64,000 bases of DNA. Origin: Candidatus Bathyarchaeota archaeon (GTDB lineage: Archaea; Thermoproteota; Bathyarchaeia; Bathyarchaeales; Bathycorpusculaceae). Below the pieces are notes generated by a model that did not search any database, was not told the origin of the DNA, and was given only the letters and a program-made list of their open reading frames with translations. A program made the position numbers and the translations under genes. Each line of letters opens with the position of its first letter. Position 1 is the first letter of the stretch. Of this stretch, positions 1 to 64,000 are shown one piece after another. The stretch is from NCBI GenBank assembly GCA_963833575.1, contig CAWHXY010000007.1, positions 480,001-544,000 of the forward strand. Direction: 5' to 3'.

Positions 1-822
1 ATGGCGGAAAAATCACTGAAAGATCGAACTGAGCAGTTGGAGCAAACGCAAAAGAAGCTTGAAGAAAATGCTTGCTCACTCGAAGAGTACGCAAATCAAA
101 TGGAAGAACTAGCTAAGCAAAGACTAAGTCAATTAAAAGATGCTGAACGATTGGCAGCTATTGGTGCCACAGCAGGTATGGTTGGCCATGATATTCGAAA
201 TCCTCTACAGGCGATCATTGGCGATTTATATTTGGCAAAAATAGATTTGGCTGAGGGGCCAGACTGCGAAGGGAAAAACAAGGCTTTGGAGTCAATTGAG
301 GAGATAGAAAAAAATGTCGACTACATAAACAAGATTGTAGCTGACCTTCAAGATTATGCTCGGCCTCTTAATCCGCAATTGCAAGAAACAAGCGTGAAAT
401 CGGTGTTTGATGAAATATTGGCTAAGAATGGGGTTCCCAAAAACATTAAGGTAACTGTTGAAGTAGAAGATTTATCAGACAAGGTTATTGTTGATCCTGC
501 ATACCTTAAGCGTATAGCAGCAAACTTAACTTTGAATGCAGTTCAAGCTATGCCTGAGGGTGGTAAACTAAATATTAGAGCCTTTCTCGACAAACAGACT
601 GACGACGTTTTGATAACAGTTAAAGATACAGGGGTTGGAATTCCCGAAGATGTCAAGCCCAAACTGTTTACTCCTATGATAACGACGAAATCTAAAGGTC
701 AAGGATTCGGGTTAGCTGTGATCAAACGTATGACTGAAGCGTTAGGCGGCACGGTAACTTTCGAGAGCAAAGAAGGTGAAGGAACAACCTTCATCATACG
801 TTTACCTCCGCAAAAAAAATGA
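1..822 (+). CDS. Sensor histidine kinase, C-terminal part (HisKA + HATPase_c); probably 5'-truncated by the window edge
   Basis: H-box GHDIRNPL, N-box NLTLNAVQAM, G1 DTGVGI, F-box LFTP, G2 GQGFGL; preceding coiled coil. Confidence 0.95.
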   Translation: MAEKSLKDRTEQLEQTQKKLEENACSLEEYANQMEELAKQRLSQLKDAERLAAIGATAGMVGHDIRNPLQAIIGDLYLAKIDLAEGPDCEGKNKALESIEEIEKNVDYINKIVADLQDYARPLNPQLQETSVKSVFDEILAKNGVPKNIKVTVEVEDLSDKVIVDPAYLKRIAANLTLNAVQAMPEGGKLNIRAFLDKQTDDVLITVKDTGVGIPEDVKPKLFTPMITTKSKGQGFGLAVIKRMTEALGGTVTFESKEGEGTTFIIRLPPQKK

Positions 823-970
823 ACGCACATTGGTCTTCAAGAAAGCATAGTTTCTTAGATGCGAATCTACTGCTCTGAATTTGGCAGGCGTAACCAGTCT
901 TAGCACTAACTTCTAAGAGTGAAAACTCAATAACTTTTCAATCTTTGAACAAATGAACCAAAATGAGGTT

Positions 971-1026
971 GAAAACGACGTGGAAAAAATTGTAATAACC
1001 TTGTCCGGGGTAAACCTAATTTAAGT
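971..1026 (+). repeat. ~55 bp dispersed direct repeat, copy 1 (copy 2 at 5479-5534)
   Basis: tgtaataacc-N5-ccggggtaaacYtaatttaagt shared by both copies. Confidence 0.85.
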
Positions 1027-1078
1027 GCAGTGGTCTCCACAGAGAAGAATATTCTGCAATAATCTTTTTGGTTTTAAT

Positions 1079-1210
1079 TTGGGTTTGCTGAGGCTCTGGC
1101 TCAGAAATATAGAAAGAAATTTTCTTTTAGGAGAAAAAGAAAAAATGCTTTTGTTATCGCGATACTATGCCACGTATCGTGAATTTTAGATAAAGCCTAC
1201 TCAGCCCTAT
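1079..1210. repeat. Structured intergenic repeat, copy 1 (copy 2 at 51288-51399)
   Basis: Shared blocks gggtttgYtgaggctctggc, cgtgaatttta, agcctactcaRccc; inner hairpin tcgcgatac/gtatcgtga. Confidence 0.8.
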
Positions 1211-1270
1211 TTTTTTCTCCATTATTTTTTAAGACTAAAAAAAGGGAATGTTGTTTTAGATTTGCTTTTT

Positions 1271-4246
1271 TTATGGTCGCTTCCTAACTGATATCAGTAT
1301 TAGAGCACCGACTATGGCTATCGCAATTATCATTGCGACCGCCGCTGCTGCGATGTACATTTCGGTTGGAGGCTGCGCTGTCACTGGTTGTGGAGATGCC
1401 GTCGACCCTGGAGCGCTGACAACCATTGAGGTTTCTGCGCTTGATGACCAGTAACCATTGGTGCCGGCGAAGGTTGCCGTGACTGTGTATTTGCCTGAAA
1501 TGTCAGGTGTCCATGAGAGGCTGTACGAGCCAGTTGCGTCGGTTGTTGCGGTTCCTATGACCCTGCTATTGCCGTTAGAGTCTACAACGCTGATTGTCAC
1601 TGGAACTCCTATGAAGTTGGTTGGTTCGGCTTGTTGCTGGTAAACGTAGCCCATCCAGTCAGTCATGTTTGCGTCAGATACAACTGGAACTCCATTTGGA
1701 AAGTCAGCTGCTTGTGCAGTTTGTTTTGTGCCAGCGGAAGTATCTATGACTGCGCCTCGAATTACTAGTGGTTGCCCAAAGGTTAAACCGGCATCTGGTG
1801 CTGTGATTGTGGTAGTGCTTGGTCCTTGGCCGACAGTGTAGATTTGCATGTCATAACCGTTTAGGAATGATGCGTAGCCGTCAGCTATTGCGGGAGTAGC
1901 CATACTGCCGTAACATGAAAGCGTCCAGATTTCTTGTCCTGTCGTTGCGTTAATTGCTCGCGCTTCTGCTCCTTTGTAAATAGGGTCAGTGATTGTGTGC
2001 TCGTTACTCATCAGGTATACTACACCGTTACCGCCGATAGGCCCGACGTAGGTTGGGTATTCACCGTAAACCGAGCTTAAGCTCATGGTGCTGTTGCCTG
2101 GGTCACCATTGCCATATGTCCATTTCAAAGCACCAGTCGAATCGTCAAAGCAGTAGCAAATTCCGCCCATGTTATCGATGTAGAGATTGCCGTAAGCAAT
2201 CGCGCCGATTATGCCATAGCCGAGTTCATAGTACTGCATGGCCACCATAGGTGATGTTGGACCCCATATCTGTTGACCTGTTGTTAGACTGTATCCTACA
2301 AATTGCTCTGGTTCCTCATAGTATACGGCGAAAGTTCGGGTTTGCCAGTCGGCTCCGGTAATGCTAAGAGTGAGGTTGCCTGCTGGTGGGTTATACGTTT
2401 GCATCCATAGTATCGAGCCAATTGCTCCACGAGATGCGTTGAGGTTGAGTGCGAATAGTGTGTAGGGAAGTTGTGGGTAGCCTGTTGAGGTAGTTGCGAA
2501 GCCGCTAGGTAGAGAGCCGTTTCTGCAAAGCATTATATCGTTAAAGTCGGTTGCAACGATCGTTAAGGGACATGTTCCGCCTGCTGCAAAGTCGCCAATA
2601 GCTGTTCCTTGTTCAGTGGGGGTTACTGTTTGTCCTGTTGCTGAGTTAAAGGTGGGTTGCAAGGGCATGGTGTTGAGCCAAGGGACGGAAATGTTCCAGT
2701 CGAAAGTTGTTCGTGCACCAACATTAAGCGGGTATACTGTTGTAGAGTTAAGCGGGATGAAAGCATTGTCTGTTATTGTTGACCCATAGGGAATAAAAAC
2801 TGAGGCTCCAGTTGGCGTGGTACCAGTAGTGCCCAAAGTTGTTAGGGGGATGCCTGAAGACGAAACGAGGACTCCATTGGATGCATTTACAACTGATGGT
2901 GACAGACTTCCACCGAACGTGTATGGATTAACGTCGGATTGCCACAGGTCGGATGAGTTCCACTGAGCTAAATACCAATTGGGATTGGCGGATGTGCCAT
3001 AGTTCATGAATACATATTTGATTTGTTCGCTGCTTGGACCCGGTACTGTTGCGGTTGTGAGTGCTACGGCTGGCTGACCTCCTACAAGCTGACCTGTTTG
3101 TGGTGCGAAACCTGGAACATTAGTTACGTTGAATAATTGTTGTCCTGTGAATCCATCCCAAAGCGTCCACATCGAAGGCAAACCAGTTACTCCGCCTCCT
3201 GCTGTTGAAACTAGTATTGGCGGAAATACTCCGTGTTGTTCGCCGTTCCAAAGGTTATAGATGTACGCGAATGATAGCGAATGTATGGCATTCGAAGACC
3301 AAACAAGTTGTCCTGTTTGTAAGTTGACGCAATTTAATGGTCCGTTGCTGCCCCCTGTGAATCCTTCTGGTCCGTTATAGTAAAGGTATCCGTCGACTAT
3401 TATCGGATTGGAGAATCTTCCGATGTAGCATGAGCCTTCAAAGTAACCTACGCCTTGAGCTGTGGGGTATTCGTTACCTCCTACAACTCCGCCCTGCTGA
3501 ATTGGCTGTGTCCACATAATGTGAGAAGTCAGTGGTCCCACTGCATCGCCATGATATGTCGAGGAGCTAGTGTAACCAGCTATCTGAGGTGAACCTGAAC
3601 CTAGCCAGTTTGAAGAAATCGTGTACCAATTAGTATTTTCACCGTATATTGGCCTTGTCCAGTAGTTTGTCGGCATCGGTTCTGAGGTTACAGCGGCGGG
3701 GATTGGTGCCTGCTGAACAGTGATTGTTGTTGAAGCACTGCTTGGCAGATAAGTGTCATTCATCAATATTGAACCAGAATAGCCGTCACCACTTGCCCCA
3801 TACACTTGCCCTGGGAAAGTAAAGTTAAACGTGTATGTGCCAGTTTGTGTTGGGGTGAAAGATGTTACCTCGTTAGATGTAGTGTCTTCAATTGTTGGAA
3901 AAGTAGTTTTGGTCGCTGTACCGTCAGGAGCTGTGATTGTAAGCTGGAAGTTCTGGAATCTGTAGTTGTTTGAAGTCAGGGCTGCGCTGGCTGTGTAACC
4001 GTTTGTTCCGATTACGGCGCTGGTTCCGCCTGCTGCTCCGTAGACCATGTCTAGCCACATGTAAACTTGTATTGGTTGACCGACGCCAATTATGCTGGGT
4101 TCTACGCTAATGTAGGCATATGTTGGAATATTCCATGCAGGTGTATGCGCGTTTGCTCTTGGGATTAGTGTGATTGAAGCAGTCATTGAAAATGCAAAGA
4201 GGATAATAATTGTCATAGCTGCAATTTTATTTTTGATAATTTTCAT
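1271..4246 (-). CDS. Large secreted, membrane-anchored surface protein with PQQ-like beta-propeller repeats and Ig-like domains
   Basis: Signal peptide; repeated 'TGQxxW' propeller motifs; C-terminal TM helix with basic tail RKRP; ATG at 4246 preferred over TTG at 4267. Confidence 0.8.
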   Translation of the reverse strand: MKIIKNKIAAMTIIILFAFSMTASITLIPRANAHTPAWNIPTYAYISVEPSIIGVGQPIQVYMWLDMVYGAAGGTSAVIGTNGYTASAALTSNNYRFQNFQLTITAPDGTATKTTFPTIEDTTSNEVTSFTPTQTGTYTFNFTFPGQVYGASGDGYSGSILMNDTYLPSSASTTITVQQAPIPAAVTSEPMPTNYWTRPIYGENTNWYTISSNWLGSGSPQIAGYTSSSTYHGDAVGPLTSHIMWTQPIQQGGVVGGNEYPTAQGVGYFEGSCYIGRFSNPIIVDGYLYYNGPEGFTGGSNGPLNCVNLQTGQLVWSSNAIHSLSFAYIYNLWNGEQHGVFPPILVSTAGGGVTGLPSMWTLWDGFTGQQLFNVTNVPGFAPQTGQLVGGQPAVALTTATVPGPSSEQIKYVFMNYGTSANPNWYLAQWNSSDLWQSDVNPYTFGGSLSPSVVNASNGVLVSSSGIPLTTLGTTGTTPTGASVFIPYGSTITDNAFIPLNSTTVYPLNVGARTTFDWNISVPWLNTMPLQPTFNSATGQTVTPTEQGTAIGDFAAGGTCPLTIVATDFNDIMLCRNGSLPSGFATTSTGYPQLPYTLFALNLNASRGAIGSILWMQTYNPPAGNLTLSITGADWQTRTFAVYYEEPEQFVGYSLTTGQQIWGPTSPMVAMQYYELGYGIIGAIAYGNLYIDNMGGICYCFDDSTGALKWTYGNGDPGNSTMSLSSVYGEYPTYVGPIGGNGVVYLMSNEHTITDPIYKGAEARAINATTGQEIWTLSCYGSMATPAIADGYASFLNGYDMQIYTVGQGPSTTTITAPDAGLTFGQPLVIRGAVIDTSAGTKQTAQAADFPNGVPVVSDANMTDWMGYVYQQQAEPTNFIGVPVTISVVDSNGNSRVIGTATTDATGSYSLSWTPDISGKYTVTATFAGTNGYWSSSAETSMVVSAPGSTASPQPVTAQPPTEMYIAAAAVAMIIAIAIVGALILISVRKRP

Positions 4247-4562
4247 TTTTCTTTTTCTTCCTTTCAATTTTAGTTACATCATCAAGTAGCTCGCGCGAAT
4301 ATTTTAGAACCGTTTACTGAGACTCTCAGTCAATGCTGTAATAGAAGATAGCAATGTAAAATTAAAAGAGGGAAAATTTTGTACTAAACCTCGTAGATAA
4401 GTTCATATTTTGGAGGAACTATTGTGTTTTTCTATTCATACTAAACTAAACAGATAATGTTTACTATAAAAATAATTGAGGCAATAATTTTATTGATTAA
4501 ACGGTAAACATTGAATAATTTTATATATTAATTCATATAGAATAGCGAGAGGAGAATGACAC

Positions 4563-5375
4563 TTGACTTCAAATACCATTGAATCCTCTGCAATACAAGT
4601 CTTGCATGCTTTTGGCTTAACAACAAATCAAGCCAAAATTTACCTTGCTATAGCTCATTCAAAAGCGGATACGGTAAGAGCAATTTGCGAAGCCTCGAAC
4701 ATCCCTTTAGAAAGTATTTACAGAATTATGCCGTCGCTTGAGGAAATGAACCTTGTAAAAAGAGTATTTACAGCTCCTGTAAAGTATAGGGCAGTGCCAA
4801 TAAGGGATGGAATAGCGATCCTGAAAACAAGGGACAAAAAAGAAAGGGAAAAATTATACAAGAAAACGGAAAGTCTAATGCAGACTCTTGTCGTTGAAGT
4901 TCCAATGAGCAAAATTTCAACGCTCTTTGATGAAACGATATTAATCACTGGGTTTAAACCATGGGTATTGGAAATCGGGCAAACTGTCAAAAATGCAAAA
5001 GAGTCTTTTCATAGCGTTACCTTTCCCCAAAGTTATCGAGCTGGCTTATTTCAAAATGGAGACCACTACAAACATTGTGTTCAGCGAGGAGTTGAATGCC
5101 ACATTGCTATCCTTCAATCCGGGGAAATAACGTCTTACAACCTAGGCGACAAAAAAGTAATAAACAACCCCCTATGGAAGCGCAAATTTATCACTCCTAT
5201 TCCAACAAATTTTATGCTAATTGATAATAGTGAACTCTTTGTTTCGTTAACGTATGGCGAAATGGGCCAAAAATTCAGAGGCTTGCATACAACAAGCTCT
5301 TGCCTTGTAACCCTTGCTAGAGACTTTTTTGACAAGCTATGGATTAATCCGACCGAACAGCAAATGGAAATATAG
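4563..5375 (+). CDS. TrmB-family transcriptional regulator
   Basis: N-terminal FGLTxNQAKIYL...IYRIMxxLEExxLV...PxKYRAVP wHTH; PLD-like effector domain at the C-terminus. Confidence 0.9.
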   Translation: MTSNTIESSAIQVLHAFGLTTNQAKIYLAIAHSKADTVRAICEASNIPLESIYRIMPSLEEMNLVKRVFTAPVKYRAVPIRDGIAILKTRDKKEREKLYKKTESLMQTLVVEVPMSKISTLFDETILITGFKPWVLEIGQTVKNAKESFHSVTFPQSYRAGLFQNGDHYKHCVQRGVECHIAILQSGEITSYNLGDKKVINNPLWKRKFITPIPTNFMLIDNSELFVSLTYGEMGQKFRGLHTTSSCLVTLARDFFDKLWINPTEQQMEI

Positions 5376-5478
5376 TCTAAGAATTTAAGAAAAAACAGTT
5401 TTATTAAAAAGAATGAAGCGTGCGCTTAATCCTATGTATATTGTGTAATAATTGACATTTTTAATGTTGAAAAATAGT

Positions 5479-5534
5479 GAAACGGCATGGATAAAAAATG
5501 TAATAACCGTTGCCGGGGTAAACTTAATTTAAGT
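5479..5534 (+). repeat. ~55 bp dispersed direct repeat, copy 2
   Basis: Matches 971-1026. Confidence 0.85.
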
Positions 5535-5795
5535 TTAGTCTTCGTTTGAGATTGCTTCTTGCGCGTGCTCTGTAAGGCTCCTCGCATTTTGGGTTTTGGC
5601 TAAGAAACTATTGAGGCTTCTTTCTGTTACCACAAGTCTTTATTAATGTTATTTCGGAAGCATTGTTAGTTAATAAAATCTTGAGGTTTATTTTATGAAA
5701 AAACTATACTTTGCTATAGCAAAAAGCGTGAATCCTGCATCTGATACGCAGACAAATTCAATCATATTTTCTTTAAACTGGATGGTGACGTAGAC

Positions 5796-7580
5796 ATGAC
5801 GAATAAAATAGCGGCAAATCTGATAATTACCCTGCTTCTAATTGGTGTAATTGCTGGAGTTTCAGTCACTTCTTTCCGATCCCTCAACAACGAAGCTTCC
5901 CAGGTTGTTAATGCTGCAACTTTATTTCCTGTTCCAGGTGCTTCAGTAAGTGCTTCTGGGGGAACGGTTGGAAGTGGGTCTACTTTAGCTGACTCCCAAG
6001 GCCAGTATCTCATATCGACCTTTTTGGATTCAGGCAATTATACGGTGACGGCGTCTGCACCGGGTTTCATTGATCAGCAAGTGGACAATATAGTTGTGAC
6101 TGCTGGAGCCTTAACCCCCAATGTTAATATTGTTATGAGCGTTTCGGGTGGCATTTCTGGAAAAGTAACTGATGCAGTGTCTGGTTTGCCTGTGTATTTG
6201 GCGATAGTGAGTGTTGAAAGTGCAGATGGCTTAAGCACTGGGGCAGCTGTCACTGATGCGAATGGCAATTATCAAATAATTCAAAACCTTCAAACTGGAA
6301 TTTACAATGCAACAGTTGACTATCTCTTAGGTGCAATAGGTTACGTATCACAGACCCAAACGGGGATTGCTGTCACTGCGGGTTCAATGACCAACAATGT
6401 GAACTTTGCCTTACCTCATTCAGGCATGATTACCGGAACTGTGACAGATGCAAACACTCATGCTCCATTGCAAGGGATATCCGTTGTAGCGGAAAGTTCA
6501 GATGGTGCCTCAGTGGGCTTTGCAGCAACAAATTCCTCAGGGCAATACACAATCAACAGCAATCTAGCCACTGGAACTTACAATGTTACCACATTTTTCC
6601 CTAAGGGGTATCTTGAAAATTCTGTATCGGGCATAGTTGTAACTGCTGGACAGTCTACCATCGCTAACCTCGCTCTTAATCCGTCGGGGGTTATTTCTGG
6701 AAGAGTAACAAACGGCGCAAACGGACAGCCCATTTCAGGAGCAACTGTTACTGCGATATCTGCCAGTGGAATCGGCTCAGCAACAACTGACTCGTCAGGA
6801 AACTATGTAATCTCAACTGATTTAACAACCGGAAGCTACGTTGTATCGGCTTCTTATGGGACAGGTTTTTCCACGAATCCAAGCGTAAGTGTCACCTCAG
6901 GCGCGACGACGTCTGGCATTGATTTCCAGCTGACTGTTGCAGCATCTGGAACGATAAGTGGACAAGTTATGAGCGGCGGTGTTCCAGTGGTTGGTGCAAC
7001 TGTTTCTGCGCAAGGAACAGGAGGCTCCAACTCAAACGATACAGACAGCAACGGCAACTACATAATATCCTCCGGTCTAGGAACAGGATCTTACACCGTA
7101 AATGTTACTGCAACAGGATACTTATCGCAGCAGCAAACTGGCGTTCTTGTAACGGTTAATCAAATAACACCTAACATTAATTTCGCATTAGTTGCTGCAC
7201 CTTCAGGAAGCATTTCTGGCCAAATCCTCTCGGCACAAACATCACCTTTCCCCTCTCCAACTCCAGTACCAACGGCAGTTCCAACAGCAGTGCCTACAGC
7301 AGTACCTACAGCAGTACCTACAGCAGTTCCGACGGCTGTGCCAACGGCGGTTCCTACAGCAGCACCAACTTCATATTCAAGTTCAACTCAAACGGCTGTT
7401 CCAACAGCAGCACCAACGGCAGCTCCAACAGCTAAACCAGCCACAACTCCAACGCCTAAACCAACTTCTGCAGTTCCAGAGTTTTCCTCATCCATAGTCT
7501 TGTCGTTGCTCATCACATTAGTCGTGGCCGCTTTAGCTATGCTAATGCTAAGAAAACGAGTGGTAAAAAGCCACAGTTAA
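5796..7580 (+). CDS. Cell-surface protein with five carboxypeptidase-regulatory-like (Cna-B-like) repeats, PTAV linker and PEF-CTERM sorting signal
   Basis: Repeats of G-x-I-[ST]-G-x-V-T-D...T-D-x-x-G-x-Y; C-terminal VPEF + TM + RKR. Confidence 0.85.
   Translation: MTNKIAANLIITLLLIGVIAGVSVTSFRSLNNEASQVVNAATLFPVPGASVSASGGTVGSGSTLADSQGQYLISTFLDSGNYTVTASAPGFIDQQVDNIVVTAGALTPNVNIVMSVSGGISGKVTDAVSGLPVYLAIVSVESADGLSTGAAVTDANGNYQIIQNLQTGIYNATVDYLLGAIGYVSQTQTGIAVTAGSMTNNVNFALPHSGMITGTVTDANTHAPLQGISVVAESSDGASVGFAATNSSGQYTINSNLATGTYNVTTFFPKGYLENSVSGIVVTAGQSTIANLALNPSGVISGRVTNGANGQPISGATVTAISASGIGSATTDSSGNYVISTDLTTGSYVVSASYGTGFSTNPSVSVTSGATTSGIDFQLTVAASGTISGQVMSGGVPVVGATVSAQGTGGSNSNDTDSNGNYIISSGLGTGSYTVNVTATGYLSQQQTGVLVTVNQITPNINFALVAAPSGSISGQILSAQTSPFPSPTPVPTAVPTAVPTAVPTAVPTAVPTAVPTAVPTAAPTSYSSSTQTAVPTAAPTAAPTAKPATTPTPKPTSAVPEFSSSIVLSLLITLVVAALAMLMLRKRVVKSHS
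7266..7361 (+). repeat. 12-bp coding tandem repeat (VPTA)x~8
   Basis: gtNccNacNgcN units varying at third codon positions. Confidence 0.9.
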
Positions 7581-7675
7581 TATCGACTTTGGCAAAACCA
7601 CTACTACCCTTTTTTTTTGTTAACAAACAACTTTACAAAAATTGTTGAAACCGCGAAGTTTTCAGAAGCGTCCAT

Positions 7676-7882
7676 TTAGTTTTCCGTTAAAAGTATGTCT
7701 TGCCATTCGGGTTTGATTTTGATTCTGCATGTTTTTTCTTCGTATGTGATTAAGCCTTTTTTGGATAGGAAATGTGCGAATTCGGTTAACTTGTCTGTTG
7801 GCACTTTGATTTGGACAGACAGGTCGGTTAAGTCGTGCCATTTTCCGTCTTTGAGAATTGTGAAGAATTTTTCTATAGTCAT
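7676..7882 (-). CDS. Small winged-helix protein
   Basis: 68 aa; LKDGKWH...helix-turn-helix...FLSKKGLI followed by a beta wing. Confidence 0.65.
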   Translation of the reverse strand: MTIEKFFTILKDGKWHDLTDLSVQIKVPTDKLTEFAHFLSKKGLITYEEKTCRIKIKPEWQDILLTEN

Positions 7883-8094
7883 CTGTTTTCTGGGTTCAAT
7901 ATCTTTGGTATTGTATTTAACGGTGGTAGAACCTGTGATATGGGTTTGTCCTGATTGTAATCTGTATTTTTCGCTTCTGGTTTTATAGATAAGTTGTCGA
8001 ACGTTTACTAGATTGTATCTATGATAACTATCTAGTGGGTAGTGTTCTTTGGTCCCTACTTGTTGTTCTACATGTTTTATAACACTGGTGCGCT

Positions 8095-8559
8095 ATGTTC
8101 TTGATTAATGAGCACAGTAATTCTGGTATATTCTGCTCCGGTTCACGGGGGGATGGAAGAGTAGTGACTATCGAAAGTTCTGATCCATCAATTGTTGATG
8201 TGGAAGAGGTTAAGGCGGAGTGGAAGTTGCTTTGGCGGGGGCGTATCGAAGATAAGGTTCGGGCCGAAGGCATGGCGGACCAGAGTTTTCCGTTGTTGTT
8301 CGTCGAGCGAGGCACTGTAATTGTTGCTTCGAGAGATTTTAAATCATTGAATTTGAAAGAGATTTTGAGTTCTTATAATGTCCAGAACATGGAACGAGTT
8401 GTTGGTCCGCGTCCGTTGGAGGGTGGATGGACAAAGTTTGCCAAGACTGTGCTGAATAAGCAGACTCGAGTTCAAAAATTTAAGGCTGAGGTAGAGCCTG
8501 TACGTTCTGGAAAGAGGGCGCAGCTTAAGAAGGGTGGCAGAGGCTGGCTTCACCAATAA
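8095..8559 (+). CDS. Hypothetical protein (true start possibly near 8164)
   Basis: Long ORF with protein-like composition, purine-rich SD-like gggggatgg before GTG at 8164. Confidence 0.6.
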   Translation: MFLINEHSNSGIFCSGSRGDGRVVTIESSDPSIVDVEEVKAEWKLLWRGRIEDKVRAEGMADQSFPLLFVERGTVIVASRDFKSLNLKEILSSYNVQNMERVVGPRPLEGGWTKFAKTVLNKQTRVQKFKAEVEPVRSGKRAQLKKGGRGWLHQ

Positions 8560-8630
8560 ACAAATAGATTATGCTATTTTCGGAAGAATTTTGGTTCATT
8601 AAATTTTGTTTTCTCAGATAATTTTGGGAG

Positions 8631-9017
8631 TTGAAGCGTTTGTCTTTGAAGGATCGGGAAGTTGTGAGTAAGAATCGTTGCAGTTTGGATATTGTGCGTG
8701 AAGTGCTTTCTGTAGCTTCGGTTAAGGTTCGGAAGACTAAGATTATGTATGGGGCTAACTTGAATTTTCTTCAGGTGGAAAAATATTTGAATGCCCTTTT
8801 GGGCAATGGTCTTTTGGAACGAGATGGCAATTCCAGTTACATAATTACTGGGGCGGGGTTGGAGTTTCTTCAACGCTACGAAGAGTATCTGAAGCGAACT
8901 TTTCAGTTAAAAGTCGAGACTCAGATGAACATGAAGGATAAGCTTCAGCTTGAGCGTATGTGTTTTGCCAGCAAAAATCGGGTTGTAAGTGAACAAAGTC
9001 AGGGCTCAAAGACTTGA
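8631..9017 (+). CDS. Archaeal winged-helix transcriptional regulator (HTH_45-like)
   Basis: R-x-x-LDIVxEVL...KTKIMYGANLN...KYLxxLxxxGLL...YxITxxGxEFL. Confidence 0.85.
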   Translation: MKRLSLKDREVVSKNRCSLDIVREVLSVASVKVRKTKIMYGANLNFLQVEKYLNALLGNGLLERDGNSSYIITGAGLEFLQRYEEYLKRTFQLKVETQMNMKDKLQLERMCFASKNRVVSEQSQGSKT

Positions 9018-9120
9018 TATGTTTAGTTTGACATATCGATTTAGGGTGGACTTGGGTATGATTAATAAAAGAGATAGTTAGTTGAATTTTAGTGGGCAAC
9101 AGTCGTTGTAGGGTACATCT

Positions 9121-9789
9121 TTGATGCAAGTCATCATTGCTGCTTTGAATGAGGAAAAAGGCATTGGTCTTACCATATCCGAGTTAAACAAGACTTTGAA
9201 GAATCCTCGGATTTTGGTAGTTGACGGCAGAAGTACCGACAGGACTGTTGAAGTGGCCAGGGAGTTAGGTGCCGATGTTGTTTTGCAAGATGGATTAGGC
9301 AAAGGTGATGCCTTGGCGAAAGCAATCAAATGCGCGGATTTATCGGGTGATTACGTAGTCATAACAGATGCAGACTACACCTATCCCGCTACGTACGTTC
9401 CAGAGATGGTTCAGATACTTGAAAAGAAACCCAATGTAGGCATGGTTTGTGGCAACCGGTTTAGTGGCTACTTAGATCTGAAAGGGTTGAATAGCCTTTT
9501 TTACTTTGGCAACAGGGCAATCGCATTTACGCACAACTTTCTAAATGGCATCCAATTGGCTGACCCGTTGACGGGGTTGCGTGTTGTCCGGGCGAAAATT
9601 CTTCGAAACTGGAAAATCCTATCGAAGGGGTTTGACGTTGAGGTAGAGCTTAATCACCGTGTTGAGCGGGAAGGTTTTAGCATCGAAGAGGTTCCGATTC
9701 AATATCGAGAAAGACTAGGCGAGAAGAAACTTGGGGTCAGGCATGGTGCAGAAATTTTAAAGCGCATAATGCTCGAAACAATGTATTGA
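9121..9789 (+). CDS. GT2 polyprenol-phosphate glycosyltransferase (DPM1-like)
   Basis: ALNEE, VVDGRSTDRT, GKG, DADYTY, DPLTG, FDVEVEL motifs. Confidence 0.9.
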   Translation: MMQVIIAALNEEKGIGLTISELNKTLKNPRILVVDGRSTDRTVEVARELGADVVLQDGLGKGDALAKAIKCADLSGDYVVITDADYTYPATYVPEMVQILEKKPNVGMVCGNRFSGYLDLKGLNSLFYFGNRAIAFTHNFLNGIQLADPLTGLRVVRAKILRNWKILSKGFDVEVELNHRVEREGFSIEEVPIQYRERLGEKKLGVRHGAEILKRIMLETMY

Positions 9790-9866
9790 CATAGCTAAAA
9801 CGTTCAAGAATGGACATTATGTCTTGTTTTCCTTATTGCTTTAAATAATAGGGTGACGAAGAAGTT

Positions 9867-10058
9867 ATGTTTGAGAGTGTGTGGATGGAGAAGGTAGCGA
9901 AGCAGAGTGTTCCGACGCAAGTTATCTTGGCTGAGTTACGCGAAGAAACTAAAATCGGATTTGCCAAAACAAATGTTAACCAATGTTTTGAGAATATCTA
10001 TGCTGTCATCCAACCTAACCATGTCATCCGGACGCATCAAGACGATTATGAAATTTGA
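9867..10058 (+). CDS. Small hypothetical protein
   Basis: 63 aa ORF preceded by SD-like gggtga. Confidence 0.4.
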   Translation: MFESVWMEKVAKQSVPTQVILAELREETKIGFAKTNVNQCFENIYAVIQPNHVIRTHQDDYEI

Positions 10059-10221
10059 TACTAATGTGTATTGTAAACGTTTAGTTACAGCTCACTTTGT
10101 TTCTTGTCCGCTTCTGTCAAGAAGGGATAATGTAGACTTGCCTGCGCATAATAAACTCCTATGTATGACGTTGTTTTGGGTTGTTTAAATCTTTTATTTT
10201 TTTTGGGGGGGTGCTGAAAAT

Positions 10222-10932
10222 TTGAAGAATACTACAAGAATAATTATTTTGGCCGGTGGCAATGGAGAGCGATTGTTTCCTTTTACCAGTGTGATCCCCA
10301 AGTGTTTAATTCCGGTGGCAGGAAAACCTTGTGTGCGGTGGATAGTGGAAGATGCCCTCCAACAAGGGTTTAATGACATTGTTTTGTGTATAAATAAAAA
10401 AGATGAGTCAAATTTTAGACATGAATTCAGAGATCTTGACGTGACATTTAGTGTTAATTGCGAAACCACTGGAACTGTGAATGAACTCTTATGTGCAAAG
10501 CGCCATGGGTTAATTGTTGATACTTTCATTTTAAGATATGGCGATGATCTCACTGAGATTTCTCTAAAAAATATGGTTAATTTTCATAAGGAAAAAGAAG
10601 CAATTGCCACGCTTCCCTTTACAAAGGAACTTAAACTTCCAGTTGGTATCTTGAGATTAAACGATGAAGGCGCCGTTGAGGAGTTCATTGAAAAACCCAG
10701 GTTAGAGAAGCCTTCATGGATAGGCGTAGCGGTTTTTGAACCAAAAGTCTTGAATTACTTTGAACCAGGTGAAGACATTGCTAGTCATGGAATACCACGA
10801 TTGTTGAATGCTAAAGAAAAAGTCTATTCTTTTGAAACACTAAATCATTGGTACGACGTTGGAAATTTGGAACATTGGCGAAAAGCTGACGAGTACTTTA
10901 GGAAAAAAAGCGAGCAATCTCAAAACATTTAG
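10222..10932 (+). CDS. Sugar-1-phosphate nucleotidyltransferase (NTP_transferase)
   Basis: ILAGGxGERLxPxTxxxPKxL, YGDD, FIEKP, WYDVG. Confidence 0.92.
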   Translation: MKNTTRIIILAGGNGERLFPFTSVIPKCLIPVAGKPCVRWIVEDALQQGFNDIVLCINKKDESNFRHEFRDLDVTFSVNCETTGTVNELLCAKRHGLIVDTFILRYGDDLTEISLKNMVNFHKEKEAIATLPFTKELKLPVGILRLNDEGAVEEFIEKPRLEKPSWIGVAVFEPKVLNYFEPGEDIASHGIPRLLNAKEKVYSFETLNHWYDVGNLEHWRKADEYFRKKSEQSQNI

Positions 10933-10970
10933 ACCATAAATTTTTCGTAAATTGTTTTTTGTGTGATTTC

Positions 10971-11657
10971 ATGATTGACCTTATTCCAAATGTAAGCGTT
11001 ATAGTGCCTGCTTACGATGAGCAAGGAACAATCTATGAGGTCATTTCAGAGTTGCTTCGCCTAAGAAAATTAATTCCTTCTATGGAGATAATAGTTGTTG
11101 ACGATGGTTCAACTGACAACACCTCCTTAATTGCATCCAAGTTTTCCTCAATAAAACTAATCAAGCACCGTAAAAATATGGGCAAAGGTGCCGCTCTCCA
11201 AACAGGTTTTCGAGCCGCCAAAGGCAAAGTAATAGTGATTCAAGACGCCGATATGGAGTATTATCCCCGTGAGATCCCCCGTATCATTCATCCAATCTTA
11301 ACTGGAAAAGCAGATGTAGTTTTTGGGTCAAGATTTAGAAAAAAACCCTCTGGAATGGGTATGTCACACTTTCTTGGAAACATTATGCTCTCTTTTGTTG
11401 CAAGCGTAATATATACAGCAAGAATAACTGATATCATGACAGGGTACAAAGCATTTTCCAACAAAGTCTTAGAATCAGTAAATATAAGGGAAAAAGGTTT
11501 TTTGGTTGAAGTAGAGTTAACCGATCAGATTCTTCAAAACGGTTGGCGTTTTCAAGAAGTCCCAATAGACTATACGTACAGAAACGAAGGGATTTCGAAA
11601 ATAACAAGCCGAGACGGATTAAAAAGCTTACTTCTTATCTTTTCCCGGATTGTCTAG
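10971..11657 (+). CDS. GT2 glycosyltransferase (DPM1-like)
   Basis: VPAYDE, VDDGSTDNT, NMGKGAA, QDADMEY, DVVFGSRF, TDIMTGYK. Confidence 0.92.
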   Translation: MIDLIPNVSVIVPAYDEQGTIYEVISELLRLRKLIPSMEIIVVDDGSTDNTSLIASKFSSIKLIKHRKNMGKGAALQTGFRAAKGKVIVIQDADMEYYPREIPRIIHPILTGKADVVFGSRFRKKPSGMGMSHFLGNIMLSFVASVIYTARITDIMTGYKAFSNKVLESVNIREKGFLVEVELTDQILQNGWRFQEVPIDYTYRNEGISKITSRDGLKSLLLIFSRIV

Positions 11658-11837
11658 CGTGCGCTGGAATTGTTTCAATAGTTCAATTGCGCCCAGAAAG
11701 TATTTAATTGGGTTTGCCCTGCTTCGGTTCAATCTTTTCTGCGACTGGATAGGCAGATACAGGATAAGGTCTTCAAGACAATTTTAACATTTTCAAAACC
11801 GTTAGAAACTCTAGGATAATACTGAAAGGGTGTTTAG

Positions 11838-13049
11838 TTGAAGGTTCTCTTCTTGAGCGCCGCGCACAGTCCCTCTTGGACAGGAGGAGGGTCGGGCGTT
11901 GCTAGGATTTTGCGCACTTCGCTTTCGGAACGAGGTATGAAAGTCAGTGCTGCCTGGTTTCCTCGCTCGTTTATGGATATGCAGCTTTTCAGCCAGTTGT
12001 CGACCAAGCCCTTGTCAGTACTAAACTCGGAAATTGTTCACATGTACCGGTGCTGCATACAAAAGAACCGGCCTGACGTGATTATTACGGATTACGACAT
12101 TGATCTTTCAGCTTTCTGGGCAAGTGTACTTTCGGGGATTCCCACAATCGCACAGGCTATGACCCCTTGGCCTATATGCCCAAAAGGTGACCTTTTCGTT
12201 TCAATTCGGCATACACGGTGCGAAGGACCAAATTTAACTTGCGGACAATGTGTGGCTAGTAAATCTGGATTCCGAGAAATGAGACCATTTTTGATGTCTT
12301 CATTAGCTAATGTATCCTTAGCAACGCTTACTCTAATTGAATTAAACAAAATCAGGCGGATCAGGTCTAAACTAGACTCTGCTTCGGCAATAGTCAGCTG
12401 TGATCTGTTTCTGAAAAACAAATTGGTCCAGATGGGTTACGATCCTATAAAAATTCATGCGATTTATAATGGTGTCGATCTGAATAAAATCAAGCCCGTG
12501 GCACCCGTGACAATTAGGAGCAAAGAAAAAATCGTTCTGTTCCTAGCTTATCAAGAAACTGAACATTCACAAGCGATAAAAGGTTGTCACCATTTTGTTC
12601 AACTTGCGAAAAGCCTGAAGCCAGAGTTTCCCGACGTAAGATTCCTGTGGGTTGGGCGGCAACAGATTCAAGCAGACAGCTTTGAAACTAAAAGTTACAT
12701 TTGGAATGAGCAGGATCTTCATGAAACGTATAGATCAAGCTATTTGCTCCTCTTGCCGTCTTTGTGGCCGGAAACAATGAGTTACTCTGTTCAACAAGCA
12801 ATGGCCCATGGAAAACCCGTAGTAGCTTACGACACTGGAGCAAACAAAGAAGCAATAATCCACAACGAAACTGGCCTGCTGGCGGAATGGGGAAACATCA
12901 AGCAACTAACAGCGCACGTACGATCACTTCTGCTAGACGAGAGGACAGCCATACGCATGGGAAACAACGCCAGAAAGGTAGCAGAAGCTAAGTTTGGCAT
13001 AGAAAAAATGACAAATGATTACGTAAAGCTTATAGAAGAAATAGCATAA
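11838..13049 (+). CDS. GT4 glycosyltransferase with Cys-rich insertion
   Basis: IYNGVD; PSLWPETxxxSVxQAMAHGKPVV; CPK..C..C..C insert. Confidence 0.88.
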   Translation: MKVLFLSAAHSPSWTGGGSGVARILRTSLSERGMKVSAAWFPRSFMDMQLFSQLSTKPLSVLNSEIVHMYRCCIQKNRPDVIITDYDIDLSAFWASVLSGIPTIAQAMTPWPICPKGDLFVSIRHTRCEGPNLTCGQCVASKSGFREMRPFLMSSLANVSLATLTLIELNKIRRIRSKLDSASAIVSCDLFLKNKLVQMGYDPIKIHAIYNGVDLNKIKPVAPVTIRSKEKIVLFLAYQETEHSQAIKGCHHFVQLAKSLKPEFPDVRFLWVGRQQIQADSFETKSYIWNEQDLHETYRSSYLLLLPSLWPETMSYSVQQAMAHGKPVVAYDTGANKEAIIHNETGLLAEWGNIKQLTAHVRSLLLDERTAIRMGNNARKVAEAKFGIEKMTNDYVKLIEEIA

Positions 13050-13188
13050 ACACGAACAGTATTAGAATAAACTCACTTTATGCGCTGGTTTATCAGCTCT
13101 GATTGATAGGCGCATAGTCTTTCATAAACAGTCGAGAATACAAATGAAGCATAATTAAAATTAGGTCTCAGTCAAAGAATTACTATCT

Positions 13189-14346
13189 TTGAGTGATCAC
13201 ATTTTGAACACAATTCCTTTGTATAAGCCTCAAAACTCATTAGGTAATGAAGAAGTAGATGCAGTTAGAGAAGTTTTTAAATCCGGATGGCTGACTCTGG
13301 GGCCAAAAACAGTCGAGTTTGAAAGAGTCTTCGCAGAATATGTGAGAGTAAAATATGGCGTTGCCACGAGCTCGTGCACCACTGCCCTTTACTTGGCTCT
13401 GGACGGTTTGGGAATAGGAAAAGGTGATTTTGTTGTGGTTCCAGTCAACACTTTTGTTGCCACTGCAAATGCTGTTCGATTGCGTGGAGCCGAACCTGTT
13501 TTTTGTGACGTATGTGAAGATGGAGAAATCGACCCAGAAAAGTTAGCGAATATTCTTGAAACCAATGAAAAGGTCAAATGCATAATACCAGTACATGTTT
13601 ACGGTTATCCTTGCAACATGAAGATCATCAGTCGATTGGTCAGGAAACATCGGGTGAGAATGATCGAGGACTGTGCTCAAGCTCAAGGCGCGACATTCGG
13701 AGGCAAAAAAGTTGGCAGTTTTGGCAATGTTGGGTGTTTTAGCTTCTATGCTACAAAAAACATATCAACAGGTGAAGGCGGGATGCTTGTGACAAGCAGT
13801 AAGAAAGTACAAAAAAGGGCTTTACTTGTGAGAAACCATTGTCAAACCAAAACCCCGGCAGAAAAGGCTGCTGACTGGCATTATGATGTAACTGATCTTG
13901 GTTTCAATTTCCGAATGAGTGAAATCGAAGCTGCAATTGGACTTGAACAAATAAAGAAGCTTGACCTGATTACAAAAAATAGGCGGGAACTTGCTAAAAA
14001 GTATAAAGAATCGTTGAAAGAGATAGAAGGGATAAAGATGCTGCATGACCCTGATGATAGTATATGTCGCGGCGTCTTTCATTTGCTGGAAGTCAAGGTT
14101 GAAAAACCGTATCCATTAACTAGAGACGAACTGTATAACTATTTAAGGGAAAGAGGCATAATTGCCGGAGTGCACTATATTCCCCTGCACTACTTTTCTT
14201 ATTATAAAAGAACTACAAAATACAAAAAGGGGAATTTCCCATGCGCAGAAGGATTGTTCCAAAAAATTTTGTCGCTTCCAATGTTTCCGTTCATGGCAGA
14301 ACAGGAATTTCAAATCATAATAGGGGCTCTTAAGGCAGGCGTTTAG
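13189..14346 (+). CDS. DegT/DnrJ/EryC1/StrS sugar aminotransferase (ArnB/PseC/DesI-like)
   Basis: SSCTTAL, IEDCAQA, FSFYATKNISTGEGG (PLP lysine), GFNFRMSEIEAAIG. Confidence 0.93.
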   Translation: MSDHILNTIPLYKPQNSLGNEEVDAVREVFKSGWLTLGPKTVEFERVFAEYVRVKYGVATSSCTTALYLALDGLGIGKGDFVVVPVNTFVATANAVRLRGAEPVFCDVCEDGEIDPEKLANILETNEKVKCIIPVHVYGYPCNMKIISRLVRKHRVRMIEDCAQAQGATFGGKKVGSFGNVGCFSFYATKNISTGEGGMLVTSSKKVQKRALLVRNHCQTKTPAEKAADWHYDVTDLGFNFRMSEIEAAIGLEQIKKLDLITKNRRELAKKYKESLKEIEGIKMLHDPDDSICRGVFHLLEVKVEKPYPLTRDELYNYLRERGIIAGVHYIPLHYFSYYKRTTKYKKGNFPCAEGLFQKILSLPMFPFMAEQEFQIIIGALKAGV

Positions 14347-14374
14347 ACATTTTCCAGCAACTAAAAAATTTGAG

Positions 14375-15481
14375 TTGATGCAGTTGATGGAAAATACGTT
14401 AAACTATGTGGGTTTTAGACCTCGCAATTATAATTTGGGTGATGAAGCTCTATACCCTATCGATCAAGAAATTTTTGCAAGATATAATCTTAGACTATGT
14501 CGAATAGCTGATCCACTCAGGCAGAAGCATAGCCAAACATCACTAATAGGTGGTGGAACATGTCTACCTCTGATTGCCTGGTATATGCGACCCACAAAAT
14601 ACGTTTATGTTTTTGGGGCGGGTGCCGGTGAACGTGCGGTTAATCAACGACTAATCGAAAGATTCACATCACTAAATTTCAGGCTTGTCGGCGTAAGGGG
14701 CAGAATTTCAAAAGCTATACTTCGAGAATGGGGATTAGATTCCGAAGTAATAGGCGATCCGTGCCTAAGCCAAAAACCTACGGGAGCCTTGGACAGACGT
14801 AATAACAGAATTGCCATAAACATTGGCGACGCCAAGGATAATTACTCATTGAAAAGCACATTCCAAACAATCAAAGAGTTGGTCAAAGTTTGCAAGGTCT
14901 TGAAAGCTGACGGCTATGAACTTATTATAGTTCCATTTTGGAAAGAGAATATGGAAAACGTCAAAAGCCTCTCCGAACAGACATCTATCAAAGTCTTCGA
15001 TAACTGGCAAGATATCGGAGCGACTATGAATTTGCTCTCTTCCTGTAAGGTGTTTATAGGGGAGAAATTGCATTCTCTGGTTTTTAGCGCTGCCGCAAAC
15101 ACACCCTTTATAGGACTCGCGTATGCACCTGAACATTTTGACTTCGCAGACAGCGTTGGGTTTTCAGATTTAACCATGCCTACTAATGCAACTACAGCTG
15201 AAAAGATCCTGCTCATGTTCCATGAGGTCATTAACAATTACGAGACGCTACAAAACAGATTAGCTGCCAACGTCAACGAATATCGCGAAAAGCAACGCCG
15301 ATTTGCAGAAAGAATAAGTTCTGATATCGAATCTTTACCCGCAGATAAGTGGGCCGTTCAAAACACCTTTGGAAATACATTAGTTATGGGGGCAGATCGT
15401 GTTCTATACTCAAGAATGAAGAAAATGTGGAGTGTTTGGGATACACTTATCTTCTCTCGTATAAAGCGTTATCTCGCTTAA
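14375..15481 (+). CDS. Polysaccharide pyruvyl transferase family protein
   Basis: NLGDEAL, GGGT, GVRGxxS, GDP, KLHSLV motifs. Confidence 0.8.
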   Translation: MMQLMENTLNYVGFRPRNYNLGDEALYPIDQEIFARYNLRLCRIADPLRQKHSQTSLIGGGTCLPLIAWYMRPTKYVYVFGAGAGERAVNQRLIERFTSLNFRLVGVRGRISKAILREWGLDSEVIGDPCLSQKPTGALDRRNNRIAINIGDAKDNYSLKSTFQTIKELVKVCKVLKADGYELIIVPFWKENMENVKSLSEQTSIKVFDNWQDIGATMNLLSSCKVFIGEKLHSLVFSAAANTPFIGLAYAPEHFDFADSVGFSDLTMPTNATTAEKILLMFHEVINNYETLQNRLAANVNEYREKQRRFAERISSDIESLPADKWAVQNTFGNTLVMGADRVLYSRMKKMWSVWDTLIFSRIKRYLA

Positions 15482-15531
15482 TTTTTAGAAGTTTGGGAAT
15501 TGAGTTTTCAAATCGACGAATGTGATTCATC

Positions 15532-16785
15532 ATGAAGATATTCATTACCAACAACGGGTGCGAGGTAAGCCAACTTTATTCAACGTACATACACAAGTGT
15601 TTTCTCAACCTTGATCCAGGAATAATATTAGTAACAAGTCCTCGAGAAGCCGACTTGATAGTCTTCTATGCTTGCGGACTCACTGAAACTAAAGAGGAAA
15701 AATCGCTTTCCATAATTGAAGTTCTTAAATCGATGATGAAACCCTCGGCCAGACTAGTTGTTTGGGGCTGCCTCTCAAAGCAAAACCCCCAATCATTGAA
15801 TGGCACATACATTGGTCCCATCATTGGTCCCAAGGATGTATTCCCCTTTGAAGCCGTTTTAAAACAAATGATAGATGAATCTAAATGGTCGACTCTAACG
15901 CAAATTCCAGACGCCAATTTCCTCAATATGCGAGAGGCACCTGAATCTAACTCATCAGCCAAGCAAAGTATTCTCTACCATCATCTGACCGACCTCGATA
16001 AGTATCTAACCAGACTATTCTTCAAAACCAATTCTTCACCTTTTTACATAAGAGTTTCCGAAGGCTGCACTTCCCATTGTACTTATTGCAGCGAGCGCCT
16101 CGTTTGGGGAACAGTAAGAAGCAAGTCAATCGAAAAAGTAATTTCTGAATTTGAAGATGGCTTGGAAAAAGGGTATAGAGACTTCTTCCTCTGTTCAGAA
16201 GACTTCGGGGCATACGGCTTGGATATCGGCTTAAATGCTTGTGATCTGCTCAAACAGTTAATACAAGTCAAGAAAGAAGCAAATTATAGAATAATTATTA
16301 ACGAATTAAGCCCTCTGCACTTAAAAAATATGTTTTCAGACTTTGAACAAATCTTCGCTTCTGGAAGAATAAGCACGCTAGGTGTTCAAGTGGAATCGGG
16401 CAGCGATAGGATTCTCAAATTAATGGGCAGGCAGTACAAAGCGGAAGAATGGAGAAACCTAATGTTATACATTAATCGAAAATTCCCGAGCATCAATCTC
16501 TCAACGCACTTAATGGTTGGTTTTCCTACAGAAACTGAAGAAGATTTTAGAGCTACAATGAATCTTCTTAGGCGCCCATTGACCCTTCAGGAAATAGTAA
16601 TCTTCAAGTTCTCACCAAGACCAGGCATCCCAGCAGCGAAACTGGCTGGACAAATACCAAAAGATGTTATCGAACTGAGGGCAAGAAAACTGCACCGAAC
16701 GTTTTTGTATACCTACCCATCGAACATGGCAATTCGTTATTCATATTTGCTCGTCAAAAAATTAAGCCATCATTCAGTAAACTAA
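15532..16785 (+). CDS. MiaB/RimO-like radical SAM protein (methylthiotransferase fold) without a recognisable TRAM domain
   Basis: UPF0004-type Cys triad (NGC, ADLIxxxAC, WGCL); GCTSHCTYC; ESGSDRILKLMGR; VGFPTETEEDF; FSPRPG. Confidence 0.88.
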   Translation: MKIFITNNGCEVSQLYSTYIHKCFLNLDPGIILVTSPREADLIVFYACGLTETKEEKSLSIIEVLKSMMKPSARLVVWGCLSKQNPQSLNGTYIGPIIGPKDVFPFEAVLKQMIDESKWSTLTQIPDANFLNMREAPESNSSAKQSILYHHLTDLDKYLTRLFFKTNSSPFYIRVSEGCTSHCTYCSERLVWGTVRSKSIEKVISEFEDGLEKGYRDFFLCSEDFGAYGLDIGLNACDLLKQLIQVKKEANYRIIINELSPLHLKNMFSDFEQIFASGRISTLGVQVESGSDRILKLMGRQYKAEEWRNLMLYINRKFPSINLSTHLMVGFPTETEEDFRATMNLLRRPLTLQEIVIFKFSPRPGIPAAKLAGQIPKDVIELRARKLHRTFLYTYPSNMAIRYSYLLVKKLSHHSVN

Positions 16786-16934
16786 ATGGTCAACTGCCCT
16801 CAAAGCAATGTAAATATGGAAACAACAAAAAGGCATGTGGGTTAGAAAAGCGCGCGCCCTGAAAACATCATCTCAGTCTATTGTTTTAGATTAAAGAACA
16901 GAAAAACGAATAATTTATTGGGAGTGATTAACTG

Positions 16935-18287
16935 TTGAAACCGATTAATGTCTTCGAAGAAGGTAAGTTTTCAGATGATCAACAACAGAGCTTTAACGAG
17001 TTTCTCTTAAGTGCCAAGTCTCAAAATCTAAACACTCAAGTCATAAAGCAATTATTTCTAAAGCCGTATCTTCCAGCTATTGAAATCTGCAGAGAGTTCG
17101 AAATTAGCAAGGCTCAGCTTGAAAAAACCCACGACTTTATCAGATCGTCTAAGAAAAGCAGAGACTTTTTTGCGGATTCTCCCTACTCATATTTGGTTAA
17201 CGCAATGGGACAGTTATCAAAGGATGCCAAGCGGACGTTGGCAGTCGTTAAAGGTGAAGAACCTCTTCCTTTATCGGATGTTCTTGAACTTTTTGTCAGC
17301 AACTCTTGCAACGCGAATTGCAAATTCTGCTACAGAAACGATAACGTGTATCACCGTCGAGATAAAGTTCTCTCCACTTCAGAATTTGTGCAGTTAATAA
17401 ACGATTATGCGGACTTGAACGGGCAAAATCTTGTTGTGAGTGGTGGTCTTGAACCTCTACTCAGCTGTTCCTTGCTAGATGTTCTGAAAACTGGAATAGA
17501 GCGCAAACTGAACGTACAGCTGTACACAAATGGCATTGCACTTGGTGAAGATAGTGAGATTACGGAACAACTTATGAAGCTACCAAAAGTCAGAATCAGC
17601 CTTAACGCGTCTAACAGAGAAAACTACAAGGAAATTCTGGGAGTAGACAAATTCGATCGGGTTATAGAAAATTTGAGATATCTCGTTGAAACAAAGAGGA
17701 AAAGTAAATCGAGTGTTAGGATCGGCGTTGGCTTCGCAATTTTCAGACAAAACTATTCATTCATCCCTGAGGCTTTAGAACTTGCACAAAAACTTGAACT
17801 TGATTTCGTAGACCTGAGGTTTGTTGAAAAATTAAGTCGTGAAGAAATCGACCCCCAACAAAAGACAGAGTTAAGATCTGTTATTGCCGAGGTGAGACAA
17901 AAGAAAATGCGAAATGAGTATGGAGCGCTCAATGTAACTGTTGCAGACACCTTTAACTCAGTCATTAGCCCTGGAACTGATTGCATGAAATACGTCAAGA
18001 AAGATTTGGTAAAAGAGCTCTGGCACTTCAGGATTACCGTTACGCCACACGGGAGGGTCTATGCTTTGAACCTAATTGGTCAACCTTCAAGGGAGGACAA
18101 TCGGTTTCTGATAGGCAAAATAGGTCAGAACGATCTCTCCGCAATACTACGCAAGGAAAAGAAAATTCCTTATGATAAAAATACCTTACTTGCTCATGAC
18201 ATTACCTTAATGCTGGCACTTTCTAAATTAACCTCCGATTTGGAGTACGGAATTAGCTTAGAAGAAAACCCGTTTTGCTGGGAGTAA
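16935..18287 (+). CDS. Radical SAM enzyme resembling DesII (NDP-4-amino-4,6-dideoxyhexose deaminase)
   Basis: CNANCKFC; SGGLEPL, LYTNG, RISL, DFVDLR, VTPHGRVY, RFLIG in the same order as motifs recalled for DesII; radical SAM certain, DesII call inferred. Confidence 0.75.
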   Translation: MKPINVFEEGKFSDDQQQSFNEFLLSAKSQNLNTQVIKQLFLKPYLPAIEICREFEISKAQLEKTHDFIRSSKKSRDFFADSPYSYLVNAMGQLSKDAKRTLAVVKGEEPLPLSDVLELFVSNSCNANCKFCYRNDNVYHRRDKVLSTSEFVQLINDYADLNGQNLVVSGGLEPLLSCSLLDVLKTGIERKLNVQLYTNGIALGEDSEITEQLMKLPKVRISLNASNRENYKEILGVDKFDRVIENLRYLVETKRKSKSSVRIGVGFAIFRQNYSFIPEALELAQKLELDFVDLRFVEKLSREEIDPQQKTELRSVIAEVRQKKMRNEYGALNVTVADTFNSVISPGTDCMKYVKKDLVKELWHFRITVTPHGRVYALNLIGQPSREDNRFLIGKIGQNDLSAILRKEKKIPYDKNTLLAHDITLMLALSKLTSDLEYGISLEENPFCWE

Positions 18288-18472
18288 TCTTAAGAGAAAT
18301 CAGATTTGAATTTGCGAATTGAACCAAAAAGAATCGCTAGCGCGCTAGTTGCAGACATCAAAGGTGTTTTGGAAAATTGGGATGCTTTGGCCATCAGAGC
18401 AAACTCGTTAAACAAATCCAAACGCGTAATTGAATTGGCTTTCGGACAGAACTACGATGGGGTTGAGGTTGC

Positions 18473-19561
18473 GTGATTAAATTTATAGATTTTGAGAGAG
18501 AATTTGCGGAAATAGGTGAGAAAGCAGCAGAAGCCATGCTGACGACCCAAAAGAGTGGCCGTTTTGTCCTAGGCGAGAATGTAGAACAGTTTGAAAAAGA
18601 GTTTTCCCGTTATGTTGGAGCCAGATTTGGAATAGGCGTAAATTCCGGCTCTGACGCACTGTTTCTAGCAGTTAAAGCCCTAGGGATTTCCAAAAATGAC
18701 GAAGTTATCACTGTTTCGCACACCATGTGTTCAACTGTTGATGCAATAAGCAGAAACGGAGCCAAACCTGTTTTTGTTGACATCGAACCCGACACGTTCA
18801 CAATGGACGTCTCAAAAATTGAGACTAATATTTCGGATAGGACACGAGCGATAATACCTGTTCACCTTTACGGTCAACCAGTAGACATGACTCCACTGCT
18901 CAGAATTGCAGAAGAGCACGATATACCAGTAATCGAAGACGCATGCCAAGCCCATGGCTCGACATACTGCAACAAACAAGTAGGAAACTTGGCAGATATT
19001 GGTTGCTTCAGTTTCTACCCCACAAAAAACCTCGGCTCCTATGGCGACGCAGGCATGATTACCACGAACAACAAAGAACTGGCGGAAAAACTGGCAAAAA
19101 TGAGAAACTACGGTCAATCCACAAGGTACAGTCAAGATTTTGTGGGCATAAACAGCCGATTGGATGAAATCCAAGCGGCAGTACTACGGGTAAAACTGCA
19201 AAAATTAGACGAATGGAATGAAAGAAGAAGAAAAAACGCCAAACTCTACAATGATCTCCTAGAAGACAAGAATATTACAACGCCTATCGAAAGAGAATAC
19301 GCCAAACATGTATATCACTTGTACGTAATAACCCACAATAAACGTGACGGCCTCAAAAACCATTTAATGAAAAACGAAATTCAAACGTTGATACACTACC
19401 CAACTCCAGTTCACAAGCAGAAGGCATACGCAACAAAAGCAAACCTTCCCATAACGGAAACAACATGCGAAAGAATTCTGTCACTACCTATTCATCCTTG
19501 GCTAAACGAAGATGAGGTCAGGAAGATATCTGACTGCATCACCGAGTACTGCAGAAACTAA
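18473..19561 (+). CDS. DegT-family aminotransferase (FdtB/DesV/EryC1-like 3-aminotransferase)
   Basis: [52 protein letters not shown]. Confidence 0.93.
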
Positions 19562-19940
19562 AAATAGAGTCAGTTTACACCGTGGTTATTATAAAGCGCG
19601 CCCTTGGGAAGGTCTCATCTTGATGAAAAACTGTTTCGCCATTCTTGTCTGCTCACGCAGCACGTCCGCACTAGCTATTATAGACCGAGAGCTTTATTGT
19701 TCTCTTCACGACAAATATTATGAATTCTAAGAATAGATTCCTAATTTAGCTCACCGCTGTTCCTGCTATCGAGTCTGTACGCAAGCCAATTAAAGCTGAA
19801 TTTGATTAGGTCACGGGCGAATACAATGACGGCGGAAAAATATCCTGCAAACTCGAGCAAAAGCCAAAAAATCCCAGTTTTTGTTGTGTTAATGTTCAGA
19901 TTATCATAAACCAATCACTTTTGAGAAGCGTTCAACCGAA

Positions 19941-21110
19941 ATGAGTCTGACAACAACTATCGTTACAGATTCAAGCAGACTCGCTGGAATTGAAAAGGAA
20001 TTGAATATTTTTGTTCAAGAGTGGGGCGAAACTCCTTTTGGGTTACCAGCATTTCTCAAAGCAGGAATGAACATCTGCAATTCTAAGGGAAATCAATTTC
20101 CCGCAATTCTACTCACAAAAGTAGATGGGAAACTTGTTGGTCTGACATCCTTAGCGATACGACGACTTTATGGAATTCGTTATGCTGAATCTCTACTTGA
20201 CTTTTGGTCTGGCACTGATCTTGTAATGGACGATGATTACAGGCAAATTGTGACAGATCACATTTTACGAACTATTTTAGAGAAATTGCAGTGTAAATTA
20301 GCAATGCTATACTTGCCGCTTGAATCATCATATCTGCAAGATTTGCAGCGGACTTGCAAATCTAACAAACTACACTCCGTCCTTGACTTTGAACCGTATA
20401 TAAGTCATGGTGTTGTGTCAACAGAGCATTCTTGGAGTGAATTTTTGAAATTTAGGGGGAGATATTTCCAAAAAGACCTCAGAGCCATAGAAAGAAAGTT
20501 GAATACTGCGGGCAAATGGAAAGTGACACTAATAGAAAATAACATTGGTTGTAGCGAAGAGAACATATATGACAAGATAATTTCTATTGAAAAATCAAGC
20601 TGGAAAGAAGTCTACAGGCAAAACAAAGGGAAACCCGTTGATGAAACGCTCAAATGGTTAATGGAGTCATCTAATTTAATTATAGACAATAATTCCATTT
20701 TGAAGCGAAAAATTTGGTTTTTGCAACTTAATGATCGGCCCATCGCTTTTTCAATAGTTCTCGAATACAAGGGGACTGCCTTCATTATGAAAACGTCGTT
20801 TGACGAGAAGTATCGGAAACTGAGTCCGGGGATTTTTATCAACAACATCGCAGTTAAGGATTTATTTGACAAACGAGAAGTTAAAAAGATCGACTTTATG
20901 TCATCCATGCCAATTGTAAGCACTTGGGGTCCCAAAATTTTGCCAAGAGTCAGGTTTAATTTGGGTGGTCGAAGCGGCATTGGTACACTGAAAGTTAGGC
21001 GTATGATCAAAAAGCTTGTTTCCGAGCTTGAGCACTCAGAAAAAACTTGGCCTTTCTACTTTACTGCCAGAGAACAACTCAAAAAGTCAAAAAAGCACAT
21101 TACGTGGTAA
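19941..21110 (+). CDS. GNAT-family acyltransferase (CelD/BcsL-like)
   Basis: SWxEFL..R..FxKxLRxxERKL; IEKSSWK; KTSFDEKYRKLSPG; IDF. Confidence 0.85.
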   Translation: MSLTTTIVTDSSRLAGIEKELNIFVQEWGETPFGLPAFLKAGMNICNSKGNQFPAILLTKVDGKLVGLTSLAIRRLYGIRYAESLLDFWSGTDLVMDDDYRQIVTDHILRTILEKLQCKLAMLYLPLESSYLQDLQRTCKSNKLHSVLDFEPYISHGVVSTEHSWSEFLKFRGRYFQKDLRAIERKLNTAGKWKVTLIENNIGCSEENIYDKIISIEKSSWKEVYRQNKGKPVDETLKWLMESSNLIIDNNSILKRKIWFLQLNDRPIAFSIVLEYKGTAFIMKTSFDEKYRKLSPGIFINNIAVKDLFDKREVKKIDFMSSMPIVSTWGPKILPRVRFNLGGRSGIGTLKVRRMIKKLVSELEHSEKTWPFYFTAREQLKKSKKHITW

Positions 21111-21258
21111 GGATTATCTGGTAGCGCGCACTTCCACAATTCCAATTTTTGCGCCTCAAACTTACTTCCTGCCAAAACTCCAAAACGCAAGTGGCTCTTC
21201 AGAGGCGACATCAAAGAAAAATAGATGCTGACTCCTTCGTACTAAGTACGCACTTAAC

Positions 21259-22467
21259 TTGAAGGCGCAAAATTCAGTGACAATCCATTTATTGTTCATC
21301 GGCGACCTATTCATACATAAAAACGACTTTCTTCCGTTTCTCAACAATCACGGATATGACGTAACCGTCGTAGAAACCTCCACTGTCTATACTCCTCCCA
21401 AGAGAATAGCTGGGACAGAAATCGAAGTAGAAAACTTGTATAATTCACGTTTAGCTCGGAGGCTTTTTCGTGGAAATGTTGGTTGGTTTACAAAAGCCGG
21501 AGTATATACTTTGTTTGGTTCGACAAGGCTTTTCAGTAATAGGGTTCAGAAAATCATAAAACAAAAAGACATAGACATTATTTACGGTAGCTGGGGCAGT
21601 CCAGATCTTCCTGAAATGCGAATGGTGCAGGAACTTGGATTACCAGTTGTATATGAATTTTTGGCATATCCATATTTCGAACGCTTTTTTCTAGAAAAAG
21701 TTGAGAACGCTTTCAATAATCGTACAATATGTAGGCTTGATGGTAGAATAGTCCCTACGGAAAGAATGTTGAATTATCTAAAAAGCACTTTTAGTATACG
21801 CTATGGTGAGAATATTGTTTTTCCGGAATTGTATAGCGAACAATGCTTTTATCGAAAAAGATTGCCTCGCTTATCCGATTCCGATTGTGAACCACACATC
21901 ATTTTCTTAGGCATATCCTCATATGGAAGTGAAATTTCTTCACAGTTTGAAGAGATTTTGCGAAGGCGGATACATGTTCATGTATGTGAAACAAGTGATT
22001 ATGCGAAAATGTTACGAAAGTCCAAGTATAATGGCTTCTTTCACACATTTAGAGAATTTGATGAAGCCGAATTATATTGTGGCTCTTTTGCCACTTTCAT
22101 GACACAATTTGATGCCTGTTTGGTTACGTATAATTCTAGTAAAGGGACGACCCTGAATAGAATTTATAACAGTGTTCCGAACAGGTTTTCGTTCGCTTTT
22201 ACAGGAGGAATCCCAATCATTATGCCATACGGATATCTGCTGGGTTGCGAAGAAATAGTTGACAAAAATCAAACTGGGTTTACTTATAGAAACTATGATG
22301 ATTTGAAAGAGAAGCTTTCAAATATAGACCTGATGGCGTATTATCGCAATAATGCAATTAGAAACAAGAAAATATATACTCTGGAAAATAACTTCGAAAA
22401 AATTGATGGGTTTCTGAAGAAATGCCTTGAACATCATAAACAGGGAACAACAATTTCTGCACGTTAG
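21259..22467 (+). CDS. Putative GT-B glycosyltransferase
   Basis: FDACLV...SVPNRFSxAxxGGIPII...IVxKxQTG resembles the GT4 C-terminal motif; context. Confidence 0.6.
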   Translation: MKAQNSVTIHLLFIGDLFIHKNDFLPFLNNHGYDVTVVETSTVYTPPKRIAGTEIEVENLYNSRLARRLFRGNVGWFTKAGVYTLFGSTRLFSNRVQKIIKQKDIDIIYGSWGSPDLPEMRMVQELGLPVVYEFLAYPYFERFFLEKVENAFNNRTICRLDGRIVPTERMLNYLKSTFSIRYGENIVFPELYSEQCFYRKRLPRLSDSDCEPHIIFLGISSYGSEISSQFEEILRRRIHVHVCETSDYAKMLRKSKYNGFFHTFREFDEAELYCGSFATFMTQFDACLVTYNSSKGTTLNRIYNSVPNRFSFAFTGGIPIIMPYGYLLGCEEIVDKNQTGFTYRNYDDLKEKLSNIDLMAYYRNNAIRNKKIYTLENNFEKIDGFLKKCLEHHKQGTTISAR

Positions 22468-22561
22468 TAGCTATTAGTAGATAATGGACTATTATGATAA
22501 ATTCCTCGATATGCTTTCTAGAAATGCTGAAGGATTAGGATTAAACACTTGGTAGGTTATA

Positions 22562-23602
22562 TTGCATTCCGAAATCCAGTTTTGTTGTCCAAAATGTAAG
22601 GGTCCTTTGATAAAAGAAGATAACTGCTTCATATGCACTACTTGTCATGTTGAAGGGAGAGTTCGGGAGGGTATTCCTTCATTTGCCAGTGGTGAGTTTT
22701 ATTGGAATCAGATATCAAAAGAAAATATGGCTAGATTGCTCAAGGTTGCCACAGAGAATGGGTGGCGAGTGGCATTGGAAAAGATACTACGTCCGTTGAC
22801 AGATAAATACACTTTTAATTATGCCGTTAATGAGAGCAGAGCTGATTGGCATTTAATGCTCCCCATAAAAGCAGACGCTAAGATCCTTGATTTAGGTTGC
22901 GGATGGGGACCAGTAACGGTGATGCTTGCCCGTCACTACAAAACTGTAGTCGGCGCAGACACTACGATTGAAACCTTGAAGTTCTTAAGAATTAGAGCAC
23001 AACAAGAAGAAATAGAAAATATTCAATTAGCTCATATAGATCCAATTGATTATGGAACTTTACCATTCCAAGATTCTCAGTTTGATTTGGCAGTAATGAA
23101 CGGCATACTGGAATGGGTCGGTGCTGCGCGCACAGATGTACAGCCCCAGGTCTGTCAAAAGGTTGCACTAAGCGAAATTAGGCGCGTGCTAAAGCCTATG
23201 GGTATGATATATATTGGTATTGAGAACCGATTCAGCTTGAGCAACTTTCTGGGGTATGTTAGCCATAGCAAAGTACCTTTCGCCGACATTTTACCTAGGC
23301 GATTTGCCAATTTATGGTGCAAAATGATGGGCAAAGAGGATGGGTATCGTACCTATATCTACTCAAGTCTTGGTTACAAAAAGTTACTTTCGCAATCTGG
23401 TTTTGAGAATTTTCAATTGCTTTTACCTTTCCCTTCTTATCGAGATCCTTTCATTATATTCCCTGTCCAAAAAAATATGCTTAGATATTATGTAGACCAC
23501 TCTTTTAGTTCACTGCCAAAAAGACAATTGGCTCGTTCATTTCCTCAAATAGTCAAGTTTCTTGCAACTGACTACAGCATCACGGCGGAAGCAAGAAAAT
23601 GA
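22562..23602 (+). CDS. Class I SAM methyltransferase with N-terminal Trm112-like zinc ribbon
   Basis: CPKC..CTTC; ILDLGCGWG; LPFQDSQFD; NGILEW; RVLKP. Confidence 0.9.
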   Translation: MHSEIQFCCPKCKGPLIKEDNCFICTTCHVEGRVREGIPSFASGEFYWNQISKENMARLLKVATENGWRVALEKILRPLTDKYTFNYAVNESRADWHLMLPIKADAKILDLGCGWGPVTVMLARHYKTVVGADTTIETLKFLRIRAQQEEIENIQLAHIDPIDYGTLPFQDSQFDLAVMNGILEWVGAARTDVQPQVCQKVALSEIRRVLKPMGMIYIGIENRFSLSNFLGYVSHSKVPFADILPRRFANLWCKMMGKEDGYRTYIYSSLGYKKLLSQSGFENFQLLLPFPSYRDPFIIFPVQKNMLRYYVDHSFSSLPKRQLARSFPQIVKFLATDYSITAEARK

Positions 23603-24612
23603 TAGAAAAGTTGAAAGAATTGATATTAGAGCAATATGCTGTTCTGGGAATAGAAAAGAATGCAAAAATATCTATAATGAAAGCAGGAGGGAGCAACGCA
23701 ACTTATGCTTCCGCCCCTTTTCTAGTTTTCATAAATGATGATGATTTCCCAATTCTTTTTGTAAGAGTCCCACGAGTATTTGCATACACCGAGAAAATAT
23801 ACAACGAATTTAGTAATTTGTCATACTTTTATGAAACTGTCAGAAGCCCAGAACTCAAAAAAACTATGCCTCTTCCTTTAATGTTATCAAGAGATGAACA
23901 TTTTCCTGTTCTGATAGAAAGTGCCTTGGCCGGCAAATCAATGTCCTTAGACCTACAAGAGAAGAGAATGCCATACAATTTCAAAATTGCCATTGATTGG
24001 TTGATAAGTTTTCACAAAGAAACTGAAAGCTTACGAACAACGATTGGCGACGCTTCACTTACGAAATATTTGATCGCAATAACTGATTGTTTCTTGTCGC
24101 AACTTGATAAAACAGACTTAACGTTCTTTAACGATTTTTTTAGGAACTTATTTGTTGAAATTGATAGTTTTAAAGGTGAAGAAATTCCGATAGCCAGCAT
24201 TCATGGGGACTTTAACCCATTCAACATCCTGATAATTAGAGACAATAAACTGAGCATAATCGATTGGGAGGATTCATTAATGAATTCCTTGCCTTTCTTT
24301 GACTTATATCACCTGTTAGTTGTGAGTTCCTTTAGTATGCTCCGCGACAAAGGAACAAAAGAAGAGCGGTTTAATGAACGGTTTATCAAGCAGAATTGGT
24401 TCAAGGATTTGGCTGATAAATGTATTGTAAATTATTGTAGTAGAATGAGCATTAACGTCGATTTGGCGCGTTTATTTATTCCCTTATATTTAGCTTCATT
24501 GGTAAATAAACAAATGGAACAACAAAGAAAGGACAAAGCATTCTTTTTGATTTGGAAGGCCATGTTACGAAAATATGTGCAGCAAGAATGCCCACAAAAA
24601 TTAACCAATTAG
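23599..24612 (+). CDS. APH/choline kinase-like phosphotransferase
   Basis: HGDFNPFNI and IIDWE motifs; ATGA overlap with the upstream methyltransferase. Confidence 0.88.
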   Translation: MIEKLKELILEQYAVLGIEKNAKISIMKAGGSNATYASAPFLVFINDDDFPILFVRVPRVFAYTEKIYNEFSNLSYFYETVRSPELKKTMPLPLMLSRDEHFPVLIESALAGKSMSLDLQEKRMPYNFKIAIDWLISFHKETESLRTTIGDASLTKYLIAITDCFLSQLDKTDLTFFNDFFRNLFVEIDSFKGEEIPIASIHGDFNPFNILIIRDNKLSIIDWEDSLMNSLPFFDLYHLLVVSSFSMLRDKGTKEERFNERFIKQNWFKDLADKCIVNYCSRMSINVDLARLFIPLYLASLVNKQMEQQRKDKAFFLIWKAMLRKYVQQECPQKLTN

Positions 24613-24899
24613 GAAGCGGCACAGCAAATTTTAATATTAAACACTTCAATTAAAAAATCGCAATAGTTTGGGCTGCGGATAATTCTTGGTCGCAACGCAC
24701 GCCAAAAATCAAGAAAATGAAAAACTGACACAAAAAAGCCGAAGTCCTTACAGCGAATACACAGTTCAGCAACTCGGAAAATTCGCGCGCTCGACTTTTT
24801 TCCATCCTTTACCCTAAGTATTCGAACTCGAACAAGCTTAAACAGCAATATGCTAATCAAGCGCGCGATAGGGTTGCTACGACTAAGGAGTAATCAAAA

Positions 24900-25685
24900 A
24901 TGGAAACATTTGATAAATCTGCTATATTCTTTGTGGTATTAGCTAGAACGCGAGAGGGTGTTGCAGAAAAGGCATTTGAATTAAGAAGGCTTGGCGTGCC
25001 ATTTATTGTTTTTTGCGGCGAAAAAATGAGTTATCCAGAAGTGATTTATAGACAGAAAAAAGGTAAATTTGACGCCATAAATTTTGCAGCCAAATTTATT
25101 GACAAAAATGTTAAAATTGTCTGTTTGAATGATGTAGATACTAAATTATTTAATTTTGAAAAAGCTCTTGAGGTAATGCGCGATAGGAAGGCTGGTTTAG
25201 TTTTCTGTAAAGTAAAGGTTGATTCTGGGCCTCAGGTACATTTTTACTCTTTAATGGATGGAATAAGACGATACTTTCCAGTTACATCGAGCGGAGAACT
25301 TATGTTAATTCGAAAAGAAGTGTTCGATAGGATTTTACCTATTCCTCCTTGCAAAACTGAAGATAATTATGTTTCATTGAAAGTTGCAGAGCTTGGTTAC
25401 CGCGTTTCTTTTTGTGAAGATTGTTGGGTAGAAACGAAAAGAACACAGACCTTGGAAGAAGAATCACAATATAAAACCAGAACTGTCACTGGCCTTTATC
25501 AGGCTCTTTCCTTTACTAAAGGTTCTCCTTTGGTTCGTGCTTTTTATTTAGGCCTTCCATTTATTGCTCCGCTTTTGCTGCTTCAAGGTAAACGAGGCGG
25601 AGCTTGGGTGAAGGGCATAATTCAAGGGTATGCAAATTTTCTTGCTGGCGACAAGATAGGCGCATTTGAGAAAATTGCTGGTTAA
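24900..25685 (+). CDS. GT2 glycosyltransferase
   Basis: KGKFDAIN, DVD, GELMLIRK, ED motifs. Confidence 0.8.
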   Translation: METFDKSAIFFVVLARTREGVAEKAFELRRLGVPFIVFCGEKMSYPEVIYRQKKGKFDAINFAAKFIDKNVKIVCLNDVDTKLFNFEKALEVMRDRKAGLVFCKVKVDSGPQVHFYSLMDGIRRYFPVTSSGELMLIRKEVFDRILPIPPCKTEDNYVSLKVAELGYRVSFCEDCWVETKRTQTLEEESQYKTRTVTGLYQALSFTKGSPLVRAFYLGLPFIAPLLLLQGKRGGAWVKGIIQGYANFLAGDKIGAFEKIAG

Positions 25686-25851
25686 TCAAAATAATAGTGA
25701 ACTGTTTTAGAGAGGTAGCTTTGTTTGAGATTTGAGTTGCCTTTTTGTTTGAATTATTGTAGTAGCGTTGAACGTTCAGGTAGAGCATTCGCTACAATAG
25801 TAGCGCGTTAGTTTAAGAATATGATAATTTTGTTATTTAGGGGTAGGTTAT

Positions 25852-27624
25852 CTGGAAAACGAATTTGAAAAACATGCAAGTTTTCTTTCGATTTTATCTA
25901 TCCTTCTTGCTACTCTAGGGGTTATTGTAGATGTATTTTTCTTAAGAAATGTTGAAAATGGGGCTCCAGTAATTCTTCTTTTTGCGGGTTCACTTACTCT
26001 TGCAGCAGGTAACGTTTTAGCTTTTCTAACGGTCACTTATCACAAAGCGCCTTTCTTCTTTGTCCTCTTTGTTACCACATTCTTTTTAGTTACGATATAC
26101 GACCTTAGATTCAGTGTCTTGCAGGGTACTGACATTAATTTTGAGTATGTATCGGCTAAGGTTACATTGGAAAATGGTTTTTGGTCCCTTTCAAGATCAG
26201 CGGTTGGGGAACAGTATTTTACTGCTGCTTCTGTTTCTTTGTTTCCCGCTATAGTTTCCAAGATAACTGGCATAGATTTGATGCCTATTTTTCAATGGAT
26301 TTTACGTGCGGTTTTGGCTATTCTTCCCTTTGCTATCTTTCAGACAGTTCAAGAAGTTTTTGATGACGTTAAGCTTTCTGCTCTCTCAGCTTTGATTTTC
26401 GCTCAATTTTACTTTACTTTTAACGATCTTAATTGGCTGATTCGTCAAGGGGTAGCTGAATTATTCCTTGTCCTGACAATTTATTCGCTGGTGAAAGTGT
26501 ACAAGGCTAAAAATCAACTAGCTTATTCAATCTTGACTGTTTTTTCTGTGCTAGGTTTGGTGGTTAGCCATTACACGATAGATTACTTTAGCATTATCAT
26601 ATTTGTAGGCATTTTCGTTTTGTGTGGTCTAATTAGTTATTTGCCTAAAAAGCTGTTGTCTTTTCTTAAATTTTCAAGTATTAGCGCGGAAAAGCAAGTT
26701 ATTGACAAGGTTTTTTTGATTTTTCTTATTTGTGTAAGTTTGTTTTGGATTTATTTTACGGATTTAATACCTTTTCTTACTGTGATTCATAATCAAATTT
26801 ATAATATTCGTAATTTAATTATCACTACTCCTGGTCAAGTTGCTTCGACTACACCTACGCCTTCTTGGTTTTTGAATAATCCTGCTGGACCAGTAGTAGG
26901 TTTTTGGCTTGACTTTACTCTTGTTTTAATTCCTTTGGGTTTTTTGTTTTTGTTTTTTAAATCTACCAAGCGACCGGTGCAAATGCCTTGGATATGGGGC
27001 GGATTGATTAGTGTTGTTATGGTGGGGGTGTGGGTTTTGGCTGGAACAGCTGTTCTTGCGGTTTTTGTTGATAGAGTGATTCTTTTTGGCTTTCCTTTCT
27101 TTTGTTCTTTTATAGCAGTGAGTATGTTGCTTTTTAATAAAAAATTACTTCTAAATAAAAAACGTGCGGTGCGTATTTTTGCGGTTGTCTTTCTGATTAT
27201 GTTTTTGATGATTAATCTTCCTCTGAATATGATTATTCCTGACTATACACGATACGTTTTGTATCAGCCGAGAGACAGTGTTAACCCAGCTGTTGCCATA
27301 AAGCAAGGAATTATTGGAGTAAACGAATATACGGCGTCCATTTGGCTAGATCAACATGGTTCTGAAAATGTAACCTATTGGACAGATTGGAGCAACGATT
27401 GGTTTTATGCAGCTTGGGATATAACAATTAGTGGGAATGAAAAAGGACCAATTAATAGTACAGACACCTATTTCCTGCTTAATCATTATAATTTACAATT
27501 TGGTATGTGGAGAGTAGTTTCAGGTTCGACCCTATATTTTCCAATTAACGACTTGCTAGGAAATAGTAGTGTCTTTTATAACAACGGAGATTCAGCGTTT
27601 ATAGCTAAATTAGGTAGCGGCTAG
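25852..27624 (+). CDS. Polytopic membrane protein (DUF2206-like / GT-C-like), probably starting at CTG 25852
   Basis: More than 10 TM helices, RQGVAE and SHY motifs; frame open and hydrophobic upstream of 26119 back to a stop at 25825. Confidence 0.75.
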   Translation: MENEFEKHASFLSILSILLATLGVIVDVFFLRNVENGAPVILLFAGSLTLAAGNVLAFLTVTYHKAPFFFVLFVTTFFLVTIYDLRFSVLQGTDINFEYVSAKVTLENGFWSLSRSAVGEQYFTAASVSLFPAIVSKITGIDLMPIFQWILRAVLAILPFAIFQTVQEVFDDVKLSALSALIFAQFYFTFNDLNWLIRQGVAELFLVLTIYSLVKVYKAKNQLAYSILTVFSVLGLVVSHYTIDYFSIIIFVGIFVLCGLISYLPKKLLSFLKFSSISAEKQVIDKVFLIFLICVSLFWIYFTDLIPFLTVIHNQIYNIRNLIITTPGQVASTTPTPSWFLNNPAGPVVGFWLDFTLVLIPLGFLFLFFKSTKRPVQMPWIWGGLISVVMVGVWVLAGTAVLAVFVDRVILFGFPFFCSFIAVSMLLFNKKLLLNKKRAVRIFAVVFLIMFLMINLPLNMIIPDYTRYVLYQPRDSVNPAVAIKQGIIGVNEYTASIWLDQHGSENVTYWTDWSNDWFYAAWDITISGNEKGPINSTDTYFLLNHYNLQFGMWRVVSGSTLYFPINDLLGNSSVFYNNGDSAFIAKLGSG

Positions 27625-27636
27625 GAGGCGAGCGGG

Positions 27637-27843
27637 TTGCTTAATCTATCCCTGATTATCGGATGCCTATTCTTAATATTCCTAACCTGCTTTTTTATAA
27701 ATACTTTATCACGATCTACCTCAGTCCTAAAAAGACTCATTAGTACAGAAATAACCCAATTTCTCACTGCATTATTAGGTTTAATTTTTGTTGGATTTGT
27801 TATGTATGCGATGGTAGTCAAGTTTTTTATTTTAGGTTTCTAA
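27637..27843 (+). CDS. Small two-TM membrane protein
   Basis: 68 aa, two hydrophobic segments, SD ggagg upstream, operonic position. Confidence 0.6.
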   Translation: MLNLSLIIGCLFLIFLTCFFINTLSRSTSVLKRLISTEITQFLTALLGLIFVGFVMYAMVVKFFILGF

Positions 27844-27876
27844 TATAAATGCAAAAACTCTAATGTGTGGTCTAAA

Positions 27877-29022
27877 ATGCGAATTGCCATGATTCTTGAC
27901 AAACCACTTTTCTTTGGAGGAGGTGAGAATCACGCATATGAAATTTCTAAACAATTAGTAAAGTTGGGACATGAAATTGATTTCATTCAACTGTTTGGCT
28001 ATCCAATGAAACGCTCTCTTCGCAAAAATGAAGAACTAAAGCCTTTACCATGGATTCAAGCTCCAAAATCTGAATATTTAAGTGCAGTTTATTTTCGACT
28101 GATATGGTTATACGGCTATTGCGTTATACCCTTTGTTTACAGAGAGATTCGCAAAGGCCAATACGACATTTTACATATTCATGGCTTTGGCAGTTCTTGC
28201 AGTTTAATCGCAGCGTATTTAGCCAAATCAAATTCAAGCAAAATAATATGCACATTGCATAATGATACAGGACGCCATATTGATCGTAAAATAATCAAGC
28301 GACTTTCATCATCGGTAAACGCCTTTATCGCAGTCAGTAAATCGATGCAGATTAAGTGGATGGATGCTTACGGTCAAGAACCTTATTTAATACACAACGG
28401 TGTTGATGTTAATCGTTTTAGTCCAACTGTGGATGGCTCTAAGATCAGGCTCGGGTTAGGACTAAGAAACAAATTTGTTATACTTAATATTTCACGATTG
28501 GCGAATCAAAAAGGTTTAGAATACCTTATTGCGGCCGCAACGCAACTTAAAGAAAAAAATCTCGATTTTACTATCTTAATTTGTGGAACTGGTGAAAAAG
28601 AAGACTATTTGAAAAAGTTAACGAAAGAGCTTCACTTGGAGGATTGTGTGCGATTTTTGGGTTATGTATCTTCTTTAGACGTCCCTGAGTTTTATGCTGC
28701 TTGTGATTTGTTTATTATTCCCTCCGTTTTTGAGGTTTTCAGTTTAACACTCCTCGAAGCCCTTAGTTCAGGGAAACAAGTTATAAGCACCATTGGTGGC
28801 ACACCCAAAGAAGCGATCCCAGAATTAGAAAATGTTTGCGATGTTAAAATAATTGAGTCACGAGATTCCATTGAAATCGCGAATGCAATACTAGAGTGTT
28901 ATAACAATAGAAAAGTAGACAATTCGAACAAAAAAGCTATTATCCGACATGAATATGTAATGAAGAACTATTCTTGGCAAAATATTGCTAAAGAAACTGA
29001 AGAAGTTTATTTATCTAGTTAA
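27877..29022 (+). CDS. GT4 glycosyltransferase
   Basis: GGGE, HNGVD, KGLEYLI, PSxFEVFSLTLLEALSSGK. Confidence 0.92.
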   Translation: MRIAMILDKPLFFGGGENHAYEISKQLVKLGHEIDFIQLFGYPMKRSLRKNEELKPLPWIQAPKSEYLSAVYFRLIWLYGYCVIPFVYREIRKGQYDILHIHGFGSSCSLIAAYLAKSNSSKIICTLHNDTGRHIDRKIIKRLSSSVNAFIAVSKSMQIKWMDAYGQEPYLIHNGVDVNRFSPTVDGSKIRLGLGLRNKFVILNISRLANQKGLEYLIAAATQLKEKNLDFTILICGTGEKEDYLKKLTKELHLEDCVRFLGYVSSLDVPEFYAACDLFIIPSVFEVFSLTLLEALSSGKQVISTIGGTPKEAIPELENVCDVKIIESRDSIEIANAILECYNNRKVDNSNKKAIIRHEYVMKNYSWQNIAKETEEVYLSS

Positions 29023-29587
29023 ATTCATAGAAAATATAACATTGAGAATTCTTGTATTTCTTAATCACGACCTAGGATTATGCGGGATACTTTGCCCTGC
29101 CGACTCGAGCGCGCGCGTTGAAGAAAGGTATTCAAACTTTAAGGCTCGCTCTCCTGTTGAGTATATTTAATGCAATCCTCTTTATTGTGATTGATATGAG
29201 CAGAATCAAGAGTGAGTTCAAAAGGCTCATCTTGGAAATATCGTTATATAAGAGTTAAGGCAAAGTCATAATTGCAAAATATCTACTATTAAAACTGGAG
29301 TTAATAGCCAGTTTACCCCTAAATCAGAGAGTAGCTTAGCCCTTAATTTTCTGTTAAAGGGCATTTCTTCAATGTTTGGGATTCCTTTCGTTCTCCTGCC
29401 CTAATAACATTGAGTAGGGTGCTATGTCTGACAAATCTGCTGGCACGTAGTTTTCAGGCTTCCTAGCCTTAAGGAAAACTTCTGGGATGTGCAAGATCTT
29501 TTTCGAGAGTTAAAACCTCAAAATCTTTGAACATCATCGATATATCCTAAATCTCGTATTTCCAAGTTAAGAATAGAGGATGAAGAA

Positions 29588-30199
29588 TTGAAGCTAAGAC
29601 AACATCCAAAAATATATGAATTCGGTGATAATCCGGGTGTAGTATTTTGTTTAAAGCCAGCTTGCAAAGTTGAGGTTGGGAAAGGTTCTTATTCCTCAAG
29701 ATTAATCCCGATTACCATTTTCTCTTCAGAGGAACAAAAACTTACCATAGGAAAATATGTCTCAATATCGGGTGGCGTTAAAATAATAATGGCGGGTGGG
29801 CACAACCCTAGTCTTTTATCAACTTATCCTTTCAAGGAATTAATGAGTAAAGAAGAGATTGCAACACAAAAATATGGATATATAACAATAGGTAACGATG
29901 TTTGGATAGGTCAAGATGTCGCTTTAATCGGAGGTTGCACTATAGGCGATGGTGTTGTTGTTGGCGCTGAAAGTTTAGTTACCTCAAAGCAGCATCTTGA
30001 AGATTACGGCGTTTATGGTGGCAATCCGGCAAAGCTGTTAAGATACAGATTTTCAGAACAAATAATAAAAGAACTTGTTGAGTTGAAATGGTGGAACTTA
30101 AGCGAAAAAATCATTAAGGAAAACATGGAACTTTTCTATTTAAAGAACATTCAGGAAGCTATAACTAAATTAAAAACGATTAAACATCTCGAATTATGA
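29588..30199 (+). CDS. Hexapeptide-repeat O-acetyltransferase (CatB/Vat-like), likely acting on sugars
   Basis: IGKYVSI, STYPF, IGNDVWIG, GGNPAKLLRYRF, KWWN. Confidence 0.88.
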   Translation: MKLRQHPKIYEFGDNPGVVFCLKPACKVEVGKGSYSSRLIPITIFSSEEQKLTIGKYVSISGGVKIIMAGGHNPSLLSTYPFKELMSKEEIATQKYGYITIGNDVWIGQDVALIGGCTIGDGVVVGAESLVTSKQHLEDYGVYGGNPAKLLRYRFSEQIIKELVELKWWNLSEKIIKENMELFYLKNIQEAITKLKTIKHLEL

Positions 30200-30334
30200 A
30201 TCATTTTTTTCTTAGCGCGCCGCGCGAAAAAGTCTATTAAATCTTTAGGCTTCAAATTAATTTTAGCTTTACCTCTTGTCTTATTCCATGCTTTTAAGAA
30301 TGATTGATGCCTAATTACGAACGGCTTATCGTCT

Positions 30335-31432
30335 TTAGAATTGCACGTGGTATTTCTCAATCGAAATTAATCTATTTTCATAGTTCTGATACACTTGCAT
30401 ATAATATTTTTTGGCAAACGAATCTGGCAAAAAACATAGTCCGATTGGTAATTTGAGCCTGATGAACTTATTGTATAAAATCTGAGGAGATATTTTTGCT
30501 TTTTCCCAATGTTTAAGCCGATTCACCCAAATATACTTAAAATTTCTAAAACTCCAAGTTAAGGCATGAAATCGCCCTGAAAAGACAGCGCGATTTCTTT
30601 TCGAGGCATAGTTGATCAGATCGTAAAAAGTTGAAAAAGCATGGACTAGCAGAGCTTTAGCCAAATCGTTTAAGTAATAATTAACATCGAACAAAATCAG
30701 TATTTTTGATCTTTCGCCATGAAACTCTTTAAAGCAGAGGTTGTCTCCAGTGGCGGCTTCGCCTATATGAAAAATCTTCGATTTTGAAACAGTTACAACT
30801 CGTTTACCTGCGAGCCAAGTTTTAATTGAAAGAAGATTATCATCATAGTAAAAAGTAATCTCGGGATTAAATAGACCCGATTGATTGACTATTTCCCTTC
30901 TACCAATCATTGCAGCTCCGCTGGTATAAGAGACCTCAAAAATAGGTGGTAATGACGTCGTGTTTTGGTAATCTTTGAAGAGCGAACGTTTAAAATAATA
31001 ATAATCGCTCAAAAGAAAACCTGCTGTTTGAATTACTTGACCATCGATTGAAAACACAAGACCTTGAGCTAAACCTATTGATTCATCATCTTCTAATGTT
31101 TGAACGAGATGAGTTAGCCATTCAGGATCTACTATTGTATCGCTGTTAAGAAAAACGATGTACTTGCCGATAGAATGTTTAAAGCCAACATTATTTCCTC
31201 CGCTAAAGCCTAAATTACTCTTGTTCCTAACGATTCTAAGTCGTTGGTTGTCTCCGAATAAACTCTCAATCATATTTAGACTGTTGTCCATTGATGCATT
31301 ATCAACTAGGATAATCTCAAAAATAGGGTATCTTGTTTGTAAAACTGAAAAAATGCACTTGCTTAGATAATCTTTCCCATTAAAATTCAAGATTATAATC
31401 GACACAAGGGGCAGTTTAGACTGAATTGACAA
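30335..31432 (-). CDS. GT2 glycosyltransferase (rhamnosyltransferase-like)
   Basis: IILNFNG, VDNASxD, NLGFSGGNN, FLNSD, SGAAM. Confidence 0.9.
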   Translation of the reverse strand: MSIQSKLPLVSIIILNFNGKDYLSKCIFSVLQTRYPIFEIILVDNASMDNSLNMIESLFGDNQRLRIVRNKSNLGFSGGNNVGFKHSIGKYIVFLNSDTIVDPEWLTHLVQTLEDDESIGLAQGLVFSIDGQVIQTAGFLLSDYYYFKRSLFKDYQNTTSLPPIFEVSYTSGAAMIGRREIVNQSGLFNPEITFYYDDNLLSIKTWLAGKRVVTVSKSKIFHIGEAATGDNLCFKEFHGERSKILILFDVNYYLNDLAKALLVHAFSTFYDLINYASKRNRAVFSGRFHALTWSFRNFKYIWVNRLKHWEKAKISPQILYNKFIRLKLPIGLCFLPDSFAKKYYMQVYQNYENRLISIEKYHVQF

Positions 31433-31686
31433 GATTTTGCTTCCTATCCAAGTTTATGCTCTCCCTTTTTCGTATTAGTACGCTCTAACCAACTTTCAAG
31501 TGCTTTTTCAATCAGCAAGCTTCATCGAGAGTTAAAAGAACTTTCTCAAATTCTTAAAGATATCTTCGCTTGCGGGGTATCTAACTATTATTTTGTAGAC
31601 CAAAAGCCATGAATAAAACCAAAAAGACCTGAAATATGTATCTCCGTTACAAAATAACAAGTGCCTCCTATAAGGTATGTTCGGCT

Positions 31687-33735
31687 CTAACTATTGAAGT
31701 TAACAGTAATGCTTTTGTCTGCGTCCATTTTGAAGGTGAATGGGTTTGTTGTTGCGACTGTTCCATTTGAGAAGGTGTAGTTTCCAAATGAACCTGTTGT
31801 CGCTGTTGCAGTTAGTTTTATATTTGAATTTGTTGGAAACTGCCATAAATTGCCACTTATTGAAGATAAACCTTGATTGCACCAAGAGTTGCTTTCTGAA
31901 ATAGAGCCGCTGCCTGTTCCTTCCAAAGTAATATTTAGGGTCTGCCATCCGCTTAATCCAGTGTTGCCTTGTAAGGTCATATTTTGAACTTGGGTAATTG
32001 GCGTATAATAATTCAAAGTTGTAGCTCCTGCCCCAAAAGTGTTGTTGGCGTAGAAGTTGTTTGCTATAATATCTGTTCCAGAACCTTCGTTGCTTTCTTC
32101 CATACCCCAAGCCCCTGCTGATGTGACAGTGTTACCTTCAATTAGAGTATAATTAGATAGAGCATCTTCAATTCCAACTCCGCTATTCGAAACATTGTTA
32201 TTAAGAATTTCTACATGTAAGCTGTTTTCGGCAGCTATGCCCCAGTGGCTTGCTCCGGTATACTGAGTGACATTTGTCACGTTGCAGTTTTCTATCGTGC
32301 AGTTGGTTGAGTGAAAAGTGTTGATGCCGACATCTTGACCGCCAATATCGGTACAATTGTTTATGGTGCAGTTGGAACAGCCGGAATCAAGTGTTATTGG
32401 GTTGTCTCCGTCGTTGATTGTCGTGCAGTTGTAGATGTAAGAGTTTTTGCAACCAAGTAGATCAATGCCTTGGCCTATACAGTTTTCAACCACAGCATTC
32501 TTGATCGTGACGTTGCTTGATGTTATATCGCTGTAAATGCTTATTCCAAAATATAGGAAATAGTTAGGAGTCCAAGTGCCTGTAGTTCTATGGTCAGATA
32601 ATGTACCCTTGTTACTGTTCCATATTCCACCATCCACAACAAAGTTGTTTACTCCGCCGTTAGTGTTAAGCATAAGTGAGATACTTCCACCGAGTGTTGC
32701 AGGTGTAAGCTGCTCTATTGTTATTCCTGTTGCCTTAAAATAGATGTTACTTTGAGGAATCAAAGTATTGTCAAGAATTATGGTGCCGTTGATTAGTGTT
32801 ACACTGCCACCGCCGAAAGAGTTAACCTCAGTCATGGCATTATTTATTATAGTTGAACTTGAAGAGCCCAAAGCGTAGTAGCCGTCATCGCTGAAGTAAG
32901 TTCCGTTAGTAAATACTCCACAGCGCACATTAGTTGATGAACCTATACCTGCTACTGAACCTCTTGCAATAAAAGTAGCAATGCAACCTACATACATTTC
33001 ACTTTGCCCTAATGTTACTCCTGAACTTTCTGTTCCTGTGGAAAATAGTTTTTCGTTTAAATAAGCCAATGACGCTGAACCACCAGCGCCAAACGATGTC
33101 AATGCGCCATCTGAAAGTGTGAAACCGTTGCTTGCGGAAGATTGCGCTAAATTCCATGCAATTGATGCCCCTATCGCTATTTCGTTTGGGCAAGTGGTTG
33201 TTACTGTTCCTGTAGTTGTTGTTGTAGAGCTTCCTTCAGCAGAATTTGTTTGGTCAAGATAACCGCCAATAAGAATTCCCGAATATTCATAGACATCTGC
33301 AATCGCGCCAGCCAAATAAGTAGTTCCCGAAAGAGTGATTGTCAAGGTTTTTGAAACGCCAGAAGGGTAAATTGTTCCATGCCATATTTCGACATCTTGG
33401 CTATTAGTTCCTGACAAGTGACTTACTTGACTTGTCCATTGAACCCCAGATTCAGTGATGCTTGAGACTGTTTCATACCCAAGTATGCCGATGGCAGCAA
33501 TCAATGTGTCGCCACTAGTTGGAATAGAATTTAATGTTACTGAGATGGATGAACCAGTAGTAATTCCTCTAGCTGGACCCTGAACTAAAGTTAAACCGCC
33601 GTGACCTATGCTGCCAAAAAATTGAATAGTTATAGAAGAAATTGACGCTGAAAACGCAGCAGCAGATATGATAAGCAAGCAAAATGCTGCGGCAATAACA
33701 GCATAAATAATTCTGCGTTTTATCATGCCAGTCAA
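31687..33735 (-). CDS. Secreted protein with an N-terminal beta domain and a right-handed parallel beta-helix (NosD/pectin lyase-like)
   Basis: Signal peptide; N/C/T/I ladder repeats (NCTINNC, NCTIENC); N-terminal domain paralogous to 42062-43021. Confidence 0.8.
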   Translation of the reverse strand: MTGMIKRRIIYAVIAAAFCLLIISAAAFSASISSITIQFFGSIGHGGLTLVQGPARGITTGSSISVTLNSIPTSGDTLIAAIGILGYETVSSITESGVQWTSQVSHLSGTNSQDVEIWHGTIYPSGVSKTLTITLSGTTYLAGAIADVYEYSGILIGGYLDQTNSAEGSSTTTTTGTVTTTCPNEIAIGASIAWNLAQSSASNGFTLSDGALTSFGAGGSASLAYLNEKLFSTGTESSGVTLGQSEMYVGCIATFIARGSVAGIGSSTNVRCGVFTNGTYFSDDGYYALGSSSSTIINNAMTEVNSFGGGSVTLINGTIILDNTLIPQSNIYFKATGITIEQLTPATLGGSISLMLNTNGGVNNFVVDGGIWNSNKGTLSDHRTTGTWTPNYFLYFGISIYSDITSSNVTIKNAVVENCIGQGIDLLGCKNSYIYNCTTINDGDNPITLDSGCSNCTINNCTDIGGQDVGINTFHSTNCTIENCNVTNVTQYTGASHWGIAAENSLHVEILNNNVSNSGVGIEDALSNYTLIEGNTVTSAGAWGMEESNEGSGTDIIANNFYANNTFGAGATTLNYYTPITQVQNMTLQGNTGLSGWQTLNITLEGTGSGSISESNSWCNQGLSSISGNLWQFPTNSNIKLTATATTGSFGNYTFSNGTVATTNPFTFKMDADKSITVNFNS

Positions 33736-33992
33736 TTTCCTAATCGAGTCTGTTTAAGCAATATAGTGTTATTTAATCATGTTTAAGCAATACGGTATTA
33801 TTAAATCTTACGATATAACTGTTGTGTTCTGCAAAACATAATACTTTGCTCTTTTGTAGACGAGATCAGACGAGGACCACTTTTACAAAAGCAATTAAAA
33901 AGGTCTCCTTAATTATACCTGAATCCAGAACGCTTATCTAATGCATTAGTTCTCGCTAACAGCGGCGCGCTTTGAAATGAAGAGATGAAGAA

Positions 33993-34550
33993 GTGTTCAG
34001 CAAAGAAGAAATACGATTAGTATTAGTAATAGTCGTTTGCTCAACCATATTGATAGCATCGGGCATTTACTTTTCTATTTCTCCATCGCAGAAGACTGGT
34101 TTTTTCCAAATATCACTAACCAGCCCTAATGGAACTATTTTGCCTCCAGAGCTAAACGTAAATTCAGATCAAAACAATGTTCTGACAATAGCCGTCCAGA
34201 ATTCGATGGGAAAAACCCAGACTTGTAGATTGGACACTGAACTTATAATTTTGAACTCCTCTGGCAGCTCACTAAATTCTATAATGCTGGAAAACAACAC
34301 TTTAATTCTGAATAATACGGCTACTTGGACAAAGACTTTCACATATCAAATAAATAACAACATAAAGAATAACACGACAATTAAAGAAATATTCTTTGAC
34401 AATTACACAACTAACATTTCGGAAAACCAATACAATCAAAGTCTACTTTTCCAGTTCAGATTCGACCTCTGGGTCTTTAATAACTCAATCAACAACTACA
34501 CATTCACAAATACATGGGTATCGTCCCCATTCCTCAATGCCACAACATAA
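33993..34550 (+). CDS. Membrane-anchored Asn-rich protein (DUF1616 C-terminal-like)
   Basis: N-terminal TM, many NxS/T sequons, FxLW motif. Confidence 0.6.
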   Translation: MFSKEEIRLVLVIVVCSTILIASGIYFSISPSQKTGFFQISLTSPNGTILPPELNVNSDQNNVLTIAVQNSMGKTQTCRLDTELIILNSSGSSLNSIMLENNTLILNNTATWTKTFTYQINNNIKNNTTIKEIFFDNYTTNISENQYNQSLLFQFRFDLWVFNNSINNYTFTNTWVSSPFLNATT

Positions 34551-34584
34551 GCCTGTAAACACAACAAAAAACATTGGCGACAAT

Positions 34585-35517
34585 ATGTCACAGAATAATA
34601 AATTTCCCTTAGTTTCCGTCGTAATAATCGTTCGTAATATGCCTGACTCTATTGGAAGCGTTCTTCAGTCATTAATAAATCAAAACATATCTCAAGATAC
34701 CTATGAAATAATCGTTATCGACTCGTCAAATGATCGCACAACTAAAATTATACAGCAGTATCCTGTCAGACTCTTATCAGTAAAACTTACAGGCGATTTT
34801 GGAAGGGCAAGAAATATTGGCATCCAGGAATCCCGAGGAAGCATAGTTGCTTTTGTCGACGCTGATTGCATCGTAGATGAAGATCATATCCGTAAAATAA
34901 TAGATTTTCACTCCAAAAATCCCCACATTGCAGGCATCGGTGGTTCCTTAGTTAATCCTTACCCAAATAATAAAGTAGCAAGAACACTATGCTATGGACA
35001 ATGTGGCTCTTGTTCAATAAACGCTCCGAAACGTTTTGTGACGTGGCTTCCGGGTGGTAATTGTAGCTATAAAAAAGATTTTCTTATTGAAGTTGGTATG
35101 TTTCCTGAAGGCACTGCTTCAGAAGATATTCTTCTTGGTTGGAAATTAACTGCTAAGGGTAAACAATTACTTTTTGATCCTTCCTATAAAATTACACACG
35201 ATTTCAACAGAACATTAAAAATGTTAGCGCTTAAAGAAGAGAGGAGTGGCACAGCGCATTTCAATATGCATTCATCTAATACTAACTTGACTTTTGCCAG
35301 ACTGTTAGGCATAGTTCTTTTTACGCCTATATTTATTATAGGTAGAACCATGACTGGCTTTGAAAGAATGCTCAAGTTCTCTCCAGACAAAAAGGATGCG
35401 ATTTTTCTCTTTCATTATTTGTCTTATTCAGCTTTCTTTTGGTCCAGAGGATACCTTAAGCAAGTGTTCCTAGTGAAAAAAATTCAAAAAAATAACAAAT
35501 CGGGGAGACTAAAATGA
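34585..35517 (+). CDS. GT2 glycosyltransferase
   Basis: VSVVI, EIIVID, ARNIG, FVDADC, SED; ATG at 34585. Confidence 0.9.
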   Translation: MSQNNKFPLVSVVIIVRNMPDSIGSVLQSLINQNISQDTYEIIVIDSSNDRTTKIIQQYPVRLLSVKLTGDFGRARNIGIQESRGSIVAFVDADCIVDEDHIRKIIDFHSKNPHIAGIGGSLVNPYPNNKVARTLCYGQCGSCSINAPKRFVTWLPGGNCSYKKDFLIEVGMFPEGTASEDILLGWKLTAKGKQLLFDPSYKITHDFNRTLKMLALKEERSGTAHFNMHSSNTNLTFARLLGIVLFTPIFIIGRTMTGFERMLKFSPDKKDAIFLFHYLSYSAFFWSRGYLKQVFLVKKIQKNNKSGRLK

Positions 35518-36596
35518 AGGTAGCAGTACTTTATTGGCAACTTACTTATTTCGGGGGGGCAGAGAGAGTGCTTCTTTCAATCGCAAAAAGCTTTAACACA
35601 ACAATCTACACAGGAGTATTTAATCCTACAAAGACTTATCCTGAATTCCAAAAGATAAATGTTAAAACCTATGGGCACCATTTAATTAAAACACAACTTA
35701 GAATGTATGAGGCAGCCCTTAATTCTTTTTTCCTCAATTTAGATGAATTTGACATAGTCAATCCTCATTTTTTCCCAAATACCATGGCTTCTTTACGATT
35801 TGGAGACCGCACTGTATGGTATTGTCACTCGCCACTCAGAGCGATCTATGACCTCAAAACCTATTATTCCGGAAACCTGAAAGCTCTCTCGAAAATGATT
35901 TTTTGGTCACATCATTCTGTTCTTGAAATACTTGATAGAGTAGCATTGCAGAGAATTTCGAAAATATTGACAAATAGCTACGTTACCCAAAAAAGAATAC
36001 AAAAGTTTTACAAAAGAAATTCCGTTGTAATCTATCCTGGAATAGATACCAATTTATTTAAGAAAGAAGAATTCGGAGATTTTCTTCTCTATGTTGGAGG
36101 TTTATCAAGAGGTTCTGACGAATCTAATAAGAGACCTGAACTTGCAATTAACGCTATGCGACTCTTAAAGAATCAGCAACTCTGCGTTGTTGGCGATGGC
36201 TCAAAAAGATCGTACTTGGAGGCTCATTCACCAGAGAACGTCAAATTTCTTGGAAACGTTAGCGACAAAGTTCTTAAGGATCTATATGCGAGATGTTCTG
36301 CTGTAATATATCCTTCTTTCAATGAAGAGTTTGGATATGTTCCCATAGAAGCTATGGCCTCAGGCAAACCAGTAATAGCCTGTAACGATGGCGGCGGCGT
36401 GTGCGAAACAATAGTTGATAAACAAACTGGTTTTATAGTAGAACCAAATCCCAAAGAAATTGCTCTTGCAGCCAACAAACTCAAAGATAAAAAGCTCTTG
36501 AGCGAAATGAGTGCAAACTCAATACAACGAAGTCTCCTTTTCTCTGAAGAAAAATTTATTGAAGGCATAAAGGAGAATTTTGAAAATGCTCGATAA
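35514..36596 (+). CDS. GT4 glycosyltransferase
   Basis: GGAERV, YCHSP, VIYPG, EEFGYVPIEAMASGKPV. Confidence 0.92.
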   Translation: MKVAVLYWQLTYFGGAERVLLSIAKSFNTTIYTGVFNPTKTYPEFQKINVKTYGHHLIKTQLRMYEAALNSFFLNLDEFDIVNPHFFPNTMASLRFGDRTVWYCHSPLRAIYDLKTYYSGNLKALSKMIFWSHHSVLEILDRVALQRISKILTNSYVTQKRIQKFYKRNSVVIYPGIDTNLFKKEEFGDFLLYVGGLSRGSDESNKRPELAINAMRLLKNQQLCVVGDGSKRSYLEAHSPENVKFLGNVSDKVLKDLYARCSAVIYPSFNEEFGYVPIEAMASGKPVIACNDGGGVCETIVDKQTGFIVEPNPKEIALAANKLKDKKLLSEMSANSIQRSLLFSEEKFIEGIKENFENAR

Positions 36597-36751
36597 CAAT
36601 TTCCGCTGCGTAAATAACAATCTTAGAAGCAGAAGACAAATTAAAATCGAAGCTCTTTGTCTAATTTTAAACAAGATTTACATGTAAGCTCAAAATTATT
36701 TGTTGCAGAAAATTTACTAGTTACATAAATAAATATTAAACTTGAACAAAA

Positions 36752-37255
36752 TTGGTGATAATTAGGTTGAAATCATCTAACCAAGTGGCTGTTGCTTCTG
36801 GGAAACCATATTCTGAGCATTTACCTGTTTGGTACTGTGGAGTAATCTTATCAAGCGTGTTGTCAATAGTTTCCGTTTTTTTTATATCGCCTACCAATTT
36901 TCCATTAGTAATCGTAAGATGGCTTTCTGGCTTAGCTATCCTTTTTTGGGTGCCAGGCTTCTGTCTTGTGAAAGCGCTTCTTTCTGACAGGGATATCAAC
37001 AACATAGAAACAATTACCTTTAGTGTTGCACTAAGCATTATTGTGGTAATTATCGTAGCATTAATCTGTAATTTTACTATATTGAGCCTATCCGAGAAAC
37101 CCATAGTTGTTATTTTATCTGTGATTTCTATTGCACTTGCTAACATCAAAATCTATGGAAAAAATATTTTGCACATTCTAAATAACATGGTGCAAAAACT
37201 AAGTAAATACGCAACAAAGCAAAAAAAACATCGTTATTTTGCACATAGAACATAA
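36752..37255 (+). CDS. Membrane protein (DUF1616 N-terminal-like)
   Basis: R..G..ILFWVPGF.LVKAL...E...SVALS; four TM helices. Confidence 0.7.
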   Translation: MVIIRLKSSNQVAVASGKPYSEHLPVWYCGVILSSVLSIVSVFFISPTNFPLVIVRWLSGLAILFWVPGFCLVKALLSDRDINNIETITFSVALSIIVVIIVALICNFTILSLSEKPIVVILSVISIALANIKIYGKNILHILNNMVQKLSKYATKQKKHRYFAHRT

Positions 37256-37354
37256 TCTTAAATTATCTTACAAAGTTAAAAATAAACGATATACATGTCG
37301 TGTTGAATGCTTTGCAAATGAACAAATAAGTACACGGAGGATAAGAGAAAATTT

Positions 37355-38083
37355 ATGTCTAATCTCTTGAAACAACATTTGAGTTACCGAATAGGTGTTA
37401 TGTTACACAAACTAATGCCTGCTCATCTTCTTGTAAGAATTCCAATGGGTCAATTGCGAGGAAAGAAATGGTATTTTGATTCCGGTACCTATAAAATGGT
37501 TTCAGGAGTATTTGAAAAAGAAACAGTTCTTCTTTTTTCAAATCTGGTTAGGAAAGCCGATGTAATTTACGACGTTGGTGCTCACGTTGGATATTATACG
37601 CTTTTGTCTTCCGAATTGGTTGGAAAGAATGGGCTTGTAGTTGCTTTTGAACCAAATCCAAGAAATCAAGTTTTCTTAGAAAAACACCTGAAATTAAATT
37701 ATTGTCACAATGTCAAGATAATAAAGGCTTGTCTAGGAGACAAAACTGAAACAGTAGCTTTTTCCACTGAAGATGACTCAACAACTGGTAGGATTAGAAA
37801 CAATGGAACCTTGAAGGTGGAAATGACCAAATTGGATGATCTTGTTGAAAAAAATATTATTCCTCCTCCAGATTTTATGAAAATCGATGTAGAAGGCGCA
37901 GAAATACTCGTTCTTGAAGGATCTAAACATACGATCATTGATTACCATCCTAAGATTTTTCTGTCAACTCACAGTGCTGAACTTCATATCCAATGCCTAA
38001 AATTTTTGAAAGCTAATAAGTATAATTTAATGGCACTTGACCATAGAGAGCTTAATTTATCAGACAACGTATTAGCATATTGA
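37355..38083 (+). CDS. FkbM-family methyltransferase
   Basis: YDVGAHVGYY, AFEPNP, KIDVEGAE. Confidence 0.93.
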   Translation: MSNLLKQHLSYRIGVMLHKLMPAHLLVRIPMGQLRGKKWYFDSGTYKMVSGVFEKETVLLFSNLVRKADVIYDVGAHVGYYTLLSSELVGKNGLVVAFEPNPRNQVFLEKHLKLNYCHNVKIIKACLGDKTETVAFSTEDDSTTGRIRNNGTLKVEMTKLDDLVEKNIIPPPDFMKIDVEGAEILVLEGSKHTIIDYHPKIFLSTHSAELHIQCLKFLKANKYNLMALDHRELNLSDNVLAY

Positions 38084-38239
38084 AACAGCGCACTAATTGG
38101 ATGAAATTCTCCTCTCCCAAAAAATGAATTTGATCATTTTCATCCTCTCTCTTACTCTAAGGAGTGATTTTACTTCAAAAAAGCAGAAAGTATTTCTAAA
38201 GACTTAAGGTGGCTCCTCTTCTCTTTTCTGGCAATTCTA

Positions 38240-38782
38240 TTGATTATAGTTATCGGCTTTGCGGTTTCTAATGAAATCTTTCACTCTGAATATAATACTG
38301 AACCGACGCCTTCGCCTACGCAAACACTAAACCCGACGCCTTCGCCTACGCAAACACTAAACCCGACGCCTTCGCCTACGCAAACACTAAACCCGACGCC
38401 TTCGCCTACGCAAACACCAATTCCAACAAGTGAAGGTCACGTATACGTTATCGGAATTAACGTCTTCGGCGGAGATCTTCAAGGAAACACAATACAATTG
38501 AACACTCTTAACGAGGGTGAATCAAGAAACATTTCTTTCTGTGTGCAAAGCACGAGCGATGAACCTATTACTCTCTCATTTTGGGTAACTGATTGGTCAC
38601 CGCCTGAACTTGGATCTTTCCTGCAAATAACTTGGGACTATAATGGATTTTCAATAAACCCGAACCAAACAATAATGCTAACTTTTACACTAACTTCGTC
38701 ACTTTCTGCTGACTTTACAAATTACATTATTGATAACAATGTCACGACATTCAGCTTCAACCTCTACATTTTTCCAGAGTAA
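38240..38782 (+). CDS. Membrane-anchored protein with a PT-rich linker and an Ig-like domain (start uncertain, frame open from 38168)
   Basis: TM segment, (PTPSPTQTLN)n, C-terminal domain similar to those of 39961-40887 and 43299-43748. Confidence 0.7.
   Translation: MIIVIGFAVSNEIFHSEYNTEPTPSPTQTLNPTPSPTQTLNPTPSPTQTLNPTPSPTQTPIPTSEGHVYVIGINVFGGDLQGNTIQLNTLNEGESRNISFCVQSTSDEPITLSFWVTDWSPPELGSFLQITWDYNGFSINPNQTIMLTFTLTSSLSADFTNYIIDNNVTTFSFNLYIFPE
38303..38417 (+). repeat. Perfect 30-bp tandem repeat (~3.8 copies)
   Basis: ccgacgccttcgcctacgcaaacactaaac repeated without synonymous changes. Confidence 0.95.
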
Positions 38783-39155
38783 TACTAATTTGCAACTGAT
38801 TATCTGAATTAATAAGTGAATATTTTATTTTCTTCAGTGCCTCCAGCTATTCTGCTGCCAAAATTATGCAGCGTCTGGAGAACACCTAAACGTGACACTA
38901 TCCTTGACCTGAAAAGAACTGACTGAAAAATCCTGTTATAATAAGAATTTAAACCCAATTTGTTTTGCTTCGAGTTTCGATTTTTATACCCTGGAAAAAA
39001 CGATGATTATTAATAAGAAGGTAAACAAACTATTTTTTTAAGTTGTCATGGAAGAAGTCGGTATGGTTTTGAGCGATTTTTGGTAATTTGTGTCCCTCTT
39101 GTTTAAGCCAGATTCTTTTCAGCTCACTATCGAAGAGGGAACCAGGTCCATCTCC

Positions 39156-39608
39156 TCATTGAATTTTTTTGAGGGTGCCTATATCAAGTGGATCAGCAAA
39201 ATACTTTTTGAAAGTATCTTCGAATTGACCACTGTAAAGACTTGCATTCGCAGCTTTTGTTGTTGCTAATTTTTCTAACGACTTTTCTCGGGCTAAGTAG
39301 TAGATTGTAGTTTTTGATGCTTTGCGTTTGTTCAGCCAGCCCATTCAGGAAAGTTGATTTAGGTAATTGCTTTCCGATACGCGGCATCGTCCCGTTAGAT
39401 TGGAAATCTGTGTGGCTTCGCATTCACCTTTAGAGGCAGCGAACATGTATGTTTTTCGAAGGTTATCTGGCAAAGAAATTAGTTTTGACTCAGATATATC
39501 TAAAGGCTGCGGTCTCCAATTCGACAGGTGTTTTTCAAGGTCATCTAATCGGAAATGAATGGCTTGCATTTCACGAAATATTTTTTCAAATACTGATCTT
39601 TTTACTAT
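39156..39608 (-). pseudogene. Winged-helix transcription regulator split by an in-frame TGA at 39345-39347
   Basis: LPDNLRKTY...TGRCRVSESNYLNQLS*MGWLNKRK is a continuous wHTH read through the stop; CGA(Arg)>TGA would restore it. Confidence 0.75.
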
Positions 39609-39960
39609 TTTTACTCCCCTCTCCTAATTTTCCTTTCCGCATGAATCACGTATTAGGATTTATCAGTTTTTGAGAATAAAATTGCCACTATTTGCGAATT
39701 CAATTGCCATACCTTGCACCCTTGTTAATTTGACTTCGTAAAAACTGTTAAGTGGACTTTGCAAAACTTTTGTTTGGGTTGACAATTAACGTTAATTTGA
39801 TTTTTCAACAAGCCTTAAAATCGATTAAGTCTTAAGTGGTGTCTCGCAACTCGGAAGAGAGACAACAACGAACAAACACAATATAAAATCAACAGTATAC
39901 TCCATAAACTCCAGAAAGCTGACAAAACCAATAGTTATAGGCATCAGTGCTCTTCTCATT

Positions 39961-40887
39961 GTGAGCATTCTGTCAGTTTTCTGGGCAGTCCCGCTTCAAG
40001 CTGCAACTGTTCCCACTCGACCCGTTATCGGATTTATTATTGTTTCTGGTGGCTCAGGATATACTACTCCCCATTTTACTCTTTCAGGTGGAGGCGGAAC
40101 AGGTGCGAGGGCCACAGCAAGAGTTTCGCAGGGTGTTATCTCTCAAGTCTTGTTAACAAGAGCAGGTTCAGGATATACTTCTGCACCGACTGTTACTATA
40201 TCTGACCCAAATCCACAAGCTCATGGTGCTATTGTCATAGCGACCTACAAGGGTCAGCCAAATCCAACTCCAACACCCAATGCAACACCTTCGCCCAGTC
40301 CATCTTCAACCCCTTCGCCTACAATATCGCCAACTCCAACTCCTTCACATACTCCTAACCCGACTCCTACTCCAACCTCAACCCCAACACCTACTCCATC
40401 TCCAAGCCCGACTCCGACTCCAAAACCGTCGCCAACGCCAACCCCCACGCCTACTCCTACACCTAAGCCAACTTCTTCACCAACTCCTTCTCCAACTCCC
40501 ACTGCTACTCCAACTCCTACACCAACCTCAACTCCTACTGCATCTCCAACTCCGTCGCCTCAAGCTTCAATAGGGATTTATAGTGATCAAGGTTGTACTG
40601 TGGCTTTGTCTTCTTTTAATTGGGGAACGTTGTCTCCTGGAGCTAGTTCGACTTTGGTCCTGTACGTTCAAAATCAAGGAAATACTGCAGTCACTCTGTC
40701 AAAAGGTATGACGAACATTAACCCATCAAATCTTTCCACGTACTTAACGCTCAACTGGGACTACTCAAATCAAGCGTTAAACCCTGGAGCCATATTGAAG
40801 ATTGCCCTTAATTTGACATTATCTCCAAATACCCCAGCAACGGCAAACTTCGGTTTCAACACAAACATTTACGCAACCACTAGCTAA
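39961..40887 (+). CDS. Secreted protein: GGSGYT repeat domain, long PT/PS linker, Ig-like domain (N-terminus probably extends to ~39883)
   Basis: GGSGYTxx[10 protein letters not shown] repeats; (PT)n; IYSDxxCT..WG..PG domain. Confidence 0.75.
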
Positions 40888-41229
40888 GCTTCAGAATTGT
40901 TTCTTCCTTTATTATAATGACCGAATAGAAAAGATCCACCAACTTACAAATCTAACTCAAAATACTGTTCAAATACAATCATAAAATAAACCTCTTATTC
41001 TAAGTCCTAAAATGGAGCTGGAAAGAAACATAATCTTGCATTCATTGCAAATGAACTTTTGCTGGTTGACTTTGTGTTTCATTAATTTTCTTTTGTTTAA
41101 TAGAAAATTTGCTTTTAGACACGATATTTTGCAAATTTAGGCACAACAAACCTGATCTGCCCAAAAAAATTTTTGAAAAAGAATTCCAGAAACAAGAAAA
41201 TATTATAAGTAACTTGTAACGTAAGATAA

Positions 41230-41439
41230 TTGATGCCTCGGCGAAACAAACGTGCTGCGTTTCTGGCGATGCCTTTAGTAATTTTTATCTGGCTTATCGG
41301 GTTGTTCCTTATGCGTTTTAACTCCAACCGTAAAAAGTCAATACAGAAAAAATCCGTAAAAAGAGAAACAACTTTAACAGTATTGGTTCCTGAACAAGAA
41401 ATCCTAACTTTAGACAAAGCTCCCCATCCCAAAAAATAA
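41230..41439 (+). CDS. Small single-TM protein
   Basis: 69 aa, basic N-terminus followed by a TM helix. Confidence 0.5.
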   Translation: MMPRRNKRAAFLAMPLVIFIWLIGLFLMRFNSNRKKSIQKKSVKRETTLTVLVPEQEILTLDKAPHPKK

Positions 41440-41550
41440 TGCAATTCTTTCTTCTTTTGGTGGTGAAAAGCACCTAAAGTTGATTTTGCATCTGCCTTAC
41501 CTACTGACCAACCTGCCAATTTTCAAGGCGCTACAACAATTGCGAAAGTT

Positions 41551-41594
41551 GTGCCGTTATCATTCCCCTTAATATGTTATTGGCGAGCACCTAA
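41551..41594 (+). repeat. Bulged hairpin motif, variant copy (others at 45617-45661 and 59526-59571)
   Basis: gtgccgttatcattc ... cgagcacctaa arms shared with the other copies; different centre. Confidence 0.75.
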
Positions 41595-41823
41595 AAATGA
41601 CTTCAAACATAATAAGAAACGTGCGTTCTTGCCAGAAATAATTAACCGTCAATAGCTGATTCGGAACGTGTAAACATAGAAAAACACATTTCAACGCAAA
41701 TAAACGAGAAAAAACGCTACCGCAAACGCAGCTCCGAGCAGGATAAAAACTGGGTGAATACTCTTAAATGTGGATGATTGCAAAGTATGTCTTGTCTGCG
41801 ATTGCTATGTTGGAGGTTAGATT

Positions 41824-42030
41824 ATTAGGAAAAAGAAAGCTTTTTTCTTTACACTCTGGTTATACTCTTTTCTTTTCTGGTTGTATCTTGTTGTAAGAAT
41901 AGTCATCGATCAAGTTCCGTTAGACGCCTTATTCATAAATCAAGTACCATTTTTCACGTTCACCATACTTGGAATTATTGCTTTTGTTCTGAGCATGATA
42001 TTCATGTACCTGTTTTTAGCAGAGACTTAG
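41824..42030 (+). CDS. Small two-TM membrane protein, apparent ATT start (absent from ORF track)
   Basis: IRKKKAFFFTLWLYSFLFWLYLVVRIV...LGIIAFVLSMIFMYLFLAET*; SD ggaggt at 41812-41817. Confidence 0.6.
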   Translation: MRKKKAFFFTLWLYSFLFWLYLVVRIVIDQVPLDALFINQVPFFTFTILGIIAFVLSMIFMYLFLAET

Positions 42031-42061
42031 AATATTGGCGTCCAATGGAGAATGAGCTTAA

Positions 42062-43021
42062 ATGAAACTGAAAAGGATGCTCACGCTCTTTCTTGCCGTT
42101 TTGTTAGTGGCATCAAGCTCTCTTTTTCTTTGTGCGCATGCGCTTTATGTAATTTATAATACACCAGCGATAGTTTCTCAAGGGACAAATGGATATGCAC
42201 AGGGTAAATCAACAAGTGGATATACGTGCATTGTGAATCTTTTTCGCGCTCCAAAAATTGGTGACACATTGATTATGGGTATAAATCAAAACATCAACGA
42301 TATTGAATATCTTTCGAGCATTTCAGAGTCAGGAACTACTTGGTATATTGCAGCCAATTACACTTATGGCGAAAACTATGCAGCCTTCGTCTGCTATGCA
42401 TATATTAACGGCACGACCGGAACGCGAATAAACATCACTTTCACAGGTGACACGATTTACGGTGTTTCTGCTGACGTATGTGAATGGTCAGGGATATTGT
42501 CAACATCTCCTGTTGATAGAAACGCAACTAACTATGGTAGCGCTTTTACTGCTGACACAGGTACTACCGCCACCACAAGACAAACTCGTGAGGTATTTGT
42601 CGGAGTAATAGCCACAGGTGCCAGTTATGCACAAACTTTGAGTTCTGCAAGTGTCACTAATGGTTATACAATGCTTGATGGACGACCTTCTTCTGGCTTG
42701 CTCTCGCACGAATCTCTAGCTTATATTTATAAAGTTGCAAGCGGTGAAGAAACCGCTGATGCTGGAACAACTTCTTCTAATACACTATGGGCTGGATGTA
42801 TTGCCACTTTCTACGCATCCCCTATCTCAACTACTTCTGCTGGCTCGACTACCTCTCCGTCGACAAACCCTACTCCTACACACACCTCGACTCCAATAAC
42901 TCAACCAACGCTTTCTCCGACATCTACGGTTCCAGAGTTTCCAACTTTGATTCTGCCTCTTTTTGCAACGATGATATTTTTATCAATTCTTTTTACCAGA
43001 AAAAGAATACTCAACAAATAG
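42062..43021 (+). CDS. Secreted surface protein with PEF-CTERM
   Basis: Signal peptide; domain shared with 31687-33735 (GDTLI, ESG..W, E.SGIL, GCIATF); VPEF + TM + RKR. Confidence 0.8.
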   Translation: MKLKRMLTLFLAVLLVASSSLFLCAHALYVIYNTPAIVSQGTNGYAQGKSTSGYTCIVNLFRAPKIGDTLIMGINQNINDIEYLSSISESGTTWYIAANYTYGENYAAFVCYAYINGTTGTRINITFTGDTIYGVSADVCEWSGILSTSPVDRNATNYGSAFTADTGTTATTRQTREVFVGVIATGASYAQTLSSASVTNGYTMLDGRPSSGLLSHESLAYIYKVASGEETADAGTTSSNTLWAGCIATFYASPISTTSAGSTTSPSTNPTPTHTSTPITQPTLSPTSTVPEFPTLILPLFATMIFLSILFTRKRILNK

Positions 43022-43298
43022 TTTCCATTTTTGTTTTTTGACATAAAAAGTAACCCCACTACTTTGCAAATCAACACCATACAAATAGACGCCGTAACGC
43101 TAAATGTAGCAAGTCCACCTTATGGAATTAGACAGCGCCAAATTCTCATGTCAATTAATCTTTGAATTATAGTTTGTAGGGTATTTGCCAAAATTGAACA
43201 ATGCTTAACACTTAAACAAACGGTAGAGTAACTGGCGGCTTTGAAAAAGTTAGGTGCGGCCTTTGACTTTTGCCGCTAATTTTCCCATTGAATGTTAT

Positions 43299-43748
43299 TT
43301 ATTGAGTGCCTGTGATTGTTACGCTGCAGCTGAAGGTTGTCATGGATCCGCAGTTTGATGCTGCTGTCACGGTTAATACTGCTGGGACCGAGTTTCCGGC
43401 TGACAGGATTGTGTTTTGTTGGTTCCATGTTAAGGTTAATGAAAGTGTGGCGTTGGATGGGCTCCAATTGCTTGCTGCCATTGTTAGTGTTTCGGGTACG
43501 TTGCCGGTGTTTTTGATGTACACTGTTTGTGTGGCTGTTCCTCCTGGGTTAATTGCTCCAACGTTTAGGGCTGTGGCGGTTTGTGTGCAGCCACTGTCGG
43601 AGTACACGCCTACGTTTACTGCAGTTATTGATCCGCTGAGGGGAACGACTTGATTTGAGGTTAGTACTGCTGCTGTTGTTACAGTTAGAAGTAGTCCTGC
43701 TATTACGACTGCGATTATTGCTCCTTTGGATAGCTTTTTAAATTCCAT
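43299..43748 (-). CDS. Small secreted protein with an Ig-like domain
   Basis: ATG at 43748, signal peptide, VGVYSDSGCT..PG..YIKNTGN. Confidence 0.75.
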   Translation of the reverse strand: MEFKKLSKGAIIAVVIAGLLLTVTTAAVLTSNQVVPLSGSITAVNVGVYSDSGCTQTATALNVGAINPGGTATQTVYIKNTGNVPETLTMAASNWSPSNATLSLTLTWNQQNTILSAGNSVPAVLTVTAASNCGSMTTFSCSVTITGTQ

Positions 43749-44199
43749 GTTGTATCCACACACGTTTAGTATCACAAGTCTTGAGTATTAATAAACATTA
43801 TCATCTGAAAGAAGTGCCGTCTGTGAGAAGTACACAAATACACTTCCTCAACCAAAAACTTCCCGTTTAGCTTACGCAGACCTAAGCCCGAGGGCGTTTT
43901 TGCAATCTTGTTAACATGAGCATAAGCTGGCTACACAATGGCCACAGCACAAACTAGAACTCGCAGAAGAAATCACAATCAAAACCAAACAAAAACTCGC
44001 GCACCTCATGACTCCCAGTACAACACCAAGACGCCAACAATAAACAAATATTCATCAAATCCTCAAGGTCACATTTCAAATTATTGCGTTATTTTAATCA
44101 ATTCTCCTGTTTACACGCACATCAGTTAGTACGAACCAACATTCAAAACTGCTATGAGGGCCGCAAGCATTACTTCATATTGTAACTAGACAACTCGAA

Positions 44200-44544
44200 G
44201 TGGAATGCGTGGTCAAAATTCAAACTATCATCTGTTCTACCCTGCTTCTTCTAGGAGCAGCAGATTTGCTGACCACAGTTGTGGGCGTATCAAGCAAAGG
44301 CGCCATTGAAGTTAACCCAGTGTTTGCAACCCTCACCCAAACAAATATCTTAGCCTTCATAAGCCTAAAACTGCTTGCCGTGCTGTCCATAAGTTTTCTT
44401 TTTCTGGGCGCTGCAAAAATCGCCAAGACCTCAAATGACAACATTATTGGAAAATACTTTGTGCCCTCAGCCTCAATGGTCTCTTGTTTCATAATGACTG
44501 GAGTCGTAGCAAACAACCTGTTAATTATTCTTCACGTACCATGA
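44200..44544 (+). CDS. Small membrane protein (DUF5658-like)
   Basis: DLLTT..G..E.NP..K..NN pattern, three TM helices. Confidence 0.7.
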   Translation: MECVVKIQTIICSTLLLLGAADLLTTVVGVSSKGAIEVNPVFATLTQTNILAFISLKLLAVLSISFLFLGAAKIAKTSNDNIIGKYFVPSASMVSCFIMTGVVANNLLIILHVP

Positions 44545-44846
44545 ACAAATCACAGCCCCACTATACCAACATATATAGATCAATAACTACAAAATCCGAA
44601 AGTACAAGTTCTGAATTATTGCTGTGCGCACTCACTAATTTTCTCACTTTTCGCACGCACTCAAAACTTTCTGTAAACAGCCAATGAAATTTAAACGATT
44701 ACAAACTGTTTTTGTTATTGGCGTTTAAGGCAAAAAAACCTGAGAATTAATACATAAATAACGTCATACTTGTACACCGATTTGTAGGACAAGAATGTTT
44801 TTATTTTCCTGAACAAATAAGATACTTATATTGTGGAAGAAAGTCT

Positions 44847-45062
44847 ATGTCTTCAACGTACACCATACGGATACCGCGTGAACTGAAAGAGAAAATGGAA
44901 AAAAACCCTGAAGAGTGGAGTGTGGAAATCAGAAATTTCCTTGAAGAAAGGGTCAAGCAAATTGAACTTATGAAAACAATTCAACAGATAGAGTCAAGAG
45001 CTGAAAAAAGGAAAACAAAAACAGACTCAACCATTCTTATCAGAGAGGACCGAGAACGATAA
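44847..45062 (+). CDS. vapB: VapB-type antitoxin (ribbon-helix-helix)
   Basis: TIRIPRELKEKM..WSVEIRNF...LIREDRE. Confidence 0.85.
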   Translation: MSSTYTIRIPRELKEKMEKNPEEWSVEIRNFLEERVKQIELMKTIQQIESRAEKRKTKTDSTILIREDRER

Positions 45063-45487
45063 AACTAATCCTTGACTCCAGTATTCTTTCAAAACTGGTG
45101 TTGAATGAGTCTGATTCTAAAGAGGCTAGAACTGAGGTCAGCGACTTCTTAAAAAAAGGATACACTCTTTGCACAGTAGACATAGCATTGGCTGAGTGTC
45201 TAAATGTAATTTGGAAACATTCAAACTTACTAAAAGATCTAGAGCCCAAAGAAGCAAGCTTGGCGGCGCAAGACCTCACAAAACTGTATGATGCCTTATC
45301 AGTCACCCCGACAAGAGAGTTAAAAGATGAAGCAATGCAAATTGCCATATCTCAAAACATAACTGTATATGATGCATTGTTCATAGCGGCCACGCAAAAA
45401 ATAAACGCCACTCTATACACAGCAGACAAAAAACTCTACTCTAAAACAGATAAACACATAAAATCAAAACTGCTAACAAAAGAATAA
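45059..45487 (+). CDS. vapC: VapC PIN-domain toxin, apparent ATA start overlapping the vapB stop
   Basis: (I)KLILDSS, E..N.IWK, YDALFIA, TAD PIN motifs; the first PIN strand and Asp lie upstream of the ORF-track start at 45098. Confidence 0.88.
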   Translation: MKLILDSSILSKLVLNESDSKEARTEVSDFLKKGYTLCTVDIALAECLNVIWKHSNLLKDLEPKEASLAAQDLTKLYDALSVTPTRELKDEAMQIAISQNITVYDALFIAATQKINATLYTADKKLYSKTDKHIKSKLLTKE

Positions 45488-45674
45488 ATAGTTCTGAAAA
45501 AATCATTTGGATCCATTGTACTGTACCACCTCACTTGCTATTTTTTTTACCATTTCGTTCTGGTTAGTCGTGACTATCCCCGTAATAATGTTTTGAAAGA
45601 CAATTTAGGCCTAATATGCCGTTATCATTCTCCCATCAAAGCGGAGATAACGAGCACCTAACTGTAACGAGGCT

Positions 45675-46091
45675 TTACTGGCAAACTTTTTGCAGAAAAT
45701 CTTTCGCCTGTGGAATTTTGTCTTGCCATTTCTCTGCTTCATTGATCCAATGCTGTCGCCAATCTCGGTTAGGATGAGGATCATTCCATTGGCTAAAAGC
45801 TAATCCAAATGATCTAGCTTTTTCGTCTAGTTTCTGTTTCTCTTTTTGCTCTTCACTGGTAAGTTTTTGCGGTTGCTCTTCTGGAATGAGTTTTCGTGAG
45901 TATCGGTATTGATATTTCTCGTACACTTCTTTTGTGATTAAATGTTCCTGGTAAGCCGCTTTCGTGAGTAAGAGAAGCCCAGCGTAGGATTTGCCAAGTT
46001 CGTGTGCCGCCTGAAATTTAATTATTGCAAAATAAAGTTCGGGCGGTAAACAAAGTTTCATTATGTGTTCTTGAGTGAATTCTTTACCCAT
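45675..46091 (-). CDS. Module gene C: 138 aa, N-terminal RHH-like DNA-binding motif
   Basis: HIMKLCLPPELYFAII...GKSYAGLLLL strand-helix-helix; 5 aa differences from 59585-60001. Confidence 0.75.
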   Translation of the reverse strand: MGKEFTQEHIMKLCLPPELYFAIIKFQAAHELGKSYAGLLLLTKAAYQEHLITKEVYEKYQYRYSRKLIPEEQPQKLTSEEQKEKQKLDEKARSFGLAFSQWNDPHPNRDWRQHWINEAEKWQDKIPQAKDFLQKVCQ

Positions 46092-46219
46092 CTTGATTCC
46101 TTCCTCTTTATCCCGCTTTCCAAGAAGGAAAGACGTTTGGACAATGTTAACGTAGTAACAAATAGGAAAATAGTAGACTTAACTAGCTAGCTACCTGAAA
46201 AAAAAAATAAAAAAGCTAC

Positions 46220-46768
46220 CTACCCTCCATCTTCGCTTTCTTGGTTTTGAGAGTTCTTTTCATCTGAATCGTTTAAATCTTTCAACTGGCTGATTTCTTT
46301 ACAATTATCTTCATAGAATCCTCTAGGAATGCGAAACAGATGTGCTCCATTTTCTTTTAGGTCTGAAAGAAATTCTTCTCTGTCTTTATCGGTCCAGGTA
46401 CGCATATGGGATAGGCATTCGGATAGATCTGTTTCGAAATTGTAAAAATGCAGCTTAAAGAAGTAATCAACAATTTCCTTGTTTTGGCCACCCGCTAACA
46501 AAGTCGTTGCAACATAGCAGTAAAGATCTGTTACACGCCTAAAGATTACTTCAGAGGGTTTGAGGAGTAATTCTGCGTTCTTGATTAGAATTTCTTCGTC
46601 TCCGGTTTTTAGCCACTCTTCTTCTATGTCATTGACTTTTTGGAAAAGGATCCTTTCAGCGTCTGAGAAAGACTTGAAATCAATATGGATTATCTCTTTA
46701 GGGTCAGGGTCGTTGATTTTCTTTGACAAATTATCAATCCTCTTAACTAATCCGAAATTTTTAACCAA
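46220..46768 (-). CDS. Module gene B: unknown helical protein
   Basis: Paralog at 60131-60728 (LVKRID, FF.LHFYNFETDL, WTDKD, LFRIPRGF). Confidence 0.75.
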   Translation of the reverse strand: MVKNFGLVKRIDNLSKKINDPDPKEIIHIDFKSFSDAERILFQKVNDIEEEWLKTGDEEILIKNAELLLKPSEVIFRRVTDLYCYVATTLLAGGQNKEIVDYFFKLHFYNFETDLSECLSHMRTWTDKDREEFLSDLKENGAHLFRIPRGFYEDNCKEISQLKDLNDSDEKNSQNQESEDGG

Positions 46769-46892
46769 AAATTACCTCTCCGTTTTTCTTGTTTGCCATC
46801 TGCCAAGTTTTTGGAACACAACAACGATAGCATAACCAAAATTTTAGTAACGATCTATTCAAAATTGGTTGAAAAGCAAAGCTGTGAAGTTT

Positions 46893-47285
46893 TCAAGGCA
46901 CAAAAACTCCCTTAGCTGCTAACTTTTCGAGAGCCTTTAATCTGTAAACAAGGTCAGGCAATACGAGTGTTTCATACATCATCGAATTTACCTTGAGCAT
47001 GGTGTTTAGGGCGCCTAGTTGGACTATGGGGTTGTCGGATGAGAGCATTCGTAGGCTGGCTTGGCGGTAGATTTGTTCGTATCTGTTGGTTATTTTGAAT
47101 AGTACATCTTCGGGTTTGGTGATGCTCTGCAGGTAGGGCTGCCAATTTGCTCGGGTTTCGAAATCGTTGTAGAGCGTTCGCTCTGCGCAGCCGTTTTTTT
47201 CGCTTAATTGTTTTATTATTTCTGCCTGGGAGTAACCCAAGCCTTCAAGTTTTAACAATTCTGAACGTCGTTTAGCGACTTCCAA
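46893..47285 (-). CDS. Module gene A: HTH protein resembling terminase small subunits
   Basis: RR..LL.L...G.SQAEI..L......RTLYND HTH plus helical C-terminus; 18 aa differences from 60814-61206. Confidence 0.7.
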   Translation of the reverse strand: MEVAKRRSELLKLEGLGYSQAEIIKQLSEKNGCAERTLYNDFETRANWQPYLQSITKPEDVLFKITNRYEQIYRQASLRMLSSDNPIVQLGALNTMLKVNSMMYETLVLPDLVYRLKALEKLAAKGVFVP

Positions 47286-47524
47286 GAGAATTCACCTTGT
47301 AGACTGTACTTCTAACAAATTTGATTCATGATACATATCGTCAGACAATGTCCAACTGTAGAGCGAGGCCCCTTTCTCTGATTCAAATTCTAATCAAAAC
47401 TTTTCCAAACAGACACCATGCTTTGTCAAGAAACCAAAAAAAGAAGAAGCCACATGACCTAACGCGGACAAAATTAAATTCTCAATTCCAACTAACTTTT
47501 CAAAACTTTGATCTCCCCTAACAA

Positions 47525-48340
47525 TTAAAAAAGAAGCTTGGACAATCTGCGTATTGTTTTGCGGGTCACACCAAAGATTTCTTCAAGCTGTCTTTCTGAA
47601 ATGCCTTCTCCCTGATGTTTCCATACCGCCATATTTGCTGTTCTATAGATGGCTGCAGCAAAAAGTTTAGGCATCTTTTTGGCCGAAGCCTTATTGTTTA
47701 TTTGATAATGGGTCACTTTGTTTTTGGCGAAGTTTATAGTTTCAAGGCTTAATCCTGCTTTGTAGAGCTCTGGCAGTTTTGCTTGGATTAAACTGTTGAG
47801 TTCTTTGTCTGATTTGGCTTTGTCTGAAATTGCTTTTGAATATCTTTGAGCGCATTTCTTGAAAAGAACATTTTTTTCAGAGAGCGCGGGTTTTCCTTTT
47901 ATTCTTAGCGGTTGATTTCCGGTGGGTTCCAGATTTGCCTGCATGTGTGCCGATATTTCCGCGTTGGCGCGGTAGTCGCCTGAGCAATCTATCCAGTAGG
48001 TGAAATATGCTTGACAGGAGGAGCATTTGAAAACTATTAGGTCAAAATCTCCATATTTATGAGTTTTTTCAGAGCGGCAATAGATTTCCTCAAATACGTG
48101 ACTACACTTGGGGCATTTATCCGGGATTATGTCGCGGTCTTCTGTAAGAGTTTCAATTTTCATTTCAACTGAGAAATCTATTTTTTCAATTGCTTTGGAG
48201 TTTAATTCATTAATTATTAATTTTTTTTCCAGACGGCATCTTCCCTCTTTATCGTTAACATTTTTCAAGAAAAACATTGTGCACTGCATTATTGAAATTT
48301 CAAAAATGTGAGCGGGCATTGAAGGCCAACTCTCTCTCAA
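47525..48340 (-). CDS. TFIIB/TFB-like protein (zinc ribbon + single cyclin-like HTH repeat); start uncertain
   Basis: CPKC...CSSC; LFAAAIY...ISERQLEEIFGVTRKTIRR. Confidence 0.65.
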   Translation of the reverse strand: MRESWPSMPAHIFEISIMQCTMFFLKNVNDKEGRCRLEKKLIINELNSKAIEKIDFSVEMKIETLTEDRDIIPDKCPKCSHVFEEIYCRSEKTHKYGDFDLIVFKCSSCQAYFTYWIDCSGDYRANAEISAHMQANLEPTGNQPLRIKGKPALSEKNVLFKKCAQRYSKAISDKAKSDKELNSLIQAKLPELYKAGLSLETINFAKNKVTHYQINNKASAKKMPKLFAAAIYRTANMAVWKHQGEGISERQLEEIFGVTRKTIRRLSKLLF

Positions 48341-48429
48341 TAGAAGGCTAAATTCTGTCCATGAAAACCCCTGAAAACTACCCCATGGACTAGATTCATA
48401 GTTTATGTGTCATGCTAACAACCTGCGTT

Positions 48430-48806
48430 CCACAAGTTTTGGGTGAAGGGGGCTCAGAGACTCAGGAGCATTGGAGCATAGTTCGTTTTAGATCGGCAAA
48501 TATTTTTGCGCAAAAGATATAGTCTCTCGCCTAAAAAGCTATCGGTTATCTTCAGGCTCTCGACACCAAACAACACAAAACCATCCCCTTCCCCACTTAA
48601 AGTTGCAAAACGCCAAACAAAAATAAGCTCAATTCTTAATCATTTAACAAATTCGGGCAGGAAAAACCGACTTTAAACTAGACCAACCCCCTAAAACCGC
48701 AACTTTCTTGCAAACCATCTTTTGAATTCAACCAAAAACCACATAGTCCTTTCAGATCTTTTTTTGCCATTTAATATATTAGTAAACAAATAATTGTGAC
48801 TTGCAA
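48430..48806. other. Conserved non-coding leader of the module, copy 1
   Basis: Aligns with 61265-61634; no ORF conserved between copies. Confidence 0.7.
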
Positions 48807-48852
48807 ACAGACTTAAATTACGTACAGCCAGTTTGCTGGTGAGTAAAACAAG

Positions 48853-49863
48853 ATGGACAAAATAATACGCGAAGACATTGAAAAAATAAAAAGCAACGTG
48901 AAAGAGGAATTTTTCGCATCAAAAAAAGTCCTGGTAACGGGTGGCGTGGGGTTTATCGGCAGTTGGCTTTGCGATGTGCTTGTTGATTTTGGCGCTGATG
49001 TAACGGCTGTTGATGATTTGTCAACTGGACGAATGAAAAACATAAACCATTTAACGAATACCTCCAAATTTAGGTTTATAAAAGAAGACGTTTGCAAGTT
49101 CCGCAGCCAAGAAAAATTCGATCTAATTTTGCATATGGCGGGACATGCTTCTCCTGACGAGTACCTGGAACATCCAATTGAAACGCTTCAAACCAGTTCT
49201 GTGGGCAGTGCCATTATGGCGGAGTTAGCAAGGAAGAATGATGCTACTTTGCTGTTTGCATCTACCTCGGAGGTTTATGGTGATGCTGAGGTTATTCCTA
49301 CGCCTGAGAGTTACTGGGGAAAAGTTAACCCGATTGGTCCCCGATCATGCTATGATGAGGGAAAACGGTATGCGGAAGCGTTGCTTGTCGCGTATCATAA
49401 ACAATATGGCTTGGATGTAAAGCTGCCGAGGATTTTTAACACCTATGGCCCACGCTTAAGAGAAGATGGGTTGTATGGCAGAACAATGTCACGTTTCATC
49501 CTGCAGGCTTTAACTGGAGAACCGATAACAGTTTACGGTGATGGAAACCAAACCCGATCATTTTGTCATATAACAGATACCGTAACGGGTTTGCTGGAGC
49601 TGGCAGCATGCAAGAAGGCTAAAGGCGAAACCGCAAACATCGGAAACCCCCAAGAAGTAACCATCATAGAACTTGCAAAAAGAATTAAAGAAATAATCAA
49701 CTCCAACTCGCCAATAGAGTTTCGCTCACTACCCAAAGATGACCCAAAAAGACGCTGCCCAGACACACACAAAATAGAAACACTCGTAAACTGGAAACCA
49801 AAAATAACCTTCGAAGAGGGGCTCAAAAGAACAATAACATGGTTTACATCAAACATAGCCTAA
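48853..49863 (+). CDS. UDP-glucuronate decarboxylase (UXS-like SDR)
   Basis: TGGVGFIGS, ASP, ASTSEVYGD, YWGKVNPIGPRSCYDEGKR, QTRSFC, DDPKRRCPD. Confidence 0.92.
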   Translation: MDKIIREDIEKIKSNVKEEFFASKKVLVTGGVGFIGSWLCDVLVDFGADVTAVDDLSTGRMKNINHLTNTSKFRFIKEDVCKFRSQEKFDLILHMAGHASPDEYLEHPIETLQTSSVGSAIMAELARKNDATLLFASTSEVYGDAEVIPTPESYWGKVNPIGPRSCYDEGKRYAEALLVAYHKQYGLDVKLPRIFNTYGPRLREDGLYGRTMSRFILQALTGEPITVYGDGNQTRSFCHITDTVTGLLELAACKKAKGETANIGNPQEVTIIELAKRIKEIINSNSPIEFRSLPKDDPKRRCPDTHKIETLVNWKPKITFEEGLKRTITWFTSNIA

Positions 49864-50129
49864 AAACAGAACAGAAAAACCTCAAGAAAAACACTCTTCG
49901 AATAACTAGAAAATACAGACATGCAGGTTAGTCTAATTTTTCCAAACTCGATAATAAACGCGCTGCTTGAACTGCTATAACAAGTGGCTCTACTTTTTAG
50001 GCATTTTATTTGTGATATAGCATAGCGCGCGCAATATGTTGCATGTATAGCCTAAAACGAGTAAACACTTGTTGCCTTCTTTTGAGAATGATTAACCACA
50101 TTTACCTTAACCAACCTTAGTAGTCCGCC

Positions 50130-50270
50130 GTCGTGGTCGTCGTAGTTTGGTTGGTTGGATTAAGATTTAGTCCACACACACAAACGACCTCTCAGAAGAT
50201 TATGTGGTATAGAACCTACTGGTGTAGGTTAAAAAACAATAATCCTTTCTTGGGTATGGTATTGGTAGGT
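50130..50270. repeat. Back-to-back copies of a low-complexity TTAATCC-(AC-rich)-CGACC element
   Basis: 50130-50163 (-) matches 54953-54978 (+); 50166-50270 (+) resembles 58628-58727 (+). Confidence 0.65.
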
Positions 50271-50407
50271 AGGTATGTAGGTAAAAATAATGTATGTGCT
50301 AACTAAAAGTTAAGGCATACATTTCAACAGGGCATACATTTGTTAAAGAAAACAAAAAGAAGGAAGATGGGAGCTTTGGGTCAAGCTCCTATTTGATTAA
50401 TCGTTGC

Positions 50408-51058
50408 TTAACTATTGTGCTGGAACATAGAGTCTGAAAGTGAAGGATTAATCTGGATATTGGTGAACGTAGCCGTGTCTCCTGCATTTGTTTGTCCACT
50501 GGGTATGGTGTAAGTATAGCTTCCAGAGCCACCATAGTAGGTTAGCATGTTTACGTATACACCTGCTGACGATTGAACGGTGGACTGAAAAGATGAGTAT
50601 TCGGCAGAAAGGTCAGTCCATGTTCCGCCACTATTTTCCCATACTTTCTGCTGGGCGCCGTTAATAATTAACTCGGTGGTGCCGCTCGAAGGCGTCGTTA
50701 CAACCCACAGTAGCTCTGCGTTAGACGTCCCAATGTTCTTTGCCGCATAATATACCGTATCAATTACTGTGCCATTGCTAGCTCTACCTGTCTCGTTGAA
50801 CTCATAACTGGTTGCAGTCGCAATACCGCTAGTTGAGGTTGAAGTTGGTTTGGGTGTAGCTGTTGCACTTGAACTACTTGTAGCCGTCGCAGTTGGTTTA
50901 GGTGTAGGTGTAGCGCTGGAGCTGGCATTACTGCTACCACGTGTGGCCACATATACGCCGACTCCCACCACAATAACTGCAATGATAACTATTGCAACGA
51001 TAATTAACGTGCTTATAGCGCGCGTGCTGTTTCTATTTATTATTTTTCTTTCTCCCAT
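50408..51058 (-). CDS. Secreted S/T-rich protein with a class III (prepilin-like) signal peptide
   Basis: RNSTRA|ISTLIIVAIVIIAVIVVG, PT/S linker. Confidence 0.7.
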   Translation of the reverse strand: MGERKIINRNSTRAISTLIIVAIVIIAVIVVGVGVYVATRGSSNASSSATPTPKPTATATSSSSATATPKPTSTSTSGIATATSYEFNETGRASNGTVIDTVYYAAKNIGTSNAELLWVVTTPSSGTTELIINGAQQKVWENSGGTWTDLSAEYSSFQSTVQSSAGVYVNMLTYYGGSGSYTYTIPSGQTNAGDTATFTNIQINPSLSDSMFQHNS

Positions 51059-51287
51059 TTTTAATCCCTGTTTTGTATAATTTGCTCTTTGCAAATATAA
51101 GCTTACTACGAACTTTAGTTCCTCAAATGGAACGATTTACGGCGTTTTTTAACTTTCAAGTTGCCTTGGTGTTGGTTAATAATCAATTTTGTGCCCATCT
51201 TCAAAATCTATGGAAAAACTATGGAAATCTATGGACTTGCCATTGTACCCATAGATAGTGCGCGTGTTTGAATATGTGGTTTGAATT

Positions 51288-51399
51288 TTGGGTTTGTTGA
51301 GGCTCTGGCACAGAATATAGGAGAAAAGAGCAAACGAAAATGCTCTCTCACGCACTATGGCTATCGCGTGAATTTTAACCAGAGCCTACTCAACCCCAA
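51288..51399. repeat. Structured intergenic repeat, copy 2, with terminal inverted arms
   Basis: ttgggtttgttgaggctctgg / ccagagcctactcaaccccaa (17/21 complementary); inner stems agagca/tgctct and tcacgc/gcgtga. Confidence 0.8.
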
Positions 51400-51451
51400 T
51401 CTTTCTCAATAGCTTTTTTAGCACGCGTTATACCTAAATAAAAAAATAGGA

Positions 51452-51748
51452 TTAAGCTGGAATTAACGTAAAACCTAGTCCCTCAAGTCGCGCCTGAAAA
51501 GAACCTAAGTAATTGACATTTTCTAATGGCTCTGAGTTTTTTGCTTCCTTCTTGATTATCTTGTACTCTGTTGGCTCTTCACCCTCACGTTTACTGACAA
51601 TTTCAAGTTTCCGCTTAGAAGCAACTTGAGCGATTTGGCAAATTTCACGTTCTAAGATAGCTTGATCATCAGCAAGTTCAGCTATGAAAGATTGAGCGAA
51701 AAAGGACTCAGGCGCATAAAGCCAAAGAATCGGTACTTTACCAGTCAA
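51452..51748 (-). CDS. Hypothetical protein
   Basis: 98 aa ORF, SD ggagg upstream. Confidence 0.55.
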   Translation of the reverse strand: MTGKVPILWLYAPESFFAQSFIAELADDQAILEREICQIAQVASKRKLEIVSKREGEEPTEYKIIKKEAKNSEPLENVNYLGSFQARLEGLGFTLIPA

Positions 51749-52118
51749 TCCACATTCGCCTCCCTTCTTATCTTTTAGTCTTCACTGTTAATTTTGGAAG
51801 TGAAGTTAAGCCGCTTATGGCGGCTAAATCTTGAATAAGATGCCTTCTTTTCTTGGGGAGAAAAGCAGCGATTCGTTGGTCGCATGCAACTTGTTTTTGA
51901 GGATTTGGTGTTTGCCTGCGATTCATGTGAGTTTAATAGCCTTGGACAGTTAAGCCTCTGCCAGCGGCTTCTCTCACTTCACTTTTCAGGAAGCTTGTTG
52001 TGCGGTTTAAATTTTGCGGTAGCAAGCTCAGATCAGCCCGCTTGTGGCAAAAATTAAAATCGATTGTATGCTCATTTGGTACAAGTGAAGGCTCTCGTTT
52101 ACGATAATAATCGAGTAA

Positions 52119-53312
52119 ATGGATGGGATGAAATTGAAAGTATTGGTGAATGATGGTTTGGATAAAGAAGGCATGAAATTATTTGAGGCTGCTGGAATCG
52201 AGGCGGACTGTAATAGGAGGGACGGAAATGCACTAGTCACACAGGTAAGGGAGTTTGACGCTCTGGTTGTGCGAAGCGCAACCGTCGTCACCCGAGAAGT
52301 TATCGAGTCAGGCAGCCGGGGCAAGCTGAAGATTGTTGGCAGGGCTGGCGTTGGTATTGACAATATCGATGTAGCTGCGGCCACTAAGAATGGCGTTGTA
52401 GTTAAATCTGCTCCGTATGGTAATACTAATGCAGCGGCGGAGTTGTCTTTGACTCTGATGCTGGCCGTTTCTAGGAATGTAGTATCTGGGGACAATTCTC
52501 TGAGGCACGGCGTTTGGCGTAAGAAGGGGTTTGAGGGATGTGAACTTTCGGGAAAAACACTGGGAATTTTGGGGTGTGGACGAATCGGTCAGAGACTAAG
52601 CGAGCTTGCTGTAGGGTTTAACATGCACGTGATAGGGTATGATCCTGTTGTGGTTTCGAATTCCAAGATACAGTATGTGCCGAAAGAGGAGGTCCTTTCC
52701 AATGCTGATTACGTAAGCGTAAATACAAGTGGAAAAGAGACTGTGATTGGAAGAAATGAGTTGTTTTTAATGAAACCTACTGCTTACTTGATTAATACTG
52801 CTCGCGGCCACAACGTGGATGAGAAGGCACTGCATGCAGCGTTAAAAGCAGGGAGCTTAGCTGGGGCGGGTCTTGACGTTTACGAGGATGAGCCCACAGA
52901 GGAAGGGGCCGAGTTCAGAAGTAAATTGAGGGAATTGGATAATGTTGTTCTAACCCCACATTTGGGGGCATCAACCGTGGAAGCGCAGCAGAAAACTTCA
53001 ACAGAGATTGCGCGAGTCGTCATTGATTATCTGTTGTATGGGAATTTCTCTAACGCTGTTAACGTTGGAGAAAACATCGAGTCAGAAGAGAGAACGTTTT
53101 ACCCTCTGTTTATTTATCACATGGACAAACCAGGCATGTTTGCCAAAATCGACAAGGTGCTTGCAGATTACGGGGTTAACATAAGGGAGAATCCATCAAG
53201 GCAAATAGGAGAGGGCTATGCAATCGCTGTTTACTTAGTGCATCAAAAAATCGAGCAGGAAGTGATAGATGAACTGAACAAGATCGACGGTGTCATTAGA
53301 GCCAAAAAATAA
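52119..53312 (+). CDS. serA: D-3-phosphoglycerate dehydrogenase with C-terminal ACT domain
   Basis: VRSAT, RAGVGIDNID, GxGRIG, INTARG, LDVYEDEP, TPHLGAST, H.DKPG ACT. Confidence 0.85.
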   Translation: MDGMKLKVLVNDGLDKEGMKLFEAAGIEADCNRRDGNALVTQVREFDALVVRSATVVTREVIESGSRGKLKIVGRAGVGIDNIDVAAATKNGVVVKSAPYGNTNAAAELSLTLMLAVSRNVVSGDNSLRHGVWRKKGFEGCELSGKTLGILGCGRIGQRLSELAVGFNMHVIGYDPVVVSNSKIQYVPKEEVLSNADYVSVNTSGKETVIGRNELFLMKPTAYLINTARGHNVDEKALHAALKAGSLAGAGLDVYEDEPTEEGAEFRSKLRELDNVVLTPHLGASTVEAQQKTSTEIARVVIDYLLYGNFSNAVNVGENIESEERTFYPLFIYHMDKPGMFAKIDKVLADYGVNIRENPSRQIGEGYAIAVYLVHQKIEQEVIDELNKIDGVIRAKK

Positions 53313-53446
53313 AAGACGAATTTTCCTAACACGCTGGCTTGTCCTTAAATTAAGTCAATGTTTGCTTTCAGGTCGGCAAGAGTTGTTAGAGACCAGAGTA
53401 AGCACCAGCAAAACTTATAACAAATTAGGGTCGGTTGGATTGAAGT

Positions 53447-53644
53447 TTATTCATTCCATTTCATCGTATATTTTTCTTCTAGAGTCTTATAAAATTCCTT
53501 TTCTAACTCGATCTCTTTCTTCACCAGTTTATCCCAATCTGCTCTTGTACATTCTGTTTCTAAATTGAGGATCCAATTCTTCATTTCATCCTGAAAATCG
53601 TCCAAGTTTTTCGCTATTTCTTTTAGTTCTCTCAATTTGGTCAA
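53447..53644 (-). CDS. Small acidic coiled-coil protein
   Basis: 65 aa, heptad E/K/L composition. Confidence 0.5.
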   Translation of the reverse strand: MTKLRELKEIAKNLDDFQDEMKNWILNLETECTRADWDKLVKKEIELEKEFYKTLEEKYTMKWNE

Positions 53645-53721
53645 GTATAATACTCATTAATCACTTATTACTTGTTTGTTATGCTTTGGAAAATATGGGC
53701 GCGCTATTGACTACTTTAAAC

Positions 53722-53886
53722 TTATTTAGCCAACCGGTTTTGCCTTATCCCACTGACAGTTGTTGTTTTGCCTGCGCCGTTCGAGCCGAGGAAACCGAAG
53801 ACTTCGCCGTCGTTAACATGCAGCGTAAGGCTTCCAACAGCTGCAAGGTTGCCGAGTTTTTTTGTCAGGTTCTCTGTGCCGATCAA
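53722..53886 (-). pseudogene. N-terminal fragment of an ABC transporter ATP-binding protein
   Basis: [44 protein letters not shown], then unrelated sequence and a stop. Confidence 0.85.
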
Positions 53887-53909
53887 TTTAACATTACCAG
53901 ACTTCTTTC

Positions 53910-54100
53910 TTACTTGTAGGCTAATTTACCGTTTAGTTCACTTTGGGGGGGCAAACGAACAATAAAAGTTGTTCCTTTACCCTCTTGGCTCTCAAAAGTT
54001 ACGGTGCCTCCTAACGATTCGGTCATACGTTTAATTACTGCTAATCCGAAGCCTTGACCCTTAGGCTTTAGTTGAAAACATGGGGATAAACAATTTATTT
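53910..54100 (-). pseudogene. C-terminal fragment of a histidine kinase with one frameshift, paralogous to 1-822
   Basis: KLFIPMFSTK/KGQGFGLAVIKRMTESLGGTVTFESQEGKGTTFIVRLPP. Confidence 0.88.
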
Positions 54101-54208
54101 TTAGCGCGCTTTGGTTAAGTATCCTGATTGTGGGAAATTGAGAAGCCTGATAGGTTACTTGAGGTTAAATATCAGAAAAAAGAATAGCAACCATGGAAGG
54201 TTAAGAAA

Positions 54209-54859
54209 GTGAGAGCAGCGAGTCTTTTCTCTGGGGGCAAAGAATCAGTTCATGCCATATCTAATGTTGAAAACCAAGGTGTAGAGGTTAAGCATTTGAT
54301 TCACGAAATCCCAAGTTTCACATCGCCTCATGCACACAACAATGAAGCCCTAAAAACCCTTGCAAAATCCATGAACAAACATTTCGTAATCGTAGACCTT
54401 CACAAAGGTGAACAAGAACTTGTTGACTCGCTTAAGAACCTCAAGATTGATGCACTCGTTGCAGGAGACATCAACGTTCCTCAACACATAACGTGGCTCC
54501 AAAACATATGCAGTCAAGCGGGCATAGTACTGCTTGAACCGCTTTTCGGGAAAAAAACATCAATCTTGTTTCAGGAAATGTTCAGCGATCCTAGGTTCAA
54601 AGCAACAATCATAGGCGTAAACACAAAATATCTGACAGATGAGTGGTTAGGGTTCACAATAAGCAGTGAAACAGCTGAAGATTTCTTGTCAAGAACGAAA
54701 CAAATAGACCCTCTCGGAGAGAACGGTGAATTCCACACCATAGTTGTTGAGAGTCCTCTCTACTCCAACAAATTCAAAACAAAGGCATTGGAAAAAATAA
54801 CTGAAAAAGATGTGACATATCTTCGCATAACGCTAAATGAGTGGTTAGAACGGACATGA
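54209..54859 (+). CDS. Dph6/diphthamide-synthase-like PP-loop protein
   Basis: FSGGKES, GDI, EPLFG, DPLGENGEFHT. Confidence 0.8.
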   Translation: MRAASLFSGGKESVHAISNVENQGVEVKHLIHEIPSFTSPHAHNNEALKTLAKSMNKHFVIVDLHKGEQELVDSLKNLKIDALVAGDINVPQHITWLQNICSQAGIVLLEPLFGKKTSILFQEMFSDPRFKATIIGVNTKYLTDEWLGFTISSETAEDFLSRTKQIDPLGENGEFHTIVVESPLYSNKFKTKALEKITEKDVTYLRITLNEWLERT

Positions 54860-55373
54860 AAACATTGTTTCCAATAATCCCTCATCTGATGCGGTAGTAT
54901 ATAAGCAATTTTGAGTTTCGTATATTTCATAGGGAGGAGGGATTAAAAAAAATTAATCCAACCAACGACGACCACGACTACCGTTTACCATGTTACGTTT
55001 CTAAAAAATAACAAAGTGTTCACTCGGTTCAGGTAACACATATCATACAAGGGTAAGGTATAGTATATGTAGTGTCGAAATCGAGTAAACACATCAAACT
55101 ACAAAAAATAAGAAAAAATAAAGGAAAACAAGAAAAACGAGCGCGTTATCCAACATTTAGAAGAAAAAATAAGCATTAGCCTGAAAGAATCTATGATGTT
55201 TTAGGCGCGCGCAAACAAGTATGCAACCTCTAAAGAAATAAGAGTAACGTTAGAAAGCTGACTTTACACTATTCAATCAGCCGTTTTGGGGTAATAACTT
55301 GCCTGAGTTTGAAAGGCTGTTCAGCTTGCACTTTTAGAGTTAAAAAGAGTAAGCCAGTCGCCTGTGACTGCGA

Positions 55374-57218
55374 CTATCGTTTATTGTCTTGATTCAATTT
55401 GCTAAGGTCAAAACCGCAGAAAGGACAGAATCCTCCAGCATTAGTTAGCTGTTTTCCGCAGTTGGGACAGAAAGCAGGTTTTGGTTGCATAACAGTCGAT
55501 TGAACGGTCACTGTTGTAGCTGTTTCTGTGGCTAGCGCTGTTGTTTTTGGCATTTCAGACATAACCAGCGGGGACGGGGGCAAATTTTGATTTCTAATAT
55601 TTTGACTGGATAGGCGAGACTTCTTTGAGATTTTTCTTCTGCTCAGGATACCAGCGAGCACTGCCACTATTGCTATGATCACTATCAAAAGAATTAAAGC
55701 TAAAATCATTGAATCAGAAAGAAAAGCCGCAGCTCCTTTTGTTGGTCCAGCAACTATAGGTGTAGCAATAACTGTTGCAGTTTGTGTTGGTGAAGACACT
55801 GGCTCTATTTGTGTCCACCATTGATTGATTGAAGAAGAATCGAAGGCAGATATTTTCGAGTTTAGATCCAGTTGGCTGAACCCATTTGTGACTCCAGATG
55901 CAAGTGATAACATCTGACCTGCTGGTATGGTTATTGAGGCGTTTGTGTATTGATCAACAAATAAGACTGAACCATCCATTACCTGTATGGTTGTTGCTCC
56001 GTTGATAACCGTGACGATGTATTGCGTTCCGTCACCCATTAATATTCCCTGAGGCACCTGTACTGGTCTCACGTCGTAGGTTCCTTCTTGGGGAGACATC
56101 TGTTCATTGATATATGCTATGCCTGTGCCCAGCAATATTGTTCCTTCAACAACTAATGCCCCACCTAAAGTTATTGGCGCCCCAGTCACTGCCATAATAG
56201 CTAAGCCGACGCCGACTTCAGCGGCAAGACCCACTCCAGCTTGACCTAACTCGTCAGGCTCTATGCCTTCAGAAAACTGAAACGCACCAGTTGCCGGTGG
56301 CGGCACTGCAACATAAGAAATGTTTCCATTCACTGGATCAGTTGTAGGCTCAAGATATACCCAGCCAGCATCTGAGTTTGCGCCTAAATACACTTCTCCG
56401 CCGTTGTCAGGATAAGTAAAACCGATAATCCCGTTACTGCCCGTTTGAACTTCTGAACCTGAACCTATTTGACTTTCCGCAGTGACCGGAGCACCAGTTG
56501 CTACAAGATTTGTTGTTCCTTGGGCGACCGAAATTCCTGCAAGATTGGTTGCTGTAGGTGGGGCAGGTACAGGTGTTGGAGAGGGCGTTGGAGATGAAGT
56601 GACAACAGGAGGCAACGTGGCAGATGAACCCGAGCGCAAAACAATTATGCCATTGGTGTCTGTGTTTTCGTTGGGTCCAGTTAGCGTTGCGGTTATGATG
56701 TCGGTAGTGAAGGTTCCAGCTATGTTTTCTTGGTTTCCTGTGCTTGTGTATTGCTCATCAGCGGAGAAACTGGCGCCTGAAACTGTTCCGCTAAAAGCAA
56801 TTTGGTTAAAGCCTACCATAGGAACGCCAGCCATACCATATTCATTCCAATATGCAGGGTCTGTAGAGAAGCTTATCACATTGATGTTCAAGATTATGCT
56901 TATTGAGCTACCGCTTTGAGTTATCTGCATGCTATATGTTACGTTTGCATCGTTCATCCTTGTAGTTGGGTCAGAAGGATCCAAGTCATAGTATTTTTCA
57001 GGTATGGCGTTGGTCCATGTTCCAGTTAAATCTCTGGCTGGAGTAAGTGCAGCACGCAAAGACGGGGTTAAAGCTGAAAACAACAATATCGCTAACAATA
57101 CCGGAGTGATAATTTTAAAAATGTTAGAGGTTTTTCTAGATCTAAAAGATAAACGGGTAACTTTCAGTTTTTGCATTTGATTTGTCGCCGAATACCGCAT
57201 ACGCAGATTGTTTGGCAT
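55374..57218 (-). CDS. Membrane protein with a large extracellular region (FecR-like segment) and a cytoplasmic double-CxxC zinc ribbon; start uncertain
   Basis: Signal peptide; GTQY.V.V..G.T..QV.DGSV; TM; CPNCG...FCPFCG. Confidence 0.7.
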   Translation of the reverse strand: MPNNLRMRYSATNQMQKLKVTRLSFRSRKTSNIFKIITPVLLAILLFSALTPSLRAALTPARDLTGTWTNAIPEKYYDLDPSDPTTRMNDANVTYSMQITQSGSSISIILNINVISFSTDPAYWNEYGMAGVPMVGFNQIAFSGTVSGASFSADEQYTSTGNQENIAGTFTTDIITATLTGPNENTDTNGIIVLRSGSSATLPPVVTSSPTPSPTPVPAPPTATNLAGISVAQGTTNLVATGAPVTAESQIGSGSEVQTGSNGIIGFTYPDNGGEVYLGANSDAGWVYLEPTTDPVNGNISYVAVPPPATGAFQFSEGIEPDELGQAGVGLAAEVGVGLAIMAVTGAPITLGGALVVEGTILLGTGIAYINEQMSPQEGTYDVRPVQVPQGILMGDGTQYIVTVINGATTIQVMDGSVLFVDQYTNASITIPAGQMLSLASGVTNGFSQLDLNSKISAFDSSSINQWWTQIEPVSSPTQTATVIATPIVAGPTKGAAAFLSDSMILALILLIVIIAIVAVLAGILSRRKISKKSRLSSQNIRNQNLPPSPLVMSEMPKTTALATETATTVTVQSTVMQPKPAFCPNCGKQLTNAGGFCPFCGFDLSKLNQDNKR

Positions 57219-57519
57219 ATTAACATTATGAACCCTAACTAAATAGTGCGTGTGACCTCTTGCTTCATGAACGCTTCATTCTTGCAAGTTTTACAAATTG
57301 CTGGAAAAAGGTTCAAGAAGAGTTTATTTTAGCGAGCATGCGTGTTCCTAAAATGCTTATAAGTGGTTAAAAGTCTGCTTTTGTGTTCAAGTTGTGTTTC
57401 AAGGCCTGGATTCTGAATGGAAACAGAGAGCTGGGTCAGACAGCCAAAAGACGAATTATAACCATATTTCACCAATTTAGGAACAACCACGCGTACTATT
57501 GAGGTAGATTTAGTGCTAA

Positions 57520-57693
57520 CTATTCTAGTTCTTCGCTTGAAACAAGAAACACAGGGTATTGTTGCAAACCACTTGATTTGTTACTTGTGCTTCTATGACC
57601 GTCCCTACATCTCATTCCGTATCTTGTTTTAGTTTCATTTTCCCAAACCTTTTCAGTTGGTCCACCACATATTGGACACTTAAAATCTTTCAT
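57520..57693 (-). CDS. 57-aa zinc-finger microprotein (absent from ORF track)
   Basis: MKDFKCPICGG...CRDGH; SD ggtga upstream. Confidence 0.6.
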   Translation of the reverse strand: MKDFKCPICGGPTEKVWENETKTRYGMRCRDGHRSTSNKSSGLQQYPVFLVSSEELE

Positions 57694-57988
57694 ATATTTT
57701 CACCAAAACCGAAAAAGGTAAAAGTAAATAAGTCGTTGCTGAGTTTTTCCAAGTTCTTCCGCTCTGTACGCGTATTGTTAGCTTGTTTTCTTTAAGTCTT
57801 CCTATTCTAATGAAGCGACCAAGAGCGAAGAAAATAAAAAAAGAAGTCGAGCTAATTCTCAAGCATAAATCGAACAATCGAGAAGTTGGCTACAAAAGAT
57901 GCCCAAAGTACAAAGTGACAAAGAAATAGAATTACTCACGCTCATATAGGAAAATTAAGGATTTACATGCATTATTGTATTGACCGGT

Positions 57989-58267
57989 TTAGTCGCTGAG
58001 TTTCTCTTCGAGTTTCCTCGCTTCTCTTTGAATCTGTTCTTGAGCGAATGCAATTAACAGACATAAGCCGTTATTTTCCACACACATTTCGCTATCTTTT
58101 AGCGAAATTGCCTTATCGTAAAAGATATTCTCGATTTCTTCTTCAGCATCTGGTTGCAACTTTAGTAACGATAAGTCAAGGTGCGTTTCTGCAAAGGGAA
58201 ATCTCTCTTGCAATTCTCGAAGTATTGTTCTTTCTTCGCACAGTTTTCTGGTCTCTTTCAATGGCAT
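57989..58267 (-). CDS. Small hypothetical protein
   Basis: ORF MPLKETRK..., SD-like aaagg/aaggt upstream. Confidence 0.5.
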   Translation of the reverse strand: MPLKETRKLCEERTILRELQERFPFAETHLDLSLLKLQPDAEEEIENIFYDKAISLKDSEMCVENNGLCLLIAFAQEQIQREARKLEEKLSD

Positions 58268-58891
58268 ACCTTTTCCTTTGTCAACGAGCATGTTCAAATT
58301 GAAAGTTAGATAGGTCAATAGTTTTATTTTTACCATTTATTGAACCTCTAAAAGCAGTATTTCAAAGCGATTATTAGTTTATTTATCTTCATGCTTTAGC
58401 ACGCAACATTTAAAAAATTAGACTTTCGTTTTTCGTCCTTCAAAACGAACTTGTAACATTCACAGTTAGGTTTAGTACATACTCTATCTAAAAAATATGA
58501 ATGTTCACTTTTAAGATGCCCACACGTGCACATTCCATCTTTAATTTCAGCTTTATCCATCAAGATTTATCCTTATTAAATAAACAACTTTAGCCTCAAA
58601 AGGTTTTAGGTTTGGATCTCCTTAACTTTTAATCCCACACACACCGACCTACCTAACGTTCAGGTGTAATGGTAGAGGCTACTCGTGTTGAAAAAAATAA
58701 TAATAACAACATAGTTAGGTATTGGTATGAGCAGTAAGAAACATAATAAAACTTCCCTGTCAATCATAAAATAATGTTATCAGGGGTAAAAAATAATAGA
58801 AAACTTGTCCCTCATAAACTAACAAATAATTAAGAATTATGTTAGGATTTCCTGCGATAATTATGCTGCCCATTGATTTTTAGTATTTTGT

Positions 58892-59053
58892 TTAAGCACT
58901 GTTTTTCTTCTTTGAATTGTCAGCTTGGGTCTGTCTCGAACGGTTGGCGTTGGCTTGCTTCTGTCTCGAACTATTGGCGGCATTTGCTTTTCTGGCTATA
59001 CTGCTCCTGTTTGGAGAGGTCGTATTTCCTTCTGGTCTTTGTTGTTTACGCAA
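58892..59053 (-). CDS. 53-aa basic low-complexity peptide with an internal repeat
   Basis: MRKQQRPE...ANAANSSRQKQANANRSRQTQA; 30-bp internal duplication. Confidence 0.4.
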   Translation of the reverse strand: MRKQQRPEGNTTSPNRSSIARKANAANSSRQKQANANRSRQTQADNSKKKNSA

Positions 59054-59230
59054 AACATTCAACCAAAATTATATAGTACTTTGTTCTTAATTTGTCTTAC
59101 ATTGAGTGCCCGAAATGTGTAATTTTGAGTTTAGCCTCATGTACAAGCCGACGTTGATTTAAAAGAGATTGTTGCTCAAACACGCTCAATCTACGCTTAA
59201 ATCATCCCTTAACCCTCTATTGGCGATAAA

Positions 59231-59362
59231 ATGAAGCTTTATCATGTGACACGGCAGCGAAACCAAAACTCAATTATGAAGCACGGATTAATCCCAAAAA
59301 AAACCCTGATAAATGGAAAAGAAGGGCAACACGAACAGCCTAAACAAAAAACTCTGCTCTAA
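59231..59362 (+). pseudogene. N-terminal remnant of an ADP-ribosyltransferase-fold (Tpt1/KptA/DarT-like) gene
   Basis: MKLYHVTRQRNQNSIMKHGLIP, truncated where module copy 2 begins. Confidence 0.6.
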
Positions 59363-59584
59363 AACAGATAAACTCACAAAATCAAAACTGCTAACAAAAG
59401 AATAACTAGTTCTAGAAAAAACATTTGAATCCATTGTGCCACCTCACTTCCTATTTTTTGCCATTTTCATTCTGGTTAGTCACGAATATGCCCGCAACAA
59501 AGTTTTGAATGACATTTAGGTTTATGTGCCGTTATCATTCTCCCATCAAAGCGGAGATAACGAGCACCTAACTGTAACGAGGCT

Positions 59585-60001
59585 TTACTGGCAAACTTTT
59601 TGCAGAAAATCTTTCGCCTGTGGAATTTTATCTTGCCATTTTTCAGCTTCATTGATCCAATGCTGTCGCCAATCTCGGTTAGGATGAGGATCATTCCATT
59701 GGCTAAAAGCTAATCCAAATGATCTAGCTTTTTCGTCTAGTTTCTGCTTCTCTTTTTGCTCTTCACTGGTAAGTTTTTGCGGTTGCTCTTCTGGAATGAG
59801 CTTGCGTGAATATCGGTACTGGTATTTCTCGTACACTTCTTTTGTGATTAAATGTTCCTGGTAAGCCGCTTTTGAGATTAGGAGAAGCCCAGCGTAGGAT
59901 TTGCCTAGTTCGTGTGCCGCCTGAAACTTGATTACTGCAAAATAAAGTTCGGGCGGTAAACAAAGTTTCATTACGTGTTCTTGTGTGAATTCTTTAGCCA
60001 T
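59585..60001 (-). CDS. Module gene C, copy 2
   Basis: ~96% aa identity to 45675-46091. Confidence 0.75.
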   Translation of the reverse strand: MAKEFTQEHVMKLCLPPELYFAVIKFQAAHELGKSYAGLLLISKAAYQEHLITKEVYEKYQYRYSRKLIPEEQPQKLTSEEQKEKQKLDEKARSFGLAFSQWNDPHPNRDWRQHWINEAEKWQDKIPQAKDFLQKVCQ

Positions 60002-60130
60002 TCATGATTTCCTCTTTTTTGTCCCGATTTCCAAGAAGGAAAGACGTTTAGACAATGTTAACGTAGTAACAAATAGGAAAATAGTAGACTTAACTAGCTA
60101 GCTACCTGAAAAAAAAAATAAAAAAGCTAC

Positions 60131-60728
60131 CTACCCTCCATCATTCCTTTCTTGCTGTTGGTTGGGCTCTGTTATGTCGCTGGGTTTCTTTGAATTTACA
60201 TCATTTTCGGGGGTTTGATCAGTCTTTTCATCCAATTCCTTAGAATTAATCAGCTCGGAGTTTTTGACAATATTCCTTGTCGAATCCTCTTGGAATTCGA
60301 AATAATTGTGTTCCATTCTTTTTTAGGTCCAGCAGAAATTCTTCCTTGTCTTTATCTGTCCAGGTACGCACGTTTTCCAAACATTCTGCTAGGTCAGTTT
60401 CAAAATTGTAGAAATGCAAGTCAAAGAACCATTTTACAATTTCGTAGGTTCCGTCACATCCTAGCGCGAGAGGGGCAATATAGCAATATAGCTCTCTTAC
60501 ATGTCTTAGAATGACCTCAATTTGCTTGTCAATTAACTCTGCATTCTTAAATAGAATTTCGTTTGAACCACTTTGGCGGTATTCCTCTTCGATTTCATCA
60601 ACTTTAGCAAAAAGAGCCTGCTCTTCTCCAGAAAATGAATAATAATCAATTTTTATCAATTCCCCATTGTTGTCTTTGATTTTCTCGTTCAAACCATCAA
60701 TCCGTTTAACTAACTTCAAATTATCCAA
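60131..60728 (-). CDS. Module gene B, copy 2, frameshifted near the C-terminus
   Basis: Main ORF 60246-60728; the ...DGG* tail matching copy 1 is in another frame, with the shift at the T5 run 60261-60265. Confidence 0.7.
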
Positions 60729-60813
60729 AAACTACCACCTCCGACGCAGTTCTCTACTTGAATAAATTTCCTGAAATTTCCACAGACATTGCTCCAAAAT
60801 TCTGCTCGACACC

Positions 60814-61206
60814 TCACGGAACAAAAACTCCTCTAGCCGCCTTCTTTTCCAAAGCTCTAACTCTGCCCATCAGATCCGGCAAAACCAATGTTTCATACAT
60901 CATAGAATTCACCTTAAGCATCGTATTCAAAGCACCCAACTGAACCAACGGGTTGCTGGAAGAGAGCAATCTTAGGCTTGCCTGGCGGTAGATCTGTTCG
61001 TACCGATTGGTTATTTTGAATAGCACATCGTCAGGTTTAGTTATGCTCTGCAAGATGGGTTGCCAATTTTGACGTGTTTCAAAATCGTTGTAGAGCGTTC
61101 GCTCAGCGCAGCCGTTTTTTTCACATAGTTGTTTAACTATTTCAGCTTGAGTTAAACCCAAGCCTTCAAGTTTTAGTAATTCTAAGCGTCTTTTGACTAC
61201 TTCCAT
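60814..61206 (-). CDS. Module gene A, copy 2 (HTH, terminase-small-subunit-like)
   Basis: ~86% aa identity to 46893-47285. Confidence 0.7.
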   Translation of the reverse strand: MEVVKRRLELLKLEGLGLTQAEIVKQLCEKNGCAERTLYNDFETRQNWQPILQSITKPDDVLFKITNRYEQIYRQASLRLLSSSNPLVQLGALNTMLKVNSMMYETLVLPDLMGRVRALEKKAARGVFVP

Positions 61207-61934
61207 GGTTTTACACTCGCGAAATTCAGACTGTCTGCTGAGTGATCTTGTTTTTTATGAAGTATGCTGTTTCCCGCACTCCGCGACTTTTGGGTGAAGG
61301 GGGCGAAGACCGTAGGATCATTGGAGCAATGGCTCGTTTTAGATCGGGCAAATATTTTTGCGCAGTAGATATAGCTTCTCGCCTAAAAAGCTATCGGTTA
61401 TCTTCAGGCTCTCGACACCACACTGCACAAAACCCATTCTATTTTCTCTTTAAAGTTGCAAAACGCCAACTAAAAATAAGCCCAATTCTTACTTATTTAA
61501 CAAAACTAAGCAAGAAAAACCGACTTTAAACTCGACCAACCCCCCAAAACCGCAACTATCTTGCAAACCATCGTTTGAATTCAACCACAAAACAAATAGT
61601 CTATCCAGAGCCTTTTTCGCCATTTGACTTGCAACATAGCACACGCCATAAAACTCAAAATTTCCCATAAGACCAAACTGGACCAAAAAACAAGAAAACT
61701 TCATTTGAAGTAACGTAGCTTATAAAAAAACCAATTCAAAAACCCCGTCAGATACAGATCTCTATAGTAGGAAAAAAGAATAAAAATCTTCAAACTGGCA
61801 ACTATGTAAAAACGCTTTTTCTCTTTTCGTTTTCTAAAATAACTAAAGTTTTCATTGGTTTAAACTTGATTTGCTCGGCTCAGAAGAATTGCAGGTTCGT
61901 AAAACTTAAATGCAACTCCAACAAAAAGCAAACT

Positions 61935-62261
61935 ATGCCTTATAAATCGGGTACGTGGGGTCCAGAAGCGCAGGAACGAAGTAAAAGACGCTTAGACTAT
62001 TTCCACGCGCATAATCAAAGCAGATATGAACTTAACAAAGACGAAGAAAAAGAAAAAGCTGCCATTTACTATGAGTTAAATCGGGAAAAGATATTGGAAA
62101 ATAAAACCAATTCTTACTCTAAAACAGATGCTCAACTTAGATATCAATTGAAAAAAGATGAAATAAAAGCAAAAAGTGCAATTTATTATAAGTTACATCG
62201 TGAAGAGATTTTGAGAAAAAAAGCCCAGGCTTACTCTAAGAAAAAGTCTATTCATCAATAG
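61935..62261 (+). CDS. Basic repeat protein with YYxxNREKIL-type repeats
   Basis: RYELNKDEEKEKAAIYYELNREKIL / RYQLKKDEIKAKSAIYYKLHREEIL duplication; such repeats often occur in viral HNH/EndoVII proteins, but no nuclease domain is present here. Confidence 0.6.
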   Translation: MPYKSGTWGPEAQERSKRRLDYFHAHNQSRYELNKDEEKEKAAIYYELNREKILENKTNSYSKTDAQLRYQLKKDEIKAKSAIYYKLHREEILRKKAQAYSKKKSIHQ

Positions 62262-62317
62262 TTACTTCCCCGTAACCGCATTTTTTGACTTTAAACTTTC
62301 AGATATATTTCGAGATT

Positions 62318-62335
62318 GGAAACACGGTATATAAG
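62318..62335 (+). promoter_or_regulatory. Putative BRE-TATA promoter of the pilin gene
   Basis: ggaaacacgg followed by tatataag, ~55 bp upstream of the ATG; SD ggaggtg downstream. Confidence 0.5.
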
Positions 62336-62390
62336 CGCTCCTCCAGAATAGAATGTCAAATGGAAATTTAGGCGGAGGTGGAAGAAAAAA

Positions 62391-62858
62391 ATGAATTTCA
62401 AAAAATTTATCAAGAACAGTAAAGCCATTTCACCAATTTTCGCAACTCTTATTCTTATTGCAATTGCAGTTATCGCAGGAGTAGTAGTTTACATGTTTAC
62501 AAACGGAACACTAGCAACCATGACAAGCGGCGGAACAGCAGCACAAGAAAAAATTTCAGTTCAAGGATCGAGTATTGTCGCAAGTAGTGGTGTGGCAACG
62601 ATGTATGTTGAGCAGACCAGTGGTCCAGCTGCAACACCAAACAGCATAATAATTAAAGACTCATCCGGAACTACACTCGGCGTCGTTACAGTTACAGTAG
62701 CCCCAGCGATAACATCAGGCTTAGTAAGTGGAACAATGTATACTATTACTGGCGGAGCTTATTCTGGTACTGCTCTCACTGCAGGTAGTCAATACACACT
62801 TACGCTAACAACTAAAGCAGGCGGCAGTTTCGTATCAACAGCAGTAGTTGCAACTTAG
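62391..62858 (+). CDS. Archaeal type IV pilin
   Basis: Class III signal KNSKA|ISPIFATLILIAIAVIAGVVVY. Confidence 0.9.
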   Translation: MNFKKFIKNSKAISPIFATLILIAIAVIAGVVVYMFTNGTLATMTSGGTAAQEKISVQGSSIVASSGVATMYVEQTSGPAATPNSIIIKDSSGTTLGVVTVTVAPAITSGLVSGTMYTITGGAYSGTALTAGSQYTLTLTTKAGGSFVSTAVVAT

Positions 62859-62927
62859 TTTGAACGGCAATTTCTTTTCCGTAAAACTTTTTTTTATTTC
62901 TAACTCAGACATAGCGGTGAAATTAAC

Positions 62928-63356
62928 ATAAAAACGAACGTAATAACACTTTTTGCAACTCTTATTCTTATTGCAATTGCAGTTATCGCAGGAGTAGTAG
63001 TTTACATGTTTACCAGCGGAACATTAGCAACCATGACAACTGGCGGAACAGCAGCACAAGAAAAAGTTACAGTTCAAAGCGCAAGCGGAACCACTAGCGG
63101 AGTAACAGTTTATGTTGAGCAAACAAGCGGCCCTCAAGCTACAGTCAACGGTTTGATAGTTAAAGACAGCTCAGGAAACACCGTAGGAAGCGCAATGGGT
63201 CTCGGTGGTACTCTGGTTCTACGACAAGGAACATTGGAGACTATAACTGGAACTATCACTCTTAACGCTGGCACTGCTTACACAGTGACAGTTACCACAT
63301 CTGCAGGCGGCAGTTTCGTTTCAACAAGCTTCACAACACAGACGCCAGCGCCTTAG
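62928..63356 (+). CDS. Second pilin copy lacking a canonical start and prepilin cleavage site
   Basis: 59 bp identical to pilin 1 (62955-63013 = 62442-62500); N-terminus (I)KTNVITLFATL. Confidence 0.7.
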   Translation: MKTNVITLFATLILIAIAVIAGVVVYMFTSGTLATMTTGGTAAQEKVTVQSASGTTSGVTVYVEQTSGPQATVNGLIVKDSSGNTVGSAMGLGGTLVLRQGTLETITGTITLNAGTAYTVTVTTSAGGSFVSTSFTTQTPAP

Positions 63357-63567
63357 CAGCAAAAATTATCAGGCAACTCTTTTCTCCAGGACTATCTCTC
63401 TTTGCTTGCTTTTGATATGTTACGGTTTTGGAAATATGGCTTATATGCTTTCTTACGATTGTCTTGTTTAAGGAAAGAAAGGAGCACCGGAGAAGGAGAA
63501 GGCTTCGACACTTTTTTGAGGAAAAAGAGGAAAGGAGCAAATCCGACTTGGGGAACGTTGATTTAAA

Positions 63568-63753
63568 ATGATTCGGAAAACTACAGATGAAATTCGAACT
63601 CTTCTAAGTAATGCTGAAATAGATTTTGAGCTAGTAGAGAATAAGGCGCTAAATGATTATCTTCCCAAAATATTTCACAGTTGCCCCTTTACAGAGGATC
63701 TATGCACGACAAAACAATGCATAGAATGCGCAGTCTTCAATGAACACAAATAA
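63568..63753 (+). CDS. Small Cys-rich protein
   Basis: CPFTEDLC...CIEC. Confidence 0.55.
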   Translation: MIRKTTDEIRTLLSNAEIDFELVENKALNDYLPKIFHSCPFTEDLCTTKQCIECAVFNEHK

Positions 63754-64000
63754 ACAAACTTAGGCGAAAAAACAAAAAGCAAAACAACCCTCAGAACCTC
63801 TTAGAAAACAACGATAAATAAGTTTGTCAGCTTCTTTCTCTAAACAAAATTTCAGTTTCCCATTCAACTTACCTTTTTAAAACCTCAGCTATCCCCGTCT
63901 TTTCTGTGCGGTCGTTAGGCTTAAATATCGATAGCACCAAAGTAGAGTTTAGCGTTTTAGGAGTTGAAAGTTTGTCTAGATTACAAAGAAGAGGTATAGC

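Follow-up and report, generated by a model that had tools for sequence, protein, structure and literature searches.

Short palindromes that pile up in prokaryotic genomes are familiar from several settings. HIP1 in cyanobacteria and the REP and BIME sequences of enterobacteria are over-represented in their genomes: HIP1 occurs in thousands of copies, genes included, and REPs are intergenic hairpin units of 20-40 nt that act as insertion sites for some IS elements. In the variable loci of integrons, attC sites lie between gene cassettes as imperfect inverted repeats of 60-140 nt and are used by an adjacent tyrosine integrase. The palindrome GCGCGC itself is known as a restriction-enzyme site. 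Two insertion sequences come closer to the case described here. For IS1272, new insertions are reported to lack a target-site duplication and replace short target sequences, to lie often just downstream of genes, and to target varied inverted-repeat structures (PMC5678879). IS5 of E. coli duplicates Py-T-A-Pu (YTAR), most often CTAG (PMC5493358).

Here we examine GCGCGC in a window of 64,000 nt, the whole analysed stretch of a Bathyarchaeia genome (G000), where a first-pass annotation had seen this palindrome between gene modules. Its intergenic copies are most likely the end-pieces and scars of small mobile elements and not a new chromosome signal. More narrowly, with slightly better than even confidence, we take GCGCGC to be the palindromic tip of the TIRs of an insertion sequence (IS) family, of which the bare hexamers would be solo scars. 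The element shares with the IS1272/IS1182 family of Staphylococcus a DDE transposase of the IS5/IS1182 group, and the one filled and empty site compared here lacks a duplication and has about 6-8 nt replaced, as reported for IS1272; unlike the varied targets reported for that element, GCGCGC is fixed at both element tips, and bare hexamers are found across the genome. With E. coli IS5 it has in common the DUF772 and DDE_Tnp_1 domains in a transposase of some 330 aa, a length of about 1.1-1.2 kb with TIRs and a short palindrome at the junction; where IS5 duplicates a target tetranucleotide, the hexamer here appears to travel with the element. As in prokaryotic MITEs and solo-end IS remnants, there is a 469-bp non-autonomous element, multi-copy in several genomes, and decay to TIR stubs, but the proposed end product differs, being a palindromic scar of 6-8 bp that is the top intergenic hexamer. 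Our literature search found no description of such a scar rising to that rank, which does not prove that none exists. Unlike HIP1 and REP, GCGCGC shows about 70 intergenic loci per genome, no genome-wide excess and no extended conservation, and unlike integrons it has neither attC structure nor an adjacent tyrosine integrase.

The window contains 19 overlapping exact matches at 15 loci, 13 of them outside credible genes, which agrees with the first-pass count; the 13 were placed outside long ORFs by our own crude annotation from ORFs and codon usage, and every split between intergenic and coding DNA given here depends on those gene calls. Four of the 15 loci are (GC)4 (16850, 29109, 50025 and 55205). 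Dinucleotide-preserving shuffles of the window yielded 5.07 matches (sd 2.27), and none of 100 reached 19. Against the 13 intergenic loci, some 0.6-2.0 would be expected in the window's 19.2 kb of intergenic DNA when Markov estimates (orders 0-4) for the intergenic DNA of the whole genome are scaled to that length. With 68 intergenic loci in 545 kb as the background, a count of 13 has a binomial probability of 6.7e-7, and other 64-kb bins hold at most 7 loci each. The two loci claimed as coding are so in our annotation as well: 23126-23131 lies in the Pfam-supported methyltransferase ORF 22562-23602, an occurrence probably unrelated to the element, and 51018-51023 in ORF 50408-51094 on the minus strand, which has a high codon score and no Pfam match.

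Genome-wide, the suspected k-mer enrichment was borne out between genes only. GCGCGC is the most over-represented intergenic hexamer both in G000 (82 seen against 18-58 expected) and in a second species, G003 (87 against 36-63), and there is no excess over the whole genome, where 178 occurrences at 163 loci compare with 196 expected at zero order or 294 at first order; in coding DNA the ratio of observed to expected is 0.71 under synonymous shuffling. With only 163 loci and no such excess, the suggestion of a HIP1-like repeat falls away. Loci also cluster, nine spacers carrying at least two against 2.1 expected (a count of nine was reached in none of 5000 simulations), and their density is 0.225 per kb in convergent spacers, 0.107 in tandem and 0.086 in divergent ones. 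The TA or AA noted beside most sites is a real preference but a modest one: among 136 half-sites of bare hexamers, A stands at -1 in 66 and T at -2 in 49, with nothing conserved further out.

The same hexamer is found at the ends of an IS5/IS1182-like insertion sequence of the Bathyarchaeia lineage, where 54 of the 62 ends examined, from 44 loci in many genomes, abut (GC)3-5. Of these, 36 carry (GC)3, 16 (GC)4 and 2 (GC)5, and the other eight ends have (GC)2 (four), GC (two) or none (two). The element is about 1.11 kb long with 17-nt TIRs of two subtypes, CAGYYYGTTGCTAAATT and TGSCYTGTCCCTAAATT, and homology among independent copies spans 1418/1419 to 2540, from the outer edge of one hexamer to the outer edge of the other. 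Transposases at the 44 loci are 29-100% identical in amino acids to the query from the genome G019 (at least 42% at 43 of the 44), and the query itself matches PF01609 (DDE_Tnp_1) with 92.1 bits (cut-off 23) and PF05598 (N-terminal DUF772) with 50.5 bits (cut-off 23.1). Its best NCBIfam match, IS1182, scores 149.1 bits, which sets it apart from that family with its curated cut-off of 270, and IS5_4 scores 122.4 against a cut-off of 140; the second subtype reaches 112.5 and 77.1 bits, respectively. Since both equivalog cut-offs are missed, we name the element IS5/IS1182-like and place it in neither family.

Of the 61 genomes in the genus, 19 contain matches to the IS, with a maximum of 12 in one genome, and across all 61, which are related by descent and uncontrolled for G+C, hexamer density follows IS matches with a Spearman coefficient of 0.53 (median 75 versus 49 per Mb). 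The outer flanks of IS-attached hexamers show the same bias as those of bare ones, with A at -1 in 25 of 54 and T at -2 in 19 of 54. Flanks of the IS in other genomes hold 36 extra hexamer loci in 58.7 kb, and the inside of the IS holds 1 in 27.9 kb. Read by eye, 15 full copies show no direct repeats outside the hexamers. At seven near-identical IS ends of G019, all at contig ends, GCGC invariably adjoins the TIR and bases 5-6 are GC in four, otherwise GG, GA or CC; likewise some full copies have GCGCTC or GCGCCC on one side, and these variable last two bases may thus come from the target.

A MITE derivative of 469 bp carries the TIRs of the IS and no transposase; the copy at 1933-2401 of L120 is bounded on either side by B-type TIRs and contains a 122-aa ORF whose sole match, to MarR_2, is weak. 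It is multi-copy, with 17 matches in G042, 13 in G019, 10 in G071 and 7 in G047, and homology among copies runs from query position 13, 14 or 15 to 493, the hexamers lying at 13-18 and 488-493. In the only clean comparison of a filled with an empty site, which is one between species, G042 reads AAGGT[GCGCGC]TIR...TIR[GCGCG]TTTGG and G019 reads AAGGT-GCCTGATA-TTGG, with the flank 93% identical. The empty site is GCTCTGATAG in G004 and GTCCGGCA in G016, with similar sequences in G062 and G053. None of these five relatives has a GCGC run there, and the hexamers appear to have arrived with the element; no target duplication is present at the site, and about 6-8 nt of target were replaced.

From these observations we propose that the mobile unit is a hexamer-TIR...TIR-hexamer of a lineage-specific DDE IS family, which is known from this genus of Bathyarchaeia and from its relatives and would insert chiefly into AT-rich spacers of the flexible genome, without detectable target duplication. 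Because the tip is palindromic, the inverted ends double as direct repeats of 6 bp; through slippage or microhomology-mediated deletion between them the element would be lost and a single (GC)3 would stay behind, or (GC)4 after a register slip. As such a deletion leaves one hexamer, each visit would supply one to a spacer previously devoid of it. On this reading the window is a hypervariable surface-glycan island visited repeatedly by these elements, of which two decayed stubs persist (24791-24860 and 53329-53352), most of the other hexamers presumably being solo scars of lost elements.

The first stub is a 70-nt A-type IS remnant on the minus strand at 24791-24860, from the 5' region of the element (untranslated leader and first transposase codons). 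It lacks a TIR and is bracketed by two hexamers, one at its inner end (24785-24790), which overlaps only an 83-aa ORF without a family match, and one at its outer end (24861-24866), 33 nt before gene 24900. Over 56 nt it is 86% identical to multi-copy IS ends of G019, and nhmmer with an IS profile finds it at 24796-24856 (E = 0.0024). The second, at 53329-53352 on the plus strand, is the decayed left end of a B-type IS or MITE, with one mismatch to the TIR pattern, and reads ACACGC, a form of the hexamer altered by two G-to-A changes, and then TGGCTTGTCCTTAAATTAAG. Together with the other copies these mark successive stages of decay: the whole IS, the MITE, a TIR stub of 21 or 11 nt flanked by hexamers, a stub whose hexamer has itself decayed and, last, the hexamer alone. 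G000 itself retains three decayed IS copies and a few fragments, and no MITE copy was found in it. Two of its copies, C7:136854-137963 and C7:140205-141305, have a hexamer on both sides, and the copy IS_A has both the PF01609 and PF05598 domains, split by a frameshift.

Several results weigh against the tip and scar reading. With so few IS copies and no MITE in G000, scars would have to outlive the elements, and a neutral hexamer should decay quickly; one CpG-decayed example was seen. No TIR-like neighbour, with up to 3 mismatches allowed, accompanies 11 of the 13 intergenic window hexamers, and for over 80% of intergenic hexamers in the genomes G000 and G003 the vicinity contains no recognisable IS sequence. 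Truncated-gene fragments abut hexamers no more often than random intergenic points (5 of 69 versus 43 of 1000, P = 0.23). In favour of the reading, zones reaching 1.5 kb from IS-like fragments contain 9 of the 69 intergenic loci of G000 and 14 of the 74 of G003, yet make up 1.2% and 2.6% of the intergenic DNA.

The first-pass annotation had also drawn attention to four consecutive genes in the glycan locus, each followed by a site, and to short junctions devoid of one. Both observations hold, with hexamers 64, 52, 34 and 13 nt past the stops at 16785, 18287, 19561 and 21110 and none at 14346/14375, 15481/15532, 23602/23599 and 35517/35514. The (GC)4 at 16850-16857, between the radical-SAM gene 15532-16785 and ORF 16935 (77 nt away), has no recognisable element attached; it is missing from the alignable orthologous spacer of G003 and looks like an insertion of 5-8 nt. 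At the position aligned to 18340-18345 (context ctaGCGCGCtag), past gene 16935-18287, G003 has TCGCGC. The site at 19596-19601, past the aminotransferase gene 18473-19561, is the left edge of a block that is absent from G003, and the one at 21124-21129, past the acetyltransferase-like gene 19941-21110, falls within it. The (GC)4 at 29109-29116 lies 86 nt past the stop of the glycosyltransferase gene 27865-29022; homology to G053 reaches 70 nt into this spacer and stops at 29092, 16 nt before the motif, which has no counterpart at the corresponding place in G053. Nor does the syntenic G053 spacer have one for 33965-33970, in a divergent spacer 22 nt before ORF 33993. Convergent spacers contain the GCGCGC at 30215-30220, followed by cgcgcg, between 29588-30199 (+) and 30335-31432 (-); the (GC)4 at 50025-50032, 161 nt past the stop of the epimerase/dehydratase gene 48853-49863; and the (GC)4 at 55205-55212, 345 nt past gene 54209-54859 and 161 nt past the stop of 55374-57218 (-). 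The site at 53699-53704 belongs to a long spacer, poor in genes and with gene fragments in it, and is about 350 nt to the right of the decayed TIR; 54104-54109 abuts, at 5 nt, the minus-strand fragment 53907-54098, a 5'-truncated paralogue of the gene at window positions 1-822.

Over G000 and G003 pooled, density is 0.03 per kb in conserved-adjacency spacers and 0.172 per kb elsewhere (P = 1e-5), so that hexamers are about six times rarer there than in flexible regions, and the difference persists in spacers of at least 150 nt and in convergent and divergent pairs. No hexamer position is common to orthologous spacers of the two species, and G053 lacks all five window sites of the 24-40 kb interval; a metagenome scan found no close strain of G000. 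The proposal that the motif marks crossover or integration points was sound in placing it at junctions of mobile or replaced DNA, which G019 resolves to the base pair, and not in likening it to an integron-like recombinase site. On contig C57 of G019, homology to 10 of 11 relatives (82-86%; the eleventh relative's locus is cut) begins at 2408-2410, straight after the hexamer 2402-2407, which a B-type TIR precedes; at this point the relatives have GATAGAGG|GATACTG and no hexamer. A glycosyltransferase module on the contig is inverted and far less conserved (68-73%). In 5 of 10 relatives homology to it runs out at 150-153, right beside the hexamer 144-149, and that hexamer is followed by a solo TIR of 21 nt, another hexamer and the end of an A-type IS. 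Alignment of breakpoints thus bears the idea out in G019, where module replacements end exactly at hexamer/IS-end junctions, and a 5.3-kb G000-specific block (19563-24892) has a hexamer at both edges, the remnant 24791-24860 standing at the right one, but one indel, a 2.5-kb insertion specific to G003 at window 15481-15532, has the motif in neither genome. Element ends would also mark points of gene-module replacement, inversion or truncation, which would explain the apparent punctuation of module junctions by hexamers, and the family would in this way remodel surface-glycan islands such as the window's.

A different relation between hexamer and IS, rather unlikely in our judgement, is that GCGCGC or a GCGC core is a preferred target which the IS duplicates (a TSD of 4 or 6 bp), the bare window hexamers then being unoccupied landing pads and the excess stemming from duplication at each insertion and later decay of the IS body. 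Much at the ends fits this: GCGC stays fixed in near-identical copies of G019 that differ at bases 5-6, (GC)4 or longer occurs at one third of ends, as expected if longer runs were hit and partly duplicated, direct repeats beyond the hexamers are lacking, and IS remnants are bracketed by hexamer pairs. The G003 spacer matching the G000-specific block also has a single GCGCGC where G000 has one at each edge, and IS5 sets a precedent with a duplicated palindromic tetranucleotide (PMC5493358). Against it, in five relatives the place taken by hexamer-MITE-hexamer in G042 is free of any GCGC run, and at two G019 junctions the hexamer borders sequence in which 4 to 10 relatives have none. Precise loss between duplicated targets brings no net gain of hexamers, so single excess hexamers are left unexplained, and a 4-bp TSD needs (GC)4-7 targets, of which G000 has none longer than (GC)4.

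Readings in which the hexamer serves the host are weaker still. It is improbable that it acts between transcription units, as terminator or insulator, protein-binding site or structure-prone (GC)n, with the IS carrying or targeting it: its rank among intergenic hexamers in two species, its doubled density in convergent spacers and its frequent position 13-86 nt past stops in the glycan locus would suit such a role, but the depletion in conserved-adjacency spacers, long and convergent or divergent ones included, the absence of sites common to orthologous spacers, the lack of a fixed distance to stops or starts and of conservation beyond one or two flanking bases, and the absence of any Rfam match in the window all speak against it. 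As a transcription element in particular we rejected it, since the distance varies from 13 to 386 nt for stops and from 22 to 504 nt for starts and no position recurs in orthologous spacers of G003 or G053. That a dedicated integron-like recombinase exchanges cassettes at GCGCGC is scarcely credible. Hexamers do bracket gene-sized modules in the window and on C57 and lie at both edges of the strain-specific block, but the five tyrosine recombinase genes of the genome (PF00589; C1, C2, C4, C6 and C7:19 kb) are all outside and away from the window, no excised-circle joints were seen at the locus in the only sequencing run that contains it, the sites are bare hexamers without attC-like structure or flanks conserved beyond 2 nt, and wherever neighbouring DNA is informative the hexamer adjoins a DDE-transposon TIR. 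We found no support for the integron-like, HIP1-like, methylation or transcription-signal readings. That the motif is a methylation or restriction-modification site, or an effect of composition or chance, is very improbable. Four loci encode N4/N6-type methyltransferase domains (PF01555, specificity unassigned), but the suspected m5C enzyme did not turn up, the 94%-complete genome yielding no PF00145 match. Patches of differing G+C do inflate GC-rich words somewhat, other GC palindromes in spacers reaching 1.4-1.8 times expectation, yet the window count exceeds every shuffle, the excess sits in flexible spacers while core density is close to the compositional prediction, and it is specific to GCGCGC: other dinucleotide repeats stand at 1.1-1.3 times expectation, and among W-flanked GC-only palindromes the others occupy 3-11 intergenic loci and GCGCGC 26.

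The first-pass annotation suggested that the palindrome GCGCGC punctuates module junctions, as a cassette-shuffling or chromosome-signal motif, and its coordinates for the hexamer proved exact: the 15 loci correspond to 19 overlapping exact matches in the window, a number reached in 0 of 100 dinucleotide-preserving shuffles (5.07 matches on average, sd 2.27). Four of the 15 loci are (GC)4, eight nucleotides long. As claimed, the motif is mostly non-coding, with 13 loci outside long open reading frames (ORFs) and two, 23126 and 51018, inside credible ones; these intergenic and coding assignments come from our own ORF and codon-usage gene calls, which are crude. A site does follow each of four consecutive genes, 64, 52, 34 and 13 nt past their stops, and the short junctions between neighbouring genes carry none. 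The flank preference is present but only modest: among the 136 half-sites from every intergenic locus of the window's own genome (G000), 66 have A at position -1 and 49 have T at -2, with no conservation beyond -2. The window is a large surface-glycan locus encoding GT2 and GT4 glycosyltransferases, DegT-type aminotransferases, radical-SAM enzymes, acetyl- and methyltransferases and an epimerase/dehydratase, and no Rfam family matched within it.

G000 comprises 2.75 Mb in 8 contigs at 41% G+C. Over its whole length there is no enrichment: zero- and first-order models predict 196 and 294 GCGCGC, and 178 (163 loci) were counted. The excess that does exist lies in intergenic DNA (550 kb, 35.7% G+C), where 82 matches were counted, Markov orders 0-4 expect 18, 26, 38, 32 and 58, and GCGCGC ranks first among all hexamers under orders 3 and 4. 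(GC)4 occurs there 13 times against about 0.5-4 expected, and among A/T-flanked GC-only hexamers GCGCGC has 26 intergenic loci, other palindromes 3-11. In a second species, G003 (2.06 Mb searched), 87 intergenic matches compare with 36-63 expected, the hexamer ranking top under orders 1, 3 and 4. In every one of the 61 genomes searched within the genus, GCGCGC is commoner than its reverse, CGCGCG. The 19.2 kb of intergenic DNA in the window holds 13 of the 68 intergenic loci of G000 (binomial P = 6.7e-7), and every other 64-kb bin has at most 7. Chance is excluded by the window shuffles, by the intergenic Markov excess in both genomes and by this binomial test, and a pure microsatellite origin was rejected since other dinucleotide repeats reach only 1.1-1.3 times their expectation. 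In coding DNA GCGCGC is mildly avoided (observed/expected 0.71 under synonymous shuffling), and several other GC palindromes far more strongly so; against synonymous-codon shuffles, GGGCCC stands at 0.23, CGGCCG at 0.25, GCCGGC at 0.55 and CCCGGG at 0.60, which looks like restriction-site avoidance.

GCGCGC is consistently found as the outermost flank of a family of insertion sequences (IS) of about 1.11 kb and of their 469-bp derivative (MITE), whose terminal inverted repeats (TIRs) are of an A or a B type. At several sites in G000 the hexamer is followed by TGNCTTGTCCC, and these sites delimit two decayed, inverted 1.1-kb copies (C7:136854-137963 and C7:140205-141305, 67% identical), each with a frameshifted DUF772 and DDE_Tnp_1 transposase and with GCGCGC on either side. 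In the window, 24797-24852, between the hexamers at 24785 and 24861, matches at 86% the multi-copy contig ends of a relative, G019; these are the 5' end of the intact element, with GCGC next in 7 of 7 and GCGCGC in 4 of 7. An intact copy, encoding a 331-aa transposase, lies between (GC)4 and (GC)3 at 5615-6731 of an 8.4-kb G019 contig (L120), its TIRs reading CAGTTTGTTGCTAAATT and the near-complement of that sequence; six more hexamer loci on L120 bracket a glycosyltransferase gene and other genes. The transposase scores 149 bits against NCBIfam IS1182 (cut-off 270) and 122 bits against IS5_4 (cut-off 140), both below the cut-offs, so the element is termed IS5/IS1182-like and assigned to neither family.

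A one-genome-per-species scan returned 44 loci of this element, 43 of them from Bathyarchaeia/Bathyarchaeota MAGs with transposases at 42-100% amino-acid identity and one from another lineage at 29%. Fifty-four of 62 IS ends abut (GC)3-5, namely (GC)3 in 36, (GC)4 in 16 and (GC)5 in 2; the remaining eight have (GC)2 (four), GC (two) or neither (two). The outer flank of the attached hexamers has the same bias as that of bare ones, those with no recognisable element attached (A at -1 in 25 of 54, T at -2 in 19 of 54). Extra hexamer loci number 36 in 58.7 kb of IS flanks (0.61/kb) against 1 in 27.9 kb of IS interior, and none of 24 IS copies lies within a long ORF. MITE matches number 17 in G042, 13 in G019, 10 in G071 and 7 in G047, all relatives, and 0 in G000. 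At C7:136815-141305 the two decayed G000 copies flank an F420-dependent oxidoreductase-like gene and a PLD-family gene with the N-terminal domain of an NgoFVII-type restriction endonuclease, a layout that resembles a composite transposon.

Because the hexamer is palindromic, the IS and MITE ends alone do not decide whether it is a pre-existing insertion target or the tip of the mobile element. A target would agree with the variability, among recent G019 copies, of the two bases farthest from the TIR, with the GCGCTC or GCGCCC found at one side of some full copies, and with E. coli IS5, for which duplication of a palindromic tetranucleotide target is reported (PMC5493358). Against it, independent IS and MITE copies are homologous exactly up to the outer edges of their hexamers, and no direct repeats lie outside them. 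At one site the hexamer came with the element: the filled G042 MITE site, immediately before a response-regulator-like ORF, reads AAGGT[GCGCGC]TIR...TIR[GCGCG]TTTGG, and the orthologous empty sites in G019 (93% identical flank), G004, G016, G062 and G053 have in its place 7-10 unrelated bases, e.g. GCCTGATA, with no GCGC run and no duplication. This is the one clean filled/empty comparison, the flanks of the G019 IS ends and of one further IS locus being unalignable near the junction. On L120, homology to 10 of 11 relatives (82-86%) starts at 2408-2410, right after a hexamer (2402-2407) that is preceded by a B-type TIR; the relatives read GATAGAGG and then GATACTG across this junction, within an intact glycosyltransferase gene. 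Insertion here, without duplication and with a short replacement, is like that of IS1272 of the IS1182 family, which is reported to insert without duplication, replacing a short target (PMC5678879). We lean towards the hexamer being the tip of the element and regard a pre-existing target as rather improbable.

The proposal that hexamers sit at module junctions is borne out on L120, with the amendment that the agent is transposon ends. There an A-type IS end runs up to 116 and is followed by a hexamer (117-122), a solo 21-nt B-type TIR (123-143) and another hexamer (144-149), at which a glycosyltransferase module begins (150 to about 1475) that is inverted relative to 10 relatives and only 68-73% identical to them, against 82-86% next door. 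A degenerate TIR-like stretch (11 of 17 bases, read by eye) lies just before a hexamer at 1774; a hexamer at 1927, the MITE (1933-2401) and the hexamer at 2402-2407 come next, and from 2408 there is the 3' remnant of the ancestral glycosyltransferase gene. Element ends coincide with module junctions at this locus.

In the window, a block of four genes (19563-24892) that is absent from G003 has a hexamer at either edge, 19596 and 24861, and an IS remnant at its right edge; the undivided spacer in G003 has one hexamer. Past gene 27865-29022, homology to the relative G053 continues for 70 nt of spacer and ends 16 nt short of (GC)4 at 29109. A second stub, at 53329-53352, consists of ACACGC, a hexamer decayed by two G-to-A changes, and TGGCTTGTCCTTAAATTAAG, a B-type end; TIR-like sequence was found beside none of the window's other hexamers at up to 3 mismatches. 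The hexamer at 54104 adjoins a gene fragment truncated at its 5' end. Speaking against a simple junction rule, a 2.5-kb G003-specific insertion at 15481-15532 has no hexamer in either genome, and the gene order of 15532-19561 is conserved in G003 without the intervening hexamers of G000. Genome-wide, truncated-gene fragments abut 5 of 69 hexamers against 43 of 1000 controls, which is not significant, and of 1792 repeat-boundary clusters in G000, 10 are found no more than 12 nt from a hexamer, where about 3.2 would be expected; the two IS copies supply four of these. A metagenome scan with the radical-SAM protein for close strains suited to breakpoint mapping returned none above 72% amino-acid identity; one sequencing run, with 21% of sampled words in short contigs at 99% identity or more, had no joints or indels at the locus, and two other runs of that study had next to no sampled words.

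Across the genome, hexamers are young and part of the flexible genome. Using reciprocal best hits (1339 between G000 and 88% of G003, with a median amino-acid identity of 80%), we compared spacers whose two bordering genes sit side by side in the other genome too with all remaining spacers: in the two genomes pooled, the former hold 4 loci in 131.9 kb (0.03/kb) and the latter 137 in 794.8 kb (0.172/kb; P = 1e-5). The depletion persists in spacers of at least 150 nt (P = 4e-4) and between convergent and divergent pairs (P = 0.0016), and is therefore not solely an operon effect; with G000 considered by itself it is weak (3 of 68 loci, P = 0.06). No hexamer site is common to orthologous spacers of G000 and G003. 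Sites cluster, nine spacers having two or more against 2.1 expected, and the density in convergent spacers is about double that in others. Within 1.5 kb of an IS-like fragment lie 9 of 69 intergenic loci in G000 (about 0.8 expected) and 14 of 74 in G003 (about 2.0 expected), so that more than 80% of loci are bare. Across 61 genomes, which are related and uncontrolled for G+C, the density of hexamers is correlated with the number of IS matches (Spearman 0.53).

We infer that the bare hexamers are solo scars. As palindromes, the two inverted terminal hexamers are at the same time 6-bp direct repeats, and slippage or microhomology-mediated deletion between the two would take out the element, with a single hexamer left behind, or (GC)4 if the register shifted. 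Such an origin would explain why site 16850 looks like an insertion relative to G003, why the outer flank bias is the same whether hexamers are bare or attached to an IS, why sites cluster, why a decay series leads from IS through MITE and TIR stub to bare hexamer, and why hexamers go with IS load across the genus. Its weak points are that few elements remain in G000 and that the majority of hexamers are intact, where neutral ones would be expected to decay. A host signal, as the annotation also entertained, is unlikely for a motif that is unconserved, variable in its distance to gene ends and depleted in the conserved core. A methylation or restriction site fits poorly with an excess where avoidance would be the signal, and a search of G000 turned up no C5 methyltransferase. 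For integron-like recombination, neither a nearby recombinase nor a structured site was found. We entertain, as a doubtful extension of the scar origin, that the family is a transposase-based counterpart of the integron for archaeal surface-glycan islands, its ends and GCGCGC scars serving as reusable joints at which gene-sized modules would be inserted, inverted, replaced or deleted. Scar density would then both record and promote module shuffling, and inverted ends acting as direct repeats would allow near-clean loss of the element with the spacer permanently marked.

Sequence-specific junctions are already known for IS and MITE, as is insertion without duplication in elements of the IS1182 type. 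What seems undescribed is the combination in uncultured Bathyarchaeia, a palindromic GC hexamer fixed at either tip whose bare copies dominate intergenic k-mers and lie at module junctions of glycan islands; a literature search, mainly at abstract level, found nothing relevant on a GCGCGC-linked IS or on IS in Bathyarchaeota. An apparently mysterious chromosome signal becomes something testable, a transposon family with palindromic tips countable as scars. If bare hexamers are indeed scars, counting k-mers would be enough to follow the earlier traffic of transposons and to map the flexible genome of uncultured Bathyarchaeia, where mobile elements are barely described. The same view would also account for the module-by-module rebuilding of glycan loci, with base-pair-level examples in G019. 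For annotators, a strongly over-represented intergenic word is not necessarily a host signal.

Several other features were observed. G000 has five tyrosine-recombinase genes (C1:827, C2:778, C4:4201, C7:19451 and C6:133344), three of them no more than 5 kb from where a contig starts, which suggests integrated elements breaking the assembly. About 140 nt of spacer at C7:400623-400760 is well conserved in G003, the rest being unalignable, and could be a small RNA or regulatory region; about 470 nt extra in G000 follows it, starting near GCGCGC. In the window, the gene-poor 0.9-kb spacer around 53753-54098 has fragments resembling parts of genes elsewhere in G000, with many weak paralogue matches at 53753-53887 and similarity of 53907-54098 to the 3' end of the gene at 1-822. 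The 998-aa ORF at 1271-4267 on the minus strand (within 1081-4275) has about 20 scattered paralogues in G000 at 65-72% nucleotide identity, one beginning right after (GC)4 at C7:456979. A segmental duplication links 45426-48772 with 59344-61625 in three pieces (92%, 78% and 84% identity), and its third partial copy, at C7:600332, starts immediately after (GC)4. Upstream of the acetyltransferase-like gene, 61 nt of spacer (19782-19842) match a contig of the relative G017 at 82%. On L120, 550 nt between a GH130 gene and the IS (5090-5570) consist of other repeats, which recur at 75-90% identity in many genomes across the genus and may be a further mobile element family.
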